DNA from: Clytia hemisphaerica
Lineage: Eukaryota
Length of the DNA: 64,000 nt
Direction: 5' to 3'
Assembly: GCF_902728285.1 (NCBI RefSeq)
Contig: NW_027103772.1
Location: 249,149-313,148 of the forward strand
The notes under the pieces were generated by a model. It was not told the origin of the DNA, searched no databases, and saw only the letters and a list, made by a program, of their open reading frames with translations. The position numbers were made by a program, and so were the translations under genes. Below are positions 1 to 64,000 of the stretch, in pieces (positions within the stretch are counted from its first letter, which is position 1; the number at the start of each line of letters is the position of its first letter).

Positions 1-1215
1 GGCCGGTGTAAAAAGGGCCGATGAGGTAATGGTTTGGTTTTAGATACAATTCTTAATTAAGGGCTCTGATGACCTTGAAGAATTTTTCATATTTGCCGTG
101 TATGAAATACAGATTTCTGCGGAAAATTTAAGTAGTACAAAATGCAATATATTTTTCGAGTTCAGATTTTTCGTCATATTTTCAAATATAGAAAACTCCG
201 AACGGGAAAAATATATCCTATATTATATTGTACGAGTAAAAGTGTGATAACTATTACATATTGCTCATATTTTATTTTTCATGTTGATGATAAAGGCTAA
301 AATAAGGATATTTAGGAGCAAAATAAGGGGCCTTCTCTTTGACAGCTGAAAATATTCTTGGAAATTAATAAACGGGAGATCCTAATAAGGTCCGGGGTGG
401 GGGGTTGGAAAATTTTCGAGAAAGTAACAAACGGGGAACCCGCTTATTACCAACCTAAGAGTAACCATTTTTAGGCTTCAAAATTAATTTTTAACATCTA
501 AAATTTTTCACACATTGAGCAAAATGACATTTTCAGGAGTTGGAAGGCCTAAGGAAACTTTTGAATCTTTTTTTCGAAAGTTTTATTATGACAATTTCAT
601 TCAAAAAGGCCAATTCCATCAAAAGTTAAAGGGTAGCACAGGAAAAGCCCCAGTTCTGAAGCCTAGTAAGAAAAAAGCCCGGGGGTGCTACCCTTGCCGA
701 TCAAGGGGTTGTGCCGCTGAAGTGGGACTCGTTTGTGACTGAAATTCCGAAATTTTTCCAAATTCAATCAAAAAGGTGCCTTGAGAAGGACGACTTTTTA
801 TTTTGGTGTTTTTGCGACCCTACCTGGGACTCGTAGACCCTAACCAGTGGCACACCCATTGTACGGGATAATAGGGTTGATATAATATCAAAAGGTGTTA
901 ATTCATTTTAATGTTATCGAAAGGATTTCAACTGCACTTTGACCTTTTGAAGGTAGAAATTACTGAAAACGAGCTCAAACTTAAAGACGTGAATAGTGTA
1001 TATGAATAAATATGATTTTGAAACAAAAATTTCGATTTTACATGAAAGTAGCAAGTTATTTAGAAGATCCCATAATAAAAATTATGCAGAGACATTGAAT
1101 CATACAAAATTTGTAAATAAGCGTAAAGTAAAATAAAAATTATGATACAAAACAAAAATCTTATGAAAGTATAGGTACTAGTCGGTGAAGTAGGAAGCTA
1201 ATTTTTAGTTCAAAA

Positions 1216-1407
1216 TCATGCAGACAATTCTTGCAATGCTTCTCTCAGTTTATCTTCACTGGCACCAACAACCTCCTTCATTTTCTCACCATTTGCGTAG
1301 AAGAAGAAGGTTGGCATGGCAGCTATTCCTAATGCTTCTGAAGTTTCAGAGTTTTCATCGACATCGACTTTGATGAACTTGATGGATGGAAATTGAGCAG
1401 CCATAGC
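1216..1407 (-). CDS. TXN: thioredoxin, coding exon 2 (AMAAQFPSIKFIKVDVDE...ELSA*)
   Basis: Acceptor ctttctttag precedes GCTATGGCT. The encoded part aligns to human TXN ...KYSNVIFLEVDVDDCQDVA..MPTFQFFKKGQKV..ANKEKLE. The two exons total 104 aa. Confidence 0.85.
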   Translation of the reverse strand, partial: AMAAQFPSIKFIKVDVDENSETSEALGIAAMPTFFFYANGEKMKEVVGASEDKLREALQELSA

Positions 1408-1614
1408 CTAAAGAAAGAACAATTTTTGAGATAACTTTACTTTTGCTTTTAATCTAGTAATATTAACACACGGTTCTACAGGGTTCTAAGTTTTTCAATG
1501 TAATGTTTTGTCGAACTTAATGATGATGAATAATGTGTAATGACAGAACAAGTCAATGATAAAGCTGTTTTAGCTCCCTTTTTTTCAGCTTCCACTTTCG
1601 AAGCTTCACTCAAA

Positions 1615-1849
1615 TACCGTGAAGTCTGGTAACTTGCATCAGTGGAGGGAAACTTGCATAGCCATCAAATGACTAAACAATCAAAGCAGCAAAATTTCAA
1701 AACAAATAAACTACGCAGCTCTGTTCGCAGCTCTCTACCATTTTTGTTTTGATTTAACTTTGTATTTTGATGACAAGTCAGGTCATTAATTTGAGGGCTA
1801 TGCAAGTTTCCCTCAACTGATACAAGTTACCCGATCTCACTCACGGTAT
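1615..1849. mobile_element. MITE family 2 (TIR TACCGTGA..GGTAACTTGCATCAGTGGAGGGAAACTTGCATAGCC), copy 1
   Basis: A ~50-bp TIR pair. A second copy lies at 36854-37079. Lies in the TXN intron. Confidence 0.65.
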
Positions 1850-2780
1850 CATCATTCCTCCAAAATGATCTAAACGGTTAGGTACACTGAAATGAGTAAA
1901 TCAATTGAGTCTTGAGTGGGAGAGGCCTGGTCTAAAGAAAATGACTTTAAGAAGACATAACTCAGGATTCCGTTGAAATGAATCAAAATTTGTACAATAT
2001 TATATGGAGTAATCTGAAAGTAAATTTTTCAGTAGATTTTTCCATAATACACCGTTTAGGAGTCTCGCTATCTCCACCGTGTTCCACACCGTGAAAACGG
2101 CAGAAAACAAGTTTCCTTACGACGAGAACTGGAATTTTACATATCGTGTTTTTACGCGGGAAAGAGCGGTTGCTAAAATCAAAACAATGGAAAATTGTTT
2201 GGACGCGTGCGCAGTCGACACTCCTAAAAGGTGTATTAAAACAGGTCTTTTTGCTTTGGAAGAAAAGTTGCAAATTCTAGTTGATTTTGAGGTTCTCATT
2301 TTCTCTCATTTACTTTAATTATTAGAAGCTTCTTCAATCTTTGAGGATGGAAGCTTAGTCTATAAAAGTTATTTTTCATTGGAAACAAGTGTTCAAAAAG
2401 CATTTTTTGTGCTCACAATTGTTTTTTCTTCACAAATTTTTGTCTTCAATTTTAAATAGATGAGTGAGTATTTCACTAATGGTTATGATTTGTTCACAGA
2501 ACAGTAAAAATATTTAGAAGTTTCAACTTTTTTACAGAACTTTAAAAAGTCTGTTAGTTCTGAACCAAACAGACACGAGGTAGTAAAGAGACGTGCAGAC
2601 AATGTAGCAAAACTACTTCACTCAATATCGCTTCGTAGAATTTTGAATCTTTCACTTTCTGCCCCTAAAGGCACTAACACTACTTCTTTGTTAAGCTACT
2701 GCCCCAGAAATCTTACAATAAATCTGCCCTCATCTATCTGAAAAATAGGGAAAAAAGTGAATGATGCTGAATATACCGTA

Positions 2781-2989
2781 ACTTGGTCTAATGTCGACAT
2801 CCCTCCTCTAAATTCGACACCCTTTTCTAGAGCTGAAAAATTAAAAAAAGGTCGAAATTATTTAATTTGCTTATGGTAAGGGAGGATAAATCTTTTTTCA
2901 ATCACCGATTCAGACTTTCATTGGTCCTATCTCTAAAGAAGGGTGTCGAAATAGAAGACGGATGTCGAGGCAGGAGATAAGACCAACTT
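2781..2989. mobile_element. MITE family 1 (TIR ACTTGGTCTAATGTCGACATCCCTCCTC), copy 1
   Basis: A ~50-bp TIR pair. A second copy of the same family lies at 36592-36797. Lies in the TXN intron. Confidence 0.65.
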
Positions 2990-3111
2990 ACAGTAACATA
3001 CAGGAATGGGCTGTCATTTGACTTTCCACTCAATTCTAACGACAACATTCGCAAATTTCTTGAGTCAAAATGCAATGGAACAAAGCTTAAAAAATCATCA
3101 AACATTTCTAC

Positions 3112-3234
3112 CTCAAATTTTGGTCCAATCATTTTGCAAGGTCCACACCATGATGCAGTGAAGTCAACAGCCACGAGTGTGTTGTTGCTCAAAGTGCTAT
3201 CAAACTCAGTTTTGGTTTTGACAAGGGTAACCAT
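3112..3234 (-). CDS. TXN: thioredoxin, coding exon 1 (Met..KFE; WCGPCK active site)
   Basis: ORF 2902-3234(-) begins MVTLVKTKTEFDSTLSNNTLVAVDFTASWCGPCKMIGPKFE, followed by a GTAGAA donor after GAG. Kozak-like atcATGG. Confidence 0.85.
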
Positions 3235-3540
3235 GATGACTGTTGTTCTTGAAAGGTATCTTTTTTCCTAAAACTGCTGGTGGATGTGAACTGTGAACGT
3301 GAAGCTTCGAAGCTTTTGTTTTGTAAAGGAAAGATTTCGCCGGAGGCGGGATTTTGTATTTGGTACACTAGCCTGTTAAACTCAAAAGACTTATTTTCCG
3401 CGCAAAATTTGAGAGTTCTTATTGATTAATTTTAAAAGTTCTATTCAGCACAGCCAATCAAATTCTTTAAAATGGGCGCGTGAATCATCCACTGAATCAT
3501 ACAGATAGAGGCTAGTCATTGCAACACGAAAACAAACAAA
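3235..3540. promoter_or_regulatory. putative bidirectional promoter between divergent TXN (-) and TBL2-like (+) start codons
   Basis: Start codons lie 306 bp apart on opposite strands. Contains CCAAT box (cagCCAATca ~3452), GC box (gaGGCGGGat ~3343) and a palindromic gaagcttcgaagctt. Confidence 0.5.
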
Positions 3541-3868
3541 ATGGCGGACGAAGCAGCAATATTTGTCGCAATTGCTCTTGGATTACTCTTTTTTGTCATT
3601 CCTTTATACCTGTTGACATTCAGAAAGAAAGAAGAAGATGAACCGCAAGCTGAAGTCAAGAAAGAGGAAGTCAAGAAAACTGAACCAAACACTTCAAATA
3701 GTCAAAAGAAGCTTAGAAACCCTGTGTCAAAAAAGAAAGTACAGCAAAACTTAAATGATAACGGAATCAATCATCCTTATCTAATATCATCACTAAAAGG
3801 ACATACTGGACCAATCACATCTCTTGATTTCAGTGACAATGGAAAGCTCTTAGCTTCTTCCTCAGAAG
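3541..3868 (+). CDS. TBL2: TBL2-like (transducin beta-like 2) exon 1; N-terminal TM helix plus start of WD40
   Basis: MADEAAIFVAIALGLLFFVIPLYLL...LKGHTGPITSLDFSDNGKLLASSSE. Matches human TBL2 N-terminus organisation (TM, basic linker, HSGNISCMDFSSNGKYLATCADD). Exon probably ends at a GC donor (GAAG|gctagt). Confidence 0.75.
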
Positions 3869-3909
3869 GCTAGTTGATTTATTTATTTTAAGGGCATCTT
3901 ATCAAAAAT

Positions 3910-4372
3910 AGTTCGTTTGAGGGCAGTCTAGGTGGCAATCACAAATATCTTCATTTCGCGTCCTCGTTGGGTCTAATAAGTGAGTCGGTCGGTCGGTCGG
4001 TCGTAAAAATTTTCGGGTTTCCATTTTTCCATTCTTTTTTGGAGTGCATTCATGGAGGAAACTGCCAGCCAGCCAGCAGCCAAAACAACCACGTGTAATG
4101 GGTGGTTTAAAATTATGACCTTTGAACACTGTGACCTCCGACCCCAAAATGGCGCATGTAATGATAAACAAAGTCAAAATGCTGCGAATGCGCTAGAAAT
4201 CGCTCGCAAAAAATCGGCAATAATAAAATTTTTGAACGAAGGAAAGGTCATTGACATAAAAAGTCCGACAAATTTACCGACTCACCGACTCAATTCTACT
4301 CAATTTTCGAGAGTCGGTCGGGCGACGCGAAACGAAGATATTTGTGATTGCCGCCCTAAGGCGACTTAAAAA
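3910..4372. mobile_element. MITE (~460 bp) with TIR ggcaatcacaaatatcttc(a/g)tttcgcgtc, lying 42 bp downstream of the TBL2 exon-1 donor
   Basis: 3925-3975 pairs with 4310-4365 in inverted orientation. Contains a (GGTC)n tract. Confidence 0.55.
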
Positions 4373-4514
4373 ACTCCTACTATATCAGGATTAGAAACTA
4401 GGCTAATAGTCCTACCTCTTTTATCTTTCCCTTTGCTACAATACAATATTGACAAGCACCACATCAGATATTTTTTGTCAAGATCAGTTCCTTTGCTTCT
4501 TCAGCAGAACACCC

Positions 4515-5775
4515 GCAATTGAACTCACGACCCTCGACATGGCCCAAGAATTCTCGGGCCAAAACTTTTATTGGAATTCGCGTAAAGCCCGAGTATGGCC
4601 ACGCACGGGCCACACTCGGGCCAATTTTTGAAAACATGATTTAAACAGCAGTTAGGGAAACCATCCAGGATCCTGCCATTCTATAAGCCAGAAAAAACTA
4701 AATGACACTTGTAAACTTAAGTTTCTTACTATTTTCTATCAAAAACAACCAAAAGCATTGCTACTTCCCAAAGCTGGAGACCAAAACAAATTATCTTCCA
4801 AGATTATGGCGCCCTTTTAGATCTATTGTTATGGCCATCTAAAATGGTGGAAAGAGTTGCGGAAAGACAGGGGCGCCCGCTGGCTTCGAGGATGGTGACG
4901 CCAAAACGCCCAATACGATCTTCCAACAAAAGGCGAGTTATTTACCGCGCGAGTCATACACTCCACCGCAGCACATAACGAACGGTGTTTCAGTGAATAT
5001 CAATAATTATAAGAATATCTTATGTGCTTAAATTCAGTAAACTTTGAGTTCTTTATTGAAGATTAAGAAGATAAGAAGATAAAAAATGCGCTGGATAATT
5101 TTCATTGTAACAGTTTGGTCAATCATAGCTGAAAGTTTGAAAAAGTTTTTCCGACGCGAAAGAAAAATTTCAGCCAATTAAAAGCACAGTGTGCTTATAT
5201 TTACTATGTTTGCTACATCGTCTAGGCTAAAAAAAGTGCGAAAAGACACGAACGTCATTTTTTAATGAGTGTTGTTATGATTTTTTAGATCACGGTTGTG
5301 TACAGGAACTCGCCAAATGTTCCTAACTGAACAGGCGTGTAATTTCAGGACTGAATTTTTTTAACATTTTTTTTGAGAAAAACTTGGTTTCTCTTAATTA
5401 TATTAAATATATGAATGTTGTAAATTCATATAAATATTAAATGTCTTATTTGGTATGAAAACATAGTTATAAATATACTTAGGGTGGAAATATTTGCTAG
5501 TAAACTGGTCCTGGTTTTAAACTGAAGCGTGTCCACGGGAAGCTCGTAAAGTTTTTTTGAGCGATATAAACAAAACAGACAAATCTTATTTTGTACTATT
5601 TTGTTTGACTGGACATGCTGAATCAATTTAACATTTAACATGGCCCGAACATGGCCCGAATGACTCGGGTCATGTTCGGGCCAAAATAATTGATGGGGTC
5701 TCTCGGCCCGAACATTACCCGAAGAGGCCCGAGAATTCTCGGGCCATGTCGAGGGTCGTTTGAACTCCCTCATGG
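4515..5775. mobile_element. ~1.25-kb TIR element with ~40-bp TIRs (..ACTCACGACCCTCGACATGGCCCAAGAATTCTCGGGCC)
   Basis: 4522-4565 is the reverse complement of 5728-5772. No ORF. Lies in TBL2 intron 1. Confidence 0.65.
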
Positions 5776-7087
5776 ATGGAAAAACTTTTATCTGTAAATA
5801 ATTTTCTCAATCGCATTTCTCAAACAAACAGCCCTTCTTTTTGACACCCGTGGCCTCTCAGTGCCTTGCACAGCAGGGAGCTGTAAAATCTCACCTTTCA
5901 TATATATTTTTCAATCTACAATCCTATATAAGGCTTAGGTTTTTTGGTGAAATGCCGTCCCATGTTTTGTCAGATAGTTCCAAGTTCGAGCAGTTGACGG
6001 TACTTTTTAAGCTGTTGAAAATATATTTGTGTATAAATTACATGAAAATATGCTCACATAATCCCATTGGTTCGCGCCATGATATCATTACCTCATATTT
6101 TCATTGTTTGCGCGATCGAGCGAACCACATCGCACTAGTGGGCAAAGAAGGTGGTAAGGCTAAAGCACGACACGGACCTAGCGCCAAGTGGAGCTTTTAA
6201 TTTCTTTTTAAATAAAGGTCATTAGTTAAAAGAACACATACACGGCATGGGTACAACCATGTACAGACTTTGCAACCAGTTCCATCAAACAATATGCCAA
6301 AAAATATTTGTTCAACCACCTTCACTTCAAGATAGGCCACCATAGAATGAACTTCCTTTTATATGATGAACCATATTCATGTGGCTTTCAGCCTTGCACT
6401 CCATCGCAGAGGCTAATCAATTTTAATGATGACTTTTTTGACTAATGGCCAAGTTAAAATATTTTAATTTTTTTATATTTGAGTATTAAAAAGGCATGCA
6501 TTCAAATAATAAAGGTTTAACATTTTTCTCTGGGCTAGTCAGTAAAATATTTCAAATAGGCTCTGTTTCACTAATGTTTATCATCAAATTTTTACCAATA
6601 AAATTCTATCAATAAGTCTTTGTTTTGGATCAAAAGCCTTTTTTTAATTTAAATGTTATATATGTTTTATATATCCCATTCTTTATATGTCAAAACAAAA
6701 AAGCATGAATCAACATTAGAAAAAAGATTTGAAATGATGAAATATATTGAAAGCACATTTCTCACACAAAGGAACATCATCTATTATATTAATAGCTGTG
6801 CTCTGTATGCTGTGTGTCACCACTTTCCTTTTCTCAAGCAATGTTTTGTTTTCTCTTTGTTATCATTGCATTAAAAAAGTGGCTTTAATTATCTAACTCA
6901 GCAACACCGATTCTGCCGCTTCTTTTTACCCCTGAATATTATCTTTAATTGTTAATTCAATATTATCGATTAATGAAAAGGAGATCAGGAAGGTTACATA
7001 ATGGAAAATTGGGGGAATATGACAGCCAAAAATCTTCAATTATGTCTATTTTCAATACTGTAATTTTGTGAAAGTTACTGCAATGAC

Positions 7088-8289
7088 CAGGGGGGGGGGT
7101 CGGTACTAAAATTCAAGATATATATGAGTACTAAAAGGTTTTTTGATGATATTTGACATACCCCCACCTAATTTTTGAAAAAGGAATTTTAATACACATG
7201 TACTAAATTTTTTTTGACATTTTAGCATAGCCTAAATTAGGCTTATTTTGGAATTCGTTTCAGAGAATGGGTCTTCAAACAAAATGCCAACTCTGTTTAT
7301 TTAAGCTGTCAGTGAACCTGATCTATGTCTCTCTATTCTAGATAAAGACTCAGAAACAGTCAAGACACTTTTCTCTGCTCTACTTTAGTCATTGCAAAGA
7401 TTGATTTGTTATTTTTCACCTCTAATTTACAGCTTGCTATTTCTTTTCTATCTAATTATCCATGGTTCTTTACAAAAACAAAGCATTCAACTTCGAAAAC
7501 ATTTTTTATTCCATAGTATATAAAAGCAGAACAGCCCGGTGGAATATTTTTCTCAGTTGGGATAAAAATTCCTATTGAAATGCTAATTGGGATAGAAATT
7601 AAATTGATAAAAATCTATGTTTCCAAAGTTACAATGTATAACAATTTGCCCTCCCGGTTATTACCATAATGGCTTTATGGCAACTCCTGAACTTGGGCAC
7701 AGGATGTAAGGTTACACATTTTGTGGATTGCATTGTGGAGTCACAAGAGTGCTCAAACTGCAGCGAGCAATGCATAATGCAAATAGTGAGCGTCTTAAAT
7801 GAAGACTCTCCACCCAATCCAAGAGTGCTCAAACTACAAAAGCAGTGAGCCAATATACAATGTATAACAATGGTGCCCTCCCGGTTATTACCATAATGGC
7901 TTTTCCAAAGTTAAAAAACCCAGTGGGGATGGTTTTGGAGTGCAATTTTTAAACATGGAATTTCATAGTGGGGCTGAAATTCAAGCGTATCTTCCCACCG
8001 GGGACGAAATTTTTGCTTAATTTGTGACACCAGGGTGTTTAAAGTCTTATATAGAAAGTTTTTATTTTTTTTCATTTTACCTAAAATGCTCGGTCAATAG
8101 TTAAATTTCCTAAAATTTGGTGATTTTTAGTACTCATGTACTAAAAATTTTCTTAAATTTCTTAAGACCCCACCTAATTTGGGATTTTAGTACACATGGT
8201 ACTAAAATGTTTTAAGGCTTCTTTTGTAATACCACCACGTCACTAAAAGTCATGATGTCTGAAATTTTAGCACCGACCCCCCCCCCCCT
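7088..8289. mobile_element. hAT-like non-autonomous element with poly-G TIRs (CAGGGGGGGGGGTCGGTACTAAAA / inverted) and 8-bp TSD GCAATGAC
   Basis: Terminal inverted repeats at 7088-7115 and 8262-8289. GCAATGAC is duplicated at 7080-7087 and 8290-8297. Has internal tandem duplication. Lies in TBL2 intron 1. Confidence 0.7.
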
Positions 8290-8816
8290 GCAATGACTTC
8301 TTCTCAAAAATGCTAATAGTATAATATCCACGCTTTCGTTTTCAACTGATCTACACTATAAAAGCTCTAAAAGCCCAAATTTTAAAAATTTGAAAAGACC
8401 ATCCTGCAGCTAATAGAAAACCATGCTTTTAGCTTAACTTGGTTCAATACTGCCATCCCGCATCTCATTCTGATACCCTTCTTTAGAGATAAAGTCAGGC
8501 AGCTGGGGTCACACAAAAAAGCGCTTTACTTACAAAGTTTGCGAACAAACTTCTGTTGGTTGTATTGAATAAATATGGACAACCGGACACTTTGAAATTA
8601 TTTACCAGGGGCGTCCGGGAACAATCGTGTTTTTGATGACGTCACCAGCAAAATAAAAATTTTATGAAAGAAAATATGAACATATTATACACCAATCGAT
8701 AATCAACGCGGATTTTGACATAGATTAAGAAAAAGGTCAGGATCAACATTTGAAAATTTGCTTACAAAAAGTTATAACGGTTTGTAATTTTGATGACGTC
8801 ACAATTACCCTTTTTT

Positions 8817-9362
8817 GGACCTACCCCGGTGGGGTGGAGGTCCTATAAATTCACCTCTGTCCGTCCGTCCGTTTGTCCGTTCGTTACCAACTTTTCTCGA
8901 GATTGGCTCATAAGTTTTTTCTGATTTTTTGCATAAAGTTTCAGCTAAAAAACGGCTTAAAAAAGGTTTTTTGGATTTTTGAAATATTGAATCATTGTGA
9001 TTTTTTGCATGAAAGTAGGTAAAAGATGGCTCAAGCAGATTTTTGTAAAAAAAGAATTTTTCCGCTCAAAAAACGCATCTTTATCTATAAGAATCACTAC
9101 TAATAAGCATACATCAATGTTCTTAGCCAAATTACTGAATTTTTTGATGAGATATGTTTTTTTTTGCTCACAAAGTCTTGAATATGAAATAATATTTTAA
9201 GAGCATGAAATTTTGGTTTCTAAATGTTTTTTTATAAGAAATAAACGACTAATTTTAATAGATCGTCACTATTTGTGTTCTAATGATTGTTTAATGGCCA
9301 CGCTCACGTAGATATCAATTATATATGTGTTAAATGCATAACCAGGTAGGTCCATAAAAGTA
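8817..9362. mobile_element. TIR element with GGACCTACC(Y)GG / CCAGGTAGGTCC termini, copy 1
   Basis: Shares 5' (ggacctacc..ggaggtcctataaatt) and 3' (taagaaa.aaacgactaattttaatagatcgtcact...ataaccaggtaggtcc) modules with 9565-10478. Confidence 0.55.
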
Positions 9363-9564
9363 TCACTTGTTCAGAATCGATTTTCTCGAGTAAAGTTGAG
9401 AAATCGTATACATCTACTTAAAAGTCTTCTATATTGATTTTTGAGAGCTTTCGAATGGTGGTATTGGGTTTTCATTTTGAAGAGTTTGGATTTTCAGATT
9501 TTTAGCTTCTCGAACCAGGTAAAAGTGATGTTGCGGTCGTTACAGAAACCTTTGTAACTTTTTG

Positions 9565-10478
9565 GACCTACCTGGAGGTCCTATAAATTAACCTTTGTTC
9601 GTTCGTCCCTCTGTCCGTCTGTTACCAGCTTTTCTCGAGATTGGCTCATTAGTTTTTTCTGATTTTTGGCACAAAGATGCAAAATGGCAATGCCCAAAAT
9701 GTGACGGAGCCTGATTTTCGAGAAAAAAAAATTTTCCGGTCGCAAATGCCGGAAATATACCGGAAAAACCGTTTTTTTGACATTTTCTCGAGATTTCATC
9801 ATTAGTTTTTTCTGATTTTTTGCTTAAAGATGCGTATTAACAATGCCCAAAACATGGCCGAGTCCAATTTTTGAAAAAAAATTTTTTCGGCCGAATATGC
9901 CGGAAATCACCGTTTTTCTAGATTTTCATTAGACTTTTTCCTTATGATTGGTTGTTTTTTCATTCAAAAACATTTTTAATAGCAATGCCCACCATCAAGC
10001 ATGTTTCAATTTTCAATGAAATTGACTTTTGAAGCCGGAACTCTTAAAAAATCGCCGGAACAACCTATTTTCGCCGGAAAGACAGTATTTCTTGAATTTC
10101 TCAAGCTGTACTTTATATTTTTTTATGAAATTTCGCACACTGATGCAAAATGACAATACCTAAAATGTGACGGAGCCCAATTTTCGTAAAACATTTTTTT
10201 CTGGCCGAAAATACCGGAAATATGCCGGAAATCGCTGTTTTTGCAGATTTTCATTGGGCTTTTTCCTTATATTTCTTTGTTTTTTCTCAAAAAAAAAACA
10301 TCATTGATACCATCAATCATGATTCGATTGTCAATAAAACTGATTTTTTTATAAGAAACAAACGACTAATTTTAATAGATCGTCACTGTTTTTGTTCTGA
10401 ATGGTTTAATGGTCACACTCACGTAGATATTAATTATGTGTTTAATGCATAACCAGGTAGGTCCATAAAAGTATCACT
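9565..10478. mobile_element. same TIR element, copy 2, expanded by an internal ~170-bp tandem array
   Basis: Same termini as copy 1. Interior 9600-10290 holds about 4 tandem units (...gatgcaaaatggcaatgcccaaaatgtgacggagcc...gccggaaata...). Confidence 0.55.
9600..10290. repeat. ~170-bp tandem repeat array (about 4 units) inside the TIR element 9565-10478
   Basis: Repeated blocks ..ctgatttttggcacaaagatgcaaaatggcaatgcccaaaatgtgacggagcc..ccggaaata.. Confidence 0.7.
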
Positions 10479-11256
10479 TGTTATAGAGAAATTCTCACCT
10501 ATGGTTACTGACCTTTTTCTTAATCTACGTTTGGAGACGCTTCTTTTGGTATATAATATGATCATGTTTGCTAACAGAGATCTTTTAGTTAGTTCAGGCC
10601 TATTTGAGTTGATAAATTGGTAAAAATAAAATAAGTTGAAAATCTGGTGATTGTTGAGAGCCCAAAATAGCCCAAAATAAAGAATACAGTTTCAAAATAG
10701 ATGAAAAATATAAGATATATAATTATTTTGAGTTTAGGATCCTCATACCCCAAAATCAAATAAACCAGAAGACTGCAAAATCTCAAAAATGTAGGCCTGC
10801 CGAAGCAGGTAGAATCAATAACCTAAAATCCATATGAATTTTCTAGTTCCAGAACAAATTTATTTCTATCTAATTCAAATTAAAAAAATGTGCCCAAATT
10901 TCATCCAAAAATTTGAACCTTATTATAAGGACAACACCAATTATTTAGTAAAAGCTTTCCTCGTTATTGGTTCATGGTATTTTTTTATTATTAGTTTTGA
11001 TTTCCATTGAAGAATAATTATATTCTGGCTTTCATGTTACTAATTTTTAGCACAAATAAGTAATAGTTATCACAAGGCACAGAGTACAATATGAGATATA
11101 TTTTTCGAGTTCAGAATTTTTGTCATATTCAATCAGATAGCTTATATTTTTCATGTTGATGATAAAGGGTTAAGATTGTGGTTGTAATTTTTAATAAATC
11201 AAACTTTTTTGGTTAATAACCAGGTAGGTCGATTGAAATATAAATTTATTTTATAG

Positions 11257-11308
11257 ATAGAACCGTACGATTATGGAATGTGAAAGATTTCAGAGAAAAA
11301 GATCATAA
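11257..11308 (+). CDS. TBL2: TBL2-like exon 2 (DRTVRLWNVKDFREKDHK)
   Basis: Acceptor ttttatag and donor AA|gtgagt. Aligns to human DRTIRIWSTKDFLQREHR. Confidence 0.8.
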
Positions 11309-11629
11309 GTGAGTATATAGAATTTTTTTTGTAGAAGAAGTAAGTATAATTCATTCATGAATTCTTGTTAAATTCAAAATTATCTTTGTTATTTTAATTT
11401 AATGGAGTACATATACATTTATAAGTGTCACAACTTTTGGGAGCTTAAAAATTCAATATTTTTAAGGAAATGGAAAAAGCCTATCGCAGAAGGGATTTTT
11501 GACGAGTTATTACAGTATATGATATACTGTACAGTCCACTATCTCTAATTCGAACCTCTATTATTTGAGTTATTCTAACTATACTGGTCTCCTGAGCTGA
11601 AAAGCGTCAATCGTCTATTTTTCAAACAG

Positions 11630-11692
11630 GTATGGTCGAGGTAATGTGGAATTTGATCTTGCGTCAGATGTGGCATTTAGTCCAGATTCAAG
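11630..11692 (+). CDS. TBL2: TBL2-like exon 3 (YGRGNVEFDLASDVAFSPDSR)
   Basis: Acceptor ttcaaacag and donor AG|gtacaa. Aligns to human SMRANVELDHATLVRFSPDCR. Confidence 0.8.
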
Positions 11693-12347
11693 GTACAATT
11701 TCTTTTTTTTAATTTTCTGTATACTGTGTCCCAGAAAAAAGTGGACAACTTTTTATATAAAGTAAAATCCTCAAAACTCATCATCTAAACTGAGCTTAGA
11801 ATAATTAAAATGTGATTATAATTCTCTGTTCAATTCTAATAGATATTCAATCCCCAAGATGACTTTGCTTTTGAGATTGAAATAATATGTATAGAAATTT
11901 TGAGGATTCTACTTCATATAAAAAACATTAATTAGTTAAATTTTCTTTTCGGGACACACTGTCTTGTAATTCGTGATTTTGAAATCAAGAAATCAAGCCC
12001 CACTTTCGATATCAACAAAATCCTGTTTTAAATTTATTCATTTATTGTTTTATAGATTTGTAATTTGTAATTGTTCATATAAATGTAAAGAAAAAGTCAT
12101 TCTCTTGTCTTTTAAACTGACTACTTAACTGACTACTACTGTCAACTCACTCTAATTCGAACCTCTATTATTCGAATCTTTCTTTAATTCGAACTAAAAC
12201 ATTGGTCCCTTCAGCTAGAAAGTGGTTTCTCTGTAATTCGAATTTTTCTCTAATTCGAAGGAAATTTAGATTTTGGTCCCATGAAGATCGGATTAGAGAG
12301 AGAGAGAGAGAGTCAACTGTATTTTCTTTCTTTCTTTTTCTTTTCAG

Positions 12348-12565
12348 AGCCTTTGTGGCATCGCTCGCAAACGAACAAAAAATACGAGTCTTTAAAATAC
12401 ACAAAGAGAAAAAGGAGACTGGAAGCACAACTATGAGTATTTCTCCAGAATTTGATTTCGATAAAATCCACAAATCAGCAATTATTTCAGTGGGTATTTC
12501 ATCGACGGGAAAGTATATTATGACAGCCGATAAAGGAACACAAATTATCATCTGGTCTATCAAAG
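12348..12565 (+). CDS. TBL2: TBL2-like exon 4 (AFVASLANEQKIRVFK...IIIWSIKG)
   Basis: Acceptor cttttcag and donor G|gtattt. Strong match to human AFIVWLANGDTLRVFKM...TGKFIMTASSDTTVLIWSLKG. Confidence 0.85.
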
Positions 12566-13096
12566 GTATTTCCTTATCTCTTCTCTACTTAGAGTATTTA
12601 GTGCGGCACCAAAAATATTGAAAATTTAGAGTGCCACAAAAACACTAGATAAAGCTATTCTGTCTCGCTAGAGACTGCTAGACTGACCTAAAGTAATCCG
12701 CCATTTTTTAAAGTTGATCAACCAAGACCATTCTATCGCCTCCTCGTTTCTGGTTATGTCAGTTGCCTGTTCATATTGAACAAATTGCCGGTACCGAATT
12801 ACGGTCTACTCAGGAATGGAGTAACATTAAATTATTCTGTTTCCACTGACCTGGCTTGAGAAAGACAGAGAAGCGCTTATCTAGTGTTTTATATAAGAAA
12901 TCTGAGTTTAAAACATGTCATTAAAGAGAGATTTTGTGTGTTTTGTATTATCGAGTATCAACGAAAGAAAAGCAGAAAAACACAAAATCTCTACTATCTG
13001 TCCTTTTTGATTTTCTCCATTCTTCACGACGCCCCTGTATATATGATAACCGAAAAAAAAAACTCATGTTTATGAATAGAATTTTCTTTATTTTAG

Positions 13097-13183
13097 GTGA
13101 AGTGTACGACAAGATTGATACTTTATTGATGTACAATACGTTTGCAAGTATCTCGCCGTGTGGAAACCTGGTGGCTGCATGTG
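13097..13183 (+). CDS. TBL2: TBL2-like exon 5 (EVYDKIDTLLMYNTFASISPCGNLVAACG)
   Basis: Acceptor ttttag and donor gtatgg. Aligns to human QVLSTINTNQMNNTHAAVSPCGRFVASCG. Confidence 0.8.
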
Positions 13184-14174
13184 GTATGGTTCTTACAACC
13201 TTTTTTTAAATTATGATACCTGTGTTGGGAATGTTTTTTTTTCTTTTTTTTTGTTTTCATTTAGATAAACCTTTTCATAAATTACGTCACGAGCAACCCT
13301 TACCTCGTTTTCAAAATATTGCTATGGAAATTGATTCCCAGACGAGTTCATGAGAAGTTAACTCTATTTATAAAAGTATCACTTTAAAGACTCGAATTCA
13401 ATCACCTTGGTGATAAATTCAAAATGAGGTAGTCGTTGCACTCAAAATAATTTATGAAAGGCCCGTTTATTGCTAATAAGATGAAAACGAAATCAGTCGA
13501 AACTTTTTGAATATCGGGTATGGAGAGGAATATAATTATATTTTCAACCCCCTTCTTGCAGACCCAGTGGGATGGGCCCACTGGAAAAATTGGCCAAAAT
13601 ATCGTCCCTGGTGGAAAATTATCATCCAATTTTTGTTTCCACTGAAAATAATAAAAACAATCTTCACTGCAAAATAATTTATTATTTTTCCCGTCCCCTC
13701 TGAATTTTCCCCAGCCATTAAAAATATGGGAATATCAACCCCCACTGAGTTTTTTTCTGTTATTTTTATCCCCACTGACTGAAAAAATCCTACCGGCTGT
13801 GTGAGAAGGGGGTGTTATTTTTTATGCTTTAGATAAAATAGGCTAGTCATGATAAAAGAAATCTTGTACCAGGAAACACAAAAGTCGAACTAGCTTTATA
13901 TAAAATTAATCAGTATTTTCCTGACTCAAAACTATCCAAATATCTCAAAGAAAACGTTTTGTAATCCAGTGGAGTCTCTTTATCTCGAACCTCTATAATT
14001 CGAATGTCTCCTTAACTCGAATCTCAAGTTTTCTCGTCCCTTCAGTTAACAATTATCTATAAACTTTACTGCGTAACTCGAAATTTCCTGCACTGTAACA
14101 AATCTGTGTTCCCAGTGCGTGTTTCATTTATGATGAACCAACTGTATACGACTTGTTTATGATTATTTCTTCAG

Positions 14175-14236
14175 GGTTTACATCCGAAGTGAAATTATGG
14201 CACATGCAATTTTCAAAAAGTGGCGACTTTCAGCAG
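14175..14236 (+). CDS. TBL2: TBL2-like exon 6 (FTSEVKLWHMQFSKSGDFQQ)
   Basis: Acceptor tcttcag and donor CAG|gtaata. Aligns to human FTPDVKVWEVCFGKKGEFQE. Confidence 0.8.
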
Positions 14237-14504
14237 GTAATATTTCAATTATTTTGATTTTTATTCCCGTCCCGATGAGTACTAAATCTCATTCTGCCTA
14301 TTCATTTTACTTCAGTCATCACCAGATTTTTTAACTGTTCTCAAGAATTTTCTGAGAATATACACTTTTGCGACAGATTCCAAAAGTCACGAAATTTTGT
14401 ACGCCGAAACTGCCCTTTGCACTTGTTTTTCATTTTTTAGGGTGTTGCAGTATCTTTCCTTATCGAAAGTAAACTAATTTATATTTTGTTCTCCTTTTTG
14501 ATAG

Positions 14505-14578
14505 ACTTTGAAAGCGTTCGAAATCAAAGGACATAGAGCTGGAGTTCTTTCATTCTCTTTCACAAACGACTCAAAACG
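14505..14578 (+). CDS. TBL2: TBL2-like exon 7 (TLKAFEIKGHRAGVLSFSFTNDSKR)
   Basis: Acceptor tttttgatag and donor CG|gtaaat. Aligns to human VVRAMELKGHSAAVHSFAFSNDSRR. Confidence 0.85.
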
Positions 14579-14714
14579 GTAAATAATCAAATTTTCATGA
14601 ACGTTTAAGTTGAATTTTACCATGGTTTAGTTACAACCAAGTTTTTAATCTTTTAGAATTATTATCTTTCAAAATTGAAAATCTCAATTCTATTCTGTAG
14701 TTGTGATTGACACT

Positions 14715-14990
14715 CTTGTTTGAATGCAAAGGTAGAGCATTGGGCTATGGTGCCCAAGGTCATTGGTTTAATCCCTTGTCGGGTCATACCAAAGACTTCG
14801 TACTTAGTACAAAATGGTACTTGATGCCTCTCTGCTTGACGCTCAGCAATTAAAAGAAGGATCAAGGGCAAGTGGAGCAAAGTTGCGCCCTTCCCTTGCC
14901 TTCAAGTAGATGAACGGCTATCGTAACAGAAGCCTTTGGGTTATCTCCGGCTGCGCTTGTAGACTTACTTACCTTGCATACCTGAGCACT
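14715..14990 (+). mobile_element. tRNA-derived SINE-like repeat (GGTAGAGCATTGGGC ... GGTTTAATCCCTTGTCGGG); a partial relative lies at 16940-17060
   Basis: tRNA-like D- and T-arm remnants followed by a unique body. Second partial copy gggttaatccctgaccggg at 16990. Lies in TBL2 introns. Confidence 0.4.
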
Positions 14991-15144
14991 AATTGTTTTT
15001 GGGTACAGACTATAATGTTGTTTTGAAGTCATTTTGCTTCCAAAATAAAATACCTTTTAACAGCGCAAAAATATTCAAACTTGTGTTTAAATGAAAGACA
15101 AGGAAACCAATGATTTAAAACTTTTCCGACTGTCTTCTTTCTAG

Positions 15145-15194
15145 TTTTGCAACAGCTTCAAAAGATGGAACCTGGAAAGTTTGGGATATCAATG
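15145..15194 (+). CDS. TBL2: TBL2-like exon 8 (FATASKDGTWKVWDING)
   Basis: Acceptor tctttctag and donor G|gtaaga. Aligns to human MASVSKDGTWKLWDTDV. Confidence 0.85.
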
Positions 15195-15832
15195 GTAAGA
15201 TATGGTTACCGTATATTTTTGGAGATAATAAGTGTAATTTTGAAATAGCTGTATTGATGCCGTTGTTGCCCATTTACCAATGGCTCTATTCTGTAAACAT
15301 TCGACTTTGGGCTTTCAAAATTTCAAACTTTTTTTTCTCGCAGAGGGGGTGGGGGTAGGGAGAAGACTTTGTCCCTTTGAAGAGGTATACAATTAAAATA
15401 ATATTTCCCTAAAACAATAGTGTAGTTTTGAAAGCCTAAAATTGATTGTTTACAAATTATAGGTTAGAACATGGACATGGTTAGAATTAACGCCATTTGT
15501 AAACTGGATTGAAATCTTTTGGTCCTAGTTCATTCGCCTTTGTTATTTCCATTTTCACCCCCTGGACATGAACACGGAAAGTAATCAATTTAGCTCCCTG
15601 GGTAGTAAAATTTACCCCTGGACAGTCTAAGTTCACCCCCAGAGCATTGCTATTTTTTAGGACTTTTTCGAGACACCTTTGCAATTCGATTTACAATACA
15701 AAATTTTTTCTGGAAGAGCCCTTTCCACAAGGCGGTACAAGGCCTAATATAATTTTTCCAGTCCGTGAGGCTTTAGTAATTTTTGCATGAGCATAATATA
15801 TAGATTGATACTAATTTCGTTTTCTCTTTTAG

Positions 15833-16024
15833 TCAATTACCTGAAAAGTCAAGAAGCCTATTTACTAAGTACTGGCAATTTTACCGGTTACGAAGAAGGC
15901 TTGAACGTCAACATTGCATTAACGCATGATTATTTTACGGTGGCATTATCGGTTGGTTCGCATTTGAAATATTATGATTCGAAAAGTGGTGAGATGGATG
16001 AAGATATATTACACGCCCATCCCG
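15833..16024 (+). CDS. TBL2: TBL2-like exon 9 (VNYLKSQEAYLLSTGNF...ILHAHPG)
   Basis: Acceptor ctcttttag and donor G|gtaagg. Aligns to human EYKKKQDPYLLKTGRFEEAAG... Confidence 0.8.
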
Positions 16025-16339
16025 GTAAGGATAAAATTTGTTATGTTTCCCAAAAAGAAAACTGAATATTTTCTGTTGATGTCCAGTTCCTTCTGGGGGT
16101 AGCCAATATTCGCTAAATTCAAAAAACCTATCAAAATTTAATAAAATCCTAAAACTACCTTGGATTTCTTGGTGTTATTTTTTTTTTTCCCAAGGGTTTG
16201 CTACCTGTGATCTTCTTTTCAACCATAAAATCAATACCTGCATCGAGAATGACGTTGTCAGTATTTTTACGCTGTTACTGTATCTGGCATGTCACTTTAA
16301 ATATATGCTATAATTATTTTTCTTATTATCATATCTTAG

Positions 16340-16500
16340 GAAGCATATGTGCACTGCGTTGGTATACAGACTCGAAAATATTGGTCAGTTCAGGTGGTAC
16401 GGATCGTATGCTTCGTGTTTGGGAAAACATACACGGTGCAAAAGCCAACTTGGCTGATTTAAAAGAAAAACTGAAGAGAACAACTTCTGCTTCAATTAAG
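16340..16500 (+). CDS. TBL2: TBL2-like exon 10 (SICALRWYTDSKILVSSGGTDRMLRVWEN...SASIK)
   Basis: Acceptor atcttag and donor AAG|gtaatt. Aligns to human CIANLSFDITGRFLASCGDRAVRLFHNTPGH... Confidence 0.8.
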
Positions 16501-16583
16501 GTAATTTGTATGCTTATTTGTATAAGTAAAGAGTCAAGCAAAGATTTTAATGTTTCATTGAATTCCTGAGTTGATGATAAAAT

Positions 16584-16937
16584 CCCGGGGGGGGGGTACT
16601 TAGGCAAAAATAGGTGCTGGGTATGTGCGGACGGTAAGGGTCGGGTTTTTCACCTTTCAAAGTCTCTCTAAGGGTTACAAAAATCAGGAAATTTCAAAGT
16701 AGTCTCTCTAAGGGTGGGAAAAATCACGATTTTTAGAAAAAAAATTTGATTTTGAGAGAAAAATTTACAAATAAGTCTCACTAAGGGTAGGAAATTTTTG
16801 AAAATCAGAGAAAATTTTTCGAAAAAGTCTCACTAAGGGTCACTTTTTCACTAAAATTTGGTCTCTCTAAGGGTCGGTTTTCGGAGGTCCCGTCCGCACA
16901 TACCCCTCATTCACCAACCCTAGTACCCCCCCCCCGG
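16584..16937. mobile_element. MITE with CCCGGGGGGGGGGTACT TIRs and ~8-bp TSD GATAAAAT; internal tandem 'agtctctctaagggt' repeats
   Basis: Inverted termini at 16584-16640 and 16880-16937. GATAAAAT flanks both sides. Lies in a TBL2 intron 50 bp downstream of exon 10. Confidence 0.65.
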
Positions 16938-17279
16938 GATAAAATACCTTCCATTTGGTTTGCATAAAGCGCCAGTAGCGTCCAGCTACGGTGTGCACGG
17001 CTTTGGGTTAATCCCTGACCGGGCCAATGCTTGTATAGAATATATGGTGAAGATCAGAGATCTGACCTTAAGGAGAGCATGTGTTGAAAATACTAAATAA
17101 AATAAAAACGAAACATAAAAAGGGATTAACATTTTTATAATTATACGGTTTTTTCTATTTTTCTTTTTGAATTTTTCTAAATATATAAATCAAACCAATC
17201 AAACATTCTGTCAAGAAATTTATGCGAAAAAGAGAGAGCCAACAAACCAACTAATATATCGATTTTTGTTTACTTTTAG

Positions 17280-17311
17280 GAACGGATCGAACAACAGATA
17301 GAAGATTACAC
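17280..17311 (+). CDS. TBL2: TBL2-like exon 11 (ERIEQQIEDYT)
   Basis: Acceptor tacttttag and donor AC|gtaagt. Aligns to human RLQQQLTQAQE. Confidence 0.6.
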
Positions 17312-17924
17312 GTAAGTGCTTTCATAAAATGCACCCCCTGAGCTTAGGGGGGGGTGGCTAAATCTTTTTTCTTGTTTAAAGGCTATTTTTAGAAAATATT
17401 CTAGGGTCTACCTCTATAAGGGGGGAGAGGGGCTACTATATTTTGAGTAATCGAAATCGGAGCTGATTTGATAATTCAAAAAAATTTCAAATTTCGATAA
17501 TTTAAAAAAAGTCAATACACTACAATTTTATTTAGCTTGTCCTTTTTTTAGAATTTAGCTTGGGTCTATTTTCATTAGCCATCATTCAGGACTGCTCGGA
17601 GATGAACCTTTCTGTATCTGTGGCTATGTACCAATGTCCAAACTTGTTCCCATTCTCAAATTCTTGTTTTGATTGAGCAGGAGAAAGCCTAACAACCAAA
17701 ACTCTCATTCAAAGCTTAAGGAGTCTGGTCCCAAATTATATGTGAATCTCTGAACGGTTTTAAGTACATGAAATTCTTTCGGCTAATACCGGCAAATTTT
17801 ACGGCATCGTAACGACTGACAACACTTTTGTTGAGTCCGGTAATCTATCCATTGCTTGTATGGTTACAATACCAAAAGATTACTAGTATTCCTATATAAA
17901 GCCATGGATAGAGAATGATTGGGC

Positions 17925-18227
17925 TGTTCCAAAAAAAATCCATACAGGGGGTGGACGAACCTTTTCAATTCAAAACAAATTTCTTGAAAATGTGTGGATA
18001 CCCCCTGGAAAATTGCAAAATTTGCAAAACACTCTGGAAAAAAATATTTTCATGTCCTAAAGTGAAGTTGGAAGAACTAATATCAGTAGCTTACCCCCTG
18101 GAAATTTAAGAATATCCTTTTACCCCCTGGAAAAATGAACAAAGACTTCTTTAGACCTCCTGGAAATTCTTCTAGGATCTACCCCCTGGAAAAGTTTGTC
18201 CACCCCCTGTATGGTTATAAAATGGAA
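17925..18227. mobile_element. MITE with TIR CCATACAGGGGGTGGAC and internal 'ccccctggaaa' repeats
   Basis: Inverted termini at 17925-17945 and 18207-18227. Lies in the intron before the TBL2 last exon. Confidence 0.55.
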
Positions 18228-18338
18228 TGGCCCATTGCAGGGTAGGGGTGGTAATCTTGAAAAATTGATAAATGAGATTTATTTTTGTGTAGGAGAACCA
18301 GCACTTAAAATTATTCTTTAAATTTTTCTGTTTTTTAG

Positions 18339-18369
18339 GAAATTTTTGAAGAAATTCAACAAAGTATAG
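18339..18369 (+). CDS. TBL2: TBL2-like terminal coding exon (..KFLKKFNKV*)
   Basis: Acceptor ttttttag. Phase-2 continuation gives T-KFLKKFNKV then TAG, cf. human TLKSLGALKK*. The exact C-terminal frame is uncertain. Confidence 0.5.
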
Positions 18370-18654
18370 AACTAGAAGAATAAATTGACTTTATAAACTT
18401 TATGTAATTTTTTTCCGAAATTTAAATTTGTTTTTTATTTATTAGTTAGTTTAAGGGTCTTATCTTGAAAAGGGTCTTTAATTTTTAGTCAAAGGTCTTT
18501 GAATCTATATACCTGGTCGATGTTAAACGTTTTTGAGCACTTTCTAAAAGTAACTTTTTTATTCAATCGAGCATAACTTTTGATCTAATGAATCGAATTT
18601 AATAAATGACCCATCAAAATTTAAGTTTATCTTTCTTCTTTCTAATGAAATAAG

Positions 18655-18830
18655 AATTTTTGAAGAAATTCAACAAAATATAGAAGGAGGAGAAATTACT
18701 GAATTTATAGACTTTATGTAATTTTGTCCGAAATTTAAATTTGTTTTTTATTTATTAGTTAGCTTAAGGGTCTTATCTTGAAAAGGGTCTTTAATTTTTA
18801 GTCAAAGGTCTTTGAATCTATATACAGTAT
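18655..18830 (+). repeat. tandem duplicate of the TBL2 terminal exon plus proximal 3'UTR (copy of 18339-18500) with a degenerated acceptor
   Basis: aatttttgaagaaattcaacaaa(g/a)tatagaa... and the following ~130 bp are near-identical. The ttttag acceptor is mutated to ataag in copy 2. Confidence 0.8.
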
Positions 18831-19487
18831 CTAATATGTCTTCATAATGAAATCAAAACCGCTTTCTCTAACCGTCGAAAGTTTCGTTTCGTGATTGCTC
18901 TTTTTTTGGGTGATTTTTATTTTGTTCAAATCATCATGATTTCATCTTCTTAGCCAATTTCGTGTTTTAGTCATTTTACAAATTATCTTTAGAATTTTTT
19001 AAAATTATTAAAATTCAGAATTTATATGTTCAACAAAAACAGTAGAGAATAATGGAATTTTCATAAACAAAATTTTGTCCTTTTTTCGATTATTGTTATT
19101 AAATACAGTGTGTCCCAAAGATAAGAAAAGATTGCAATTTTCTGTTCAATCAATATATATTCAATGTCAAAGATGATTGAATAGTTTTTTGAGTTAAATA
19201 TTAAAGTGAACAAATTTGGCATAAATTATGAGAATTTGACTTTATACATGAAAATTTGTCCGCTTTTTTCGGGACGCACTGTATATGGAACTTAAAGTTT
19301 CATAATACATTTAGGCTTTAGAGTTACATCATCAGAATATTCTCGACTGTAAAAGAAAGTGACGTCAAATAAGTATGAAAGTATGATTACAAATTTTTGT
19401 TGTTTATGCATTTATAAAGGAGCTTATAATTTATTTTTCAGATTCAAAAAAAGTTTTAAAAGACAAATTGTGATATTACTTAATAAT

Positions 19488-19509
19488 ATGACCATGGCAA
19501 CAATTACAG
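19488..19509 (+). CDS. uncharacterised coiled-coil protein, exon 1 (MTMATIT..)
   Basis: ATG followed by a strong donor G|gtaagt. The phase is compatible with the downstream exon. Start codon choice is uncertain. Confidence 0.4.
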
Positions 19510-20227
19510 GTAAGTGTAGCCAACACTCTCTAAATCCGTCCAATCTGTTTACTTCTCACACCTCTTGATGTACCGTCGTTTTTTATAAGTTTCCCATTTC
19601 CGCACTAAGATTCCTTTGCAACTTTTCTATCGGAGAAAGACCAGGACTTTGGGTAGTTAAAAAATGAGCTTCGGAAAGTTAGGCAGTTTCGTGAGTAAAC
19701 ACAAGATTTTCCCTACCATTAGAAACAAACACTTTCCAATCGCTTGCAGGTTATTTCGGGAAAAATAGCGGAAAGATTTCGGAAAAGGTCTCACGTTTAA
19801 TTGATAACATGAGACAATATTACCCTTTTTTAAAGAACATTCCAAATTTTTGAAGCCTTTCGACTTTTTCAGTGTTTTTATCAATTTTCCTAAGAAATCG
19901 GGTACATGATTTTTTTATAAGAACAAACTATATAAGAACATAAGGCTTTCGATGACAAAAATATTGAGAATATTTAAAGGCTTCGTGGACTCTAAAACAC
20001 CCAATTTCTTAGGAAAATGGACAAAAATACTCACAAAATGGCGAAAATAAGAACATGCTAAAAACATTTTTAGGCCTAAAACTCAAAAAGAGAATTCAAG
20101 GCTTCAAAAATTTTGGATGTTCTTATAGAGAAACGTGTAATGCAAACCCTTACAATGTTGTTGACTTGTTCTCAATGGCCATCGAAGCCTTATTATAATT
20201 TATTTCTTTATTTTCTGTATTTCATAG

Positions 20228-20450
20228 CAAATTTACCTGATAACCAAAACAATGATACATTGATTGCTTATCAATTCTTGGATTACAATAAAAATGAAAC
20301 CATCAAAGAAAATATCCTTATGGTAGATGAGATATTTCAAAATATAAAAGACATTCGGTCGTTACACAGTCAGAAAAAGACGTTGAATCAAACAAAGCGA
20401 TTTCTTTTGCATAGATCGCTTCAAAAACGACACGCGAACCGTGGAACCAG
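20228..20450 (+). CDS. uncharacterised coiled-coil protein, exon 2 (ANLPDNQNNDTLIAYQFLDYNK...ANRGT)
   Basis: Acceptor ttcatag and donor CAG|gtacaa. The open frame is shared with ORF 20113-20499. Confidence 0.55.
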
Positions 20451-20836
20451 GTACAATAATTTCGATCTTTCAGGGGGTAAAAAGTTGAAATTTTTCTAAA
20501 TTTGATTTTCTGATTTTTCCGACCCTTAGCGGGACTTTGGAAGTCCAAAAAAGGTACCCTTTTAAGGGCGGCACATACCGTACCCTCCATTTGCCTAAGT
20601 ACCCCCCCCCCCCCGCGCGGCAAGTTATACACACTCGTTATTTATTAATTTAATAATTTGGCCTGTGGATTTCTTCTGTTCTATTATCCTGAGCCAAACT
20701 TATGACTATTTTTTGCCATACTATTTTCCAAAGTCCACGTTTCATTCGTCACATTATCCTAAAAAGAGTAGATACAAAACGACAAAAAGTTTCAAAAATG
20801 TTTTCTAAATGTTGAATCTCCCAATTCTCTTTATAG

Positions 20837-20997
20837 GGAGGATGCAGATGACATTTGTAAAACAGTGACTGATAATAGACGCGAATGGCAGGACCGTAGA
20901 GATTTGTTGAAAATGGCTGTCCCCTTGATCGGTGACTATATCAAAGCACAGGAAGAATATCTCCACAATGCCGTTAAAAATATCACAGATTACGTGG
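20837..20997 (+). CDS. uncharacterised coiled-coil protein, exon 3 (EDADDICKTVTDNRREWQDRRDLLKMAVPLIGDYIKAQEEYLHNAVKNITDYV)
   Basis: Acceptor ctttatag and donor G|gtaagt. The phase links to exons 2 and 4. Confidence 0.6.
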
Positions 20998-22600
20998 GTA
21001 AGTAATTGAGTATAATGGACTATAGTTTTCTACCGAATAATAGGCTAATTCCAGAAAAAATTAGAACTCCCTATGTCGAGGAGGTCTTCTTCAGGTCTTC
21101 AAAATTTTTAGGACGCTCTTGGATTTTTTAAATTTTTTTGGACCTCTCTGTATTTTCAGCCTTGTTTTACTGACCCCTGGGTTTTTTAATTTCCAGACCA
21201 CCCTGAACGTAATTATATCTCCTTGACATACGGGATATAGACTGGCACGCCAGTCGGGCTGGAACGGTATCACGCGGGAAAAGTGAGCGTAGGAGTTAGG
21301 TAAGCGTAGGAAGAAATTTTGTCGGCGGCAAGGGCTGAAAGCCCGACTGGAGCGAAACCCCAGGAAGGAAAAAACGGCTAAGCTGAAGCCCCAATCTTAC
21401 AACGCCAGATTTCGGCGTTGTAGAAATGAATGAACTTTGAGAAATTCGTGAAATGAGAAATGAAAACTTCCGTCAAAGTCGCAGATCGTGTTGTTTTGAT
21501 TTTTGAGGAGTGAGTGATTGGAAGAAAAATGGCTGACTTCTAGTGGAAATTTTTATTTGAATAGATGTTTTGTTTCTTGTTTCTTATTTGATGAGTCTCT
21601 TCTTTGTGTATATATATGTGGCTTTTCTTCATGGTTCTCTGCATATGCAAAATTCGTTGAATCATTTTTGGTTGTCTTTTGTTTTGATTTGAGAGGCAAG
21701 AGAAGATGGAAAATCTTGTAACATCAGTTATCAGAACTTGTTGATTTGTTATCTTTTCCTATTCATAACTCATTCAATTTTAGGAATGGAGTATTCAGAT
21801 CGCAAACACTATGGACTGTGAGTTTTTTTTTCATTTCAGCTTTCTTTTTCCTAGATTTACATGTGGTAATCAAAGGGATAACCCAGGTACAGTACCCTTC
21901 GTACCCTAACAATTATTTACTGACATTCAAACATAAGACTTTTTAATTTTCCAGGACTCACAAGTCAAAGGTTCTTTATCAAAAATATATGGATGTTGCA
22001 CTACCAGAGACTACTACACGACACTGACACAATGTCGTACGTATTGGAAGTGCAACAAAACGTGCAACAAACTTTTGTGAATATCTACCTGGTTATCCCT
22101 TTGTTATCCCTATGATAAAATTATAGTTTTGAGCAGAAATAAAGTTATGGTAAAGCAGCACTGACAAACAACAAATTTCTCCAAAAAACATTTTCTTTCA
22201 AATAATGAAATATTAAAAGTCTTCTTACAAGATTTGAAAATGATTAAATTTTTTCACCATGCTTATGTTTTACTCAATTCTAGTAATTTTTCCAAAACTT
22301 ATAACTTGCATAGAGGGAAATTTAGCAGAATTTATGGAGAAAATTAAGAATTCTCAGTTTGGCAACAAACATTTTCAAATGTACTGTACTATCACTTAAA
22401 ACATTATTAAATTGCCAGATTAGTGTGGCAAGAAAACTCTAAAAAAATTTAGCCATAAATCTTCAAGTGTGAAGTTAATTTTATTTCCATAGCTCACTTG
22501 TTCAACAAATTCTTGTCAAATTGGATGTCGAACAAGTGGGTTGTTGAACAAATGAGTACCAAAATGATCGACAACCCAGTTGATTGACAATCCACTTGTT

Positions 22601-22680
22601 CGACCAACTATATAGTTGTTCGACCAACTATATAGTTGTTCGATAACCTATATAGTTGTTCGACAACCTATATAGTTGTT
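22601..22680. repeat. 20-bp minisatellite (CGACCAACTATATAGTTGTT)x4 inside transposon copy A (1 unit in copy B)
   Basis: Direct tandem units. The homologous region in copy B (~54400-54480) has a single unit. Confidence 0.8.
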
Positions 22681-23440
22681 CGACAGACCAGTTGTTTGAG
22701 AAAAGAGTGTCAAACAAGTGGTTGTCGAGCAAATGGATGTCGAAATAATAACTGTCGAACAAGTGGGACTTCCCCAAAATTATAGTTGTACGTAGATGAA
22801 AATTTGTCAAAATTTATATTACGGTGAAAATTCTCAGTTTGATAACAAAAGTTTCTCGAATAGGTAACTTTAATTTACATAATTATAATATTAAATTGTA
22901 ACATTAGTGGGACAAGAAAACTCTTTAAAAAAAATAGCCATAAATCTTGGTAGTGTAAAGAAAAGTGACAAGAAAATTCTTCAGCACATAGCCACAATCT
23001 ATAGAAAAATGTCAGAATTTACATAATTCTTTTCTCACGAAAAAAATACTACATTTTTCTAAAGTTATGAATATATATATATATAAATTATGGATTTTCC
23101 ATCAGAGCTATCTTATCACAGCACTAAATTCTGCAAATTTCAATTTTTAACAAATTAAATTTGTGCATGTCGATGTTACATTTTTCCTGACAGACTGAAA
23201 AACTTAATTATTTCAACATGACATCTAAAACTAGCAAAAGGTCTATCTATTTAATTTTCTATGCGTATATACGTGTAATTTTCCAGTGCTTGGCTGGTAC
23301 GTTACATGCTGACAGTCAGGACAGGTTGTTTTTTGTAGCAGTGAGTCTGTTGAAGAGGGTTGGGCTGTCAGACAGCAGCCAGCCTGGGAGTGATGACATT
23401 GAGAGTTTCTTTAAACTAACCAGGAAACGCTGTTTATTCT

Positions 23441-23560
23441 CACGATAACCTAAAAATGGTTTTCAAACCGTACCAAAAACTTTTGTCAACTCAATATTAT
23501 GTTGACTAAAATTTTTGGTACGGCTTGAAAACCTGATTTAGGTTATCGTGAGATATTAAA
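23441..23560. repeat. perfect ~120-bp palindrome (nested hairpin MITE) inside transposon copy A; counterpart in copy B at ~53603-53722
   Basis: ctcacgataacctaaaaatggttttcaaaccgtaccaaaaacttttgtcaac..gttgactaaaatttttggtacggcttgaaaacctgatttaggttatcgtgag. Confidence 0.8.
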
Positions 23561-24867
23561 AGTGTCAGAATTATTGATTATTATGATATGTTATTTTATT
23601 CTAAAAATAGTGTCAAAATTTTTCCAAAATGGTTATATTGCTGGGTACTTTTGAGAAGAGTTCCTGCCTGGTTAGTGTTACTGTTGTATTCATTGTGTTG
23701 GAGAGGTTCACTTAGCCACAATGAGACTAGACTGCTAGAGTAATCAAGTTCCTTAACAAGTAGTCTGTAAGTACTAAAATAAAAAAGCAAAAAGTATTTA
23801 GGTGGAACCAAAATAGAAAAAATATTTCTTACCTTGAATGAAAGAGGCTAGCAAAAAGCCACCAACCTGGATAGGGAAAACTGAATAATCCTTGTACACT
23901 TTTGATGATTGTAGAAAACTGAAGCTAAATTGCAAATACTTACCTTTCTAAGAATGTATGAAAAAACAACTAAGATGTAAAAGTTTCAAAACTTGAAAAG
24001 TGGCTCATCCTTTTACCACCCAAAATTCAAAACAAAGTGGTCTGTCGGCTTTTCTCCCTCCAAAATTTAGGAAAGCACTCCCCCGTTCTCAAAACCTCCA
24101 AAATGAAGCCGTGGCAGAATGTTCTAGTCTGTAAATCAGCAGCCTCTCACCAACTTTTGCTCGCTCTCCTACGCAGCTCCTATTCTAGCAAACGCCCGCC
24201 GCCTTTATGTTCCCGCCCTCTGACATGATTAATTTACAGACTAGTTTGCTAGTCTATACGGGATATAGAATTTTTCTGGAATAACCCAATATTTTTGATT
24301 GAATCTTAAATGTTCCTTGGAATGTTCTCAAAACCCTTTTAGTTTCATATAGATAGAATTCATAGATTTTGATTCCTTCACATTTATTTTTACCAGGGGT
24401 CGATAAATTTTCAACCTTAAAAATTCTTTGAGTTCGTGATGGACGCAGCCTTTCTATAATTAATCCACGCAAAAATTAATACACTCTTCTCGAGATGCAT
24501 CGATTTATTGTTGTCCTCGTTTTCAAACAGATTTCACTGCTATAAAATTACATATTCACGATGATAATTGTGTTGTTTACACCTCATGAGACATTTTGAA
24601 TTTTAAGTACTTTTGTTTTAGAGTTAATGTTTGCCTTTTGGGAATTTAAGTTGGTTTAAATGTATAATTTGATAGCAATGAAATCTGTTTGAAAACGAGG
24701 ACAACAATAAATTTATGCATCTCGAGAAGAGTGTATTCACTTAAAGGTATTTACGATACCTTTGCAGGCAATTTCCTACTAGAGTCTTAGGTGAGACGAA
24801 TGTATTTTTTAAATAAAGCTCTAAGTTGAAAGCTATCATTCAAAACATTGTCTATTGATTGTTTCAG

Positions 24868-25235
24868 GTGATATCACAAAGGAATTATTATCGACCAAGA
24901 TGGAATACAGTCTAAATCTAGCCTGTAAACAAGTTCAATATCAGCCTCCAGTTACGTGTCTCACGTCAAAGAAGAAACATGAAAAATTACGCATGCGTAA
25001 TGAGCAAGCAGAAAGAATTCTTCAAAAATGCGAGCAATTGAAAGAGGCATTAACAGCCTTAGAACCGGTTTCTAGAAAAACGAAATTCAAGAAACGTTTC
25101 GAGAGCAGACGTGATGCTATGAAATATTTTTTGAGCACTCGAAAGTCGGATTCTGAGCTAGATTTTGATATAAGCACAAGAGGTGAATTTATTGTCGAAG
25201 AATTACGTAATGATTTGAATAGTCAATATTGGTAA
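24868..25235 (+). CDS. uncharacterised coiled-coil protein, terminal exon (DITKELLSTKMEYSL...RNDLNSQYW*)
   Basis: Acceptor gtttcag. Long open frame (ORF 24855-25235) ends in TAA. Basic, coiled-coil-like composition. No confident family assignment from sequence alone. Confidence 0.6.
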
Positions 25236-25447
25236 AAATTGATTGGTTAATATTTTGAAACATTTTTCAATTCATGATAATAAATAGTAATTTCAATTTA
25301 TACTTTCTTGGACATTTTTGTGTGTCTATCAAAACAAGATTCTGTTAACACGTTCACGGTCCAGCCCTTTTTAGAAATCAAAAATTTGACCTCTTCGAAG
25401 TTTTTCAAAAGGTTCGACCTTCACAGGGCTTCTAAAGCAACAGTATT

Positions 25448-25590
25448 ACTTCGAATGCCATCAAATAGACCTTATCGGAGTTTTTGATTTTTCTAAAAAA
25501 GCGATGCATTGTGGGATTGTTTCGAGTGTATTACAATAGGTCATCGCTTTTTTAGAAAAATAAAAAACTCCGATAAGGTCTATTATGTAG
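25448..25590. mobile_element. palindromic MITE-like element between the convergent 3' ends of the coiled-coil gene and MVP
   Basis: caaatagaccttatcggagtttttgatttttctaaaaaagcgatg ... catcgcttttttagaaaaataaaaaactccgataaggtctatt. Confidence 0.5.
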
Positions 25591-26376
25591 CCCGGCCATA
25601 ACAATGAGAGGAATAAACACGAAGACAAGTTAAATATTCCTCTCGAGCCATTAACTCAATGATTTATCTATACTTAAATTTATCTTTCCTACGGGCACCT
25701 TAATAGCATGACAAACCTGTTCCCAAAATGTCAACATCCTTAGCCCATAAAAAAACTTTATAAACTGAATTTGAATAGAGGCGGTGGAGACACGTGCGAG
25801 AATTTTTTTTTCGGGTTGGTGGAATCTAACCTGGAACGCTTTCTCGTATCTCCACCTCATTTCTCTTTCTGCCAATAAAAGTGAAATCTCCTTTTTGTCC
25901 CTGGGATAAAATCAGCGTATTTTTTGGGGATTTCCCTCACTTTTTCCAACCCTTAAGTAACCTTACTTATTGACGAACAGACTAATTGATTTTTTAATTT
26001 CATGTACACAGAAAATTTTATATTACTCAAATTCAAAAAAGGATTTTTCAAAAAAAAATTACAAAAACGAGATAAATTATACAGCGTGTACCGGACACAA
26101 GAAACTGAAATTGTAACAAAAAAACTGGTGACAAAAATTCCTATACAAAAAGTATAAAAAATCAAACCCCTGGCTGCTTCCAAATAGAAAAGTTTCGAAA
26201 ATAAAAACTGGATAATTCATTTTCAAAACGAGTCATTAAGATATTCACGGTTATTCAAAACTTAAAGAAATACTAAACGAAACAAAACCAACTTTCCTGA
26301 TTTGTTAATAAATTAATTGTACTCAAAATGTCAATAAAATCCCGGAATCACGGGACACATTATGATTGACACCATT

Positions 26377-26721
26377 TCACTCATCCGACATTTCAGAAGT
26401 AAAGCTCGACCTGCGTTTGCGGGCTACAGCTGACGTGCTAATCAATCCTTCGGCCGTATTGAACAGATTGATGGGTGATTTTCCATCTGTAATCAAGGTT
26501 GATTGCAAGCCTAATGATTTCAATAATTTGACCTGCATCTCTGGTCCTGCAGTGGCGATCGATTGGATCGTGTTTGGCCCAATAGCGTCAACCATATGCT
26601 TGAATTTTGCAGACTCGATGTGAGCAAGTTCTTGAGTCTTGTTAATCTCTAACTCATTCTGGTCCTTAATATATTTTGTTTCTGCGTCACGAGCGGCAGT
26701 CAAGCGTTTCAATTCGGAAGC
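26377..26721 (-). CDS. MVP: MVP terminal exon ([14 protein letters not shown]...[48 protein letters not shown]...SEMSDE*)
   Basis: Acceptor tattttccag. Aligns to human [55 protein letters not shown] stop at 26377-26379. Confidence 0.9.
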
Positions 26722-27239
26722 CTGGAAAATAAGGATGGGAATTTATATACACCAATTAAGAAATACAAATCATTTTCATAATTTTCAAGTTGTTGCTCTC
26801 AATATCTAACTACGCTAAAGTCCTGGCAACAAAAAATCATTCAGTTTCAACAAAAAATGACGAGACAGAAGACAATCAAAATATTTAATTGTCTAAACCT
26901 TATCTATGATAAAATCTCGAATTCAGAACTAGTGGCAAGTTTTAAACAATAGAACTAGTATAAACACCCGATGTTTTGATTTTTTCCGTATGAAAAGATC
27001 TTGAATATCACGAATAAAGGGTAGTGTGTAAGACTGAAACAATTTGAGCAGAAAAGTGGAAGAAAATAGAAAAACAGCTTCTGGTCGTTTCTATGGAAAA
27101 TCCTTTTAATGAAAAAATCCTTTATTCCAGCTATGATAACCAAATGACACTGAAGGGTAAGCGACCTTGCATATGAATGAAAGCCGTATCAAAAAGCTGT
27201 TTTCCCATCTCTTAACAATCCTTTGAGCAAAATACGTAC

Positions 27240-27483
27240 AGCTTCGATATTGGAGGCTTCCGCTTTCAGTTGCGCTTGTTGTACAGCAGCTTCGCCCTCA
27301 ATGCGCGCGGCTTCGGCGCGGGATTGTGCTTCCGCTTTAGCTTGACCAGTTGATTCAACAGCGGCACTTTCAGCTTGGAGTTGCAACAATTCTCGTCTAG
27401 CTTTTTCAGATGCGGCTTCATCTTGAATCTTTTGTCTTTCCAAACGACCACGTGCTTCTTGTTCCAATCTGTCAGCCTCATGT
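27240..27483 (-). CDS. MVP: MVP exon 10 ([82 protein letters not shown])
   Basis: Acceptor ttcacag and donor gtacgt. Coiled-coil cap-helix region nearly identical to human ([52 protein letters not shown]). Confidence 0.9.
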
Positions 27484-27624
27484 CTGTGAAGAGAAAAGAA
27501 AGAAATTGTCAAATTAAGACTCAACGCTTCTGCTCATCCTCTAGCAAAAATGTTTCTTATATAAAAAGAAGTCTGCGATTCAGACTAACCGACATTATGT
27601 TTGACCTTTTTTCAGTGACGGAGT

Positions 27625-27885
27625 CGATTAGTACTCTCGGGTACCTAATAGCCGGGGGGGTTGGAATAAGCGGGGGGGGGGGGGGGGGGGGGGGTTGGAA
27701 AAAATCTCAAAACTTAATAAGCGGGGGGGGGGGGGGGTTGGAATAAAAATGTCCTGGGTGGATAATTTATGTAAAAGAGGCTAATACAGCATAATTATGA
27801 CAAAAAAGGGAAATTTCAAAAACATTTTCCCAAAAATTAATAAGGGGGGGGGGGGACGGCTATTAAGTACCCGAGAGTATTTGAT
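27625..27885. mobile_element. MITE with TIR AGTACTCTCGGGTACCTAATAGCCGGGGG and internal (G)n/'aataagcgggggg' motifs
   Basis: Inverted termini at 27625-27660 and 27850-27885. Lies in the MVP intron between exons 9 and 10. Confidence 0.65.
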
Positions 27886-28798
27886 TTTTCTGAATCCTGG
27901 CTGACCAGAGGAATGTAAAGAGATGGAAAAACAGTTTCTTGAAAACAATGGAAAAACGGCTCGCCATATACCATATATTGATGTCGAGTTAATAGGGTTC
28001 TTTTGTTGTCGCTATAAAAAATCTGCATAATTCTTTTGTTTCAAGCCTAATTATGCGCAAACTTTTAGGGCTTATATTTTGGGTACACCTCTCCTATACG
28101 AAAAAGTACCTATATCTTCTTGCTCAGAATTTCCTAGCGATTCTACTGATATAACCGCATCATGACCGCACCATTATATGGAGGACCATAGCTCGAGAAG
28201 ATTCTAACTTCGTCTTGATTTTACTCGAGTTTTGGCAGTTTTACAAGAAACAATTTAATATCATTGCGTTAAGAATTTCTTTTGCTATACATTAGTAAAT
28301 AAATTGCTCCTTATTCTTAAAAATTGAACTAGTAATCGGCGAAATCTAAATTTTCATTTTTATCGTCAAATCATGTAGAAACAGTCCGATTTGTATGGCG
28401 AGCCGTCTTTTCTGGACTTTCATTTAATGACCTAATCAACGTTTTTACAATAGAATTGTCAATAGAAGTGATCGTTGAACATTGAGTTATCAGTAAAGCT
28501 GTGTTTCTATCTTTTTACATTCCTCTGGGCTGACTGAAGACGATAGTAAATCAGTACTTTTACCGTTCTCGATTTTACAGGTCAAAACTGTGGAGTTATT
28601 CCTAATCGCTTCCCGATATCCGTAAAGACGCCATTGCAGTGTTGAAAATTAACCTCTGACGGCGCTATATCATCAAAAGTATTCGAGGGAACGCAGATCT
28701 CCGATCAAAGATTTTGGTATATAAATATAGTTTATATAAAGGTCCGTGATCGGGATACACAAACGGAAAGAAAGAACAAAAAGAAGAAATTTTCTTAC

Positions 28799-29143
28799 TT
28801 TGCAGATGCTTCTTGTGAGGCTGTCGTAATCTCAATAGCCAATTGAACAGATTTCTGCAAAGCATCTCGGGTACGTTGATCCACAGGCTCGACAGACTGA
28901 ATATCCACACTGGTAATGTTTAACCCGTTAGCTGGGAAAGTAAATTTCTCACGCACTTTATTTTTCTCGTCTAATCCAAAAACGGATGCGCGGATGATTT
29001 TAGCGGAATTCTTGTGGAAATCGTCGAATTTTACGGAAGCGACAGCACCACGGATACGGGACGCGATTGCTTTGCATGCATCTCCGATGAAATCGGGAAC
29101 GGAGAATAATCGAGCACCGTCTTTTGCTTCGTGTGCGAAATGC
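28799..29143 (-). CDS. MVP: MVP exon 9 ([52 protein letters not shown]...[37 protein letters not shown])
   Basis: Acceptor tttaacag and donor gtaaga. Very high identity to human ([40 protein letters not shown]...[30 protein letters not shown]). Confidence 0.9.
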
Positions 29144-29930
29144 CTGTTAAATAACGGTGAAAAATAATTTACATACAGTTGACTCCCTGTAATTCGATCT
29201 TCATGGGACCAAAAATTCTTCTAATCAGAGAACAATTCGAATTATAGAGAGTAATTTCATCTACTTTCTAGCTGAGTTGACCCAAATATATTAGTTCGAA
29301 TAACAGAAAGGTCCGAATAATAGAAGTTCGAAATAGAGTGAGTTTACTGTATCTGTTCAGTGCCGAAAGAAGCAGTTTGATACAAGGGGATGTTTAAAGT
29401 TATTTTTTTGTTATGATATCGAAAGGAGGCGCGTCTGTATGCTGACAAGGCAAAATAATACAAAAGAATTTCTCAAAATTTGTGCTTGCAAGGCACCGAA
29501 AGGGAAGAAAGTTGTTTTTTATTTTGTTTAAAGATGCTGTGTCAGCAAATTGTAGGAGATACGGCAAACGATGTTCTCTTAGTTGCGACGCTTATACTTT
29601 AAGCTCTTATTAGTTGTAGAAACCCTACATTTGTACGTCAATTTCTTTTAGCAAAATTACAATTTATATAAAGGAGAACTCGGGGGTTTTATTCAGGCCC
29701 AGTGTACGGCGGACGGCGAATTTCGACGGTCCAAGGAATGAAGAGAATTACAATTTGTCGGTTCGCCTCTTACAGTTTATATCCACGCTGATATTGATTG
29801 GGCTTGCCAAGAATTCGCTGGACTAGAATCTAAAATTCCCCGAAGTTTATTTTTCATTCGTCAGCTTTTCAAATACAAAATGAAACCCCTGAAAACTAAA
29901 ACAAAGAAAAGAAGAGAAATAATCCCTCAC

Positions 29931-30128
29931 CAGTTGTATGACAGTTGAAGTGACAATCGGGCGTGGTCAGCCGTCTCCACGACAACGATATCAGTACAAA
30001 AGTCTGGGCCGAGTAATAGACATAAGGCCTTGATTACATTTGGTCGTTTTGGTTTTCCACCAGAAATGCTCAAGACGGTGAATTGTTCGTCGGGTAAAAG
30101 CATGACAAGGTCAGGTCCAAAGTTGACT
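29931..30128 (-). CDS. MVP: MVP exon 8 ([66 protein letters not shown])
   Basis: Acceptor tcttcttgcag and donor gtgagg. Aligns to human [66 protein letters not shown]. Confidence 0.9.
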
Positions 30129-30552
30129 CTGCAAGAAGAAATTCAAAGCACATAAGCTAATGTACAATACGAAAATTTGCTCAAGTTAGGGAGATTTGAG
30201 TTACGGAGTAAAGGTTTAAGAGGAATTGTTAACTGTTTGAATGAGCCATAAAACTTGTTCGAATTAAGGAGACACTCGAGTTACAGAGGTTCGAGTTAAA
30301 GAGACGCCAATGTAGTAAGCTTTGAAAAGGCCGTTTTTTTCGGGAAAGGGAAATATTTAGTAAAAATATTTCAACTACATTTCGAAAAACGGCTTCAAGA
30401 TTTTTAAGCTTAGGGGAACTTTTCAAGAAATTGGCAATGTTGGCGAGTTTGAAAAAATACCATGTCAGCTCAAATAATCACTATTTAAGAGCTGCTTCTT
30501 CGTGCCTGTGTATAATAGGAGTATTTTTTTTAGCAATGGGGATTTCATTTAC

Positions 30553-30691
30553 CTGGCTTTCTTGTCTTTGTAATCATAGATTTGCACTGCAGCATTGTGG
30601 GGCACGCGGAAAACAACCACTTTCGTTTTGTCTCTTGCCTTGCTTGCTCCCTTGGATCCACGCTCACTTCGGTCAGCGAGTGGGTCTTTAC
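30553..30691 (-). CDS. MVP: MVP exon 7 ([46 protein letters not shown])
   Basis: Acceptor ttcttatag and donor gtaaat. Aligns to human GQDPLADRGEKDTAKS...[23 protein letters not shown]. Confidence 0.85.
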
Positions 30692-31405
30692 CTATAAGAA
30701 AAAATGATAAAACATTATCAATAAATTACGTAGTTTGCACATTATGAGGGGGTCTATGTAACGAATCCTGCATTACTAAAAATAGACAAAAAGAACGACA
30801 AATTTCACCGTCCACAACCACCCCTGCGGATTTATTCCTTTGTTTATCACGGGAATTAACTACATATGGTTTAAAAGAACGACAAATTACGCATGCGTGT
30901 TACAATGCAGGATTCTTTAGAGGAACAGACTGTTATACAAAGCGAAAGCGGTTAGCGATCTATCATCGTTAACTAAAGATATAATGAAAATGTAGAAGAA
31001 TAGATCCTGATAATCTCTAATTTCAAAAGTATAGTTTTTGAGTTGACTAGAGTCTATTTGTGACTGAACTTTGCTTTTTGATATTGTTTACCAATTTAGC
31101 ACGAGCCAATTCATGATATTCATGACGTAATTTTTTCTACGATAATACCACGGTTTAAGCTAGTAGTGTCAACTTTAAACTAGACAAAAGTTGTATAAAA
31201 TTTGCCACTACAGGCAAAAACCAGGGTCTTTCCGTAGAAAACACTACGTCATGAATATCATGAATTGGTGTACTTTTAAGTGTCATTCAATCAAAATCTC
31301 AAGTGAAATCGAGGCTAGTTTTAAAGAAACATGAATTTAGAAGATTAAAATTTAGAGATAAAGATAAGTATGGAAAGATAAATATGGAAAAAGTTTTCTC
31401 CATAC

Positions 31406-31583
31406 CTTGCGCCAACAAGTCTTCGACGACAGGTGGCAATTCTTTGGCCCACAGTTCTTCATCCTGATCTAACATGTAGGTTTGACCAACCACAGCACGC
31501 ACTTGACCGGTCTTGATGTTTCGAACGTAAACACCTTCGTTTGCATCCAGTGGAATTGCTTTACGATGACTGGTCACTTCGAC
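31406..31583 (-). CDS. MVP: MVP exon 6 ([59 protein letters not shown])
   Basis: Acceptor ttatccag and donor gtatgg. Aligns to human [57 protein letters not shown]. Ends are +/-1 nt. Confidence 0.85.
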
Positions 31584-32207
31584 CTGGATAAAACAGATGA
31601 GATGGAGTTTTTATAAGATACTTTAATAATTGGTCATTTGAAATAATAAGAATGACGCGTTCTTTAGAAAAAGTAACAAAATTGTTTTATTACTGGTTAA
31701 CAAGATGGAGTTTTTACCAGCTCTTATTTGATTTGGTTGGTAAGAGCTTGTAAAAACTCCATCTCGTTCCGGTTTTTTTAAGACTTTTCCAGGACTTCCA
31801 AGAGGCCCTGCTGTGTTGGGATGGATGAAGGCACCGTTCTGCTTTGTTCTCGAACCGGTGCAAGTATGATCATGGAAACAAACTTAACGTGGCTTAATTT
31901 TGTCACCTTCATTGAAAAATTCATTCAATTGTGTCTCTCTAGACAATTAAACATACATGTTCCTTTTATAAGAACGTTCAAACATTTGGAAGCCTTCGAG
32001 TGTTCTTTGTTTTTTGTTTTCTAAGCTTTAAAATGTTCTTGAAATGTTCTTGTTTTCATCATTTTGAGAGTATTTTTTTTAAATATCTTCGTAAAAAATC
32101 GGGTCTACAAAGCCTGAAAATGTTCTTAACTTGTTCTTAATATTTGGGCCATCGAAGCCTTATGTTCTTATATAGTTTGTTCTTATAAAAACATGTGAAT
32201 GACAAAC

Positions 32208-32396
32208 CTCAACAGGTGGTACGTATTCACGTGGACCTCTGATCATCCATCGATCACCAGGAGCTCGTTTCTCTTTTCCATCCATAAATTCTTCGGTGGT
32301 TTTGAGAATCAAACCTTCATCCTCACCAAGAACATACACGTTTTGAGTGCCTTTCTCAAAACGTTCTCCTGGTTGCAAGAAAAATGATTTCTCACC
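32208..32396 (-). CDS. MVP: MVP exon 5 ([23 protein letters not shown]...[11 protein letters not shown])
   Basis: Acceptor tttag and donor gtttgt. Aligns to human [23 protein letters not shown]...RGPLEYVPSAK. Confidence 0.85.
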
Positions 32397-33397
32397 CTAA
32401 AGAAAAGAAGAAGAAAATTGATGTATGAAATGTCAATATTGGATGATTTCAATTTTAATTTGGAGTCTACTATACCGGGTGCAGCAGAAAAAACTTTGGA
32501 CGTTTGGCGAGCCACTGAGGCCGAACAAAGTCTTGTTTAGACTCAAAACCACTTTTATTAGAAAGAGGACATGCTAACTTAAATTTTGCGGTATAACTTT
32601 TTAAGTTTGGTCAAGTAGTTGTCAAGATATAAGCTTTTGAAGTCAAAATTCACTTTTCGAAAAGTGTAAAAAACACGTAAAAAAAGGTGTATTAAATTTA
32701 TGCAAATAATGAAAAAATAGCTCAGTATTTGACTTATTTAACGACTTTTACGACATAATTAATTGTTAAAATACTTTTAAAAGCAGTTTTCGTTTACAAC
32801 ATAGTCAGTTTTTAGTAAATAGTCAGTTTTTAGAAATATTTGAAAAAAATTCTTATCGAAAACGCTTAAAAATGCTTAATTTAATACCCTTTTATTACGT
32901 GTTTTTCACACTTTTCGAAAAGGAATTTTAACTTCAAAAGCTTATAACTTGACAACTACTTGACCAAACTTAAAAAGTTATACTGCAAAATTTAAGTTAG
33001 CATGTCCTCTTTCTAATAGAAGTGGTTTTGAGTCTAAACAAGACTTTGTTCGGCCTCAGTGGCTCGCCAAACGTCCAAAGTTTTTTCTGCTGCACCCGGT
33101 AGGCTGCATTGCATGAAAACTGCATACATCAATCGCAAGTTAGTTCTTTATTTCTAGAATTAGAAAGAATTATTGATTCCAAGGCAAAATGTAAAATAAA
33201 GACATTTAAAATCCTAGAGGAAGCAAAGTGAAGACCTAACCGTAATATCTTTTCAAATTAGGCCTTTTTATCAACAAGGCAAAGTGTAAAATAAAGATGT
33301 TTATAAAACCCAAAGATTGATACAATTAGTGAAGACTTAACTCAAATCCACCTCTTTTCACCACTAGTCAAAAAATCAAGAAATTCTCAAAACTCAC

Positions 33398-33508
33398 CTT
33401 GACTAATTTCTTTTGACCAAGTTGTGGTTTACCGTCGGCTCCAACAGGATCACAAATGATACAATATTGACGGTTGTTCAATGTTGTAATGTTGACCACA
33501 TCAACCAC
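33398..33508 (-). CDS. MVP: MVP exon 4 ([37 protein letters not shown])
   Basis: Acceptor tttcccag and donor gtgagt. Aligns to human [37 protein letters not shown]. Confidence 0.9.
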
Positions 33509-34186
33509 CTGGGAAATATCAATAATTCAATTTTCGTTAAAATTCCTACAAATTTTCTTTCATTTTTAATTGCAAGTATGCTTCATTATAAAATTACAAC
33601 AAGTCAAGATTAGGAAGGCAGAAAAGTTTGATAGACCACATCCACCACCTGGGAAATGCTATAAATCATTGCCATGGAATGATATTGAACAGGTGCTCGG
33701 TGATGAACAAACAAGATACCAGAATGGAGTAAAATTTGAAAAATAGTCAATAATAGTTTAATAATGATCACACTTCTTTACAATTTTTGTTCAAATTTCT
33801 ACTATTTTTCATTCAGTTTTAATTGCAAGTATGCTTCATTATAAAATAACTACAAGTCAAGATCAGGAAGGCAGAAAAGTTTGATAGAGGAGGTTAGAAA
33901 ATGAGCTCCAATTTATATCTTTAGTCAAAGACCATAGCATGCTTTCTTTGGCTATCTATATACGATCAGTTGCCAGTGCAAGGTGGTCAACTATTATTAA
34001 AAGTAATTAACAAAGGGGAAAGTGGGATAAAAAACTGGTTCCATCATTTGTTATACTACAGACCCCTTTCTGTCCATCCATCGTCAGACCATCTCTTTAT
34101 TGTGAAAAACAACCCTCCAAGGTCTCGTCTATGACTTGTGACATAAAAGTTTAATGTTTAACTGTGAAAAATAACTTCCATTTTAC

Positions 34187-34438
34187 CTCCTCATAGACGT
34201 TTGGGATATGTGTTTCAGTATCTTCAAGTGAGATCAACCATTCTTCACCATTTTTTCGTGTCTTTTTCAATTTTTCATCATTGAATGTTCGTGTTGCTCT
34301 CATATGTAATGCAACTTTGTCTGTCAACACATAAGCATCAACAATTTCGACAACTTCTTCATATGCCCCGGGTAAATAAGCACCAGTCTTTTTGACAACC
34401 CATTCCTCACCTGTCACACGTGGGTTACTCTCGCGATC
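34187..34438 (-). CDS. MVP: MVP exon 3 ([29 protein letters not shown]...HIPNVYEE)
   Basis: Acceptor ttttctttcag and donor gtaaaa. Aligns to human [29 protein letters not shown]... Confidence 0.9.
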
Positions 34439-34754
34439 CTGAAAGAAAAGAATAATGTATAAGAAAATTGAATAGAGTAAAATCTTGCATCTTACAAGAG
34501 TTTCGGTTTTCAAAGAATATTTCATCGATTTTTATTTGAGCTGTGATACTCACAACAACAATCTTGAGCAGCTATTTTCTTTGGCAAAGTCAATTTTATG
34601 AAAAAAAAGCATTTAATTTTCAAATTTAAATATAAGCTCATCTTTGCAACTTGGAAGAAAAGACCAGGATGAAATTGACCTGAGCCCTAAAAAACCTCTT
34701 GCATTACAGATTCAAAATAGGCCAATTTCACTAAAATATACACGAGTTCCTTAC

Positions 34755-35039
34755 CAAAGTTTCTTTTCTTGCTCTCAATTTGATGGCTTGATTAGGTTTG
34801 ATGATAACAGCCCTGATAGTTTCAACAACTTCAACTTCTTTTCTTGGAATATAGGTTCCAGGCCCTTCAAAAAGCCATTCGTCACCAGCAACGTAATCTT
34901 TTTTTGCATCACTTGTGAAATCAAGTAGAGCTCTCAAACGTAAAGCTGAGTTAGCTGGAACAACTTGTAAAGGTGTTTTTGGTTTCTTCAAAGTTTCTCC
35001 AGGGTATAATGGAAATGGGTCTTGGGCAAGTCTGATTTC
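34755..35039 (-). CDS. MVP: MVP exon 2 ([15 protein letters not shown]...[23 protein letters not shown]...LRARKETL)
   Basis: Acceptor ttattttaaag and donor gtaagg. ~70% identical to the human vault repeat region. Confidence 0.9.
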
Positions 35040-35541
35040 CTTTAAAATAAAAAATAAAATAAATTGATGAAAACTTTGGTCAGTAGGAGGCTATGGAGCA
35101 GTGGTGTATCTTCTAAGGAACAGATTAAAAATCAACAATCTGAGGAATCTGAGGCAAATATTTGCTTTTTCAGGAAAACAATGACACTTTTGGCTGTTTG
35201 CTATCATGTATAGTTTTGTGATCTCATTCTTGCTATTTTAAGACTCAAATGTAACCTTCGAGCATTTTGTAGTGCCTGATATATACCACAGTAAAAGTTT
35301 CTCCAGTAAAAGGACTAACTGGCTTTGCATGCATCAAAAAAAGAGTTAGAAAATGTGTAGCAATTTTTTGGCAAGCACGGTTTTTACATCCTGAAATGGA
35401 TAAATTTTCAATTTTTAGTTTATAAGTAATCCAAAAGCGCATCGCAGATTGTGAAATGCAATACACTAGTTAATTCTATCCCTGCTTTGTCTTAATTTTT
35501 CATTGTGTAAAAATAAATAGCAAAGAAAAAATAAGACTCAC

Positions 35542-35826
35542 CAAGTCAGCATGTTTCAATTTAGCTTGACCATTTTCATCGAAAATAACTTTGCCTTCAG
35601 CATCGATTGACACAGGGTTTTCAATAACACAATAGTGTCTTGGAGGGATGGTGATCATTTGCTGGGGTCCAAAGACAACTTTCTCATTGTCTTGACGGAT
35701 GTAGGTCTTTGGACCAACTTCAACAGAAGTGACATTTGTATTTTGGTCGAGAATGTGAATGTAATAATATGGTGGAATTCTGTAAATACTGGTGGATTCA
35801 TCGCTTCCTCGTCCTTTTGAAGCCAT
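35542..35826 (-). CDS. MVP: major vault protein exon 1 ([29 protein letters not shown]...AKLKHADL)
   Basis: Near-collinear with human MVP N-terminus ([37 protein letters not shown]...VRLRHADL). Donor gtgagt. Confidence 0.9.
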
Positions 35827-36591
35827 GTTGGTAACTTGAAATAACAAAAGTTATAAAAACTCAATGTTACAAAACTCTCTTAGTATAGTAAGGTTGCAAA
35901 AATTAAGTCTGTCCTCTATCCAAACATTAATCTTATAATAAAACTTCATCACCAAGTGTTTAATTGCTTTTATAGCTATTTTAGACATTGAAATCTAATT
36001 CTTTCAGAAAATGATTATTTTGCAATAATGACCAGGGAGTGCATCATCAAAAGTTTGAAGTCATAGGAAAGTCCCTTAATATTTCTGGAATTTGCTGACA
36101 AATCAAAATTTAAGGAAATAATTGTTTTCAGAGCAAATTCAGCAGCTAAAGCCATCCAAATTCAAACTTACCACAGAAAACGCTGATTGGATGTTTTGTT
36201 TATGAACCCAACCCCTTCCATAACATTGCCATGTAATAGAACTTAAATCTTAAAACCCAGGGTAAAGTCACACAAACCGGCGGGGAAAATGGCTGGGGTC
36301 AATCTATATGACAGGGCTTCTTTTTGTGCTTTGGTTTTAGGTCATTTTTTTTGTTTTTTCTTAAAGATATATCAAAGTAATTGGTTATTGAAGTAATCAA
36401 TTGGTTATCGAAGTTGTCAAAGTTATCAAAAGTAATCAATAACGATCAAAGTACTCGAACGGTTATTGAGTCTTCGAAGGGTTGTTAAGAAAGTGATCGA
36501 ATACTCAAAATTTTTTTGAAATTTTGGTACCCAACATTTGATTTAATCAATAAGTGGTTGTTTGATTACTTTGATCATTATCGATTACAGT

Positions 36592-36797
36592 AAGTTGGTC
36601 TAATATCGACATCCCTCTTCCAATTCTGACACCCTTCTTTAGAGACAGGAATAATATGAAAGCTTCAATCACTGATTGAAAAAGAATTATTCCTCTCTGA
36701 CCATTAAGCAAAGAAAAACAGTTTCAACCTTTCTATCAATTTCAGCTGATAAAGAGGGTGTCGTAATTAGAGGAGGGATGTCGACATTAGATTAAGT
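36592..36797. mobile_element. MITE family 1, copy 2
   Basis: TIRs aagttggtctaatatcgacatccctcttcc / inverted. Lies between AGL and MVP. Confidence 0.65.
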
Positions 36798-36853
36798 GGC
36801 GGTACTTCCATAATCGAATTGATCGATTACAGTACCGTCTGGCTTGAACCGAC

Positions 36854-37079
36854 TACCGTGAGATCGGGTAACTTGCATCAGTGAAGGCTAACATGCATAG
36901 CCCTCAAATGAAAGAAAGACCTGGCTGGTAATTAAAATACAAAGTTAAATCAAAACAAAAATGGTAGAGTAGAGCTTTGTGCGGAGCTGCGTAGTTGTAT
37001 TTTAATGACCAGACAGGTCATTCATTTGTGGGTTATGCATGTTAGCCTCCACTGATGTAAGTTACCCGATCTCACGGTA
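36854..37079. mobile_element. MITE family 2, copy 2 (adjacent to a family 1 copy)
   Basis: taccgtgagatcgggtaacttgcatcagtgaaggctaacatgcatagccc / inverted. Confidence 0.65.
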
Positions 37080-38905
37080 CCCAATTCCCCTCACATGGCA
37101 TGGGTTGACCCAGGTAAAGGTTTATTCACTTTGCCAAGTGAACCGCTGCAAGTGGGAATCGAACATTAGTCGCCTGTGCAGCAACCAATGTCAATAACTA
37201 CTTTACCACAGCTGACAGAGCCTAAATCACAACAACAACGTTGTTTTCGGCACAAGTTTGAGCTTAGATGGCTCCCCTAAAACATCTAAAGATGTACAAA
37301 TTATACAATACTTACAAGAATCGCCCTGTTGAGGGTTCATAATCTCACACTCATTTGTTTAATTTGTTTTGAGACAAAAAAACTATTTCATTTTTACCTT
37401 TTGCCTTGCTTTGTGACATAAAGATAGCAATTTTTCTTGCTTTAGAAACTCAAACCTAGTTTCACATGGTGTTTTCTGAAGTGTTCATAATGTTTGTATA
37501 AAAAATAAAAACAAGCTTCTTTCTTTCAAGTTGAGAGATATAATAGAGGACCAAAGTATATATCGTCAATCAAACATCAAGCAAATTTCCTTTCAATTTC
37601 TATCAACCTCTATTCATCCATTTCTGCCCAGATACTTCTTCAAATCTTCAGAAGGCTTTTATACTATTCTGACCCTGAATTAAGTGGTGAAAAGCTTGTA
37701 CTATATGGTGCAATATGTAGTAAATTTACTTACTTTTTTTCCAGAAATCTGTCCTTCCAAAACCTTCGATTCGGGCGTAGATTTGCAAAGTGATGTTTAC
37801 AAAATTTTGTGCTGATTCCTGCGATTTATCAAATAATGAAAAGCCCGTCTACATTGTAAAACCTTTTCGAGAACCTACTAAAATTCAAAAAACAAAAAAA
37901 ACTATAAAATATTCCCTTATCAGATTGAATTGAATAATCTTGCTTGAATATGTAATTTTCAGCTTAAAAGAGATTCTTTTAACTACTTCTTATGATTTCA
38001 AAAATATCAGAACTCCAATCTTTAAAGTCTTGTAGTGTGTACGAGCCTTTAGCTCTTGCAACGCAATCTTGCACCATCGCGTTGCTTTTTTTCTCCTCCT
38101 TGTCAAATTCTAGACCTAAAAGGGTTTCTCAAAGGAGGGTACAATTTGGCAAAAAATAATATTCACATGTCAAAGAAAGTTCCTTGATAGAAAGCTGTTC
38201 AAGTAGTCAGAAAAATATTTTTTTCGCTCTTCTTCTAAATTTACTTCCGGGTTTTCATATCATTAAGTGGAAAGCCCTAGCTCCCGACTCGCGGGGAAAA
38301 CCCCGGAGAAGACACGCCTTCTTAACTTCCTTCGTTCTTCGTGCTGCACCTATTACACCCGGATAATAAAGCGCACCAGTTTTTATTTATCTGATTTGAG
38401 ATCTGATTCCATTCCTGAACCATCAGTACAACTAACACTGTCCGAAAATAAAAGAAAATGCATAGAGGTGCAAAAAAGGATAAGGATAAGGAGCTGAAAC
38501 TTTATATAGAGTCAATTTTGAGATTCCAAGTACAGTACACAGTACAAAAGATTTGCTACAACCTATTATATAAAAAGAAAATCGGCCTGGGGACGAGGTT
38601 AGTCTAATCTACGGGATAGATTCATATATTTATAAAGTCTGAAGGATTTCCTACCTAAACTCGGCACACTTTTCAGCAAAACCCCGATATCTAGCCCTTC
38701 GGGCTTTATAATATAAATCTATGGATAGATTGGTATTTTTGCTGACAACGCAAAACAATGTTCGGACTGAATAAGCAATATTTCATTTTAATTTCACTTA
38801 TGAGCTATAGATGATATAGATACTTATCACAGTATTCTTTTAATCTTCAAGCAACTAATATATAGATGATAAACTATGAAATCGTACGCTCGGTGCTGAG
38901 AGCCA

Positions 38906-39520
38906 ACTCGTTTGTTTCTAAGAACATCCAAAATTGTTAAACCTTTCAAATGTTCTTAATTTTGAGTTTTAAAAGATGTTAATTTAACTATTTTGTGAGT
39001 AATTTTTGTGCAATTTCTTAGGAAATTTGATGTTTTAGAGTCCACGAAACTAAATGTTCTAAGACCTCTAAAGAACTTCTTTTTATAAAAAAATGTCTAT
39101 TATTGAAAGCTTTCCAACAATTTCATCAATACTAAAATTAAGGAAGTTTTAGCAGAGAGATAATATAAACAGGCCGGATTAAGAGGATATCGTCAATGTG
39201 CAATTATGACAATGATAATGACTTTTATTTTGCATTCTATACTGACGACGTCAAGTGGTTTCAAGATGTCGTTTGATATCTTTATACACGTTTTTTTTTA
39301 AATAAGAACAAACTATATAAGAACATAAGGCTTCGATGGCTAAAATGTTAAGAACAAGCTAAGAACATTTTAAGGCTTTGTAGACTCTAAAACACCAAAT
39401 TTCTTAGGAAAATGAACAAAAATGCTTAAAAAATGGTGAAAATAAGATAATTTTTAGGCTTAGAACTCGAAAAGTTAAGAACATCTGAAGGTTTCAAAAA
39501 ATTTGGATGTTCTTATAAAA
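38906..39520. repeat. inverted pair of the abundant ~230-bp 'ttataagaaca..taagaacat..ttcttaggaaaatg' repeat family
   Basis: 38906-39120 (minus orientation) and 39285-39520 (plus orientation). Other copies at ~19890-20130, 31960-32200 and 47095-47230, with a variant at 50290-50520. Confidence 0.5.
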
Positions 39521-40307
39521 AAAACGTGTCGAGGAAAGCGATTATCTATGCCTTTTAGATTTGTACTCGATTTAGTAAGCCATTGAATAACATTGATTGC
39601 AGGTCAGAAAATGCATAAATTCTACATGTTTTTTAGAAGCATAGCATTTTAAGCATACCTAGGCGCAGTTTTTGGTATCCAAACAATTGCTCTATTGTTT
39701 AAGAACAATAGAATGCTAAGTAAAATGCGAGCCTGGATATAGAAGCAGACACTTGCAAAAGGTCAATATGTACAAGGAAAAAAAACTCAGGTAGGCACAT
39801 ACATTGACGTTCTAAAAACACTATAGAAACATGAAAATTATGTTCAAGCTGCCATTTTGACATATTCTTACAAAATATAATATTTTATTGCACTAAATTT
39901 CACTAAAAAAACATTCAAATACAATACAAAAAGGGGTACATTCATTCTCTATTAAAAATATACAAATTTAGCAAGATAAAAAAAGGTTATCTGTATTAAA
40001 AACTCAAATAACTTTATAAACACATTGCACCTTTTCGATCGTACGTACCACTGAATTATTTAATTATCCCCTAAACTCGATCCAATCCTTTTTGACACCT
40101 TTTTCTATTGTATATAAGTGCGAAAAAAAGACTGGGACGGTTTTAGGGTGGTAAAACGGATAAAAAAAGGCCGCGCGGCAATTGGCAGCTACGGTCGAAA
40201 AGGTGTATTAATGAATTAAGTAAAAACAACGAACAGTCCCAACAAAACAATATGCTGTGAGAGATGAGTATTGCTCAAAAGAAGAAATGAATAAATAATA
40301 TATCAAA

Positions 40308-40308
<1 letters not shown>

Positions 40309-40402
<94 letters not shown>

Positions 40403-40421
40403 TCAAATCAATCAATCAATC
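40309..40421. repeat. (TCAA)n/(TTGA)n microsatellite, ~28 units, overlapping the AGL stop codon and start of its 3'UTR
   Basis: Perfect caatcaat... run, interrupted by aaatcaaatc at 40401. Confidence 0.95.
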
Positions 40422-40681
40422 ATGGCTTGAAGATCATACAAAACTTCCAGCAGACAAGCAGACGACCATGCTTGAGTGGGGCAACTATGGGAACAAAATG
40501 CGCCATCTTTGTTTGTAAGCTCCGTCAAGCCCTTCCATGGCGACGTCTCGATTTCACGTTTATGTCTTGATAACACTTCGCGTGTTTTGCTAATCGTTTG
40601 TGGTAGCAAATTGGTTTTATCGATTCGTTCGGCCATAATGAGCCGGGCACGAAGGAAAGGTCCAAGAACCCATACCCATTC
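40412..40681 (-). CDS. AGL: AGL terminal exon (EWVWVLGPFLRARLIMAERID...SPWKGLTELTNKDGAFCSHSCPTQAWSSACLLEVLYDLQAMID*)
   Basis: Acceptor gcctttcag. Aligns to human EWLWPIGYFLRAKLYF...[38 protein letters not shown]. The TGA stop at 40412-40414 is the first unit of a (TTGA)n array. Confidence 0.9.
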   Translation of the reverse strand, partial: EWVWVLGPFLRARLIMAERIDKTNLLPQTISKTREVLSRHKREIETSPWKGLTELTNKDGAFCSHSCPTQAWSSACLLEVLYDLQAMID

Positions 40682-40897
40682 CTGAAAGGCAAAAAGTTCA
40701 TGAAATGTTTTTGGGCGGTATGCTTAACGTAAGGCTATAATTCGGATAAGTGCTGCGGTGAAGCCACTTTTTCTTGGCGCGTTTGATTGTTAAGGGAACT
40801 TTTGGATTGTTATAGATAAGTACGGTAAAATACAAAAACTTTTTGGGTGTTTCCTCATTATACATTACGACATGAATCATATGAATACAGTACTTAC

Positions 40898-40985
40898 AGG
40901 TCCGTTATGATAATTGAAACCTTTGGCTTTCTTTGGATCAGCGTTGTCCAAATGATTCTCATAATCTCCGTCATAATTCCAATCA
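40898..40985 (-). CDS. AGL: AGL exon (DDWNYDGDYENHLDNADPKKAKGFNYHNGP)
   Basis: Acceptor tttatgctag and donor gtaagt. Aligns to human [30 protein letters not shown]. Confidence 0.85.
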
Positions 40986-41027
40986 CTAGCATAAAAAAGA
41001 AACTAGTTACTCAGTGCTAATTTCCTA

Positions 41028-41384
41028 CTCTTGTCTCCTGAATAGACGGGGGGAGTCCGAATAAGCAGGGGGTATAAAAACTTTCTAAATTCTATTAATT
41101 GGGGGGGGGGGGTGGAATAAGAGGGGGAGGGGGTAATTTGAAGACAGGAATTTTTAATTGATATCAATTTCAACAACAAAAAAGAAACTTGAACATAATA
41201 AAATGAAAAAGTAAAATAAGAACCAATACTAACAAAACTACACTGTAATAAAATATTAAATTATTTAAATTTAATTAGCAGGGGGGGGTCTTAATAAGAG
41301 CGGTGGGATGGATTTTTTTCTCTTACCAATTAGCGGGGGGGGGGCGTCTATTCGAGAGACAAGAGTATAGGCTTCCAGCATCCG
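41028..41384. mobile_element. MITE with TIR ACTCTTGTCTCCTGAATAGACGGGGGG and internal 'ggaataag(a/c)gggggg' motifs, related to 27625-27885
   Basis: Inverted termini at 41028-41055 and 41355-41384. Lies in an AGL intron. Confidence 0.65.
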
Positions 41385-41994
41385 ACTAGTATGTTTTGTG
41401 GTTAAAGCAAGGTTTCATCGGAGACGGAAAATGCATTTTACACAGTAAATTACGACTTATTTTTGAGATTTTGGTGAATTATGCAGAATTCTGGGACGGA
41501 AAAAGCCTCTTCGTATACTTCGCTGAGACGGAATAAATTTTAAGACTGTATAAAGGATACGAATCGACCTCAAAAATCATGACCGTTGATGAGGTTAAGA
41601 ATAGTTGACGTAATTTGAATTTAAATTTTAATGATGCAACACAAGGTCTTTGCACCACGAAATATTATGAGCGTATTATCAGCTTTTTTGATGCTTACTT
41701 CTGGCTGCCATATATAAATTAAAATTTTTGTTTTTAAATAAGAGTGATATCGTTTGCTTACTCATCAATTTTAATTTACAACCTTTTTGATATTGAATTG
41801 ACACGGATGTGGAGTAAGATTGGTCAGAAAGAGGAAAAGAAAACCATTTTTGCTTATATCAGCATAATATAACAATAGGCAGACGATGTCCTTATATGAA
41901 ATATGTGTCTGATATGAAACGGGTACACTTATGTAAAAATAAAACCTTTAAATAAAGCCTGGGACACACGAGGACGTTGTAAAATGAAACTTAC

Positions 41995-42092
41995 TCTGGA
42001 TCTAACGTTCTTAAACCAAGAGGACCAAGTAAATGTTGTTCAATCGATTCCAAGGCTTTCCATGCATGTTGTGCGTCAAACATCCCCGGTGC
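41995..42092 (-). CDS. AGL: AGL exon ([32 protein letters not shown])
   Basis: Acceptor tcatctacag and donor gtaagt. Aligns to human [32 protein letters not shown]. Confidence 0.85.
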
Positions 42093-42653
42093 CTGTAGAT
42101 GAAAAGAATAATACTTTTCTTAATTTGTTCTTAGGATTTGGTCGAAACTTAGTCTTAAGTTCAATAAAATTGTTCTAATAAAAAAGTTTGTATACAGGGT
42201 AACAATTTTGCTATTCAATTACTTATTTCGTAGTTAAAATTTTTCGGAAATCTTTCTTCCCTCTTCCAGTAGCCTGAAGACACCAAGACAACCGTCATTG
42301 CAACATTGATAATATTGTAGCTCGTCCCTTCAGAAGCGGACACTCGAAGTAAGCGACCTACCGTTGCGGCCGTTTAGGGTATGTTTCTCAGACATCCCAA
42401 AGTGCACTAGTATCGAACTACGAAAAGTGCATTGCAGCGGTGTAAAAAGTGAAAACTGACTCGGACCATTTTTGCCTTAAAATGGACAAAAAATTTCAAG
42501 AAAACACGAGTCGATTTTTCACCCAAATTTACGTAAAATTTGGGTAAATTTCTCCGCAATGTAAAGGTATGATTTCAAAGGCCTATTTTTGGGCTGCACA
42601 TACGTCAGTTTTTCAAACCGAGAGGGGACACTCTAAAAAAATCTATGACTTAC

Positions 42654-42847
42654 GACACACATGGCAATCGGATAGTTCGGTCTTAACTGGTGGTCCAAAT
42701 AATCGTGATTTGAACCTAAAGTGTCTTTGTAAATGTTCCGTTTGTGAATGTTCGGGAAAGTTGAGTCGTCCCCGATGAAAAAATTCACGTCAAAGTTCTC
42801 TTGGATCTTCGATTCCCATTCCGAGTACGAAACTGTCTTTGCGTCAC
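42654..42847 (-). CDS. AGL: AGL exon (GDAKTVSYSEWESKIQENFDVNFFIGDDSTFPNIHKRNIYKDTLGSNHDYLDHQLRPNYPIAMCV)
   Basis: Acceptor ttttaccag and donor gtaagt. Aligns to human [70 protein letters not shown]. Confidence 0.85.
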
Positions 42848-42871
42848 CTGGTAAAAATAAAGATACTTTCA

Positions 42872-42971
42872 ACCCAGCTGGCAAACAACGTTGTTTTAAC
42901 GTTAGTCTGATGTTCACAACGTCCATATAACGTCAGATGAACGTTTATATGACGTTGTGTGCCAGTTGGGC
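42872..42971. mobile_element. MITE family 3 (~100-bp hairpin element CCCAGCTGGCACACAACGTTGTTTTAACGTT), copy 1, 25 bp upstream of an AGL exon acceptor
   Basis: Near-perfect palindrome. A second copy lies at 62811-62909. Confidence 0.6.
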
Positions 42972-43065
42972 AGAAAGTACTGTCCCTGTAAAAAAAAAGA
43001 ATTATCAAAATTGGTTTTTTCGCGTCCTATATTGTTTTATTCGCGAGGTTAAAACGAAAGTGTAC

Positions 43066-43181
43066 CTTCTTTCGAAGTAAATCTGATTGTGTCATGAGGG
43101 TATTTCCCTTCTCCATGTAGTTGAACTAACCAATGCAACGTAGATTTGCACAAACCAATTATCTCCACCGGACTGCCACAT
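43066..43181 (-). CDS. AGL: AGL exon (RCGSPVEIIGLCKSTLHWLVQLHGEGKYPHDTIRFTSKE)
   Basis: Acceptor attttcag and donor gtacac. Aligns to human [39 protein letters not shown]. Confidence 0.8.
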
Positions 43182-45451
43182 CTGAAAATATTAAGAAAGA
43201 AGGAAAACTCCTTTAAAGTAGACTCGAGTCGTTTATAATGTGTGTAAGTAGTATAGGCGTTTTATGATATTACGATTATTTTTACGTGATTTAGTTTGTA
43301 TAAACTAAAATTTGTTCCCTCCATTACTTTTTGCTTTATTTCTACTATGTCTGCATTATTTTTCTTTACATGCGATGTAAGTGCTACGAAGAAAACTCAG
43401 AACTATCCTTTAAAACTATTTAGGCATTTCCCAGAAGCTCTGGCTATTTCCGTAGTGAAGATCAAGAAAATTTCAGGAGATAGAGGAGAGCTGTCTAATT
43501 AAATATCCACCATTTCTCTTTAAAGTGTTCTCGTGCACTTATAGTTTGATTCGCAAACCTCTATAGATATATCTCCTATATAGGTTTGCTTAATAGTGTA
43601 CGGCTTGCCTTCCCGCTATGGTGGCTCTTATGGTGGCCGATTTTACCTTTTTTGGCGAGTTACTACGGAAAGGGACGAGTTTTATATGGCGAGTTAGAAA
43701 ATAATAAAAATAAAAAAAGAGAAAAAGTCACAAAAATATGTTGTCTTCACTTTAACTTTATATAACAGTAAGAGAGTCTGGATAAAAAGTGTTATGAAAA
43801 AGTGTAAAACAGTGTAATGAAAAGCCTAGTTATTTGAGTTCTATAAACATCAGCTTTCTGACTTCAATATTACATTTTACAGGAAGTCAGAGAAAAAATC
43901 AAAACAAAGAATCCTCTAAACTCTGTTCTAAAAAAATAACTTAAGAAATGAAAAAATCCTCTTGCATCCGTATAATAGTATTGAATAAGGTTCTTTTCTC
44001 TTGTTGAGGAAAAGAAACTATAAAAAAACTGAAAGAAGAAACCATTCTAAAATGGGTTTTGAGATCAGAGAAAGTTTGTACCTTGAAACCATTAAAATGA
44101 AAAAAATATTATACAAAATTTATTAAGTTTCCTTCCAATTTAAAGATGTATCACCAAGACATCTAAGAACTATCAACTGAAATCATATCCTCTAATATTT
44201 GAGCCTGACTGAGTCTGTCGGGTGTGCGAAAAGCCAAAACAAAAACTCAATCTCTCCAAAGTTCTCAAAACCGACAAAAATATGAGAAATATTCCATCAC
44301 AGCTGCACGGTTTATGCTTTGCGGAATGATATACCAACAAGGCCAAACTAGAGGTATAAACTCTTGTCCAGAGTCAGTTTTCAATGGCTAAAACTTGAGA
44401 AAAAACTTGCAAAAAAATTGACTTTTTAAACTCTTTTAAAGTAGCTTTGAAAACTTAAGAAATCTTCCAGAAAACCAAAGAATCTTGCTCTGTAACAAAG
44501 AACAAAGTAAATTTGACATACCTGTTGCTTTATTGTAGGCTCCAAAGTGACAATACTTGTTGAAACTTGAAAAAATTTCAAGATCTTGTAACCAAAACAT
44601 CAGCCAAAATCAAAACAAACAAAAAATCTTAATTTGAATCATTGTTTCATGCCACTGAGACACAACTTTCCCTTAATGCATTCCATAGATACAACTGAAC
44701 ATAAATTTACACATACAAAGCTTTTAACTCTAAAATTATAACTTCCAAAAACCAAAATAAACTCCAAAAAAGAGAAATTCTCTACTTCGCTTCGGCAGCC
44801 ATGTTGAATTCAAAATGTGAACAATCAAGCGAGCCTGTATCAAACTAACACGTGCATTTTTGATATCGGTATCAATAATGAAAATATTTGTTATTAGTTT
44901 GTTACAGGCTATCTAAAATCTAAACCGTAACGGGAAGAGTTCCTTCACAAATTCATCATCATAAGCACTCGCCAGCTAAAATAGCTTGTTCGCCGAAATT
45001 CGGCGAAAAGCGGCATATTCTGGGAAAGAGGATCTACCGAGTATTAAGCAGCCTCTATAAGAAACTTTTATCGCTAGAGGATGAGCAGAAGCCTAGTGCA
45101 CTTAAGGATACGTTTTCAAGGCTTCCCAGTGGTGGAAGGGTTAAAATTAGCAAAGATGAAAAAACCTGCACTCTAAGGGTGTAAAAAGTAAAGTTCCGAT
45201 TTCAAAGGCCTAATTTTGGGCCGTAAATTTGGTCGTTTTAAAAGCGATTGTCTACCTCGTCCCTGTGTAGCCTGGGCTTTATTTACGTTACTGATTGACA
45301 CCAGAGAATATTATCTAGCGCTATCAGTAAGCATCAAAAAGCTGGTAATACGCATGGAACGAGGTTGAGCGATTATTTGCTCTCCGCAGGGTGTCTTACA
45401 ACTTAATTTTCCATTTGGAAAGAAAAACAGAAAAAATCACGTAGTATTTAC

Positions 45452-45696
45452 CTAGGTGTAGCAGGTACTCCTTTATTTTTTGCAATCTCTGAGCCACCCA
45501 TCTTGTCCATCCAGGTTCCACAATTGTGTTCGCTACCTCCTCTAACGAAACCTAATTCATCAACACTGACCTCTACAAAGAAGCCTTGATCGCTCATATC
45601 ACGGTCGAGTTGGATGCCCGCGTTGCGTTCCTTGAAGGAAATACCGTTATAATGTCGGGTAAGGATTTCGTGGATGGTTTGATGAAGTGGTTCTTT
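45452..45696 (-). CDS. AGL: AGL exon ([81 protein letters not shown])
   Basis: Acceptor tctccatag and donor gtaaat. Aligns to human ..[65 protein letters not shown]. Confidence 0.9.
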
Positions 45697-45742
45697 CTAT
45701 GGAGAAAAGAGAATTTATTTGATTGGTTTTAAGGCAAGTTTA

Positions 45743-45816
45743 GGAAGGTAGCGCAGTCGGTAGAGCATTCGCCTTACAGTCTAAGGATTATGGGTTCGAT
45801 CCCCGGTCACCACCAA
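45743..45816 (+). ncRNA. tRNA-like sequence (Pol III A/B boxes) that does not fold into a functional cloverleaf: tRNA-derived SINE head or tRNA pseudogene
   Basis: TAGCGCAGTCGGTAGAGCA (D-arm/box A) and GGGTTCGATCCCC (T-arm/box B) ~ tRNA-Lys-like. The anticodon arm is degenerate (5-nt loop) and the acceptor ends do not pair. Lies in an AGL intron. Confidence 0.45.
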
Positions 45817-45991
45817 CTCAGCGAATGAGTAGCTTAGATTGGGTAATCTGATCTAGGCGGTAAGTTACTCTAAGTTGAGAGTAAGTATGGCGCTTCACAA
45901 CACATTTGATTTCCCAGGTTTAGATAGAAAATAGGAAGCGTGATAGAATCCCTCACTAGCACATGGGAAACGGGGAGAATAACTTACTCAC

Positions 45992-46217
45992 CTTAGGGTT
46001 GTTAATAAGTGGTTCACTATCATCTGTCGGGTACATGCGCAATACAGTCGCATTCAGCAATCCCACTCCTTCGTCCACCATCTTACAATACTCTTGAACG
46101 GCTTGCAACCAAAACCACGTGGCATCTCTTGCATTGAAGCGAGCGCTCGTTCCGCTTGCAAGGAGATTAGGAGCCAGACCATGACGAACGCAGCCAGCGT
46201 AAGCGAGAATCAAAGTT
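45992..46217 (-). CDS. AGL: AGL exon ([76 protein letters not shown])
   Basis: Acceptor cctttttag and donor gtgagt. Aligns to human [70 protein letters not shown]. Confidence 0.9.
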
Positions 46218-46841
46218 CTAAAAAGGAATCGAGAAATAGATGCTTGAAGAATTGAAAAATTGGAACCCCTCGCTCTTAATCCAAACGAAATGAAACTCCT
46301 TGAAGAGGATATAAAGCCAGCCTTCCCAGTATTGAAAATCATAGGCTAAAGAACAGGTTTCACTTTTCTACAAGAGCAGGAAGCTCAATTTTAACCAAAA
46401 TCTTAAAAGAAGTCAATAGACAATTCTAGCTTCATATCTCAGCATCCGTAACATGATAGCCTTTTAGGAGGGGCGAATTATGTTGTATTGCCATTGAACT
46501 AGCCGTAGAAATGAGTCCCTATAAGAAGAAATCAAGCTCGAGAGAAGAGATAATTATTTTTGCGAGGTCTGTTTTTAATAAATTTTTCATTTCCTTCCTG
46601 CTCGGAGTGCTCTCGAGCTTTTGTATTTGCACTTTTGAAGACGGTGGACAAATTTTTTTTATTCTTACGAATATCAAACTCGCAAAAAATCTCCATGATC
46701 AGATATTTGGCTTAACATATCCGATTAATTGCCAAAAATTAGCGTTTGCAGGGCTATTTTTGACTAATTTTTAACTGAAAAATTAAATCTCGCGAAATTC
46801 AATTACATTTAAGTATAAAGAATATAAAGACAGTTTTATAC

Positions 46842-47081
46842 CTAGCTACATCGAAACGGCCAGTGATGAGCATCAATCCACGGAGTGCAATAAAAGTATC
46901 TCTACCCCAGCACCTCATAAACCCTGTGGAGAAGTGCGGTAAGCCAGCAGCAAGGGTTACAGTCAATTCTTTTTGGTTGATCTTCTCCACAGAGGGTAAA
47001 CGTGCTGATTTTACTTCACCACAGAGCTGGACGGATGCCATGGAAAGGTGCTTGGTAAATGTGGCACCATCTTGAACAAAC
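46842..47081 (-). CDS. AGL: AGL exon ([80 protein letters not shown])
   Basis: Acceptor ttcttttag and donor gtataaa. Aligns to human [25 protein letters not shown]...[39 protein letters not shown]. Confidence 0.9.
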
Positions 47082-47227
47082 CTAAAAGAATAAATTGAAA
47101 ATGCTGAAATACATGCTTTTTTTATAAGAATAATTTTATAAGTAAACGAGGCTGAAACTTCACCAAAACTTAAGAAAAAACTAAGAACATCGTGAGAACA
47201 CTTAAAATCTGAAAGAACTAGAAACAT

Positions 47228-47712
47228 CCCAGAATGCATAGTGTCCTCCCCCCCTTTATAAAGGGGGGAAACCAATTTTCCAATTTTGAATGACTGAGGG
47301 GGGACAGTGAAAATTTGAATAGTAAAGGGGGGGAAAAAAAAGAGGGGGGAAAACATCAGTAGTTGGCAAATTTGGTGGGGGGAAGTGTGAAATCACTTCA
47401 ATTTTATCTCAGCAACCAAGGTCAGTCCACATGATATCATGTGATTAGATCATGATTGAAAAATTAACCAATTTTCGTTCTATTTTGTCTAGTATTCCTT
47501 TTGCAGCAAAATTTTACGTTTGTGTCAGGTTGAAATTTGAGAAATTTATACGGGTATATGGGGGATCTGATATTTTCAGAATTTTCTGGGGGGAAAGCAA
47601 AAAAGAGGGGGGAAACTAAAAAACTGAAAAGTCACAGGGGGAAAAAAAAGAGGGGGGAGATTTAAAAAAATCAAGAATTTAGTGGGGGGAACAAACCCTG
47701 GAGGACACTATG
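47228..47712. mobile_element. MITE with TIR CATAGTGTCCTCCCCCC and multiple G-runs
   Basis: gcatagtgtcctccccccc at 47228 pairs with ggaggacactatg at 47700. Lies in an AGL intron. Confidence 0.55.
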
Positions 47713-48310
47713 ATGAGCCAAAATTCACTCGTTCTTAAAAAAAAGGCAGAAGTACGAAAAAGGACTGTCCTACAGTCTAGAACTTTGTCACATCCACCTT
47801 GAGGGAGGAAAATTTGGTTGATTGTAAGGTACTGGCTAATGGCAGTTCAAATATGGCCATATAATTTTGATATACGATGAGCACATTACATCACTTTCTT
47901 TTTTTATTGTACTTTTGAAATTTACGCCATTTTCTACCATTCTTATCTTCCAGTGTCACAGAAAAAATTGTTAAAAGTGTCTAGGAGCCCAAAACAAAAG
48001 TTTTATCTTCTAATCCAAATTTTCAGACTTTAAGACTTTAAGATTTTAGACTTTTTTTTGTGAGGAGACCTATTAAAGTTGTTGATCAAAAACCCGAGTT
48101 CCGAGTTTTGGTCATCGAGTTTATAAGAAAGAAATTTTTTCAGATTTTAAGGCTGATAAGGGAATCAATACAACCTGGTAAACTCTAGCTTAGTCTCCTC
48201 ACGATTTAAGGTTCAGTAAGTGTTTTGATTTTCATCTTGAAAAAAAGTTTAGGCATGTGTAGTGTGTTACGATGACTTCAAAATAACTGGGCACCAAAAA
48301 TGCCTTAATG

Positions 48311-48356
48311 AACTCGAAACTCGAAACTCGAAACTCGAAACTCGAAACTCGAAACT
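48311..48356. repeat. heptamer tandem repeat (AACTCGA)x6
   Basis: aactcgaaactcgaaactcgaaactcgaaactcgaaactc. Confidence 0.9.
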
Positions 48357-48831
48357 CCAACCCAGTCCATGCAACTTTTAGCAAAGGAGTTACACGTTTT
48401 TTTATAAGGAACCTTAACTTGGCTCCAAGCCTATGAAGTTCCTTATTTTTCCAGAGAATTTCAGCCTCCATGTTCCTTGTTTACTTAGCTGCTAAGATTG
48501 GATTTGCCAAGTATGTAACTTATGTAAAAAGTATAACAATGGGCTACAATACAGAAAAAGACGTTTATCAAGTGTTGTTTCGCCAATATTTTGTCAACTT
48601 TTTGTTTAAAATTTTGCAAAAGTTTAAGTTTAACTGTCTGTTCCTTACAAATTCTTTTATTTTTTTAAAAACGTGTAATTGTTATCTTCAATGACAATGA
48701 TCTCAGTAATCTTTCAATTAACTATGATTGCAAAATAACTGGGCACCAAGAAACGCCCCTGTGAATTCGAACCTAGTCCCCCTATCCGTACAACTTTTTG
48801 AAACAATAGGTTAGGGTAATTGATATCTCAC

Positions 48832-49099
48832 CTTGACAACAAGCTCAGTGATCTTTCAATACACAAAGAGTGTACACCTCTCACAATGACTTCAAAATAA
48901 CTGGGCACCAAAAAACGTGGTAATACGCTCATATGATCAAATATGTTTTCAAACCACAGTCCCAAAGGCTTCGTTCCTTCATGATGTTTCAGACGGTTCG
49001 CCGTATAGCCGAGTAGCCAGTCACCTTCTCTTAAGTTGGAGCATATCGGATGTCCGAGATCATTATCTTCAGCCACTTTAGATAATACGGACATGATAC
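48832..49099 (-). CDS. AGL: AGL exon (GIMSVLSKVAEDNDLGHPICSNLREGDWLLGYTANRLKHHEGTKPLGLWFENIFDHMSVLPRFLVPSYFEVIVRGVHSLCIERSLSLLS)
   Basis: Acceptor ttatttaag and donor gtgaga. Aligns to human [36 protein letters not shown]...[31 protein letters not shown]. Confidence 0.85.
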
Positions 49100-49162
49100 C
49101 TTAAATAAAAGTACACACTTGTTAAATGATCGATATTTCATTACAGCAGAAGACTCAATTAA

Positions 49163-49475
49163 GCTATGACCATTGAGTTTAAAGCCCGAAGGGCTAGAGT
49201 AGAATCTCTAACCTTTCCCAGGCAAGAAAAAATGAACCCACTTATTTCCCATCCAGAACGCGCCCAGTAAGCGCCGTAATCATGACAACGGATTGTATCT
49301 AGCGGTTCCTTTGTTTTTGAGGACTGCGTTTTTTGAAATCTAGCGATAGATTTTACTTTCAATCAGGCGCTTGCAAAAAAAACACTCGCGGGCGTTCTGG
49401 ATGGGAAATAAGAAGAAATGTCCCATCCAGGAGTCTCGAGTCCAGTCCTTCGGGCTTGGAAGTCAATGGCTATGA
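49163..49475. mobile_element. MITE with 'aagcccgaagggctag' TIR motif
   Basis: tatgaccattgagtttaaagcccgaagggctag / inverted ctagccattgacttccaagcccgaagg. Lies in an AGL intron. Confidence 0.5.
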
Positions 49476-49689
49476 TCTAATAAGCCTCAGAAAAAATTAA
49501 AAAAATTAAAAAAAATTTCAGATCAGAACGTGAAATTTTCCGTTTAAAAACTTTTTCACCAACATTGAATAGTTCTACCATTAGGGTAACACTTTCAAAA
49601 AAACTCTGGTCAAAGATTTTTTTTGGCCAGGAGCTAGAAGTATAGTCCAGGGTATATAATCTATCATTGGCTTCAGCACATTCTTATAC

Positions 49690-49898
49690 CATAGATTTAT
49701 AAAGCCCAAAGGGCTAGATGTCGTGCTGTGGCTGAAAACTGTGCCTAGGTCACGTGACATTACAATAGAATTTCAGCGCTTGACCAATAAGAAGCTTCGC
49801 GGGTTTTCGAAAACAATAGCAGCAATATTCTTTGCGATATAAACTTTTTTTTGCTTGGAAGAGCTTAAAGCACGACATCTAACCCTTCGAGCTTTACA
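49690..49898. mobile_element. related MITE (TIR CATAGATTTATAAAGCCCAAAGGGCTAGATGTCGTGCT) ending 7-8 bp from an AGL splice donor
   Basis: Left TIR at 49690-49728. Its inverted partner ends at 49898. The exon 49907-50149 donor GTATAAGA directly abuts the TIR. Confidence 0.55.
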
Positions 49899-49906
49899 GA
49901 AATCTG

Positions 49907-50149
49907 TGTCTTATACCTTGCAGTCCACAATAGACTATATCACCATGTCCTGGAATATTATACACTCCTCCACCGAATCCATCATCACCCTCCTCCTGTG
50001 AGCTTCTATACAATACTTTGTTTAAATCTACTAAAGAGAGCTTGCTCACAATTTCTTTAACATCCGTGATGGAGTTTTTTCCTTCTCCACCATCAATGAG
50101 GAGTTTTGAGTTAGAGTCCTGGAAATCAGGGAGTGTGTTGATGGTAGCT
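49907..50149 (-). CDS. AGL: AGL exon (RATINTLPDFQDSNSKLLIDGGEGKNSITDVKEIVSKLSLVDLNKVLYRSSQEEGDDGFGGGVYNIPGHGDIVYCGLQ)
   Basis: Acceptor ttttcacag and donor gtataag. Aligns to human ..[44 protein letters not shown]. Confidence 0.75.
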
Positions 50150-50204
50150 CTGTGAAAATAAAAAAAGATGAATCGAAATAAGCTTGAGTTTATCGACCCT
50201 GTGA

Positions 50205-51605
50205 TATTAATATTGGAAGTTTATCGTGGCTTGGACCACGAGATTTACGTTTGGGTATGTTTCGAGAGATTCTTCCCCCATTATCGGAAAATGTGGAGGA
50301 TATTCGAGAGATACATGTTTTTTTTGTTTTTTTAAGAAACACACTTTTAAGAAACACGAGGCTCAGAATGCCAAAAAATTAAGAAACATCTAAGAAAGAT
50401 GCTGAGGCTGAGAATGAGAAAATAACACTTTTTTATTCTGTTTTTTAAGAACCTTCCAATCAAGGCAAAGTTCCAGAAAAATCTGGAAAAATACTTACAT
50501 AACAGTTAGAAACACTTGAGAAAGTCAGAAAATCAATATAGAAGATAGGAAAGTACCGTAGATTAGTCTATAGACTAATGTATTATCGACATGCGTCCTT
50601 TAAGCTTGACAAAGTTTAGAAACATGTAAGAAACATTTAAGGATCAAAAGGCCGATTTCTTAAGAAACATTGAGGCTGCTTGGTAAAACTAGTTTCTTAA
50701 AAAACAAACGTGCAATTTACCTTACACATATGGTACCCCATGTTACTGCACCCAGGGGGGGGGGTCAGTGTACTAGAAAGCGGCATGTATGTGTACTACA
50801 AGGTATTTTTCAAAACTTGACACCCACCCACCCCTGAAGTACACCATACTACATGGAAAAGTCCCAAAACCACCCCATTCCCCCCATTTACTACCGGGCA
50901 CTACCTAGAAAAATCCGGGAAATAAAGAAACTCTTTTCCGAAAATCGGAAAATCGGGTAAACACTTTTCCGAAAATCGGGAAATCGGGAAAACTTTTTTT
51001 CGGAAAATCAGGGAATCGGGAAATCGGGAAAACTTTTTTCCAAAAATCGGAAAAACAGGAAAATTGTTCTCAAAAATCCAAAATGCGTGAGAAATCAAAC
51101 TTTTCAAAAATTAAGCGATACCATGTGGAAATGCACGAGTCTCACACCCAATGCGTGAGAGTTGGCACCAATGTTGAATGTTTGAATTCAAATGTTCGAA
51201 TGTTTACATTGACTCGATAAACCTTCATTTCAGTGGGATCTAGTAGTAGAATTTTTGTTTCCACACTTTTAACATCGATTTTGGACCCAACACCCCTATT
51301 TTGGTACACAGGTAGTAAAAATCAAATTCGATTTTGGACCCAACACCCCAATTATAGTACACAGGTAGTACATGACAAATTTTTTTCTCAAACACCCACC
51401 CACCCCAGGATACATGCCACCTTCTGGTACACTGACCCCCTGCTGCACCTTGTAAGGAAATAATACTTGATAATTGGGTAATCAGAAGGTCTTAGTACAA
51501 ATAGTTTAGAAAACATCCTCCTTGCCCGATGATGGGGGAAGAATCTCTCGAAACGTACCAAACGTAAAGCTCGTGGTCCAAGCCACGATAGACTTCCAAT
51601 ATAAG
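50205..51605. mobile_element. TIR element (~100-bp TIRs) containing a nested poly-G-TIR MITE (approx 50735-51460) and 'gaaaatcgggaaatcggg' tandem repeats
   Basis: 50205-50310 is the reverse complement of 51500-51605. Inner pair cacccaggggggggggtcagtgtac / gtacactgaccccctgctgcacc. Lies in an AGL intron. Confidence 0.6.
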
Positions 51606-51933
51606 AAAAGATGACATGGATTTAAGCTTAATTCAATTATATGAATAGTCTATCTAAAAGTGATAATCGCCCGGCCCAATGTCCAGATGTCTCAAGACCG
51701 TAGTCACTTGCATTTTTTGAACAAAGCTCTTGAAGGGGGTACCGAAATATATATTTTTAGACCCCCTTATCGAAAGATCGGCAATTGAAAACCCAAAGAT
51801 GGCGCCCCTCATCACTTCAAATACTCAAAATTCTGCTGGCTGGTTCACCTTGAGGTGTGGATTCGAATAAGGAGTTTCTGATAAGTGGCCTTGGCACAAA
51901 TACTAGGTCATTTGTTTAGAATCTTAAAAATAC

Positions 51934-52043
51934 CTGAGACAGTTGATAGAATCACGGGCGGACAACTTTCCGGATACTTTGAAAATAACAACGGAACCAG
52001 GGAAGAAATTGCGGAACAGTATTTCACTTCCACGATCGGTCTT
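51934..52043 (-). CDS. AGL: AGL exon (KTDRGSEILFRNFFPGSVVIFKVSGKLSARDSINCL)
   Basis: Acceptor cacttcag and donor gtattt. Aligns to human [43 protein letters not shown]. The reading frame differs from the listed ORF 51908-52177. Confidence 0.75.
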
Positions 52044-52574
52044 CTGAAGTGTACATAACTAAAAAAAGCATTGATAATTACAATACACAGGTGTATTTCT
52101 GATTGGTTCGAATTTATTAATAATAATAATATTATTAAATTTGAGTTGTAAACCAAGTAACATGGGAATGAATTCACGTGAACTTTTTCGAGTAATCACA
52201 TGTTTCGACTGCACTGCTATAATTTTGCAACCCGTGTAATAGTAACTCTGAAAGCACCAAAAGAACTGGGTGGAAAATGAAACCGATTATTTCTTATCGA
52301 AAATTCTTAAGACTTTACTTTCTTTTAACTGGAAAAGATTGTCGAACTAGAGGAGAAGTTTAAAAATAGCTATAAGCTTCAGAAAAAGTTGTAGGTTGCA
52401 CACCCAGTAGCGTGCCGGGTCGATCAAAACTCGGGCAAACTGGGGAGGATTTATGCCCTTTTAAATAAAGTGGTCAGGAGTTATAGTCTTAAGTCTAGGA
52501 GTCGGTATTTTGGCAAATTAAAATCGTGTATACACGGTATGCCGAGTTTGAAGGGTTACTGTAAGAGTACTTAC

Positions 52575-52717
52575 GTTAGATGAATTCAATTGAATATTTT
52601 TCTGTGAATAAACAACAACATTTTCGTTTCCATTGATAAAGTCTTTGTGTCTGACAAATTCTTTGATAGTCTCCTTCTCCAAGATTTGTCCTTCGAATAA
52701 AATCTCTTCAAGATGCC
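52575..52717 (-). CDS. AGL: AGL exon (GHLEEILFEGQILEKETIKEFVRHKDFINGNENVVVYSQKNIQLNSSN)
   Basis: Acceptor cacggccag and donor gtaagt. Aligns to human [46 protein letters not shown]. Confidence 0.7.
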
Positions 52718-52903
52718 CTGGCCGTGGAAAAGATAGAGAAAAAAGCGTTATTTTCATGCTTGATACACATTATATCACTAATATCAGTCTGTTCCTCTAA
52801 AGAATCCTGCATTGTAACACGCATGCGTAATTTGTCGTTCTTTTAACCATATGTAGTTAATTCCTGTCATAAACAAAGAGGGATGAATTCGTAGGGGTGG
52901 ACG

Positions 52904-55900
52904 TAGACTAGCAAACTAGTCTGTTAATTAATCATGTCAGAGGGCGGGAACAAAAAGGCGGCGGGCGTTTGCTAGAATAGGAGCTGCGTAGGAGAGCGAG
53001 CAAAAGTTGGTGAGAGGCTGCTGATTAACAGACTAGAACATTCTGCCACGGCTTCATTTTGGAAGTTGTGAGAACGGAGGAGTGCTTTCCTAAATTTTGG
53101 AGGGAGAAAAGCCGACAGACCACTTTGTTTTGAATTTTGGGTGGTAAAAGGATGAGCCACTTTTCAAGTTTTGAAACTTTTACATCTTAGTTGTTTTTGT
53201 TATTCATACATTCTTAGAAGGTAAGTATTTGCAATTTAGCTTCAGTTTTCTACAATCATCAAAAGTGTACAAGGATTATTCCGTTTTCCCTATGCAGGTT
53301 GGTGGCTTTTTGCTAGCCTCTTTCATTCAAGGTAAGAAATATTTTTTCTATTTTGGCTCCACCTACGACTGCACCTTACTTTTGCTTTTTTATTTTAGTA
53401 CTTACAGACTACTTGTTAAGGAACTTGATTACTCTAGTCTCATTTTAGCTAAGTGAACCCCTCCAACACCCTTTTTTATGAATACAACAGTAGCACTAAC
53501 CAGGTAGGAACTCTGCTCAAAAGTACCCAGCAATATAACCTTTTTGGAAAGATTTTGACATTATTTTTAGAATAATAACATCATAATAATCAATAAATCT
53601 GACACTTTTAATATCTCACGATAACCTAAAACAGGTTTTCAAGCCGTACCAAAAATTTTAGTCAACATAATATGTAGTTGACTAAAGTTTTTGGTAAACG
53701 GTTTGAAAACCATTTTTAGGTTATCGTGAGAGTAAACAGCATTTCCTGGTTAGTTTAAAGAAACTCCAAAGATTCTCCCTCTCATCACTCTCAATGTCAT
53801 TACTGCCAGGCTGCTGTCTGACAGGCCGACCCTCTTCAACAGACTCACTGCTACAAAAAACAACCTGTCCTGACTGTCAGCATGTAGCGTACCAGCCAAG
53901 CACAGGAAAATTACACGTACGCGTAGAAAATTAAATAGATAGACCTTTTGCTAGTTAAGATGTCATGTAATTTGTGAAAAATTGAAATTTGCAGAATTTA
54001 GTGCTGTGATAAGATAGCTCTGATAGAAAATCCAGAATTTATATGGTGACAGAAAAGTTTTTGGGCACAAGTATTCATAATTTTAGAAAAATGCAGTATT
54101 TTTATCGTGAGAAGAGAATTATTGTAAATTCTGACATTTTTCTATAGATTGTGGCTATGTGCTGAAGAATTCTCGTCACACCAAAAAAACTGAAAAATTA
54201 ACCTTACACTTTAAGATTTATGGCTAATTTTTTTAAGAGTTTTCTTGCCACACTGATCTTACAATCTAATATTATAATTATGTAAATTAAAGTTTTCACC
54301 GTAATATAAATTCTGACAAATTTTCATCTACATACAACTATAATTTTTGGGGAAATCCCACTTGTTCGACAGTTATTAGTTCGACACCCATTTGCTCGAC
54401 AACCACTTGTTCGACACTCTTTTCTCAAACAACTGGTCTGTCGAACAACTATATAGATTGTCGAACAAGTGGATTGTCAATCAACTGGGTTGTCGATCAT
54501 TTTGGCACCCATTTGTTCCACAACCCACTTGTTCGACATCCAATTTGACAAGAATTTGTTGAACAAGTGAGCTGTGGAAAAAATGGGTTGTTGAACATGT
54601 GACATATATATCACCCATTTTTCTGTAAATTGTAAGTATCTGTGTACTATAATGTATATAATTAACTTCACACTTGAAGATTTATGGCTAAATTTTCTTG
54701 CCACACTAATCTGGCAATTCAAAAATATGTAAATGTTTTAAGTGATAGTACTACAGTACATTTGAGAAATTTTTGTTGCCAAACTTAGGAGAATAATTAA
54801 TTTTCTCCATAAATTCTGCGAAATCTCCCTCTACGTAGGTATAAGTTTTGGAAACATTACTAGAATTGAGTAAAACATAAGCTTTGTGAAAAAATTTAAT
54901 CATTTTTAAATGTTGTACAGTTGTAAGAAGACTTTAAATATTTCATTATTTGAAAGAAAATGTTTTTTGGAGAAATTTAATTGTCAGTGCTGCTTTATTT
55001 CTACTCAAAACTGTGTAATTTTATCATAGGGATAGATACGGTACGTATTCAACTCAAAACAAAGGGTTAACCAGGTAGATATTCACAAAAGTTTATTGCA
55101 CTTCCAATACGTACGACATGGTGTCAGTGTCGTGTAGTAGTCTCTGGTAGTCCAACAACCATATATTTTTGATAAAGAACCCTTGACTTGTGAGTCCTGG
55201 AAAATTAAAAAGTCTTATGTTTGAATGTCAGTAAATAATTCAATAATTGTTAGGGTATTGTACCTGGGTTATCCCTTTGATTACTACATGTAAACCTAGG
55301 AAAAAGAAAGCTGAAATGAAAAAAAAACTCACAGTCCATAGTGTTTGCAATCTGAATACTCCATTCCTAAAATTGAATGAGTTATGAATAGGAAAAGATA
55401 ACAAGTCAACAAGTTCTGATAACTGATGTTACAAGGACAAGATTTTCCATCTTCTCTTACCTCTCAAATCAAAACAAAAAAACAACTAAAAATAAGCCAA
55501 AGAATTTTGCATGAACCAGAGAACCATGAAGAAAAGCCACATATACACAAAGAAGAGACTCATCAAACAAGAAACAAAACATCTTTTCAAATAAAGATTT
55601 CCACTAGAAGTCAGCCATTTTTCTTCCGATCACTCACTCCTCAAAAATCAAAACAACACGATCTGCGACTTTAACGGAAGTTTTCATTTCTCATTTCACG
55701 AATTTCTCAAAGTTCATTCATTTCTACAACGCCGAAATCTGGCGTTGTAAGATTGGGGCTTCAGCTTAGCCGTTTTTTCCTTCCTGGGGTTTCGCTCCAG
55801 TCGGGCTTTCAGCCCTTGCCGCCGACAAAATTTCTTCCTACGCTTACCTAACTCCTACGCTCACTTTTCCCGCGTGATACCGTACCAGCCCGACTGGCGT

Positions 55901-55909
55901 GCCAGTCTA
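52904..55909 (-). mobile_element. same ~3.0-kb TIR DNA transposon, copy B, inverted relative to copy A, with 9-bp TSD CGTCCACCC
   Basis: The reverse complement of 52904-55909 is collinear with 21238-24256 at roughly 95% identity by eye. GGGTGGACG occurs at 52895-52903 and 55910-55918. Lies in an AGL intron. Confidence 0.75.
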
Positions 55910-57863
55910 GGGTGGACGGTGGAATTTGTCATTCTTTTTGTCTATTCTTTTTTTCTAACCGGGTCGGGGTTGTGGGCGTTGAAATTTTGTCGTTTTTTTA
56001 TGAAATTTTTCGTTCTTTTTGTCTATTTTTATTAGATGTAGGATTCTTTATATAAACCCCCTCTGTAGTTAGTTTACCTGTCTATATATGGGACCAATTC
56101 AAAAAACACCCTTCTTGAAGATTTTTACAAAAGCATTGCGGAAATCGTTTTCGAAGTGTTGTTGTCAAGATACTTATCAAAATTGATAACGGTCTCTTTG
56201 TAAAACATACTAAACTAGCCGTCCCGGCGTCGTCCGAGACGACTTCTTACCCCTTTTAATACGCTCGCTTCGCTCGCTTTTCTATTTTTCAGAAACTTGT
56301 AGGGATTTGTATACAAATGTACTTATTTTGTGAGAAGAAATGTTCTTAAATTTAGGCCTTTTTCATAAAAATTGATGTTTAAAATTTTTAAGGGGACACT
56401 AAAATTAATGCACATTAAAAAATATGGTGAAAGTATTTTTAGTTGAATTTTGATTTTTCTTCTCCTTATTAAATTGTATAAATTTGTCATAATTTCTTTT
56501 GTTGAAAACCTTCAAACAATAATGTTCTTGACTCGCTAAAAATAATGCTCATGCAAATATTGGTGAAAATTGAGTTAAAAATTTCTCGCGAGAAATCGGT
56601 CATACTTTAAACGTGCTTTTTTTGGGGTTTTTGGGAGAGGAAAGACTATTATTTTCCTCACGCAAGGATGAAGATAAAAAACAAATAGAAATTCAAATTC
56701 AGTATTAGAGGTACTTGGCAACACCGATCACTCCAAAGACCACAGTGCTTTACGGTGGAATATAAAGAGTGCCTTTTTTCAATACCTCTTAACAGAGTCA
56801 ACAATTATTTAACAATTAAACTCAATGCGTAAGTAAAAGCGTTTTCATTTTGCTATCTCAATAGAACAAAAAATAGCAAACATTGATTAAAATTTCATAA
56901 TTGAATTGGGAATAAGTCATCAACTTTTCTCATATTGTCAAGTCCATTAAATTGAAATGTTTTTATCAGAGTATCAAATAGAAGGGAAATGTCATCGGAG
57001 CTTTATTAATCTCAAGGGTAATCATAAATATGATGTCTTTTTGAAAACTCAAATTTTATCTTCGACGTATTCCCATGTGAATCAAAATTATTTCATAACC
57101 GACATAAACTTTTTTTTAAAAAACTATAAATTATGCTGATAGTGCTATTGCACAGTCAGTTGTGTTTCTCCATCAAGGAGAAATGTGCTCTCTTGAATGG
57201 AAGTGCACTTGGCGAATAGAATTGAATATACAATCAAAAAGGCGCGAAAAAAATTGCCGTGTATTTAAAAATCGCTAGCGAAAAAGCCTCATGCGAGAAT
57301 GGGAGAGTTCCGACTTAAGCGTATTATAATATAGATGTGTAAAAGTCGTTTGAAGATATTATTAACGAGACCCCAATAATTTGATGTTAAATCTGGAGAA
57401 GATTTTGTTTCCAGTTTATGGACTGTACTGTACGAAAGACAAGTTTCAAATGCTATAAACTCGAGTCCAATCGTCTTTCGTGTAACTTTTAGAGCAAAAA
57501 GCTTAACAGTTATATCAAAATCCTTGTGCAATCATTGCTGAGTCCATATAAACATATAACGGGAAATATTATTTGTTTCTTAACCTGTCCCTAGGAATGG
57601 GGATTAACTTTCTCGAGAAAATCGGCTGCTCCGACGATTAATAAAAAGTTCCAGACTCAAAAATTTGTTTCAGTGAAAATTGAAAATCGGGCTTGCCACA
57701 TTTTGGCCATTGCAATATTGCACATTTTTTCAAAATAATCAGAAAAAAACTAAATGAGCCAATTCCGAGAAAAGCTGTTAGTTCGGTTTGTTTGTTAGGC
57801 GGATTAACAAACGAACAAACGAACGAACGAACGTTCGAATGCAAAAACATAAAAAAAATTCAC

Positions 57864-58035
57864 CTTCTATTTTAAGTGGTGGGAAATCACCATGCATTTT
57901 CCGCCCAATTTTTGGATATTGATCTTCAGCTGGTCGTGAGAAACAACAATGTCCGACAATAATTATACTTTGGTGATTTCGCGGACAGTGTCGAGTTACT
58001 GCTACCACGTCTTTCGTCATTTGGTCAACGAAAAT
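57864..58035 (-). CDS. AGL: AGL exon (IFVDQMTKDVVAVTRHCPRNHQSIIIVGHCCFSRPAEDQYPKIGRKMHGDFPPLKIE)
   Basis: Acceptor ctgttcag and donor gtgaat. Aligns to human [57 protein letters not shown]. Confidence 0.8.
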
Positions 58036-58366
58036 CTGAACAGAAAGTTGGTAAGAAACTCGATAAAAGTGCTTCTAAGAGCTCACACACCAAAGGATTC
58101 GTGTTTTAGTACATGATTTTTTTTCTACGTCACTGCAATAATCAAATTTTTATGTTTGGATACTTTTTTACGAATTGAAATTAAAGTTTTAAAATATAAT
58201 AACAATAAGTTTAAATCAGAATTTTAGTAAACTCTTATAATTTAGACTTTTTACGACCTGGGTTTCCATAATCAGGATAAAATTTCCGTTCCAACGGTAT
58301 ATAACAACCCCATTCTTCTCGTGGGTTAAGCAAAAACGCTTCTAACTCGAGATATTTAATTCTGCT

Positions 58367-58635
58367 CAGGGGGGGGAGGTATGCAGGTGGTACTAGACAT
58401 CATGATGACTAAGTGCAAAATTGAAAATTTGAGAGTACACCCACGACCCTTAACAGTTAGTACCCAAAAGTACTGAGTCCATTTGACTGCTGGTAGGTTG
58501 ACACCACCCCCACTCGCACTACTAAGTGCATTTGAGTAACACAAGGTACTAACTGTAAATTCCAAAAATCAAATATGACCCGCCACGATAACAACCGTCA
58601 TGATGTCTGGGTTCAACTGCATGACCCCCCCCCTG
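58367..58635. mobile_element. MITE with CAGGGGGGGG...CCCCCCCCCTG termini (same terminal type as 7088-8289)
   Basis: TIRs caggggggggaggtatgcaggtggtactagacatcatgatgac / gtcatgatgtct...gaccccccccctg. Lies in an AGL intron. Confidence 0.6.
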
Positions 58636-58662
58636 TTCTGATCCCCGACTAATTATAATTAC

Positions 58663-58809
58663 CTCCTCAAAACCATTTGCTTTCATGTCAGTGTGGATGG
58701 CATTTAATGTTTGTCTGGCGTTGATGAGACCTTCACCAAGGAATATGGAACCATCACTCTTTTGGTCACACCATGTCTGGTATAAACGATTCTCTTCAAC
58801 AACATGTAT
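58663..58809 (-). CDS. AGL: AGL exon (IHVVEENRLYQTWCDQKSDGSIFLGEGLINARQTLNAIHTDMKANGFEE)
   Basis: Acceptor ccttttttag and donor gtaatt. Aligns to human [50 protein letters not shown]. Confidence 0.8.
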
Positions 58810-58861
58810 CTAAAAAAGGTAGAAAAAGACGGATTTGATCATAAAGAAATAATAGGAACTT

Positions 58862-59379
58862 GTGTGGAAATGTTCAGAAAAAAACAATGTGAAGTTTCGA
58901 AGAATTTGTGATAACGCAAAGACCAAACCGAAAATCTTCTGGTCACATGTGCAAAACAAGATGAAATTTTCTAGTACAGTTTCATCATTACTTGAATCAC
59001 CAAATGTCAAAACATCGTTAAAGCATGAAGATCACGAAAAAGACTATCCTTCAACGGCAGTTCTGCAGTGTATTCGCAAAAGAAGCAGTAGGTAAGCTTC
59101 CTAAAGTTGAAAATACAACTGATTTATCCATCGGTGATGGTACAGAATCAATTGAAAGAGCTCAACCATAATAAGTCATTCGGTCCAGACGAAATACACC
59201 CTAGGATACTAGCGGAAGTCTCTACCCTTGGCTGTAATTATGAACAAATCCTAAGTTGAAGGCTCATTACCACAAGATTGGAAGGTGGCACATGTCACAC
59301 CTATCTACAAAAACAAGGGACCTCAGAATTTGGCAGTCAATTATCGACCTGTTAGTTTGACATCTGCAAATGTTACGTT

Positions 59380-59410
<31 letters not shown>
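58862..59410 (+). mobile_element. 5'-truncated, decayed non-LTR retrotransposon (LINE) reverse-transcriptase fragment with (AAT)n tail
   Basis: Frame-broken translation ..KSFGPDEIHPRILAEV.. and ..LEGGTCHTYLQKQGTSEFGSQLSTC resembles the conserved LINE RT N-terminal motifs (PDxIHPRxLKE ; DWK.A.VTPI.KKG......NYRPVSLTS). Ends in aataataataataataataataaaaaaaa. Lies in an AGL intron. Confidence 0.6.
59383..59409. repeat. (AAT)n microsatellite with A-rich tail (LINE 3' end)
   Basis: ataataataataataataataataaaaaaaa. Confidence 0.9.
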
Positions 59411-59413
<3 letters not shown>

Positions 59414-59630
59414 GTTTCAGCCAAGTTACAAAGAAGGGAAAACCGGAGTAAGTCATCTCCGGCTGAGAAATGCGCGCTAACTCCAACATCATATTTCGGA
59501 ATACCATGGGTTTTTCACAGATATCATATATAAAACACTAGATTGGACCTCTCCGTCTTTTCTCTTGGGTGCCTAATAAACGGGGGAGGGGGGTTAGAAA
59601 ACTTTCCAAATTTCTGATCTAATCACTTAC

Positions 59631-59732
59631 ATAGTGAGGTACGAGGTCATCATAACCACGAGTGCTCCCTGTTGCGAAACTACCAGCAGCTACCAATGCA
59701 CAACTTGGCAAGAAGTCGAATATCGAACGTTT
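59631..59732 (-). CDS. AGL: AGL exon (KRSIFDFLPSCALVAAGSFATGSTRGYDDLVPHY)
   Basis: Acceptor cttcttttag and donor gtaagt. Aligns to human [34 protein letters not shown]. Confidence 0.85.
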
Positions 59733-60381
59733 CTAAAAGAAGAAAACAAAGTGATTTGTACGGTTTTCTCCCATTAATTCAAACTCCAATGGGGAAATCT
59801 TGTTTGTTTGAATTACCAAATTTGAATTGTAGAAAGCATTTTAAAAGGGCTTCAATTATCAACTTATAGAAAGATCTTAATAACAGAACTTCGAACTAGC
59901 AAGTATCCATTGTATATATTTTAGGAATACTCAGTAACGGTAACCTTTCCGATAATCGAACCCTTCAGCTGAATTTGATTAAAAGAAGAGGCGAAATCAT
60001 CTAGATGTCAAAGGACCTGAATAATCGTTGCGACGACTATAGGGATATAGGACCAATAACATCATTCGTTTAAAAAAAATGGCTTAAGTTCAACAGGTCT
60101 TCGGCCGCTAAATCGTAAAAATATGTAAAATTAGGTCTGCGTCCACTGACGGAAAAATAATTGGCGGTACGGCACTTAAGGCCCTTGTATTTGCACAAAA
60201 CGCAGGGAAGCTGACCATTTTTGATTTGAAAATGTTTAATAAAATGCACCAAAAGGATAAATTTTCTCAAATTTGTTTAAATTTGCATTTTAAGGGTCCA
60301 GTTTTGAGACCCTAAATTCTGTCTTGCACCATACGGTAATTTTGAGATCTAGTACAAGAGTGAAAACGCTACAGTATATAC

Positions 60382-60545
60382 CTTCATCAAGGACTCGTTA
60401 TCGTGTGTAATGTCCATAAACAAGGCTGGAGCAACTGAGGGTTTCAATGGGCGTTTGTTTGGTAACATGAAAGAACCAGTGGGCGGACCACCATAACGGT
60501 GAATGTGACGCCCTAAATCATGGGGTGAGAATGCACCCATGTTTT
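60382..60545 (-). CDS. AGL: AGL exon ([55 protein letters not shown])
   Basis: Acceptor ttttttag and donor gtatat. Aligns to human [43 protein letters not shown]. Confidence 0.85.
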
Positions 60546-61058
60546 CTAAAAAATAATTTCAAATATTTAAAAAACGTAATTTAAAATATTTCAAAATGAT
60601 AAAAATTCTCATTGAGTATGACGCATAATAAAATGTAGGCTGGCAGTAGTATAAGTATGGATCTTAAATTTCAGGGATAATCGACTCCCCCTCCAATATA
60701 CTTCCCTACTTTGATGAAACATGAAGCTGCTTGAAGGGTCAAACCGCTTTAAAAGAACAATTAGAACAAGATTTTTCAACACGAACTTTGAACACTATAT
60801 AATTAGGCTTTTCCAGAAATAGTCCTTGATCCCTGTTGAGGATATCGGTCATCCAGGGGGTTCAATGCTATTTGGATATACAGGGGGTAGGAGAGAATAG
60901 CCAGGGGGTGCAACACAAAGTGTAAAGATATCCTCAAATCTCCTATCCACTTGGACGCATGGGGTGATTTTTCAGGTCGCATATCCAGGGTTTTTTTATT
61001 TTTAAGCCAGAAATTCAGAGGGCAGTGGAACACGAAAAATGATGGAAAAGCCTAATAC

Positions 61059-61182
61059 CTCTGATCATGGAGTTGATGCCAAGTCGATTGACAAAGATGT
61101 TATCCGTTTTCTCGTCACCAGTAAACAGCTCAGCAATCACGAAGAGGTCTGGACGAACTTTGCGGGCACAATCCAACAGGTA
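61059..61182 (-). CDS. AGL: AGL exon ([41 protein letters not shown])
   Basis: Acceptor ttatag and donor gtatta. Aligns to human [41 protein letters not shown]. Confidence 0.85.
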
Positions 61183-61579
61183 CTATAATGAAATTAAGGA
61201 GACAGGCATATACTCTCCGATACGTAGCAGACAGGTATCTGGATCAATCTAGACTGTAATTGTGTATAATCAGTGTAATACAGTAATGTGGATATGTTAT
61301 ATGATGATATGATAATTATTACGGCTACGGGATAACATCAGTTTGTGTGGAAATTTTTTTCAGTTTTTCGTCAGCCAACGAAAGTTTATTTGCTCACAAT
61401 TTTTATACCACTCAGCTAATGGAAAACCCGTGTACAGTTTTTTCTTTTTTTTCCTGGGGACATTTTCCTCGCCTAATTTCAAAAAGGAGAAAAATACTGA
61501 TTAAAATATATTATGCAGCTAATGAATGTTTTGTAAATTGTAAAAACCATCTCAAATATTTGGTACAAATAATCCATAC

Positions 61580-61637
61580 CTCTGCTACATGTAAAGGTGT
61601 ATTGTGACAATTATCCAATCGAACACCGTGGAATATT
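61580..61637 (-). CDS. AGL: AGL exon (RIFHGVRLDNCHNTPLHVAE)
   Basis: Acceptor aattttag and donor gtatgg. Contains the catalytic-region motif GVRLDNCHSTPLHVAE of human AGL. Confidence 0.85.
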
Positions 61638-62388
61638 CTAAAATTATAAGATAACAAGTGGAATAGTGTTACCAGTGGCTGCTTAAGGTTTACAATTCAC
61701 TGGTCTAAAAATTCGCCTCGGCACCTTAAGTACATATTCACGCTAACCAATACACTGGACTTGATAAAAATTCATCGGCCTACAGTCTAAAAATCACCAC
61801 AGTTAACTTTTCATTGTTCAGCCCACCAAAAACAAAGCAAAACCCCTGACTATCGATGTTTTCAGGACATCATATAGTAATCTAGGACTTGTTTTAATCT
61901 GTTTAGAAGTTTTTCGATCGTTTCATGAGGATCAACGGTCAACTTATTAATGAACTGAACGGGAAAAAGAACCGGAATTCGAACTGGAAACCCCCTGCTT
62001 TGAGCGGCTGAAACCTCACATCACTCAGCCATCGCTGAACCGGGAATCCCTAGTTTGAAGGTCTTTTAAACCATACAATCATCACTCCACTGTCAAAAGT
62101 AATAACAACTTCGTGAAGAGAACTTCGGTCAGCTTCAGTCAGTTATCGTGAAGATAGCTCCAGGGAAATTGATAATAAGAAAATTAATTCCGTAAAAAAA
62201 GTAATTGCCCAAAAGAAAGAACAATATTGCTGAAGTAAGGTTATTCGTCTGAGACGGAAAACGGATTTTACACAGCATATTGAAATGTTGGTGAATTAAG
62301 CAGAACTTTGAGAAAAGCCTTACTATACTTCACTGAAACTAAAATTCGTCTGAAACGGACGAACTTTTGACACTGGAAGAAAGCGTAC

Positions 62389-62658
62389 CTTGCCATCTGT
62401 TCGGTGTATTGTTTCATGTATTCCCAAAGGAACGGAACGTCGTCCGGGGAATCACCATACCGCAGCTTAATGGAATCACCCCAAGCAAACAGTTCTCTGC
62501 ATAGAAATACATGGGAATCTTCACCCACGAAACCTTTCAAGATATCACCTCCAGCAACCCAGCCGTTGTGCGCCATTATGAGATTAGCATTCGAAGGAGA
62601 TTCTACAAGTTCTTCGTCAGCCGTGAGATTAGCATCTTTGAATGGATAACAGAAATAT
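62389..62658 (-). CDS. AGL: AGL exon (RYFCYPFKDANLTADEE...IMAHNGWVAGGDILKGFVGEDSHVFLCRELFAWGDSIKLRYGDSPDDVPFLWEYMKQYTEQMA)
   Basis: Acceptor ctatttgcag and donor gtacgc. Aligns to human [59 protein letters not shown]. Confidence 0.85.
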
Positions 62659-62810
62659 CTGCAAATAGGTAAATACAGAACTCAGTAAAGGTCTACGAGA
62701 CGTAGTAGTGTCCTTGTTTTTTAACTAGCCTGCAGGAGGTTCAAGTTTGTGACGGTGAAAACATTCGAGTTATAGAGGCTCGAGTAATGGAGACTCCACT
62801 GTATCCACAT

Positions 62811-62909
62811 TCCCAACTGGCACACGACGTTGTTTTAACGTTCATCTAACGTTATATGGACGTTGTGAACGTTATATAAACGTTAAAACAACGTTGTGTG
62901 CCAGCTGGG
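62811..62909. mobile_element. MITE family 3, copy 2 (AGL intron)
   Basis: cccaactggcacacgacgttgttttaacgtt...aacgttaaaacaacgttgtgtgccagctggg. Confidence 0.6.
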
Positions 62910-63607
62910 TTATCGAAAGTCTCATCTTAATTGATTAGAAGTACCTTCTCGAAGTTATAGGTATTAAGGGCGTTACGCAGTAATACAGTATATTCTCAAC
63001 AACTCGAAAACGTACGGTGAGCAGAAATTTGTTTCGAGATATGGAGTAAGGTTTAAAAAGCATTATCATTAACTGAAAGGATGAGAAAATTTGTTCGAGT
63101 TGAGGAGATGCTTGAGTTATAAAGGTTCGAGTTAAAGTGGCTCACATAGCGTCAGCCTGGGTTTAGGTCCAAGGCAAAAATTAAGTCCCCCCTGAGTTAC
63201 AAGTCCCCTCAAAGATTTTATGAATTTTTTAGTAGCCCCCAGGACTTTTGACCCTAGACACTTTAAAAAAATTGATCCATTAAAAAAGGTTTTTCCAATA
63301 TAAATTGCGTTCAGTTCTAAGTTTAAGATAAAATATTTCGAAAATTTTTCAGATTCATGAGAATTTGAGTAATTGAAGCCAACTATTAAGCTGAATTATT
63401 TTAGCCCCCACGTTAAGTGATGAGATTTTAGCTCCCCCCAAGTACATAGGTGCCCCCAAAAAATTGGTGTACTTCCAGCCCCCTCCTTTTTTGGAAAAAA
63501 TTTAGGGTGTAACCTCCCAACCAGCAGGGGGGCTGACACTATGCCTCAACTGTAGTTTTAGGTATCAGGAAAACGAGCAAATAAAGTAAAAATAAATGGA
63601 CACTCAC

Positions 63608-63775
63608 CTGACAGCAATGGAGTGCTCTTCAGTCACAGCACCATATTTCGGACCGTTTAAATCGAGGAAGTGATACCGTATATGACCGAGTGTGCTCTCG
63701 GTGACTTTACTAATGACAAAATCCCTGAAATCGCGTTTGTTCTGGTTTAGTTTTTCCAGGTATGTCTTTAGAGAA
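63608..63775 (-). CDS. AGL: glycogen debranching enzyme (AGL) internal exon (..SLKTYLEKLNQNKRDF..TESTLGHIRYHFLDLNGPKYGAVTEEHSIAV)
   Basis: Acceptor cttttag and donor gtgagtg. Aligns to human AGL ..ALGHVRYQQLDVNGPKHGPVTQENPAHE. The gene's 5' end lies beyond position 64000. Confidence 0.75.
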
Positions 63776-64000
63776 CTAAAAGGAGAATTATGAAAGTCGA
63801 GAATAATGGTTCTTTTAAATATCAGACGAGACCTACAAAAACAAAGTCTAAAGATAAGCAAAACGTGGCTAACTTTTTCTCCTGTCCATCACTACTAGCT
63901 GACATGTTGCAGCATCAGATTATCTGATAGGTTTCCCAGCGATAGATAAATGGACGGGCAAAGTCGATATTTTATATGCATAGCCCAGTAATGTAGGGAC

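Follow-up and report, generated by a model that had tools for sequence, protein, structure and literature searches.

Results

The window and its runs of G and C

The window, that is the whole 64-kb stretch of DNA that was analysed, has a G+C content of 35%, making it AT-rich and eukaryotic in look. Vault-domain matches identified a major vault protein (MVP) gene, and open reading frames read by eye included what we take to be a thioredoxin gene, a WD40 gene and a glycogen-debranching-enzyme-like gene. Compared with the protein collection, the MVP exon gave no exact match; its closest match, at 98% (aa) and 89% (nt), was on a metagenome contig of 588 bp, and a longer MVP query was 72-75% identical to proteins of molluscs, cnidarians and brachiopods. 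A total of 94 inverted-repeat pairs was detected, indicating that the window is dense in small inverted-repeat elements. Runs of G or C were counted and compared with block shuffles of the sequence. Fifteen runs of at least 8 were found as compared to 0.1 expected; eight of these are the termini of poly-G-ended elements, six are internal to two other MITEs and one, at 17347, belongs to a further stretch. Across the whole window 18 runs of at least 7 and 34 of at least 6 were counted, and the "dozens of G-runs" reported earlier for this DNA was therefore an overstatement. Among runs of at least 6, 26 on the + strand were G and 8 were C, and this strand bias stems from three MITE copies rather than from many independent events.

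Table 1. Positions of the poly-G-ended elements, their target-site duplications (TSDs) and the other MITEs of the window
Feature	Position	Strand	Description
E1	7088..8290		1203 bp, non-coding; left end CA G10 TCGGTACTAAAAT, right end ATTTTAGCACCGA C12 TG
E1 TSD	left 7081..7087, right 8291-8297		CAATGAC; 7/7 match with symmetric termini
E2	16584..16938		355 bp; ends CCC G10 TACT.. and ..AGTA C10 GGG
E2 TSD	16577-16583, 16939-16945		ATAAAAT; 7/7 match
E5	20505..20617	-	truncated single E2-like end; ..GCCTAAGTA C13 GCG
TA-flanked MITE, 27.6 kb	27632..27879		TIR (TA)CTCTCGGGTACYTAATAGCCG; internal G7, G23, G15 and G12, all on the + strand
TA-flanked MITE, 41 kb	41026..41367		TIR (TA)CTCTTGTCTCYYGAATAGACG; internal G6, G12, G8 and G10
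Third MITE family, 47 kb	47237..47712		TIR CATAGTGTCCTCC; 3-bp ATG flanks; many G6-G7 runs, none of at least 8
Host MITE around E4	50210..51602		TIRs of about 95 nt, TAA flanks; unrelated to the poly-G elements
E4	50753..51442		690 bp; ends CA G10 TCAGTGTACTAGAAAG.. and ..CTGGTACACTGA C5 TG
E4 TSD	50746-50752, 51443-51449		CTGCACC; 7/7 match
E3	58367..58635		269 bp; ends CA G8 AGGTATGCAGG.. and ..CTGCATGA C9 TG
E3 TSD	58360-58366, 58636-58642		TTCTGCT / TTCTGAT; one mismatch, 6/7

Three further G-rich MITEs, at 27.6, 41 and 47 kb, were confirmed in the window. The first two are one family with the terminal inverted repeat (TIR) CTCT[C/T]G..AATAG[C/A]CG, and every G run in them is internal and on the + strand. 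The earlier note had kept these three MITEs apart from the poly-G-ended elements, and rightly so, as they belong to unrelated families in which the G runs are internal.

Poly-G-ended elements

Poly-G and poly-C termini were found on four complete elements, E1 to E4, and on the truncated E5 (Table 1). The description of these elements as starting with CA and G8-10, or with CCC and G10, and finishing with the inverse was borne out in all four. The left ends of E1 and E2 and the whole of E3 also lay where they had been placed before, and the other boundaries had to be moved, with the right ends of E1 and E2 falling at 8290 and 16938 and E4 occupying 50753-51442 rather than about 50735-51460. E1 starts CA G10 TCGGTAC and finishes GCACCGA C12 TG, with a TIR of about 32 nt at 87% identity. 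Quoted to a different extent, the E4 termini are CA G10 TCAGTGTAC at the start and GTACACTGA C5 TG at the finish. The interior of E4 holds 31-bp and 53-bp tandem repeats. E2 has a further inverted repeat, GGGTATGTGCGGACGG, and the motif TCWCTAAGGGT is present five or six times inside it. E4 is nested within an unrelated MITE, which fits insertion by transposition. The truncated E5 is 75% identical to positions 4-109 of E2 and has neither a partner end nor a TSD; a search of its upstream flank gave no matching 7-mer. The window contained no copies and no empty sites of poly-G elements beyond those tabulated.

Coding capacity was assessed from the open reading frames of the window and from six-frame translations. 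E1 had no open reading frames and no Pfam matches over six frames, and no coding capacity was seen in any poly-G-ended copy. Neither an autonomous element nor a transposase turned up in the window, where no open reading frame exceeded 185 aa, or in the fetched metagenome loci. Including the complete copy from metagenome contig L007 described below, the elements measure 152-1203 bp. With TIRs, a TSD of fixed length and a small size without coding capacity they have the features of MITEs, and the TIRs and TSDs found here uphold their earlier description as MITE-like non-autonomous DNA transposons. Five copies or fragments were present within 64 kb, and relatives were present in three metagenome contigs.

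An alignment of 13 ends displayed one common architecture. Over the first 80 bp E1 and E4 were 74% identical. The CAGACATCATGA box was common to E3 and the right end of E1, an AGACAT(C/G)A..ATGA box to the right end of E1, both ends of E3 and the left end of L007, and ATGAGTACTAA to the left end of E1, L103 and L007. A C-rich box, TTTGACATACCCCCACCTA, was found about 65-85 bp from the end in E1, L103 and L054 and in a variant form in E4. E1, E3, E4 and their relatives are one diverged group with termini CA-G(5-13)-TC[A/G]GT(G)TAC, and E2 and E5 are a second group with termini C[C/G]C-G(10-13)-TACTTAGGC, starting CCC or CGC. E2 and E5 share the G run with TACTTAGGCAA, and also GGTATGTGC; with the E1/E3/E4 group they have in common no more than a G run and the (G)TACT after it. 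In place of the single family that had been proposed we therefore recognise two families of like terminal style, with E2 and E5 distinct from E1, E3 and E4.

Of all blocks in the 13 aligned ends the G run was conserved best, although it had served to find most of these ends. Partner ends outside this discovery set were also scored; three keep a run of 9-12, one keeps a run of 5 and one is degenerate. Run lengths differed between the two ends of single copies (10 and 12, 10 and 5, 8 and 9). With the left end of L007 degenerate and the right end of E4 short, a surviving copy need not always keep a long run.

Target-site duplications

Three models of the TSD were compared on the four complete elements of the window and the independent L007 copy. 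When the termini were taken as symmetric (CAG..CTG or CCCGGG..CCCGGG), the TSD was 7 bp in all five complete copies, and the 7-mers matched at 34 of 35 positions (7/7 for E1, E2, E4 and L007, 6/7 for E3). An 8-bp TSD that takes in the final base of the right end matched at the extra position in 2/5 copies, E1 and E2 only, and one that takes in the first base of the left terminus matched there in 0/5. The 8-bp model forces the right end to be one base shorter in every element, even in the unrelated E2, and we therefore concluded that the duplication is 7 bp, a length that rests on n=5 complete copies, one of them from metagenome contig L007. The 8-mers GCAATGAC and GATAAAAT, cited previously as clean 8-bp TSDs, are literally repeated at E1 and E2, but the right copy begins on the element's own terminal G and the duplications are not clean 8-bp TSDs. 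Tabulation of TSD length copy by copy, which the earlier note had proposed, gave a constant 7 bp across the five complete copies examined. The TSD sequences of the copies were unrelated to one another.

Relatives in metagenome contigs

Metagenome contigs were scanned with the terminal pattern, resulting in 120 matches, most of them poly-G junk or chance occurrences in GC-rich bacterial contigs. Four contigs were useful; L103, L054 and L007 carried relatives and L120 the terminal form only. Nhmmer was also run on the relatives. The L103 element, which follows an intronless Ro60 open reading frame, was 84% identical to the left end of E1 over 141 bp, and L054 was 73% identical to this end. In L007 a complete copy of 152 bp occupies 1551-1702; an intronless MADF-BESS open reading frame lies upstream of it, and an exact 7-bp TSD, TTCTAAA, flanks it. 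The left end of this copy lay outside the selection imposed by the search pattern, and its G run has decayed to CAAGGGCGTTGCC. Only single ends were found in L112, L120, L093 and L038. In each metagenome relative the homology to E1 starts at CAG and the flanks differ, and the E1/E3/E4 group is therefore present in several organisms. The relatives sit in transcript-like contigs, at unrelated loci and in other eukaryotes. The metagenome right ends were found by a pattern that requires CAG and so lend no independent support to the CA/TG terminus.

No poly-G-ended elements were detected in the viral contigs scanned, and no poly-G ends were detected at the MVP loci of relatives (L002, L124-L128). 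A pseudo-protein query built from stop-free frames of the MITE ends gave no matches to the open reading frame calls on other contigs. The JAAUX* contigs, which share a flank upstream of CAG9TCGGTGC, were set aside as a separate repeat, whose run is subterminal.

Discussion

Nature of the elements and a possible mechanism

We read the poly-G-ended elements as non-autonomous cut-and-paste DNA transposons (MITEs) with a 7-bp TSD, and put the probability of this reading at roughly 0.8. A DDE transposase encoded elsewhere in the genome would bind the ends and mobilise the elements in trans. Candidate binding sites are the repeated subterminal motifs of the GTACTAAAA type, and further candidates are the AGACAT..ATGAGTAC box and the C-rich box about 65-85 bp from the end. 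This transposase would cleave at the CA/TG dinucleotides and reinsert the element where it makes a staggered cut of 7 bp. The G run may be an inherited part of the terminus whose length drifts by slippage, and, as the run is retained across diverged members, the enzyme probably tolerates or recognises it.

Type of enzyme

A CAGGG start is the usual terminal motif of hAT elements, as in the termini of Ac, Charlie and Tip100, and hAT TIRs are normally short (10-25 bp) with a start of the CAG or YARNG type. E1, E3 and E4 conform to a short TIR with a CAG-type start (CAGGG), and E2 and E5 (CCC/CGC) depart from it. The TSDs of hAT elements are normally 8 bp (PMC3942097). Lineages of hAT with TSDs of 5, 6 and 7 bp exist, the 7-bp hAT7 having been described from rust fungi only (PMC12730594), and the example query of a Repbase paper mentions hAT entries with 7-bp TSDs (PMC4455052). 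The elements described here have a 7-bp TSD, the length made by hAT7, which also falls within the 7-8 bp of the P superfamily, and lack the 8-bp TSD of classical hAT. They resemble hAT7 and hAT MITEs in their short TIRs starting with CAGGG, their short subterminal repeats and the layout of a non-coding deletion derivative; they differ from hAT MITEs in the long G homopolymer directly after CA, for which the literature searched gave no hAT precedent, in the 8-bp TSD of classical hAT and in the rust-fungus hosts from which hAT7 is known. The hAT-like origin claimed previously fits the CAGGG start and loses the support of the 8-bp TSD, and as no transposase was linked to these termini in the loci searched it is possible rather than shown. 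Our tentative choice, at somewhat under even odds, is an enzyme of hAT type from a 7-bp-TSD lineage.

The elements could instead be P-superfamily MITEs moved by a transposase like that of 1360/Galileo, with a THAP domain and a 7-bp TSD, which we consider unlikely although it deserves weight. The TAAGGGT repeats of E2 resemble the TxxGGG core of THAP sites, a likeness that we use as a lead only, but a CAGGGG start is more typical of hAT and 1360 and Galileo are known from Drosophila. Within the superfamily P makes 8-bp TSDs and 1360 and Galileo make TSDs of 7 bp (PMC3698922, PMC4168063), the length found in all five copies. The conserved box, a candidate protein-binding site, lies 65-85 bp in, and the THAP sites of P and Galileo lie 40-70 bp in (PMC3688188), tens of bp inside the ends in both cases. 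1360/Galileo and the P-derived MITEs (BuT5, Anopheles P-MITEs) share with the poly-G elements CA..TG termini and MITE derivatives with unrelated interiors. However, the members known to have 7-bp TSDs come from Drosophila, and the TSD is 8 bp long for P and the Anopheles P-MITEs (PMC1562414) and 8-9 bp for BuT5. The TSDs lack the GTANTAC-like palindrome of Galileo (PMC4168063) in this sample of n=5, and no THAP or P-type transposase was found near these termini in the loci searched.

An enzyme that is neither hAT nor P is also unlikely, if still a real contender. Dada makes a TSD of 6-7 bp but inserts into snRNA and tRNA genes (PMC3706591), and it was rejected with no Rfam matches anywhere in the window and TSDs that are mutually unrelated. 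Kyakuja has a 7-bp TSD and CA..TG termini but is fungal and without TIRs (PMC12730594). PiggyBac was considered for E2, whose ends are CCC..GGG, and rejected since the flanks are ATAAAAT/ATAAAAT with no TTAA. A bolder and quite unlikely proposal is an undescribed animal cut-and-paste lineage, either a 7-bp-TSD branch of hAT outside fungi or a new group, with a transposase that would require or exploit a G homopolymer right after CA; the lineage would have spread among several, probably marine, eukaryotes, seeding the 3'UTRs of their mRNAs.

We judged improbable the view put forward in the earlier note, that these are one family of classical hAT-derived MITEs making 8-bp TSDs. The starts are CAGGG as in many hAT elements, the TIRs are short and the 8-mers are repeated at E1 and E2. 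Against this, the right terminus of each element would have to lack one base relative to the left, the additional TSD position matches in 2/5 as compared to 34/35 positions for the 7-mer, and E2 and E5 begin CCC or CGC and share only the G run and TACT with the others. The 8-mers are also off the hAT target consensus nTnnnnAn / nnnTAnnn, a weak point at n=5. The 8-bp TSD had been the main argument for hAT, and correcting it to 7 bp removes that argument.

G-quadruplexes and artefacts

The G runs might matter mainly to the host, as intronic G-quadruplexes with a regulatory or structural role. Many G runs do lie in non-coding parts of genes, with the + strand excess of 26 over 8 for runs of at least 6, but this bias stems from three MITE copies, and we think the idea very improbable. 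Canonical motifs were defined as four tracts of G3 or more with loops of 1-7 nt. Only two were found in 64 kb, at 27672-27694 (G23) and 27723-27737 (G15), both in the 27.6 kb TA-flanked MITE. The earlier suggestion of G-quadruplexes found no support at the terminal runs, with no canonical motif at any poly-G terminus, and G8-13 termini are too short alone for a three-tetrad intramolecular G-quadruplex. It is hardly credible that the termini were produced by sequencing or assembly, or that they are inverted repeats arisen by chance in immobile elements; poly-G is a known artefact of two-colour Illumina sequencing and poly-G junk was seen in some metagenome contigs, such as L044, but each G run at a left end has a C run as its partner at the right end, at TIR edges with exact 7-bp flanking duplications, homologous ends occur at unrelated loci in independent data sets and the 15 runs observed compare with 0.1 in shuffles.

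Novelty and implications

Poly-G-ended MITEs are real and modestly unusual; their terminal composition is unusual and their TSD length is less common. A search of the literature for poly-G TIR MITEs and for the string CAGGGGGGG, with Repbase and Dfam outside its scope, gave no description of TIRs with long G homopolymers. These elements matter mainly for annotation, through the correction of their boundary and TSD. A non-autonomous element is assigned to a superfamily by the length of its TSD and by its first ~11 terminal bases (PMC4455052), and as a result a one-base error in the boundary lets a 7-bp element pass for hAT. An autonomous partner, if found, would reveal whether animals have hAT lineages with 7-bp TSDs or, alternatively, whether P elements of the 1360/Galileo kind exist outside flies, and it would permit a test of the role of the homopolymer in end recognition. 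The terminal G/C runs also place length-unstable sequence within the introns and UTRs of host genes. As a second result, the G-quadruplex idea reduces to the two tracts in the unrelated 27.6 kb element.

Relatives of E1 beside intronless ORFs

Two metagenome contigs carried relatives of E1, the 1203-bp non-coding element with poly-G termini. A complete relative of 152 bp was present on L007 (L007:1551-1702), flanked by an exact 7-bp TSD (TTCTAAA), and one of its G runs had decayed to CAAGGGCGTTGCC. Directly upstream was a MADF+BESS ORF without introns (L007 54-920), so that the relative has the appearance of an element inserted into the 3'UTR on a contig of transcript type. On L103 an E1-like left end (L103:1892-2127; 84% identity across 141 bp) was found directly after an intronless Ro60 (TROVE+vWA) ORF, and the contig stops within the element.

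A separate repeat family was observed on JAAUXW/JAAUYA contigs (L005, L029, L060, L024, L078, L118 and L106). Its copies have in common a 25-nt sequence, TAAGGGAGCGTTCATTATTTACGG, followed by CAG9TCGGTGCAAATCCGAAAATCG, placing the G run subterminally and not terminally. The MVP-carrying contig of a relative, L125, also contained a 724-aa ORF on the minus strand (L125:3-2174) that matched Endonuclease VII (His-Me finger) and whose product may be a transposon protein.

Other repeats in the window

Inverted-repeat elements and other repeats in the window
Feature	Window positions	Details
Near-palindromic MITE	23438-23553; 53614-53731	start TCTCACGATAACCTAAAA; 2 copies
Inverted-repeat element	24124-24244; 52916-53036	121 bp; start CTAGTCTGT
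Repeat	22526-22685; 54439-54538	TGTCGAACAA..CTATATAG
Large MITE	50210-51602	insertion host of E4 (nested poly-G-ended element); TIRs ~95 nt; TAA flanks
Foldback-like element	32473-33101	arms 184 nt, 97% complementary; 261 nt between
MITE	17920-18234	TIR TGGGCTGTTCC..ATACAGGGGGTGGAC; five TACCCCCTGGAAAA repeats inside
TA-flanked MITE pair	27632-27879; 41026-41367	same family
Microsatellite	40308-40422	(AATC)28; purity 98%

The 121-bp element lies near the near-palindromic MITE in both places. The occurrence of these two elements and the TGTCGAACAA..CTATATAG repeat at both places suggests that a larger block was duplicated or inverted.

Long G tracts (maximum G23) were seen in both TA-flanked MITEs, linked to repeated AATAAGC-Gn-TTGGAATAA units. 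All tracts are on the plus strand at both arms and are therefore direct rather than inverted. The MITE containing the TACCCCCTGGAAAA repeats is an additional repeat bearing G/C runs and is unrelated to the poly-G termini.

Follow-up and report, generated by a model that had tools for sequence, protein, structure and literature searches.

The window, a 64-kb stretch of Clytia hemisphaerica DNA whose positions are used throughout, contains the MVP gene and exons of AGL, the gene for the glycogen debranching enzyme. The homologues found for the MVP reading frames are MVP proteins with Vault domains, with best identities of 65-68% (67% in Patella vulgata). Two copies of one element, copy A on the plus strand and copy B on the minus strand, enclose MVP and part of AGL (Table 1). 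The first-pass annotation of this DNA had placed the whole of MVP and the 3' third of AGL between the copies; the statement on MVP was borne out, whereas for AGL the enclosed portion amounts to roughly the 3' half instead. The insertion site of copy B lies in an AGL intron and within another dispersed repeat.

Table 1. Features of the locus, in order of position within the window
Feature	Position	Strand	Basis or remark
Left TSD (target-site duplication) of copy A, TACGGGATA	21229..21237	.	read directly; identical to 24257-24265
Copy A, non-autonomous transposon, 3019 bp	21238..24256	+	collinear with reverse complement of copy B; exact homology limits
5' end: TIR (terminal inverted repeat) TAGACTGGCA overlapping terminal palindrome GACTGG-cacg-CCAGTC (21240-21255)	21238..21255	+	sequence and folding
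Cluster of TGTCGAACAA/TTGTTCGACA palindromic motifs, minisatellite included	22485..22760	+	
Minisatellite, 20-bp unit x4.5	22596..22685	+	60 bp (3 units) shorter in copy B
Near-palindrome, 116 nt, 58-nt arms 86% complementary	23438..23553	+	counterpart in copy B 53607-53731
3' end: palindrome AGACTAG-tttg-CTAGTCT and TIR (reverse complement TAGACTAGCA, 24247-24256)	24238..24256	+	
Right TSD of copy A, TACGGGATA	24257..24265	.	read directly
MVP coding region, wholly between A and B	26377..35847	-	reading frames encoding both termini of MVP; Vault_2 match
Paralogous "empty site" for copy B, uninterrupted copy of target repeat	~30778..30936	+	flank alignment
AGL 3' half (rest of hGDE_central and GDE_C exons), between A and B	42636..52757	-	Pfam GDE_C, hGDE_central; ORFs
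AGL exon flanking copy B, hGDE_central positions 213-247	48831-49094	-	Pfam
TSD of copy B, element's 3' side, GGGTGGACG (= CGTCCACCC)	52895..52903	.	identical to 55910-55918
Copy B, same transposon, 3006 bp, in the opposite orientation to A	52904..55909	-	alignment and flank BLAST
TSD of copy B, element's 5' side, GGGTGGACG	55910..55918	.	read directly
AGL exon flanking copy B, hGDE_central positions 29-64	57781-58020	-	Pfam

Two insertions of one element

When copy A and reverse-complemented copy B were aligned with MAFFT, 2654 columns matched, 135 were mismatched and 447 held gaps, the gaps forming 39 indels; identity is 95.2% over the aligned columns and 82% with gaps counted. The copies are collinear from end to end, as expected from their earlier description as one ~3.0-kb element. 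When 2 kb of flanking sequence was included in a BLAST comparison, the homology started and stopped exactly at 21238/24256 and 55909/52904, and no similarity was detected between the flanks of A and those of B. The coordinates and terminal sequences reported before were exact, and the spacing of 28.6 kb was computed as 28,647 bp. No further copies or fragments of the element were found elsewhere in the 64-kb window; it has no match among the window's repeats, in agreement with the claim that it is unlike the other repeat families there.

At each copy the TSDs are identical in 9/9 positions, perfect on both sides as had been stated, and the 9-mer differs between A and B; the TSD length is based on these two insertions only. 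For copy B, a paralogous site without the element is also present in the window. The flanks of B, joined after removal of the element and one TSD, matched this uninterrupted copy of the target repeat in one 162-bp HSP (E 1e-51) that spans the junction at 88% identity and has a 6-bp indel where the element is inserted; the target region itself is CGTCCACAACCACCC, at 30809-30823.

Inverted blocks of 3 kb with 95% identity could also be produced by segmental duplication, one block being derived from the other by rearrangement. This origin is effectively refuted by the TSDs, the exact ends, the paralogous empty site and derivatives outside the window: a different perfect 9-bp direct repeat lies at each block's own ends, the homology stops to the base at termini bearing the TIRs, the two flanks of copy B adjoin each other in the paralog, and short derivatives in unrelated surroundings carry these ends too. 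The data support A and B as products of separate insertion events of a single non-autonomous TIR DNA transposon, and the earlier preference for insertion over inverted duplication holds on the strength of the separate TSDs, the sharp ends and the empty site for B. If this reading is true, a site lacking A is expected as CTCCTTGACA-TACGGGATA-TAGAATTT and a site lacking B as ATTCCACCGTCCACCCCTACGAA, each with a single 9-mer.

The non-autonomous nature of the element, already proposed, was confirmed, since neither A nor B contains a transposase ORF or Pfam match. The longest ORF has 76 aa and is not conserved between the copies. Six-frame searches for Pfam domains yielded none in the element, apart from a lone meaningless match at E = 0.36. 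No exact-product match was obtained for the element's 63-aa ORF, and no protein-search match for a 365-aa chimera of six of its ORFs. No tRNA was found in the element, and no Rfam family reached threshold, with sub-threshold miRNA-like matches on the palindromes only. The internal minisatellite noted at first was confirmed. The adjacent description of a perfect hairpin was too strong; the near-palindrome has arms that are complementary to the extent given in Table 1, and its fold is very stable (dG -43.7, z -16.7). The 2.7-kb AT-rich interior may be passenger or filler sequence.

Terminal structure and further family members

The TIR of the element comprises 10 bp and is imperfect, with 9/10 positions matching between TAGACTGGCA and TAGACTAGCA. 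The pattern TAGACTRGCA occurs 4 times in the window, all at the four element ends, where 0.14 occurrences are expected by chance; none of 100 shuffles reached 4. No significant extension of the TIR past 10 bp was detected in the remaining 150 nt (score 18, shuffles 14.9 +/- 5.2). The ends are of the pyrimidine/purine type, 5'-T...A-3', in A, B and one outside derivative (L002, below).

Each TIR is associated with a terminal palindrome. The 3' palindrome is well supported by folding (dG -5.1, z -5.0, 0/200 shuffles); the 5' one, with dG -4.9 kcal/mol and z -1.2, is not significant alone. Relative to the 5' TIR, the 3' TIR has a G-to-A change at position 7, which is compensated by a C-to-T change in the partner arm. 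This compensated difference (5' GACTGG/CCAGTC, 3' GACTAG/CTAGTC) is present in every complete copy seen. The ends also diverge less than the rest of the element: the difference between A and B is 1.7% at the ends and 5.8% in the interior (11 mismatches in 654 terminal nt against 124 in 2135 interior nt; Fisher p = 3e-6), which was counted as selection on the ends. All large indels between the copies are interior.

A 22-nt probe from the 5' end matched three JGI environmental contigs (L001, L002 and L003), in which the first 48-105 nt of the element are 97-100% identical. Two of these contigs carry short derivatives, of 242 bp in L002 and ~232 bp in L003, in which ~103 bp from the 5' end are joined to ~125 bp from the 3' end, at a deletion junction that differs between the two; L001 holds one further 5' end. 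The element is a real multi-copy family, because the same ends are found on two ~240-bp derivatives and one further terminus. Such shorter, MITE-like members may arise through internal deletion at short microhomologies.

No TSDs were found around the L002 and L003 derivatives. In L003, two unrelated intron-less animal ORFs are joined across the repeat, so that both transcript-like contigs are probably chimeras joined at the repeat, which would probably account for the missing TSDs. Their absence was counted neither for nor against. The first-pass annotation also described the element as recently active; its status as a transposon stands, and recent activity is supported to a moderate degree only.

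Superfamily assignment

The two copies are best read, with a probability of about 0.6, as independent cut-and-paste insertions of one non-autonomous class II family, provisionally assigned to AcademH, a lineage within the Academ superfamily; the assignment rests on the length of the TSD and on some 9-10 nucleotides at the element tips. In animals, AcademH elements have TSDs of 9 or 10 bp, nearly every Academ family has a pyrimidine at its 5' terminus and a purine at its 3' terminus, and some AcademH families have TIRs shorter than 10 bp; their hosts include molluscs, cnidarians, annelids and other phyla (Kojima 2020, Mob DNA 11:15, PMC7165386). The present element has a 9-bp TSD (two insertions), a 5' pyrimidine and a 3' purine. 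AcademH is favored because of the 9-10-bp TSDs, the pyrimidine...purine ends, the short TIRs and the matching published termini.

Among the published families, AcademH-13_CVi of Crassostrea virginica is the only autonomous comparator. It starts with tagactggcttcc, and its terminus TAGACTGGC matches the present element in 9/9 positions. The Repbase rule for non-autonomous DNA transposons considers TSD length and terminal positions 1-11 with at most one mismatch (PMC4455052); over these positions, agreement with AcademH-13_CVi is 9/11, one below the 10/11 of that rule. Academ-N1_ADi of Acropora digitifera (TAGACTGGGAC...CCAGTCTA) agrees in 10/11, its TSD length and sub-lineage being absent from the source. 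AcademH-N14_ADi from the same coral (TAGACTCGG...GCAGTCTA, TSDs 8-10 bp) agrees in 8/11, and its first and last 6 nt equal the ends seen here (TAGACT...AGTCTA). Non-autonomous AcademH families cover a similar size range, from 241 bp in AcademH-N2_CVi to 3271 bp in AcademH-N10_ADi, like the ~240 bp to ~3 kb of the present family. A short inverted motif GACT...AGTC inside the first ~18 nt is a further likeness; ends that differ at TIR position 7 with compensating palindromes are a difference, and PMC7165386 contains no such description.

Past the terminal 9 nt, no similarity to AcademH-13_CVi was detected in the whole window by blastn and tblastx with a query re-typed from the paper's PDF (5879/5915 nt, with OCR errors). 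Internal 11-14-mers of the element ends were absent from the Kojima data set, and the terminal sequences had no match in a full-text search of a paper collection. A 12-nt match, tagactggcacg, was noted in a fungal element; its position, ~550 nt away from the end of the fungal element, makes chance the best explanation.

Neither an autonomous partner nor a transposase was found in the 64-kb window. The DDE transposase would come from an autonomous AcademH element at another place in the genome and would bind the conserved element ends. Excision would be followed by integration via cuts staggered by 9 bp, and gap repair after these cuts would leave the 9-bp duplications. Autonomous AcademH elements also encode an SF2 helicase.

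The first-pass annotation had suggested a Mutator-like or Merlin-like superfamily. This assignment was not upheld, since the terminal GG and the TIRs of Merlin and the long TIRs of canonical Mutator are lacking, and AcademH fits better. A non-autonomous MULE (including the Rehavkus, Phantom and Foldback types), moved by a MURA-type transposase that makes 9-bp duplications, is an unlikely origin. MULE TSDs range from 9 to 11 bp, some MULEs have very short TIRs or none, and unrelated internal sequence is often carried, all of which count for such an origin; MULE ends typically start with G (GAG/GGG), which counts against it, as the present element starts with TA. A TIR of 10 bp, against the canonical 100-200+ bp, lowers the MULE reading and goes no further, since non-TIR MULEs exist. 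Terminal matches were found to Academ families and to no MULE. The 9-bp TSD and the occurrence of non-autonomous members with unrelated interiors are common to MULEs and the present family; a 9-bp TSD in both copies is the classic Mutator signature, and maize Mu has 9-bp TSDs together with TIRs of ~215 bp (PMC2774946).

Membership in some other superfamily with 8-9-bp TSDs (Merlin, or a divergent P element such as the MITE BuT5), or in an undescribed one, is unlikely. The literature search, in which the element had no match, is in its favor; the specificity of the matches to Academ termini counts against it. For P elements, no terminal similarity was shown, and their ends start with CA. The hAT superfamily, defined by an 8-bp TSD and terminal YARNG, was rejected; both copies have a 9-bp TSD, and position 5 of the end TAGAC is C, not G. 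Merlin and IS1595-like elements have the 8-9-bp TSD in common with the family (8 or 9 bp in Merlin), but all Merlin families start with 5'-GG and have TIRs of 24-462 bp (PMC8101967); a terminal GG and a TIR of at least 24 bp are both absent here, where the element starts with TA and has a TIR of 10 bp. BuT5, of the Drosophila repleta group, is a non-coding P-superfamily MITE of ~1 kb with 3-bp TIRs and 8-9-bp TSDs that was long unclassifiable (Rius et al. 2013, PMC3698922). It resembles the present element in its lack of coding sequence, very short TIRs, conserved ends, unrelated interior and TSD length, and differs in its ends and superfamily.

The family is ordinary genome content and leaves the current understanding of transposons unchallenged. 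Its probable home, AcademH, was characterized only in 2020 and is rarely recognized, and standard libraries may miss the family. For annotation, a clean end consensus (5' ~105 bp and 3' ~125 bp) with a 9-bp TSD is now available.

The interval between the copies

The first-pass annotation regarded the two copies as a substrate for inversion by non-allelic homologous recombination (NAHR), and as a candidate substrate the pair is mechanistically valid. BuT5 copies in opposite orientation are proven inversion substrates via ectopic recombination, for which exchanged TSDs are diagnostic (PMC3698922). In the present case, unlike those inversions, A and B each keep their own matched pair of TSDs; therefore, no inversion mediated by A and B has taken place in this haplotype. 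Such an inversion, if it occurs, would flip MVP and split AGL between its hGDE_central exons, and the resulting allele would be null for the glycogen debranching enzyme. Inverted alleles would be expected to be missing, or else rare and confined to heterozygotes.

In a more extended reading, the family would be an active, undescribed AcademH-type lineage with hairpin- or helicase-assisted recognition of its ends, and A and B might segregate in the population as a 28.6-kb inversion, with MVP flipped and AGL knocked out. This combination is quite improbable. If it were true, the conserved terminal hairpins at both non-identical ends would suggest that hairpins or a helicase assist in recognizing the ends, a mode to our knowledge undescribed for Academ elements. 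The 28.6-kb interval between 3-kb inverted repeats is relevant to structural-variant genotyping in this species.

Boundaries and insertion history of the two copies

The four ends of transposon copies A and B placed in the first-pass annotation were read base for base and proved exact, and each copy carries its own perfect 9-bp target-site duplication (TSD), as had been claimed. A global alignment of copy A with the reverse complement of copy B shows collinearity over the full length of the element, with 2654 matches, 135 mismatches and 447 gap columns in 39 indels. Identity is 95.2% in aligned columns, in keeping with the earlier estimate of roughly 95%, and 82% when gaps are counted. BLAST of the two loci, each extended by 2 kb of flanking sequence, placed the limits of similarity exactly at the element ends and detected no similarity between the flanks. 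The terminal inverted repeat (TIR) is 10 bp with one mismatch, and no extension past 10 bp was found. In the 64 kb, TAGACTRGCA occurs at four sites (0.14 expected by chance), only at the four element ends, and no further fragments of the element were found elsewhere in the window.

Copies A and B are two separate integration events, as first proposed; the different perfect 9-mers around each copy are expected from such a history. Copy B sits within another dispersed repeat, of which an uninterrupted paralog is located at approximately 30778-30936 in an MVP intron. With the element and one 9-mer removed, the flanks of B give one 162-bp match to this paralog that spans the junction (88% identity, E = 1e-51); at the target itself the two differ by a 6-bp indel alone. 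Production of the pair by inverted segmental duplication is excluded for practical purposes, because the 9-mers are distinct and the paralog is continuous over the B junction. The intact copy of the dispersed repeat spans 30746-30936 and the split copy 52781-52903 plus 55910-56063; in the right flank of B its AATAGACAAAAAGAACGA motif is partly repeated in tandem.

Coordinates of the transposon copies and neighbouring gene features
Feature	Position	Strand	Remarks
Copy A	21238-24256	+	starts TAGACTGGCACG..., finishes ...TTTGCTAGTCTA
Copy A TSDs	21229-21237 and 24257-24265		TACGGGATA, read at both sides
Copy B	52904-55909	-	orientation opposite to copy A
Copy B TSDs	52895-52903 and 55910-55918		GGGTGGACG at both sides (reverse complement CGTCCACCC)
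Near-palindrome, 116 nt	23438-23553		arms 58 nt, 86% complementary
MVP CDS	26377-35847	-	wholly between copies A and B
AGL exon, upstream side of B	57781-58020	-	hGDE_central positions 29-64
AGL exon past B	52521-52757	-	
AGL exon past B	48831-49094	-	hGDE_central positions 213-247

Element structure and family members

The element has no protein-coding ability. Its longest ORF (76 aa) is broken in the other copy, six-frame translations matched no Pfam family, and neither a tRNA nor an Rfam family at threshold was found in it. G+C content is 0.46-0.49 over the ~250 nt at the 5' end and the ~250-300 nt at the 3' end, against about 0.3 elsewhere. The interior holds a ~115-bp direct repeat (78% identity) and a cluster of TGTCGAACAA-type palindromic motifs, among them the minisatellite mentioned earlier, whose unit is 20 bp (4.5 units in copy A, three fewer in copy B). 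The internal hairpin, previously described as perfect, is a near-palindrome that is very stable despite its imperfect arms.

Both ends also contain palindromes: GACTGG-cacg-CCAGTC at the 5' end (21238-21255) and, read inward, GACTAG-caaa-CTAGTC at the 3' end (24238-24256). At TIR position 7, the lone mismatch, one end has G and the other A; in each end's own 6-7-bp palindrome the opposite arm carries the compensating base, and A, B and the environmental contig L002 agree in this. In hairpin statistics, the 5' end alone is not unusual (z = -1.2); the 3' end is unusual (z = -5.0). Additional GACTRG/CYAGTC motifs lie in the terminal regions at positions 108 and 2887 of copy A. The terminal palindromes with their compensated mismatch are noted here as a structural feature, and any function of theirs would be putative.

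In the terminal 330 columns per end, 11 of 654 aligned positions differ (1.7%), against 124 of 2135 (5.8%) in the interior (Fisher p = 3e-6), and every large indel is interior. Conserved ends with a divergent interior are not what uniform neutral decay following insertion would produce. The pattern fits descent of the copies from already-diverged source elements, with ends kept by selection for transposase recognition; part of the difference may also come from a higher mutation rate in the interior, which is AT-rich and repetitive.

When public metagenome contigs were scanned with the first 22 nt of the element, three JGI contigs (L001, L002 and L003) were matched. In L001 the 5' end adjoins a beta-glucuronidase-like ORF. 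In the elements of L002 (242 bp) and L003 (~232 bp), the 5' ~103 bp is fused directly to the 3' ~125 bp, with 94-99% identity to A and B over these parts. The two were deleted at different points, each marked by a short microhomology (GAAAGC/GAAGC and CTGAAA/CTGTAAA); such deletion is the usual route from a longer element to a MITE. Copies A and B are thus a genuine, well-delimited pair of insertions from a real multi-member family, of an already well-known kind. The family was not found in the literature searched, including the Kojima data set, and its end consensus will be useful for annotation.

No TSD is visible around the elements in L002 and L003. Because the animal ORFs are intron-less and L003 joins two unrelated ones across the repeat, these contigs are probably transcript assemblies chimeric at the repeat, which would account for the missing TSDs. 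The same ORFs indicate that the host or a close relative was expressed in JGI samples Ga0314674 and Ga0314683. Intron-less animal proteins lie at L003 65-805, L003 1521-2183 and L001 337-984; a peroxiredoxin-4-like protein with signal peptide, a DxDGD-repeat protein and a beta-glucuronidase C-terminus are encoded there. Family members in these contigs are in or adjoin transcribed regions.

Superfamily assignment

The termini and TSDs suggest, with a probability of about 0.6, that the family belongs to AcademH, a lineage of the Academ superfamily. Animal AcademH elements have TSDs of 9 or 10 bp (Kojima 2020, PMC7165386). In nearly every Academ family the 5' terminal base is a pyrimidine and the 3' terminal base a purine, and TIRs of less than 10 bp occur in some; AcademH hosts include molluscs, cnidarians, annelids, brachiopods and other marine phyla (PMC7165386). 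The autonomous, 5.9-kb AcademH-13_CVi of the eastern oyster starts tagactggcttcc (supplement of PMC7165386); its first 9 nt are identical to those of the element, and its 3' end is the complement save one apparent OCR error in the source text. AcademH-N14_ADi (TAGACTCGGAGCAGTC...GCAGTCTA; TSDs of 8-10 bp; PMC7165386) has at its published end a GACT...AGTC arrangement similar to the terminal palindromes described here. The Repbase rule for non-autonomous DNA transposons combines equal TSD length with at most one mismatch over positions 1-11 (PMC4455052). Under it the element is borderline, matching the classified autonomous AcademH-13_CVi at 9/11 terminal positions and Academ-N1_ADi of Acropora (TAGACTGGGAC...CCAGTCTA), whose TSD length is not given (PMC7165386), at 10/11. 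Past the tip, no similarity to AcademH-13_CVi or the Kojima data set was found.

AcademH fits better than the Mutator-like or Merlin-like superfamilies guessed in the first-pass annotation, and offers a classification lead in their place. Mutator has the 9-bp TSD in common with the element, but its ends typically start with G. Canonical Mutator members carry long TIRs, about 215 bp in maize (PMC2774946), against 10 bp here, and a short-TIR MULE is quite improbable. Merlin, also proposed from the 9-bp TSD, is contradicted: in all its described families the ends start with GG and TIR length is 24-462 bp (PMC8101967). Membership of another or an undescribed superfamily is considered unlikely.

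If the family is AcademH, a transposase acting in trans (a DDE enzyme with its companion SF2 helicase) would recognise the ~100-bp terminal regions, excise the element and integrate it where the target strands are cut 9 bp apart; gap repair would then leave the 9-bp duplications.

Genomic context and inversion of the interval

AGL (glycogen debranching enzyme) is encoded on the minus strand, and copy B lies inside one of its introns. What remains of the central domain, together with every GDE_C exon, therefore falls between the copies and amounts to about half of AGL rather than the third estimated initially. The copies form 3-kb inverted repeats 28,647 bp apart (28.6 kb in the earlier account), so that in principle ectopic recombination between them could flip the DNA that they enclose. 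In Drosophila the BuT5 MITE has given rise to such inversions, which are recognised by exchanged TSDs (PMC3698922). In contrast, no TSD exchange between A and B was observed in this haplotype; each copy retains its own matched pair, indicating that no A/B inversion has occurred in it. An inversion would split the halves of AGL and create a null allele; thus, a common inversion polymorphism is unlikely, which is a checkable prediction.

Several other repeats occur in the window. A 32-nt AGL exon piece (...FLVPSYFEVIV) is repeated ~600 bp downstream in the intron, the two stretches being 48268-48300 and 48882-48913 (31/32 identical), and the repeat could be a pseudo-exon or alternative exon fragment. 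A MITE-like element of 260 bp (24478-24737; 79-bp inverted arms, 92% identical) lies 220 bp right of copy A. In an MVP intron, a 629-bp foldback-like element (32473-33101; 226-bp arms, 96.5% identical) has ends, TACCGGGTGCAGCAG...CTGCTGCACCCGGTA, that resemble those published for AcademH-N11_ADi (TACCTCGGGTGCCAGAG); no 9-bp TSD is evident around it, and TA stands on both sides if the ends are CCGGG...CCCGG. An interspersed repeat family of ~230 bp is present in three copies, 75-79% identical, at 19910-20138, 31954-32191 and 39293-39529.

What the first reader, a model, noticed from the sequence alone, without database searches (positions are those of the whole stretch)
26377..35826. Complete, compact major vault protein gene (11 coding exons)
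Every part of human MVP aligns collinearly: vault repeats, shoulder and the cap-helix coiled-coil. Stretches such as [35 protein letters not shown] and [25 protein letters not shown] are near-identical to the human protein. Vaults are patchily distributed across eukaryotes (absent from insects, nematodes and fungi), so an intact MVP helps place the organism and implies vault particles. The gene has fewer, larger exons than the 15-exon human gene. Its introns carry several MITEs and a duplicated decoy acceptor.
Basis: partly seen in the sequence, partly recalled or inferred. Interest (0 to 1): 0.5.

Follow-up and report, generated by a model that had tools for sequence, protein, structure and literature searches.

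The report
Clytia major vault protein gene
This is an intact, expressed major vault protein gene of the jellyfish Clytia hemisphaerica; its product is identical to a protein already in RefSeq and UniProt, so it is real but ordinary.

Summary
On the minus strand, 35826 to 26377, eleven GT-AG exons splice into an uninterrupted 856-codon frame. The product passes all five Pfam MVP models. It aligns collinearly with solved human MVP (1209 bits, 66% identity, residues 14-838 against 7-851). It is identical, residue for residue, to RefSeq XP_066918755.1, 'major vault protein-like isoform X2 [Clytia hemisphaerica]'. The window is therefore Clytia (Hydrozoa), and the gene is already annotated.

Three metatranscriptome contigs (about 98% nt identity) confirm all ten proposed junctions. 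There is a 5' exon at 37616-37398 with a 1563-nt intron. It carries an in-frame upstream ATG and gives the 866-aa isoform X1, with 12 exons. A second transcript form starts just upstream of 35826 and gives the 11-exon isoform X2.

Eight of the ten CDS introns sit at positions and phases shared with Hydra and Nematostella. Two match none of the four other species compared.

The decoy acceptor is real; using it would bring in a stop after 12 codons. The MITE-like inverted repeats are real, but they are single-copy within the window. No vault RNA was found. Interest is low.

The parts
37398..37616 (-). 5' exon of isoform X1. It is mostly leader, with short uORFs. An in-frame ATG at 37419-37417 adds MSQSKAK plus the first base of a Val codon. 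The donor GT is at 37397-37396.
   Evidence: Transcript contigs L001 and L002 align to 37616-37395 at 92% and then jump to 35837. MSQSKAKVTN plus the 856-aa model equals RefSeq XP_066918754.1, isoform X1.
35835..37397 (-). Intron 1 of isoform X1 (1563 nt, GT...AG). Its 3' part, at least 35968-35835, is the leader of the isoform X2 transcript.
   Evidence: Contig L008 is collinear with the genome from 35968 to 35541.
35542..35834 (-). The conserved start ATG is at 35826-35824 in a strong context (ACCAACATGG). It encodes repeats R1 and part of R2.
   Evidence: The N-terminus [22 protein letters not shown] aligns with [22 protein letters not shown] of P0002 and with the Hydra start.
34755..35039 (-). 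Coding exon 2 (285 nt, phase 0/0).
34187..34438 (-). Coding exon 3 (252 nt). It lacks the phase-0 intron near residue 232 that the other four species have.
33398..33508 (-). Coding exon 4 (111 nt).
33634..33657 (-). Duplicated 'decoy' 3' splice site in intron 3. It copies tttcccag|GTGGT.GATGTGGTC and lies 140 nt upstream of the true acceptor. If used, it adds 140 nt with a stop after 12 codons (VVDVVYQTFLPS*).
   Evidence: Repeat D9 is 96% identical to 33494-33517. None of the transcript contigs uses it.
33781..33888 (-). Second copy (91%) of the 108-nt intron stretch 33528-33635. It belongs to the same local duplication as the decoy acceptor.
   Evidence: Repeat D1.
32208..32396 (-). Coding exon 5 (189 nt). 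The intron after it (phase 0, before residue 375) is shared with none of the four other species.
32473..33101 (.). 629-bp foldback element in intron 4. Its arms are at least 184 nt and 97% complementary, with TA at both ends. It is MITE-like.
   Evidence: I1 and I3; flanks; no other copy in the window.
31406..31583 (-). Coding exon 6 (178 nt). The intron after it (phase 1, in codon 434) is shared with none of the four other species.
31106..31268 (.). 163-bp inverted-repeat element in intron 6, with 71-nt arms that are 82% complementary.
   Evidence: I2; single copy in the window.
30818..30936 (.). Transposon-derived fragment in intron 6. It is 92% identical to 52781-52900, the edge of a roughly 3-kb repeat.
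30553..30691 (-). Coding exon 7 (139 nt).
29931..30128 (-). Coding exon 8 (198 nt). The Hydra, Nematostella, Saccoglossus and Lottia exons here are also 198 nt.
28799..29143 (-). Coding exon 9 (345 nt), encoding the shoulder domain.
27632..27879 (.). 248-bp MITE-like element in intron 9. It has 23-nt terminal inverted repeats (96%), TA flanks and internal G runs of up to 23 nt.
   Evidence: I7 and D2; flanks.
27905..28528 (.). 624-bp element in intron 9. It has 33-nt terminal inverted repeats (88%), flanked by GCTGA on both sides.
   Evidence: I4; flanks.
27240..27483 (-). Coding exon 10 (244 nt), encoding the cap-helix. This exon is 244 nt in all five species compared.
26377..26721 (-). Coding part of the last exon: the end of the cap-helix, the cap-ring and the stop TGA at 26379-26377.
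25993..26376 (-). 3' UTR, at least 384 nt. An ATTAAA signal lies at 25998.
   Evidence: Transcript contigs align to 26721-25993 at 93%.

Best explanation
This is the single-copy major vault protein (MVP) gene of the hydrozoan Clytia hemisphaerica. It is intact and transcribed, and synonymous differences far outnumber replacements.

It is read on the minus strand from about 37616 to about 25990. There are two mRNA forms:
- Isoform X1 has a spliced distal 5' exon. Its first in-frame AUG, at 37419, gives 866 aa from 12 exons.
- Isoform X2 starts inside intron 1. It uses the conserved AUG at 35826 and gives 856 aa from 11 exons.

The protein has every part of mammalian MVP in the same order: the N-terminal repeat domains, the shoulder, the roughly 150-residue cap-helix and the cap-ring.

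By inference from the solved rat and human particles, 39 copies should associate side by side through the cap-helix bundle to form each half-vault. Two halves would then join at the N-termini to make the hollow 78-mer shell.

Shown here: the gene model, its expression, its family membership and its identity to the annotated protein. Inferred: particle assembly and any cellular role.
For: - The spliced ORF is intact, with canonical sites throughout.
- All five Pfam MVP models score far above their cutoffs.
- The full-length collinear match to solved human and rat MVP scores 1203-1209 bits. A separate match covers a cap fragment, query 740-840.
- Identity to human MVP is 66%.
- The product is identical to XP_066918755.1 and UniProt A0A7M5XJN9. 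With the 10-aa prefix it is identical to XP_066918754.1.
- Transcript contigs L001, L002 and L008 confirm every junction and both 5' forms.
- Codon differences between the window and the transcripts are 44 synonymous to 5 replacement for L001, and 33 to 4 for L008.
- Eight of ten introns sit at positions and phases shared with Hydra and Nematostella, as expected for an ortholog.
- There is no second MVP copy in the window.
- The nearest named relatives follow the species tree: Hydractinia cluster 85%, Hydra 84%, the scyphozoan Rhopilema 78%.
Against: Nothing here contradicts the gene identity.

- The window has no vault RNA match (Rfam). Pfam matches on ten long open segments of the window outside MVP were thioredoxin, WD40 and glycogen debranching enzyme domains (three had no match), none a vault partner. 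The scan was partial, and those partners need not be linked to MVP.
- Which AUG is used in isoform X1 is open. The upstream AUG has a weak context (TTTATGT) and is preceded by short uORFs. The 90%-related species (L005) has no in-frame upstream AUG.
Confidence: 0.97

Rival explanations
1. The true product is only the 866-aa form. Translation would start at the upstream AUG at 37419 in the 5' exon, so the gene has 12 coding exons and the reader's ATG at 35826 is an internal methionine.
For: In L001 and L002 the 37419 AUG is the first AUG in frame with the CDS, and the reading frame is open through to 35826. RefSeq lists this as isoform X1. The only difference between the window and L001 within these codons is synonymous, TCA to TCG.
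Against: - A second transcript form, L008, begins inside intron 1 and can only give the 856-aa protein. RefSeq lists this as isoform X2.
- Orthologs from P0002 and Hydra start at the position of the 35826 AUG.
- The relative L005 has no in-frame upstream AUG.
- The 35826 AUG has a strong context and the 37419 AUG a weak one.
Confidence: 0.2
2. The locus is a decaying or non-functional copy, a pseudogene or a silenced duplicate. Its intactness would then be coincidental.
For: The introns are heavily loaded with transposon-like elements, and there is a duplicated decoy splice acceptor. MVP has been lost in several animal lineages (PMC3762200).
Against: - The 2571-nt frame has no stops or frameshifts.
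- Full-length spliced mRNAs were recovered from three independent environmental RNA assemblies.
- Synonymous codon differences outnumber replacements 44 to 5.
- The product is 66-84% identical to distant orthologs over its full length.
Confidence: 0.01
3. The protein is a bona fide MVP ortholog, but in this animal it acts mainly outside classical cytoplasmic vault particles. An extracellular or structural role is one possibility, as reported for MVP in salmon-louse cement.
For: A paper reporting MVP in an extracellular cement exists (PMC11219742, listed). No vault partners or vault RNA were found in the window.
Against: The cap-helix, shoulder and N-terminal repeats that mediate shell assembly are all conserved without large indels. 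The model encodes no signal peptide-like N-terminus (sequence). The absence of linked partners says nothing either way.
Confidence: 0.05

Closest known systems
Clytia hemisphaerica 'major vault protein-like' isoforms X2 (XP_066918755.1, UniProt A0A7M5XJN9) and X1 (XP_066918754.1)
   Same: The 856-aa model is identical to X2 at every residue. The model with the MSQSKAKVTN prefix is identical to X1.
   Different: Nothing differs. This is the same gene, so the finding re-discovers an existing annotation.
Human and rat MVP (PDB 4V60, 4HL8, 7PKZ, 11DR and others)
   Same: The domain order is the same over the full length: repeats, shoulder, cap-helix, cap-ring. Identity is 66%, and 89-96% across the two peptides quoted from the shoulder exon (exon 9).
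   Different: The Clytia protein is 37 residues shorter than human MVP (893 aa). It lacks four short human insertions of 4, 3, 3 and 10 residues in R7, R8 and the shoulder. Its C-terminal tail after residue 838 is unrelated. The gene has 11-12 exons against 15 in human.
Hydra vulgaris MVP gene (P0006, CP147932.1)
   Same: The protein is 84% identical. Both genes have 11 coding exons, and eight introns are shared in position and phase.
   Different: Hydra keeps the ancestral phase-0 intron near residue 232 and has a phase-1 intron at residue 400. Clytia lacks both. Instead it has introns before residue 375 (phase 0) and in residue 434 (phase 1).
Nematostella vectensis MVP gene (P0110)
   Same: The protein is 73% identical, and eight of Clytia's ten introns are at Nematostella positions.
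   Different: Nematostella has 17 coding exons. Eight of its 16 introns are absent at those exact positions from Clytia.

Membership tests
Major vault protein (MVP) | Array of N-terminal vault repeat domains (Pfam Vault, Vault_2, Vault_3, Vault_4) | tested here: met
   Vault scores 1.4e-60 over 4 stretches, Vault_2 2.9e-38 over 2 stretches, Vault_3 1.4e-35 and Vault_4 6.2e-22. All are above the curated cutoffs.
Major vault protein (MVP) | Shoulder domain following the repeats (PF11978) | tested here: met
   MVP_shoulder scores 8.2e-51. Residues 520-634 cover profile positions 1-118 of 118.
Major vault protein (MVP) | Long cap-helix and cap-ring at the C-terminus, collinear with solved MVP | tested here: met
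   The phmmer alignment is continuous from query 14-838 to human 7-851, with no gap in 640-838. A separate hit to cap fragment 9z5n_B covers query 740-840.
Major vault protein (MVP) | Orthology to recognised MVPs, with no closer family | tested here: met
   All 120 best listed database hits carry the five MVP Pfam domains, and nearly every one that a source named is called major vault protein (the rest carry uninformative labels such as 'hypothetical protein'). The product is identical to the RefSeq Clytia MVP-like protein. Intron positions are shared with other animal MVP genes.
Major vault protein (MVP) | Intact, expressed gene | tested here: met
   No in-frame stop after splicing. Three spliced transcript contigs confirm all the junctions. 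Codon changes run 44 synonymous to 5 replacement.
Major vault protein (MVP) | Self-assembly into the 78-subunit barrel-shaped vault shell | not testable with these tools
   This needs EM of native or recombinant protein. It is inferred only from conservation of the assembly domains.
Vault ribonucleoprotein (complete particle) | Presence of vault RNA, TEP1 and vPARP partners | tested here: inconclusive
   No Rfam family, the Vault RNA model included, reached the gathering score anywhere in the 64-kb window. Pfam matches on ten long open segments of the window outside MVP were thioredoxin, WD40 and glycogen debranching enzyme domains (three had no match). The partners need not be linked to MVP, and the rest of the genome was not available.
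MITE (miniature inverted-repeat transposable element), for the intron elements | Terminal inverted repeats, small size, no coding capacity | tested here: met
   I1 is 629 bp with arms of at least 184 nt at 97%. I7 is 248 bp with 23-nt repeats at 96%. I4 is 624 bp with 33-nt repeats at 88%. I2 is 163 bp and I5 is 70 bp.
MITE (miniature inverted-repeat transposable element), for the intron elements | Target-site duplication | tested here: inconclusive
   I1 and I7 end in TA...TA, which could be a TA duplication or part of the repeat. I4 is flanked by GCTGA on both sides. I2 and I5 have no clear duplication.
MITE (miniature inverted-repeat transposable element), for the intron elements | Many dispersed copies in the genome | tested here: inconclusive
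   None of the five elements has a second copy in the 64-kb window, and the genome was not available. Three other intron stretches (29183-29350, 30190-30312, 30818-30936) do have dispersed copies in the window.

The most novel reading that the evidence does not exclude
Two Clytia introns have no counterpart in Hydra, Nematostella, Saccoglossus or Lottia. One lies before residue 375 (31584-32207) and one in codon 434 (30692-31405). They could be recent intron gains produced by insertion of inverted-repeat transposons at AG|GT proto-splice sites. Both introns carry such elements: I5 in the first, and I2 plus a fragment of the 3-kb repeat in the second. The duplicated acceptor in intron 3 might also serve regulated unproductive splicing of MVP.
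Probability: 0.12. Interest if true: 0.3.

Novelty: already known. Interest (0 to 1): 0.07.

Why it matters
It matters little beyond bookkeeping. MVP was already reported from cnidarians (PMC3762200), and this exact protein is already in RefSeq and UniProt.

There are three useful by-products:
- The window is firmly placed in Clytia hemisphaerica.
This is a good calibration point for reading from sequence alone.
- There is a small comparative note on gene structure. Hydrozoan MVP genes lack several intron positions seen in the anthozoan and bilaterian genes, while Clytia has two positions of its own, and two 5' transcript forms exist.

Clytia is a genetically tractable jellyfish model. An intact, expressed MVP there could be a convenient non-vertebrate system for the still-open question of what vaults do. 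That is an opportunity, not a discovery.

Tried and rejected
- **Vault RNA and tRNA scan.** I searched the whole window with Rfam (gathering thresholds) and ARAGORN for a linked vault RNA or tRNA. Nothing was found.
- **Extra copies of the MITE-like elements.** I looked for more copies of the five inverted-repeat elements in the window to confirm MITE status. There were none, so copy number stays untested.
- **Genomic record for the Clytia proteins.** I tried to fetch it for P0121 and P0122 to align the window to the named assembly. Neither is on record in the collection. Assignment of the window to Clytia therefore rests on 100% protein identity, plus 98% nt identity to environmental transcripts.
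- **Rhopilema locus for intron comparison.** It is not on record.
- **First tblastn exon mapping of the comparison genes.** It missed short exons. I replaced it with an exact spliced matcher.
- **Pseudogene and second-paralog readings.** I considered both and rejected them.
- **Structure prediction and fold search.** I did not run them. With 66% identity over the full length to solved MVP structures, they would add nothing.
- **Introner-type origin of the two unshared introns.** I looked at their ends by eye. Only the generic AG|GT context is shared, so this remains speculation.


Full report
**1. Checking the observation**

The region reads as a gene on the minus strand. A three-frame translation of 36000 to 26200 shows eleven long open stretches whose peptides follow one another in MVP order.

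Each stretch is bounded by a canonical acceptor (AG after a pyrimidine-rich tract) and a canonical donor (GT). The exons are:
- 35826-35542
- 35039-34755
- 34438-34187
- 33508-33398
- 32396-32208
- 31583-31406
- 30691-30553
- 30128-29931
- 29143-28799
- 27483-27240
- 26721-26377

Joined, they give 2571 nt, which is 856 codons plus TGA, with no internal stop.

**2. What it is**

Family membership is clear on several counts:
- The product hits all five Pfam MVP models far above their curated cutoffs: Vault 1.4e-60, MVP_shoulder 8.2e-51, Vault_2 2.9e-38, Vault_3 1.4e-35 and Vault_4 6.2e-22.
- Against the PDB sequences, the best matches are human and rat MVP at 1203-1209 bits. They form one continuous alignment, query 14-838 against human 7-851.
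- Identity in that alignment is 546/824, or 66%.
- In the large protein collection, all 120 listed best hits carry the same five domains. Nearly every hit that a source named is called major vault protein, and the rest carry uninformative labels such as 'hypothetical protein'.
- Named relatives follow the species tree: Hydra 84%, the scyphozoan Rhopilema 78%, then sponges, hemichordates and molluscs at about 73-77%.

The 99% cluster settles the organism. It contains RefSeq XP_066918755.1, 'major vault protein-like isoform X2 [Clytia hemisphaerica]' (also UniProt A0A7M5XJN9, 856 aa), and XP_066918754.1, isoform X1 (866 aa).

My spliced model is identical to isoform X2 at every residue. With the prefix MSQSKAKVTN it is identical to isoform X1. 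The window is therefore from Clytia hemisphaerica (Hydrozoa, Leptothecata), and the gene is already annotated.

**3.

Three metatranscriptome contigs encode this protein or a variant differing at 4-5 residues:
- L001 (JGI 3300032727)
- L002 (Logan SRR9024356)
- L008 (JGI 3300032617)

Aligned to the window, each breaks exactly at the ten proposed junctions, with 96-99.6% identity within the exons.

The contigs also show two different 5' ends.

*The distal form (L001 and L002).* These start at 37616 and run to 37398. They use a GT donor at 37397 and join an AG acceptor at 35836-35835, so the second exon starts at 35834.
- This 5' exon carries an ATG at 37419 in frame with the CDS, reading ATG TCA CAA AGC AAG GCA AAA G|TT ACC AAC ATG.
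- That gives the 866-aa isoform X1 from 12 exons.
- The leader also holds short uORFs of 3, 3 and 8 codons.

*The proximal form (L008).* This contig is collinear with the genome from 35968 across the acceptor, so it starts inside intron 1.

The 35826 AUG is the conserved start:
- P0002 (90% identical) and Hydra begin at the same position, with MADK....
- The P0002 transcript has no in-frame upstream AUG.
- The context at 35826 is strong (ACCAACATGG), against a weak one at 37419 (TTTATGT).

The 3' UTR runs to at least 25993, and an ATTAAA signal lies at 25998.

**4. Selection**

Against L001, the 2601-nt CDS differs at 52 positions, giving 44 synonymous and 5 replacement codon changes. Against L008 the counts are 33 and 4. 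The UTRs are only 92-93% identical, whereas the coding sequence is 98% identical. This is a constrained, functional gene and not a pseudogene. There is no second MVP copy in the window.

**5. Gene structure in context**

I rebuilt exact exon models for four other species from their genomic loci:

| Species | Coding exons |
|---|---|
| Hydra | 11 |
| Nematostella | 17 |
| Saccoglossus | 13 |
| Lottia | 13 |

I then mapped all introns onto one protein alignment.
- Eight of Clytia's ten CDS introns coincide in position and phase with Hydra and Nematostella. Four of these are shared by all five species.
- The conserved 198-nt and 244-nt exons are the same length in every species.
- Intron positions shared by two or more of the other species, near Clytia residues 49-50, 156, 232, 352, 402, 591 and 806, are absent from Clytia. 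Hydra keeps only the one near 232.
- Two Clytia introns match none of the other four. One lies before residue 375 (phase 0; 31584-32207) and one in codon 434 (phase 1; 30692-31405).

The human gene has 15 exons (PMC7916137), so 'fewer, larger exons' is correct. 'Compact' is not distinctive, however, because the coding spans of the other four invertebrate genes are 7.7-11.5 kb.

**6. Intron contents**

*The decoy acceptor is real.*
- 33634-33657 is a 96% copy of 33494-33517, which holds the acceptor plus the first 15 nt of exon 4.
- An adjacent 108-nt stretch is also duplicated at 91% (33528-33635 and 33781-33888).
- Splicing to the decoy would add 140 nt and stop after 12 codons.
- None of the three transcript contigs uses it.

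*Five inverted-repeat elements are present*:
- 32473-33101, with arms of at least 184 nt at 97%
- 31106-31268
- 31699-31768
- 27632-27879, which contains G runs
- 27905-28528

Two of them end in TA...TA, and one is flanked by GCTGA on both sides. None has another copy in the window. They have the form of MITEs, but the multi-copy criterion could not be tested.

Three other intron stretches are dispersed repeats with copies elsewhere in the window:
- 29183-29350, matching 12138-12302
- 30190-30312, matching 13967-14088
- 30818-30936, matching 52781-52900

**7. How it most likely works**

The following rests on established structural work on rat and human vaults, whose PDB entries were matched. 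MVP chains pack side by side, 39 per half-shell. They are held mainly by the cap-helix bundle and the shoulder, and the two halves meet at the N-terminal repeats.

All of these parts are conserved here without large insertions or deletions. The Clytia protein is therefore expected to build the same shell. That step is inferred, not shown.

Nothing in the window bears on cargo or partners. No Rfam family matched, the vault RNA model included. Of ten long open segments elsewhere in the window scanned against Pfam, seven matched (thioredoxin, WD40 and glycogen debranching enzyme domains) and three matched nothing.

**8. Comparison with what is known, and verdict**

- MVP is described as ancestral in eukaryotes.
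- It is reported missing from fungi, insects and nematodes.
- It is present in cnidarians, Hydra included (PMC3762200 and PMC7916137).

This locus is the already-annotated Clytia ortholog. Novelty: already known. Interest: low.

Noticed in passing
window 21238-24256 and 52781-55909: A repeat of about 3 kb is present twice in inverted orientation at 81-95% identity. Both copies appear to lie within introns, one in an unidentified plus-strand gene and one in the glycogen debranching enzyme gene. One edge of it (52781-52900) also occurs in MVP intron 6. It is probably a large transposable element with no Pfam-recognisable ORF.
   Followed up: partly
window about 40415-62681, minus strand: Exons of a glycogen debranching enzyme (AGL-type) gene match Pfam GDE_C, hGDE_central and hDGE_amylase. 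The gene lies upstream of MVP on the same strand and probably runs beyond the scanned exons.
   Followed up: partly
window 3496-16566, plus strand: This is a multi-exon WD40-repeat gene. Its first exon encodes a hydrophobic N-terminal segment (AIFVAIALGLLFFVIPLYLL) followed by WD40 repeats.
   Followed up: partly
window 2905-3267, minus strand: A thioredoxin exon with the WCGPC active-site motif (Pfam Thioredoxin, 3.9e-11).
   Followed up: partly
window 40308-40422: An (AATC)n microsatellite of 28 copies at 98% match. It reads as (INQS)n in translation.
   Followed up: no
window 27660-27745 and 27845-27856: The MITE-like element in MVP intron 9 contains G runs of up to 23 nt. These are C runs on the transcribed strand. 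They could form G-quadruplexes or be assembly-prone homopolymers.
   Followed up: no
window 37663-37656, minus strand: A TATAAAAG motif lies about 47 nt upstream of the first base of transcript contig L001. A CTATAAAAGC motif lies at the very 5' end of the proximal-form contig L008, near 35965. These are possible TATA boxes for the two start sites. The human MVP promoter is described as lacking a TATA core element (PMC7916137).
   Followed up: no
window 35950-35851, minus strand: In the proximal (isoform X2) leader, a 32-codon uORF (MKFYYKINVWIEDRLNFCNLTILREFCNIEFL) lies in the same frame as the MVP coding sequence. It ends 8 codons before the MVP AUG.
   Followed up: no
window 20080-25232, plus strand: Several long open segments converge tail-to-tail on the MVP 3' end. 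One example reads ...MAVPLIGDYIKAQEEYLHNAVKNITDYVGK, and there is a 136-aa segment at 24825-25232. The two segments tested have no Pfam match, so this is an unidentified neighbouring gene.
   Followed up: partly
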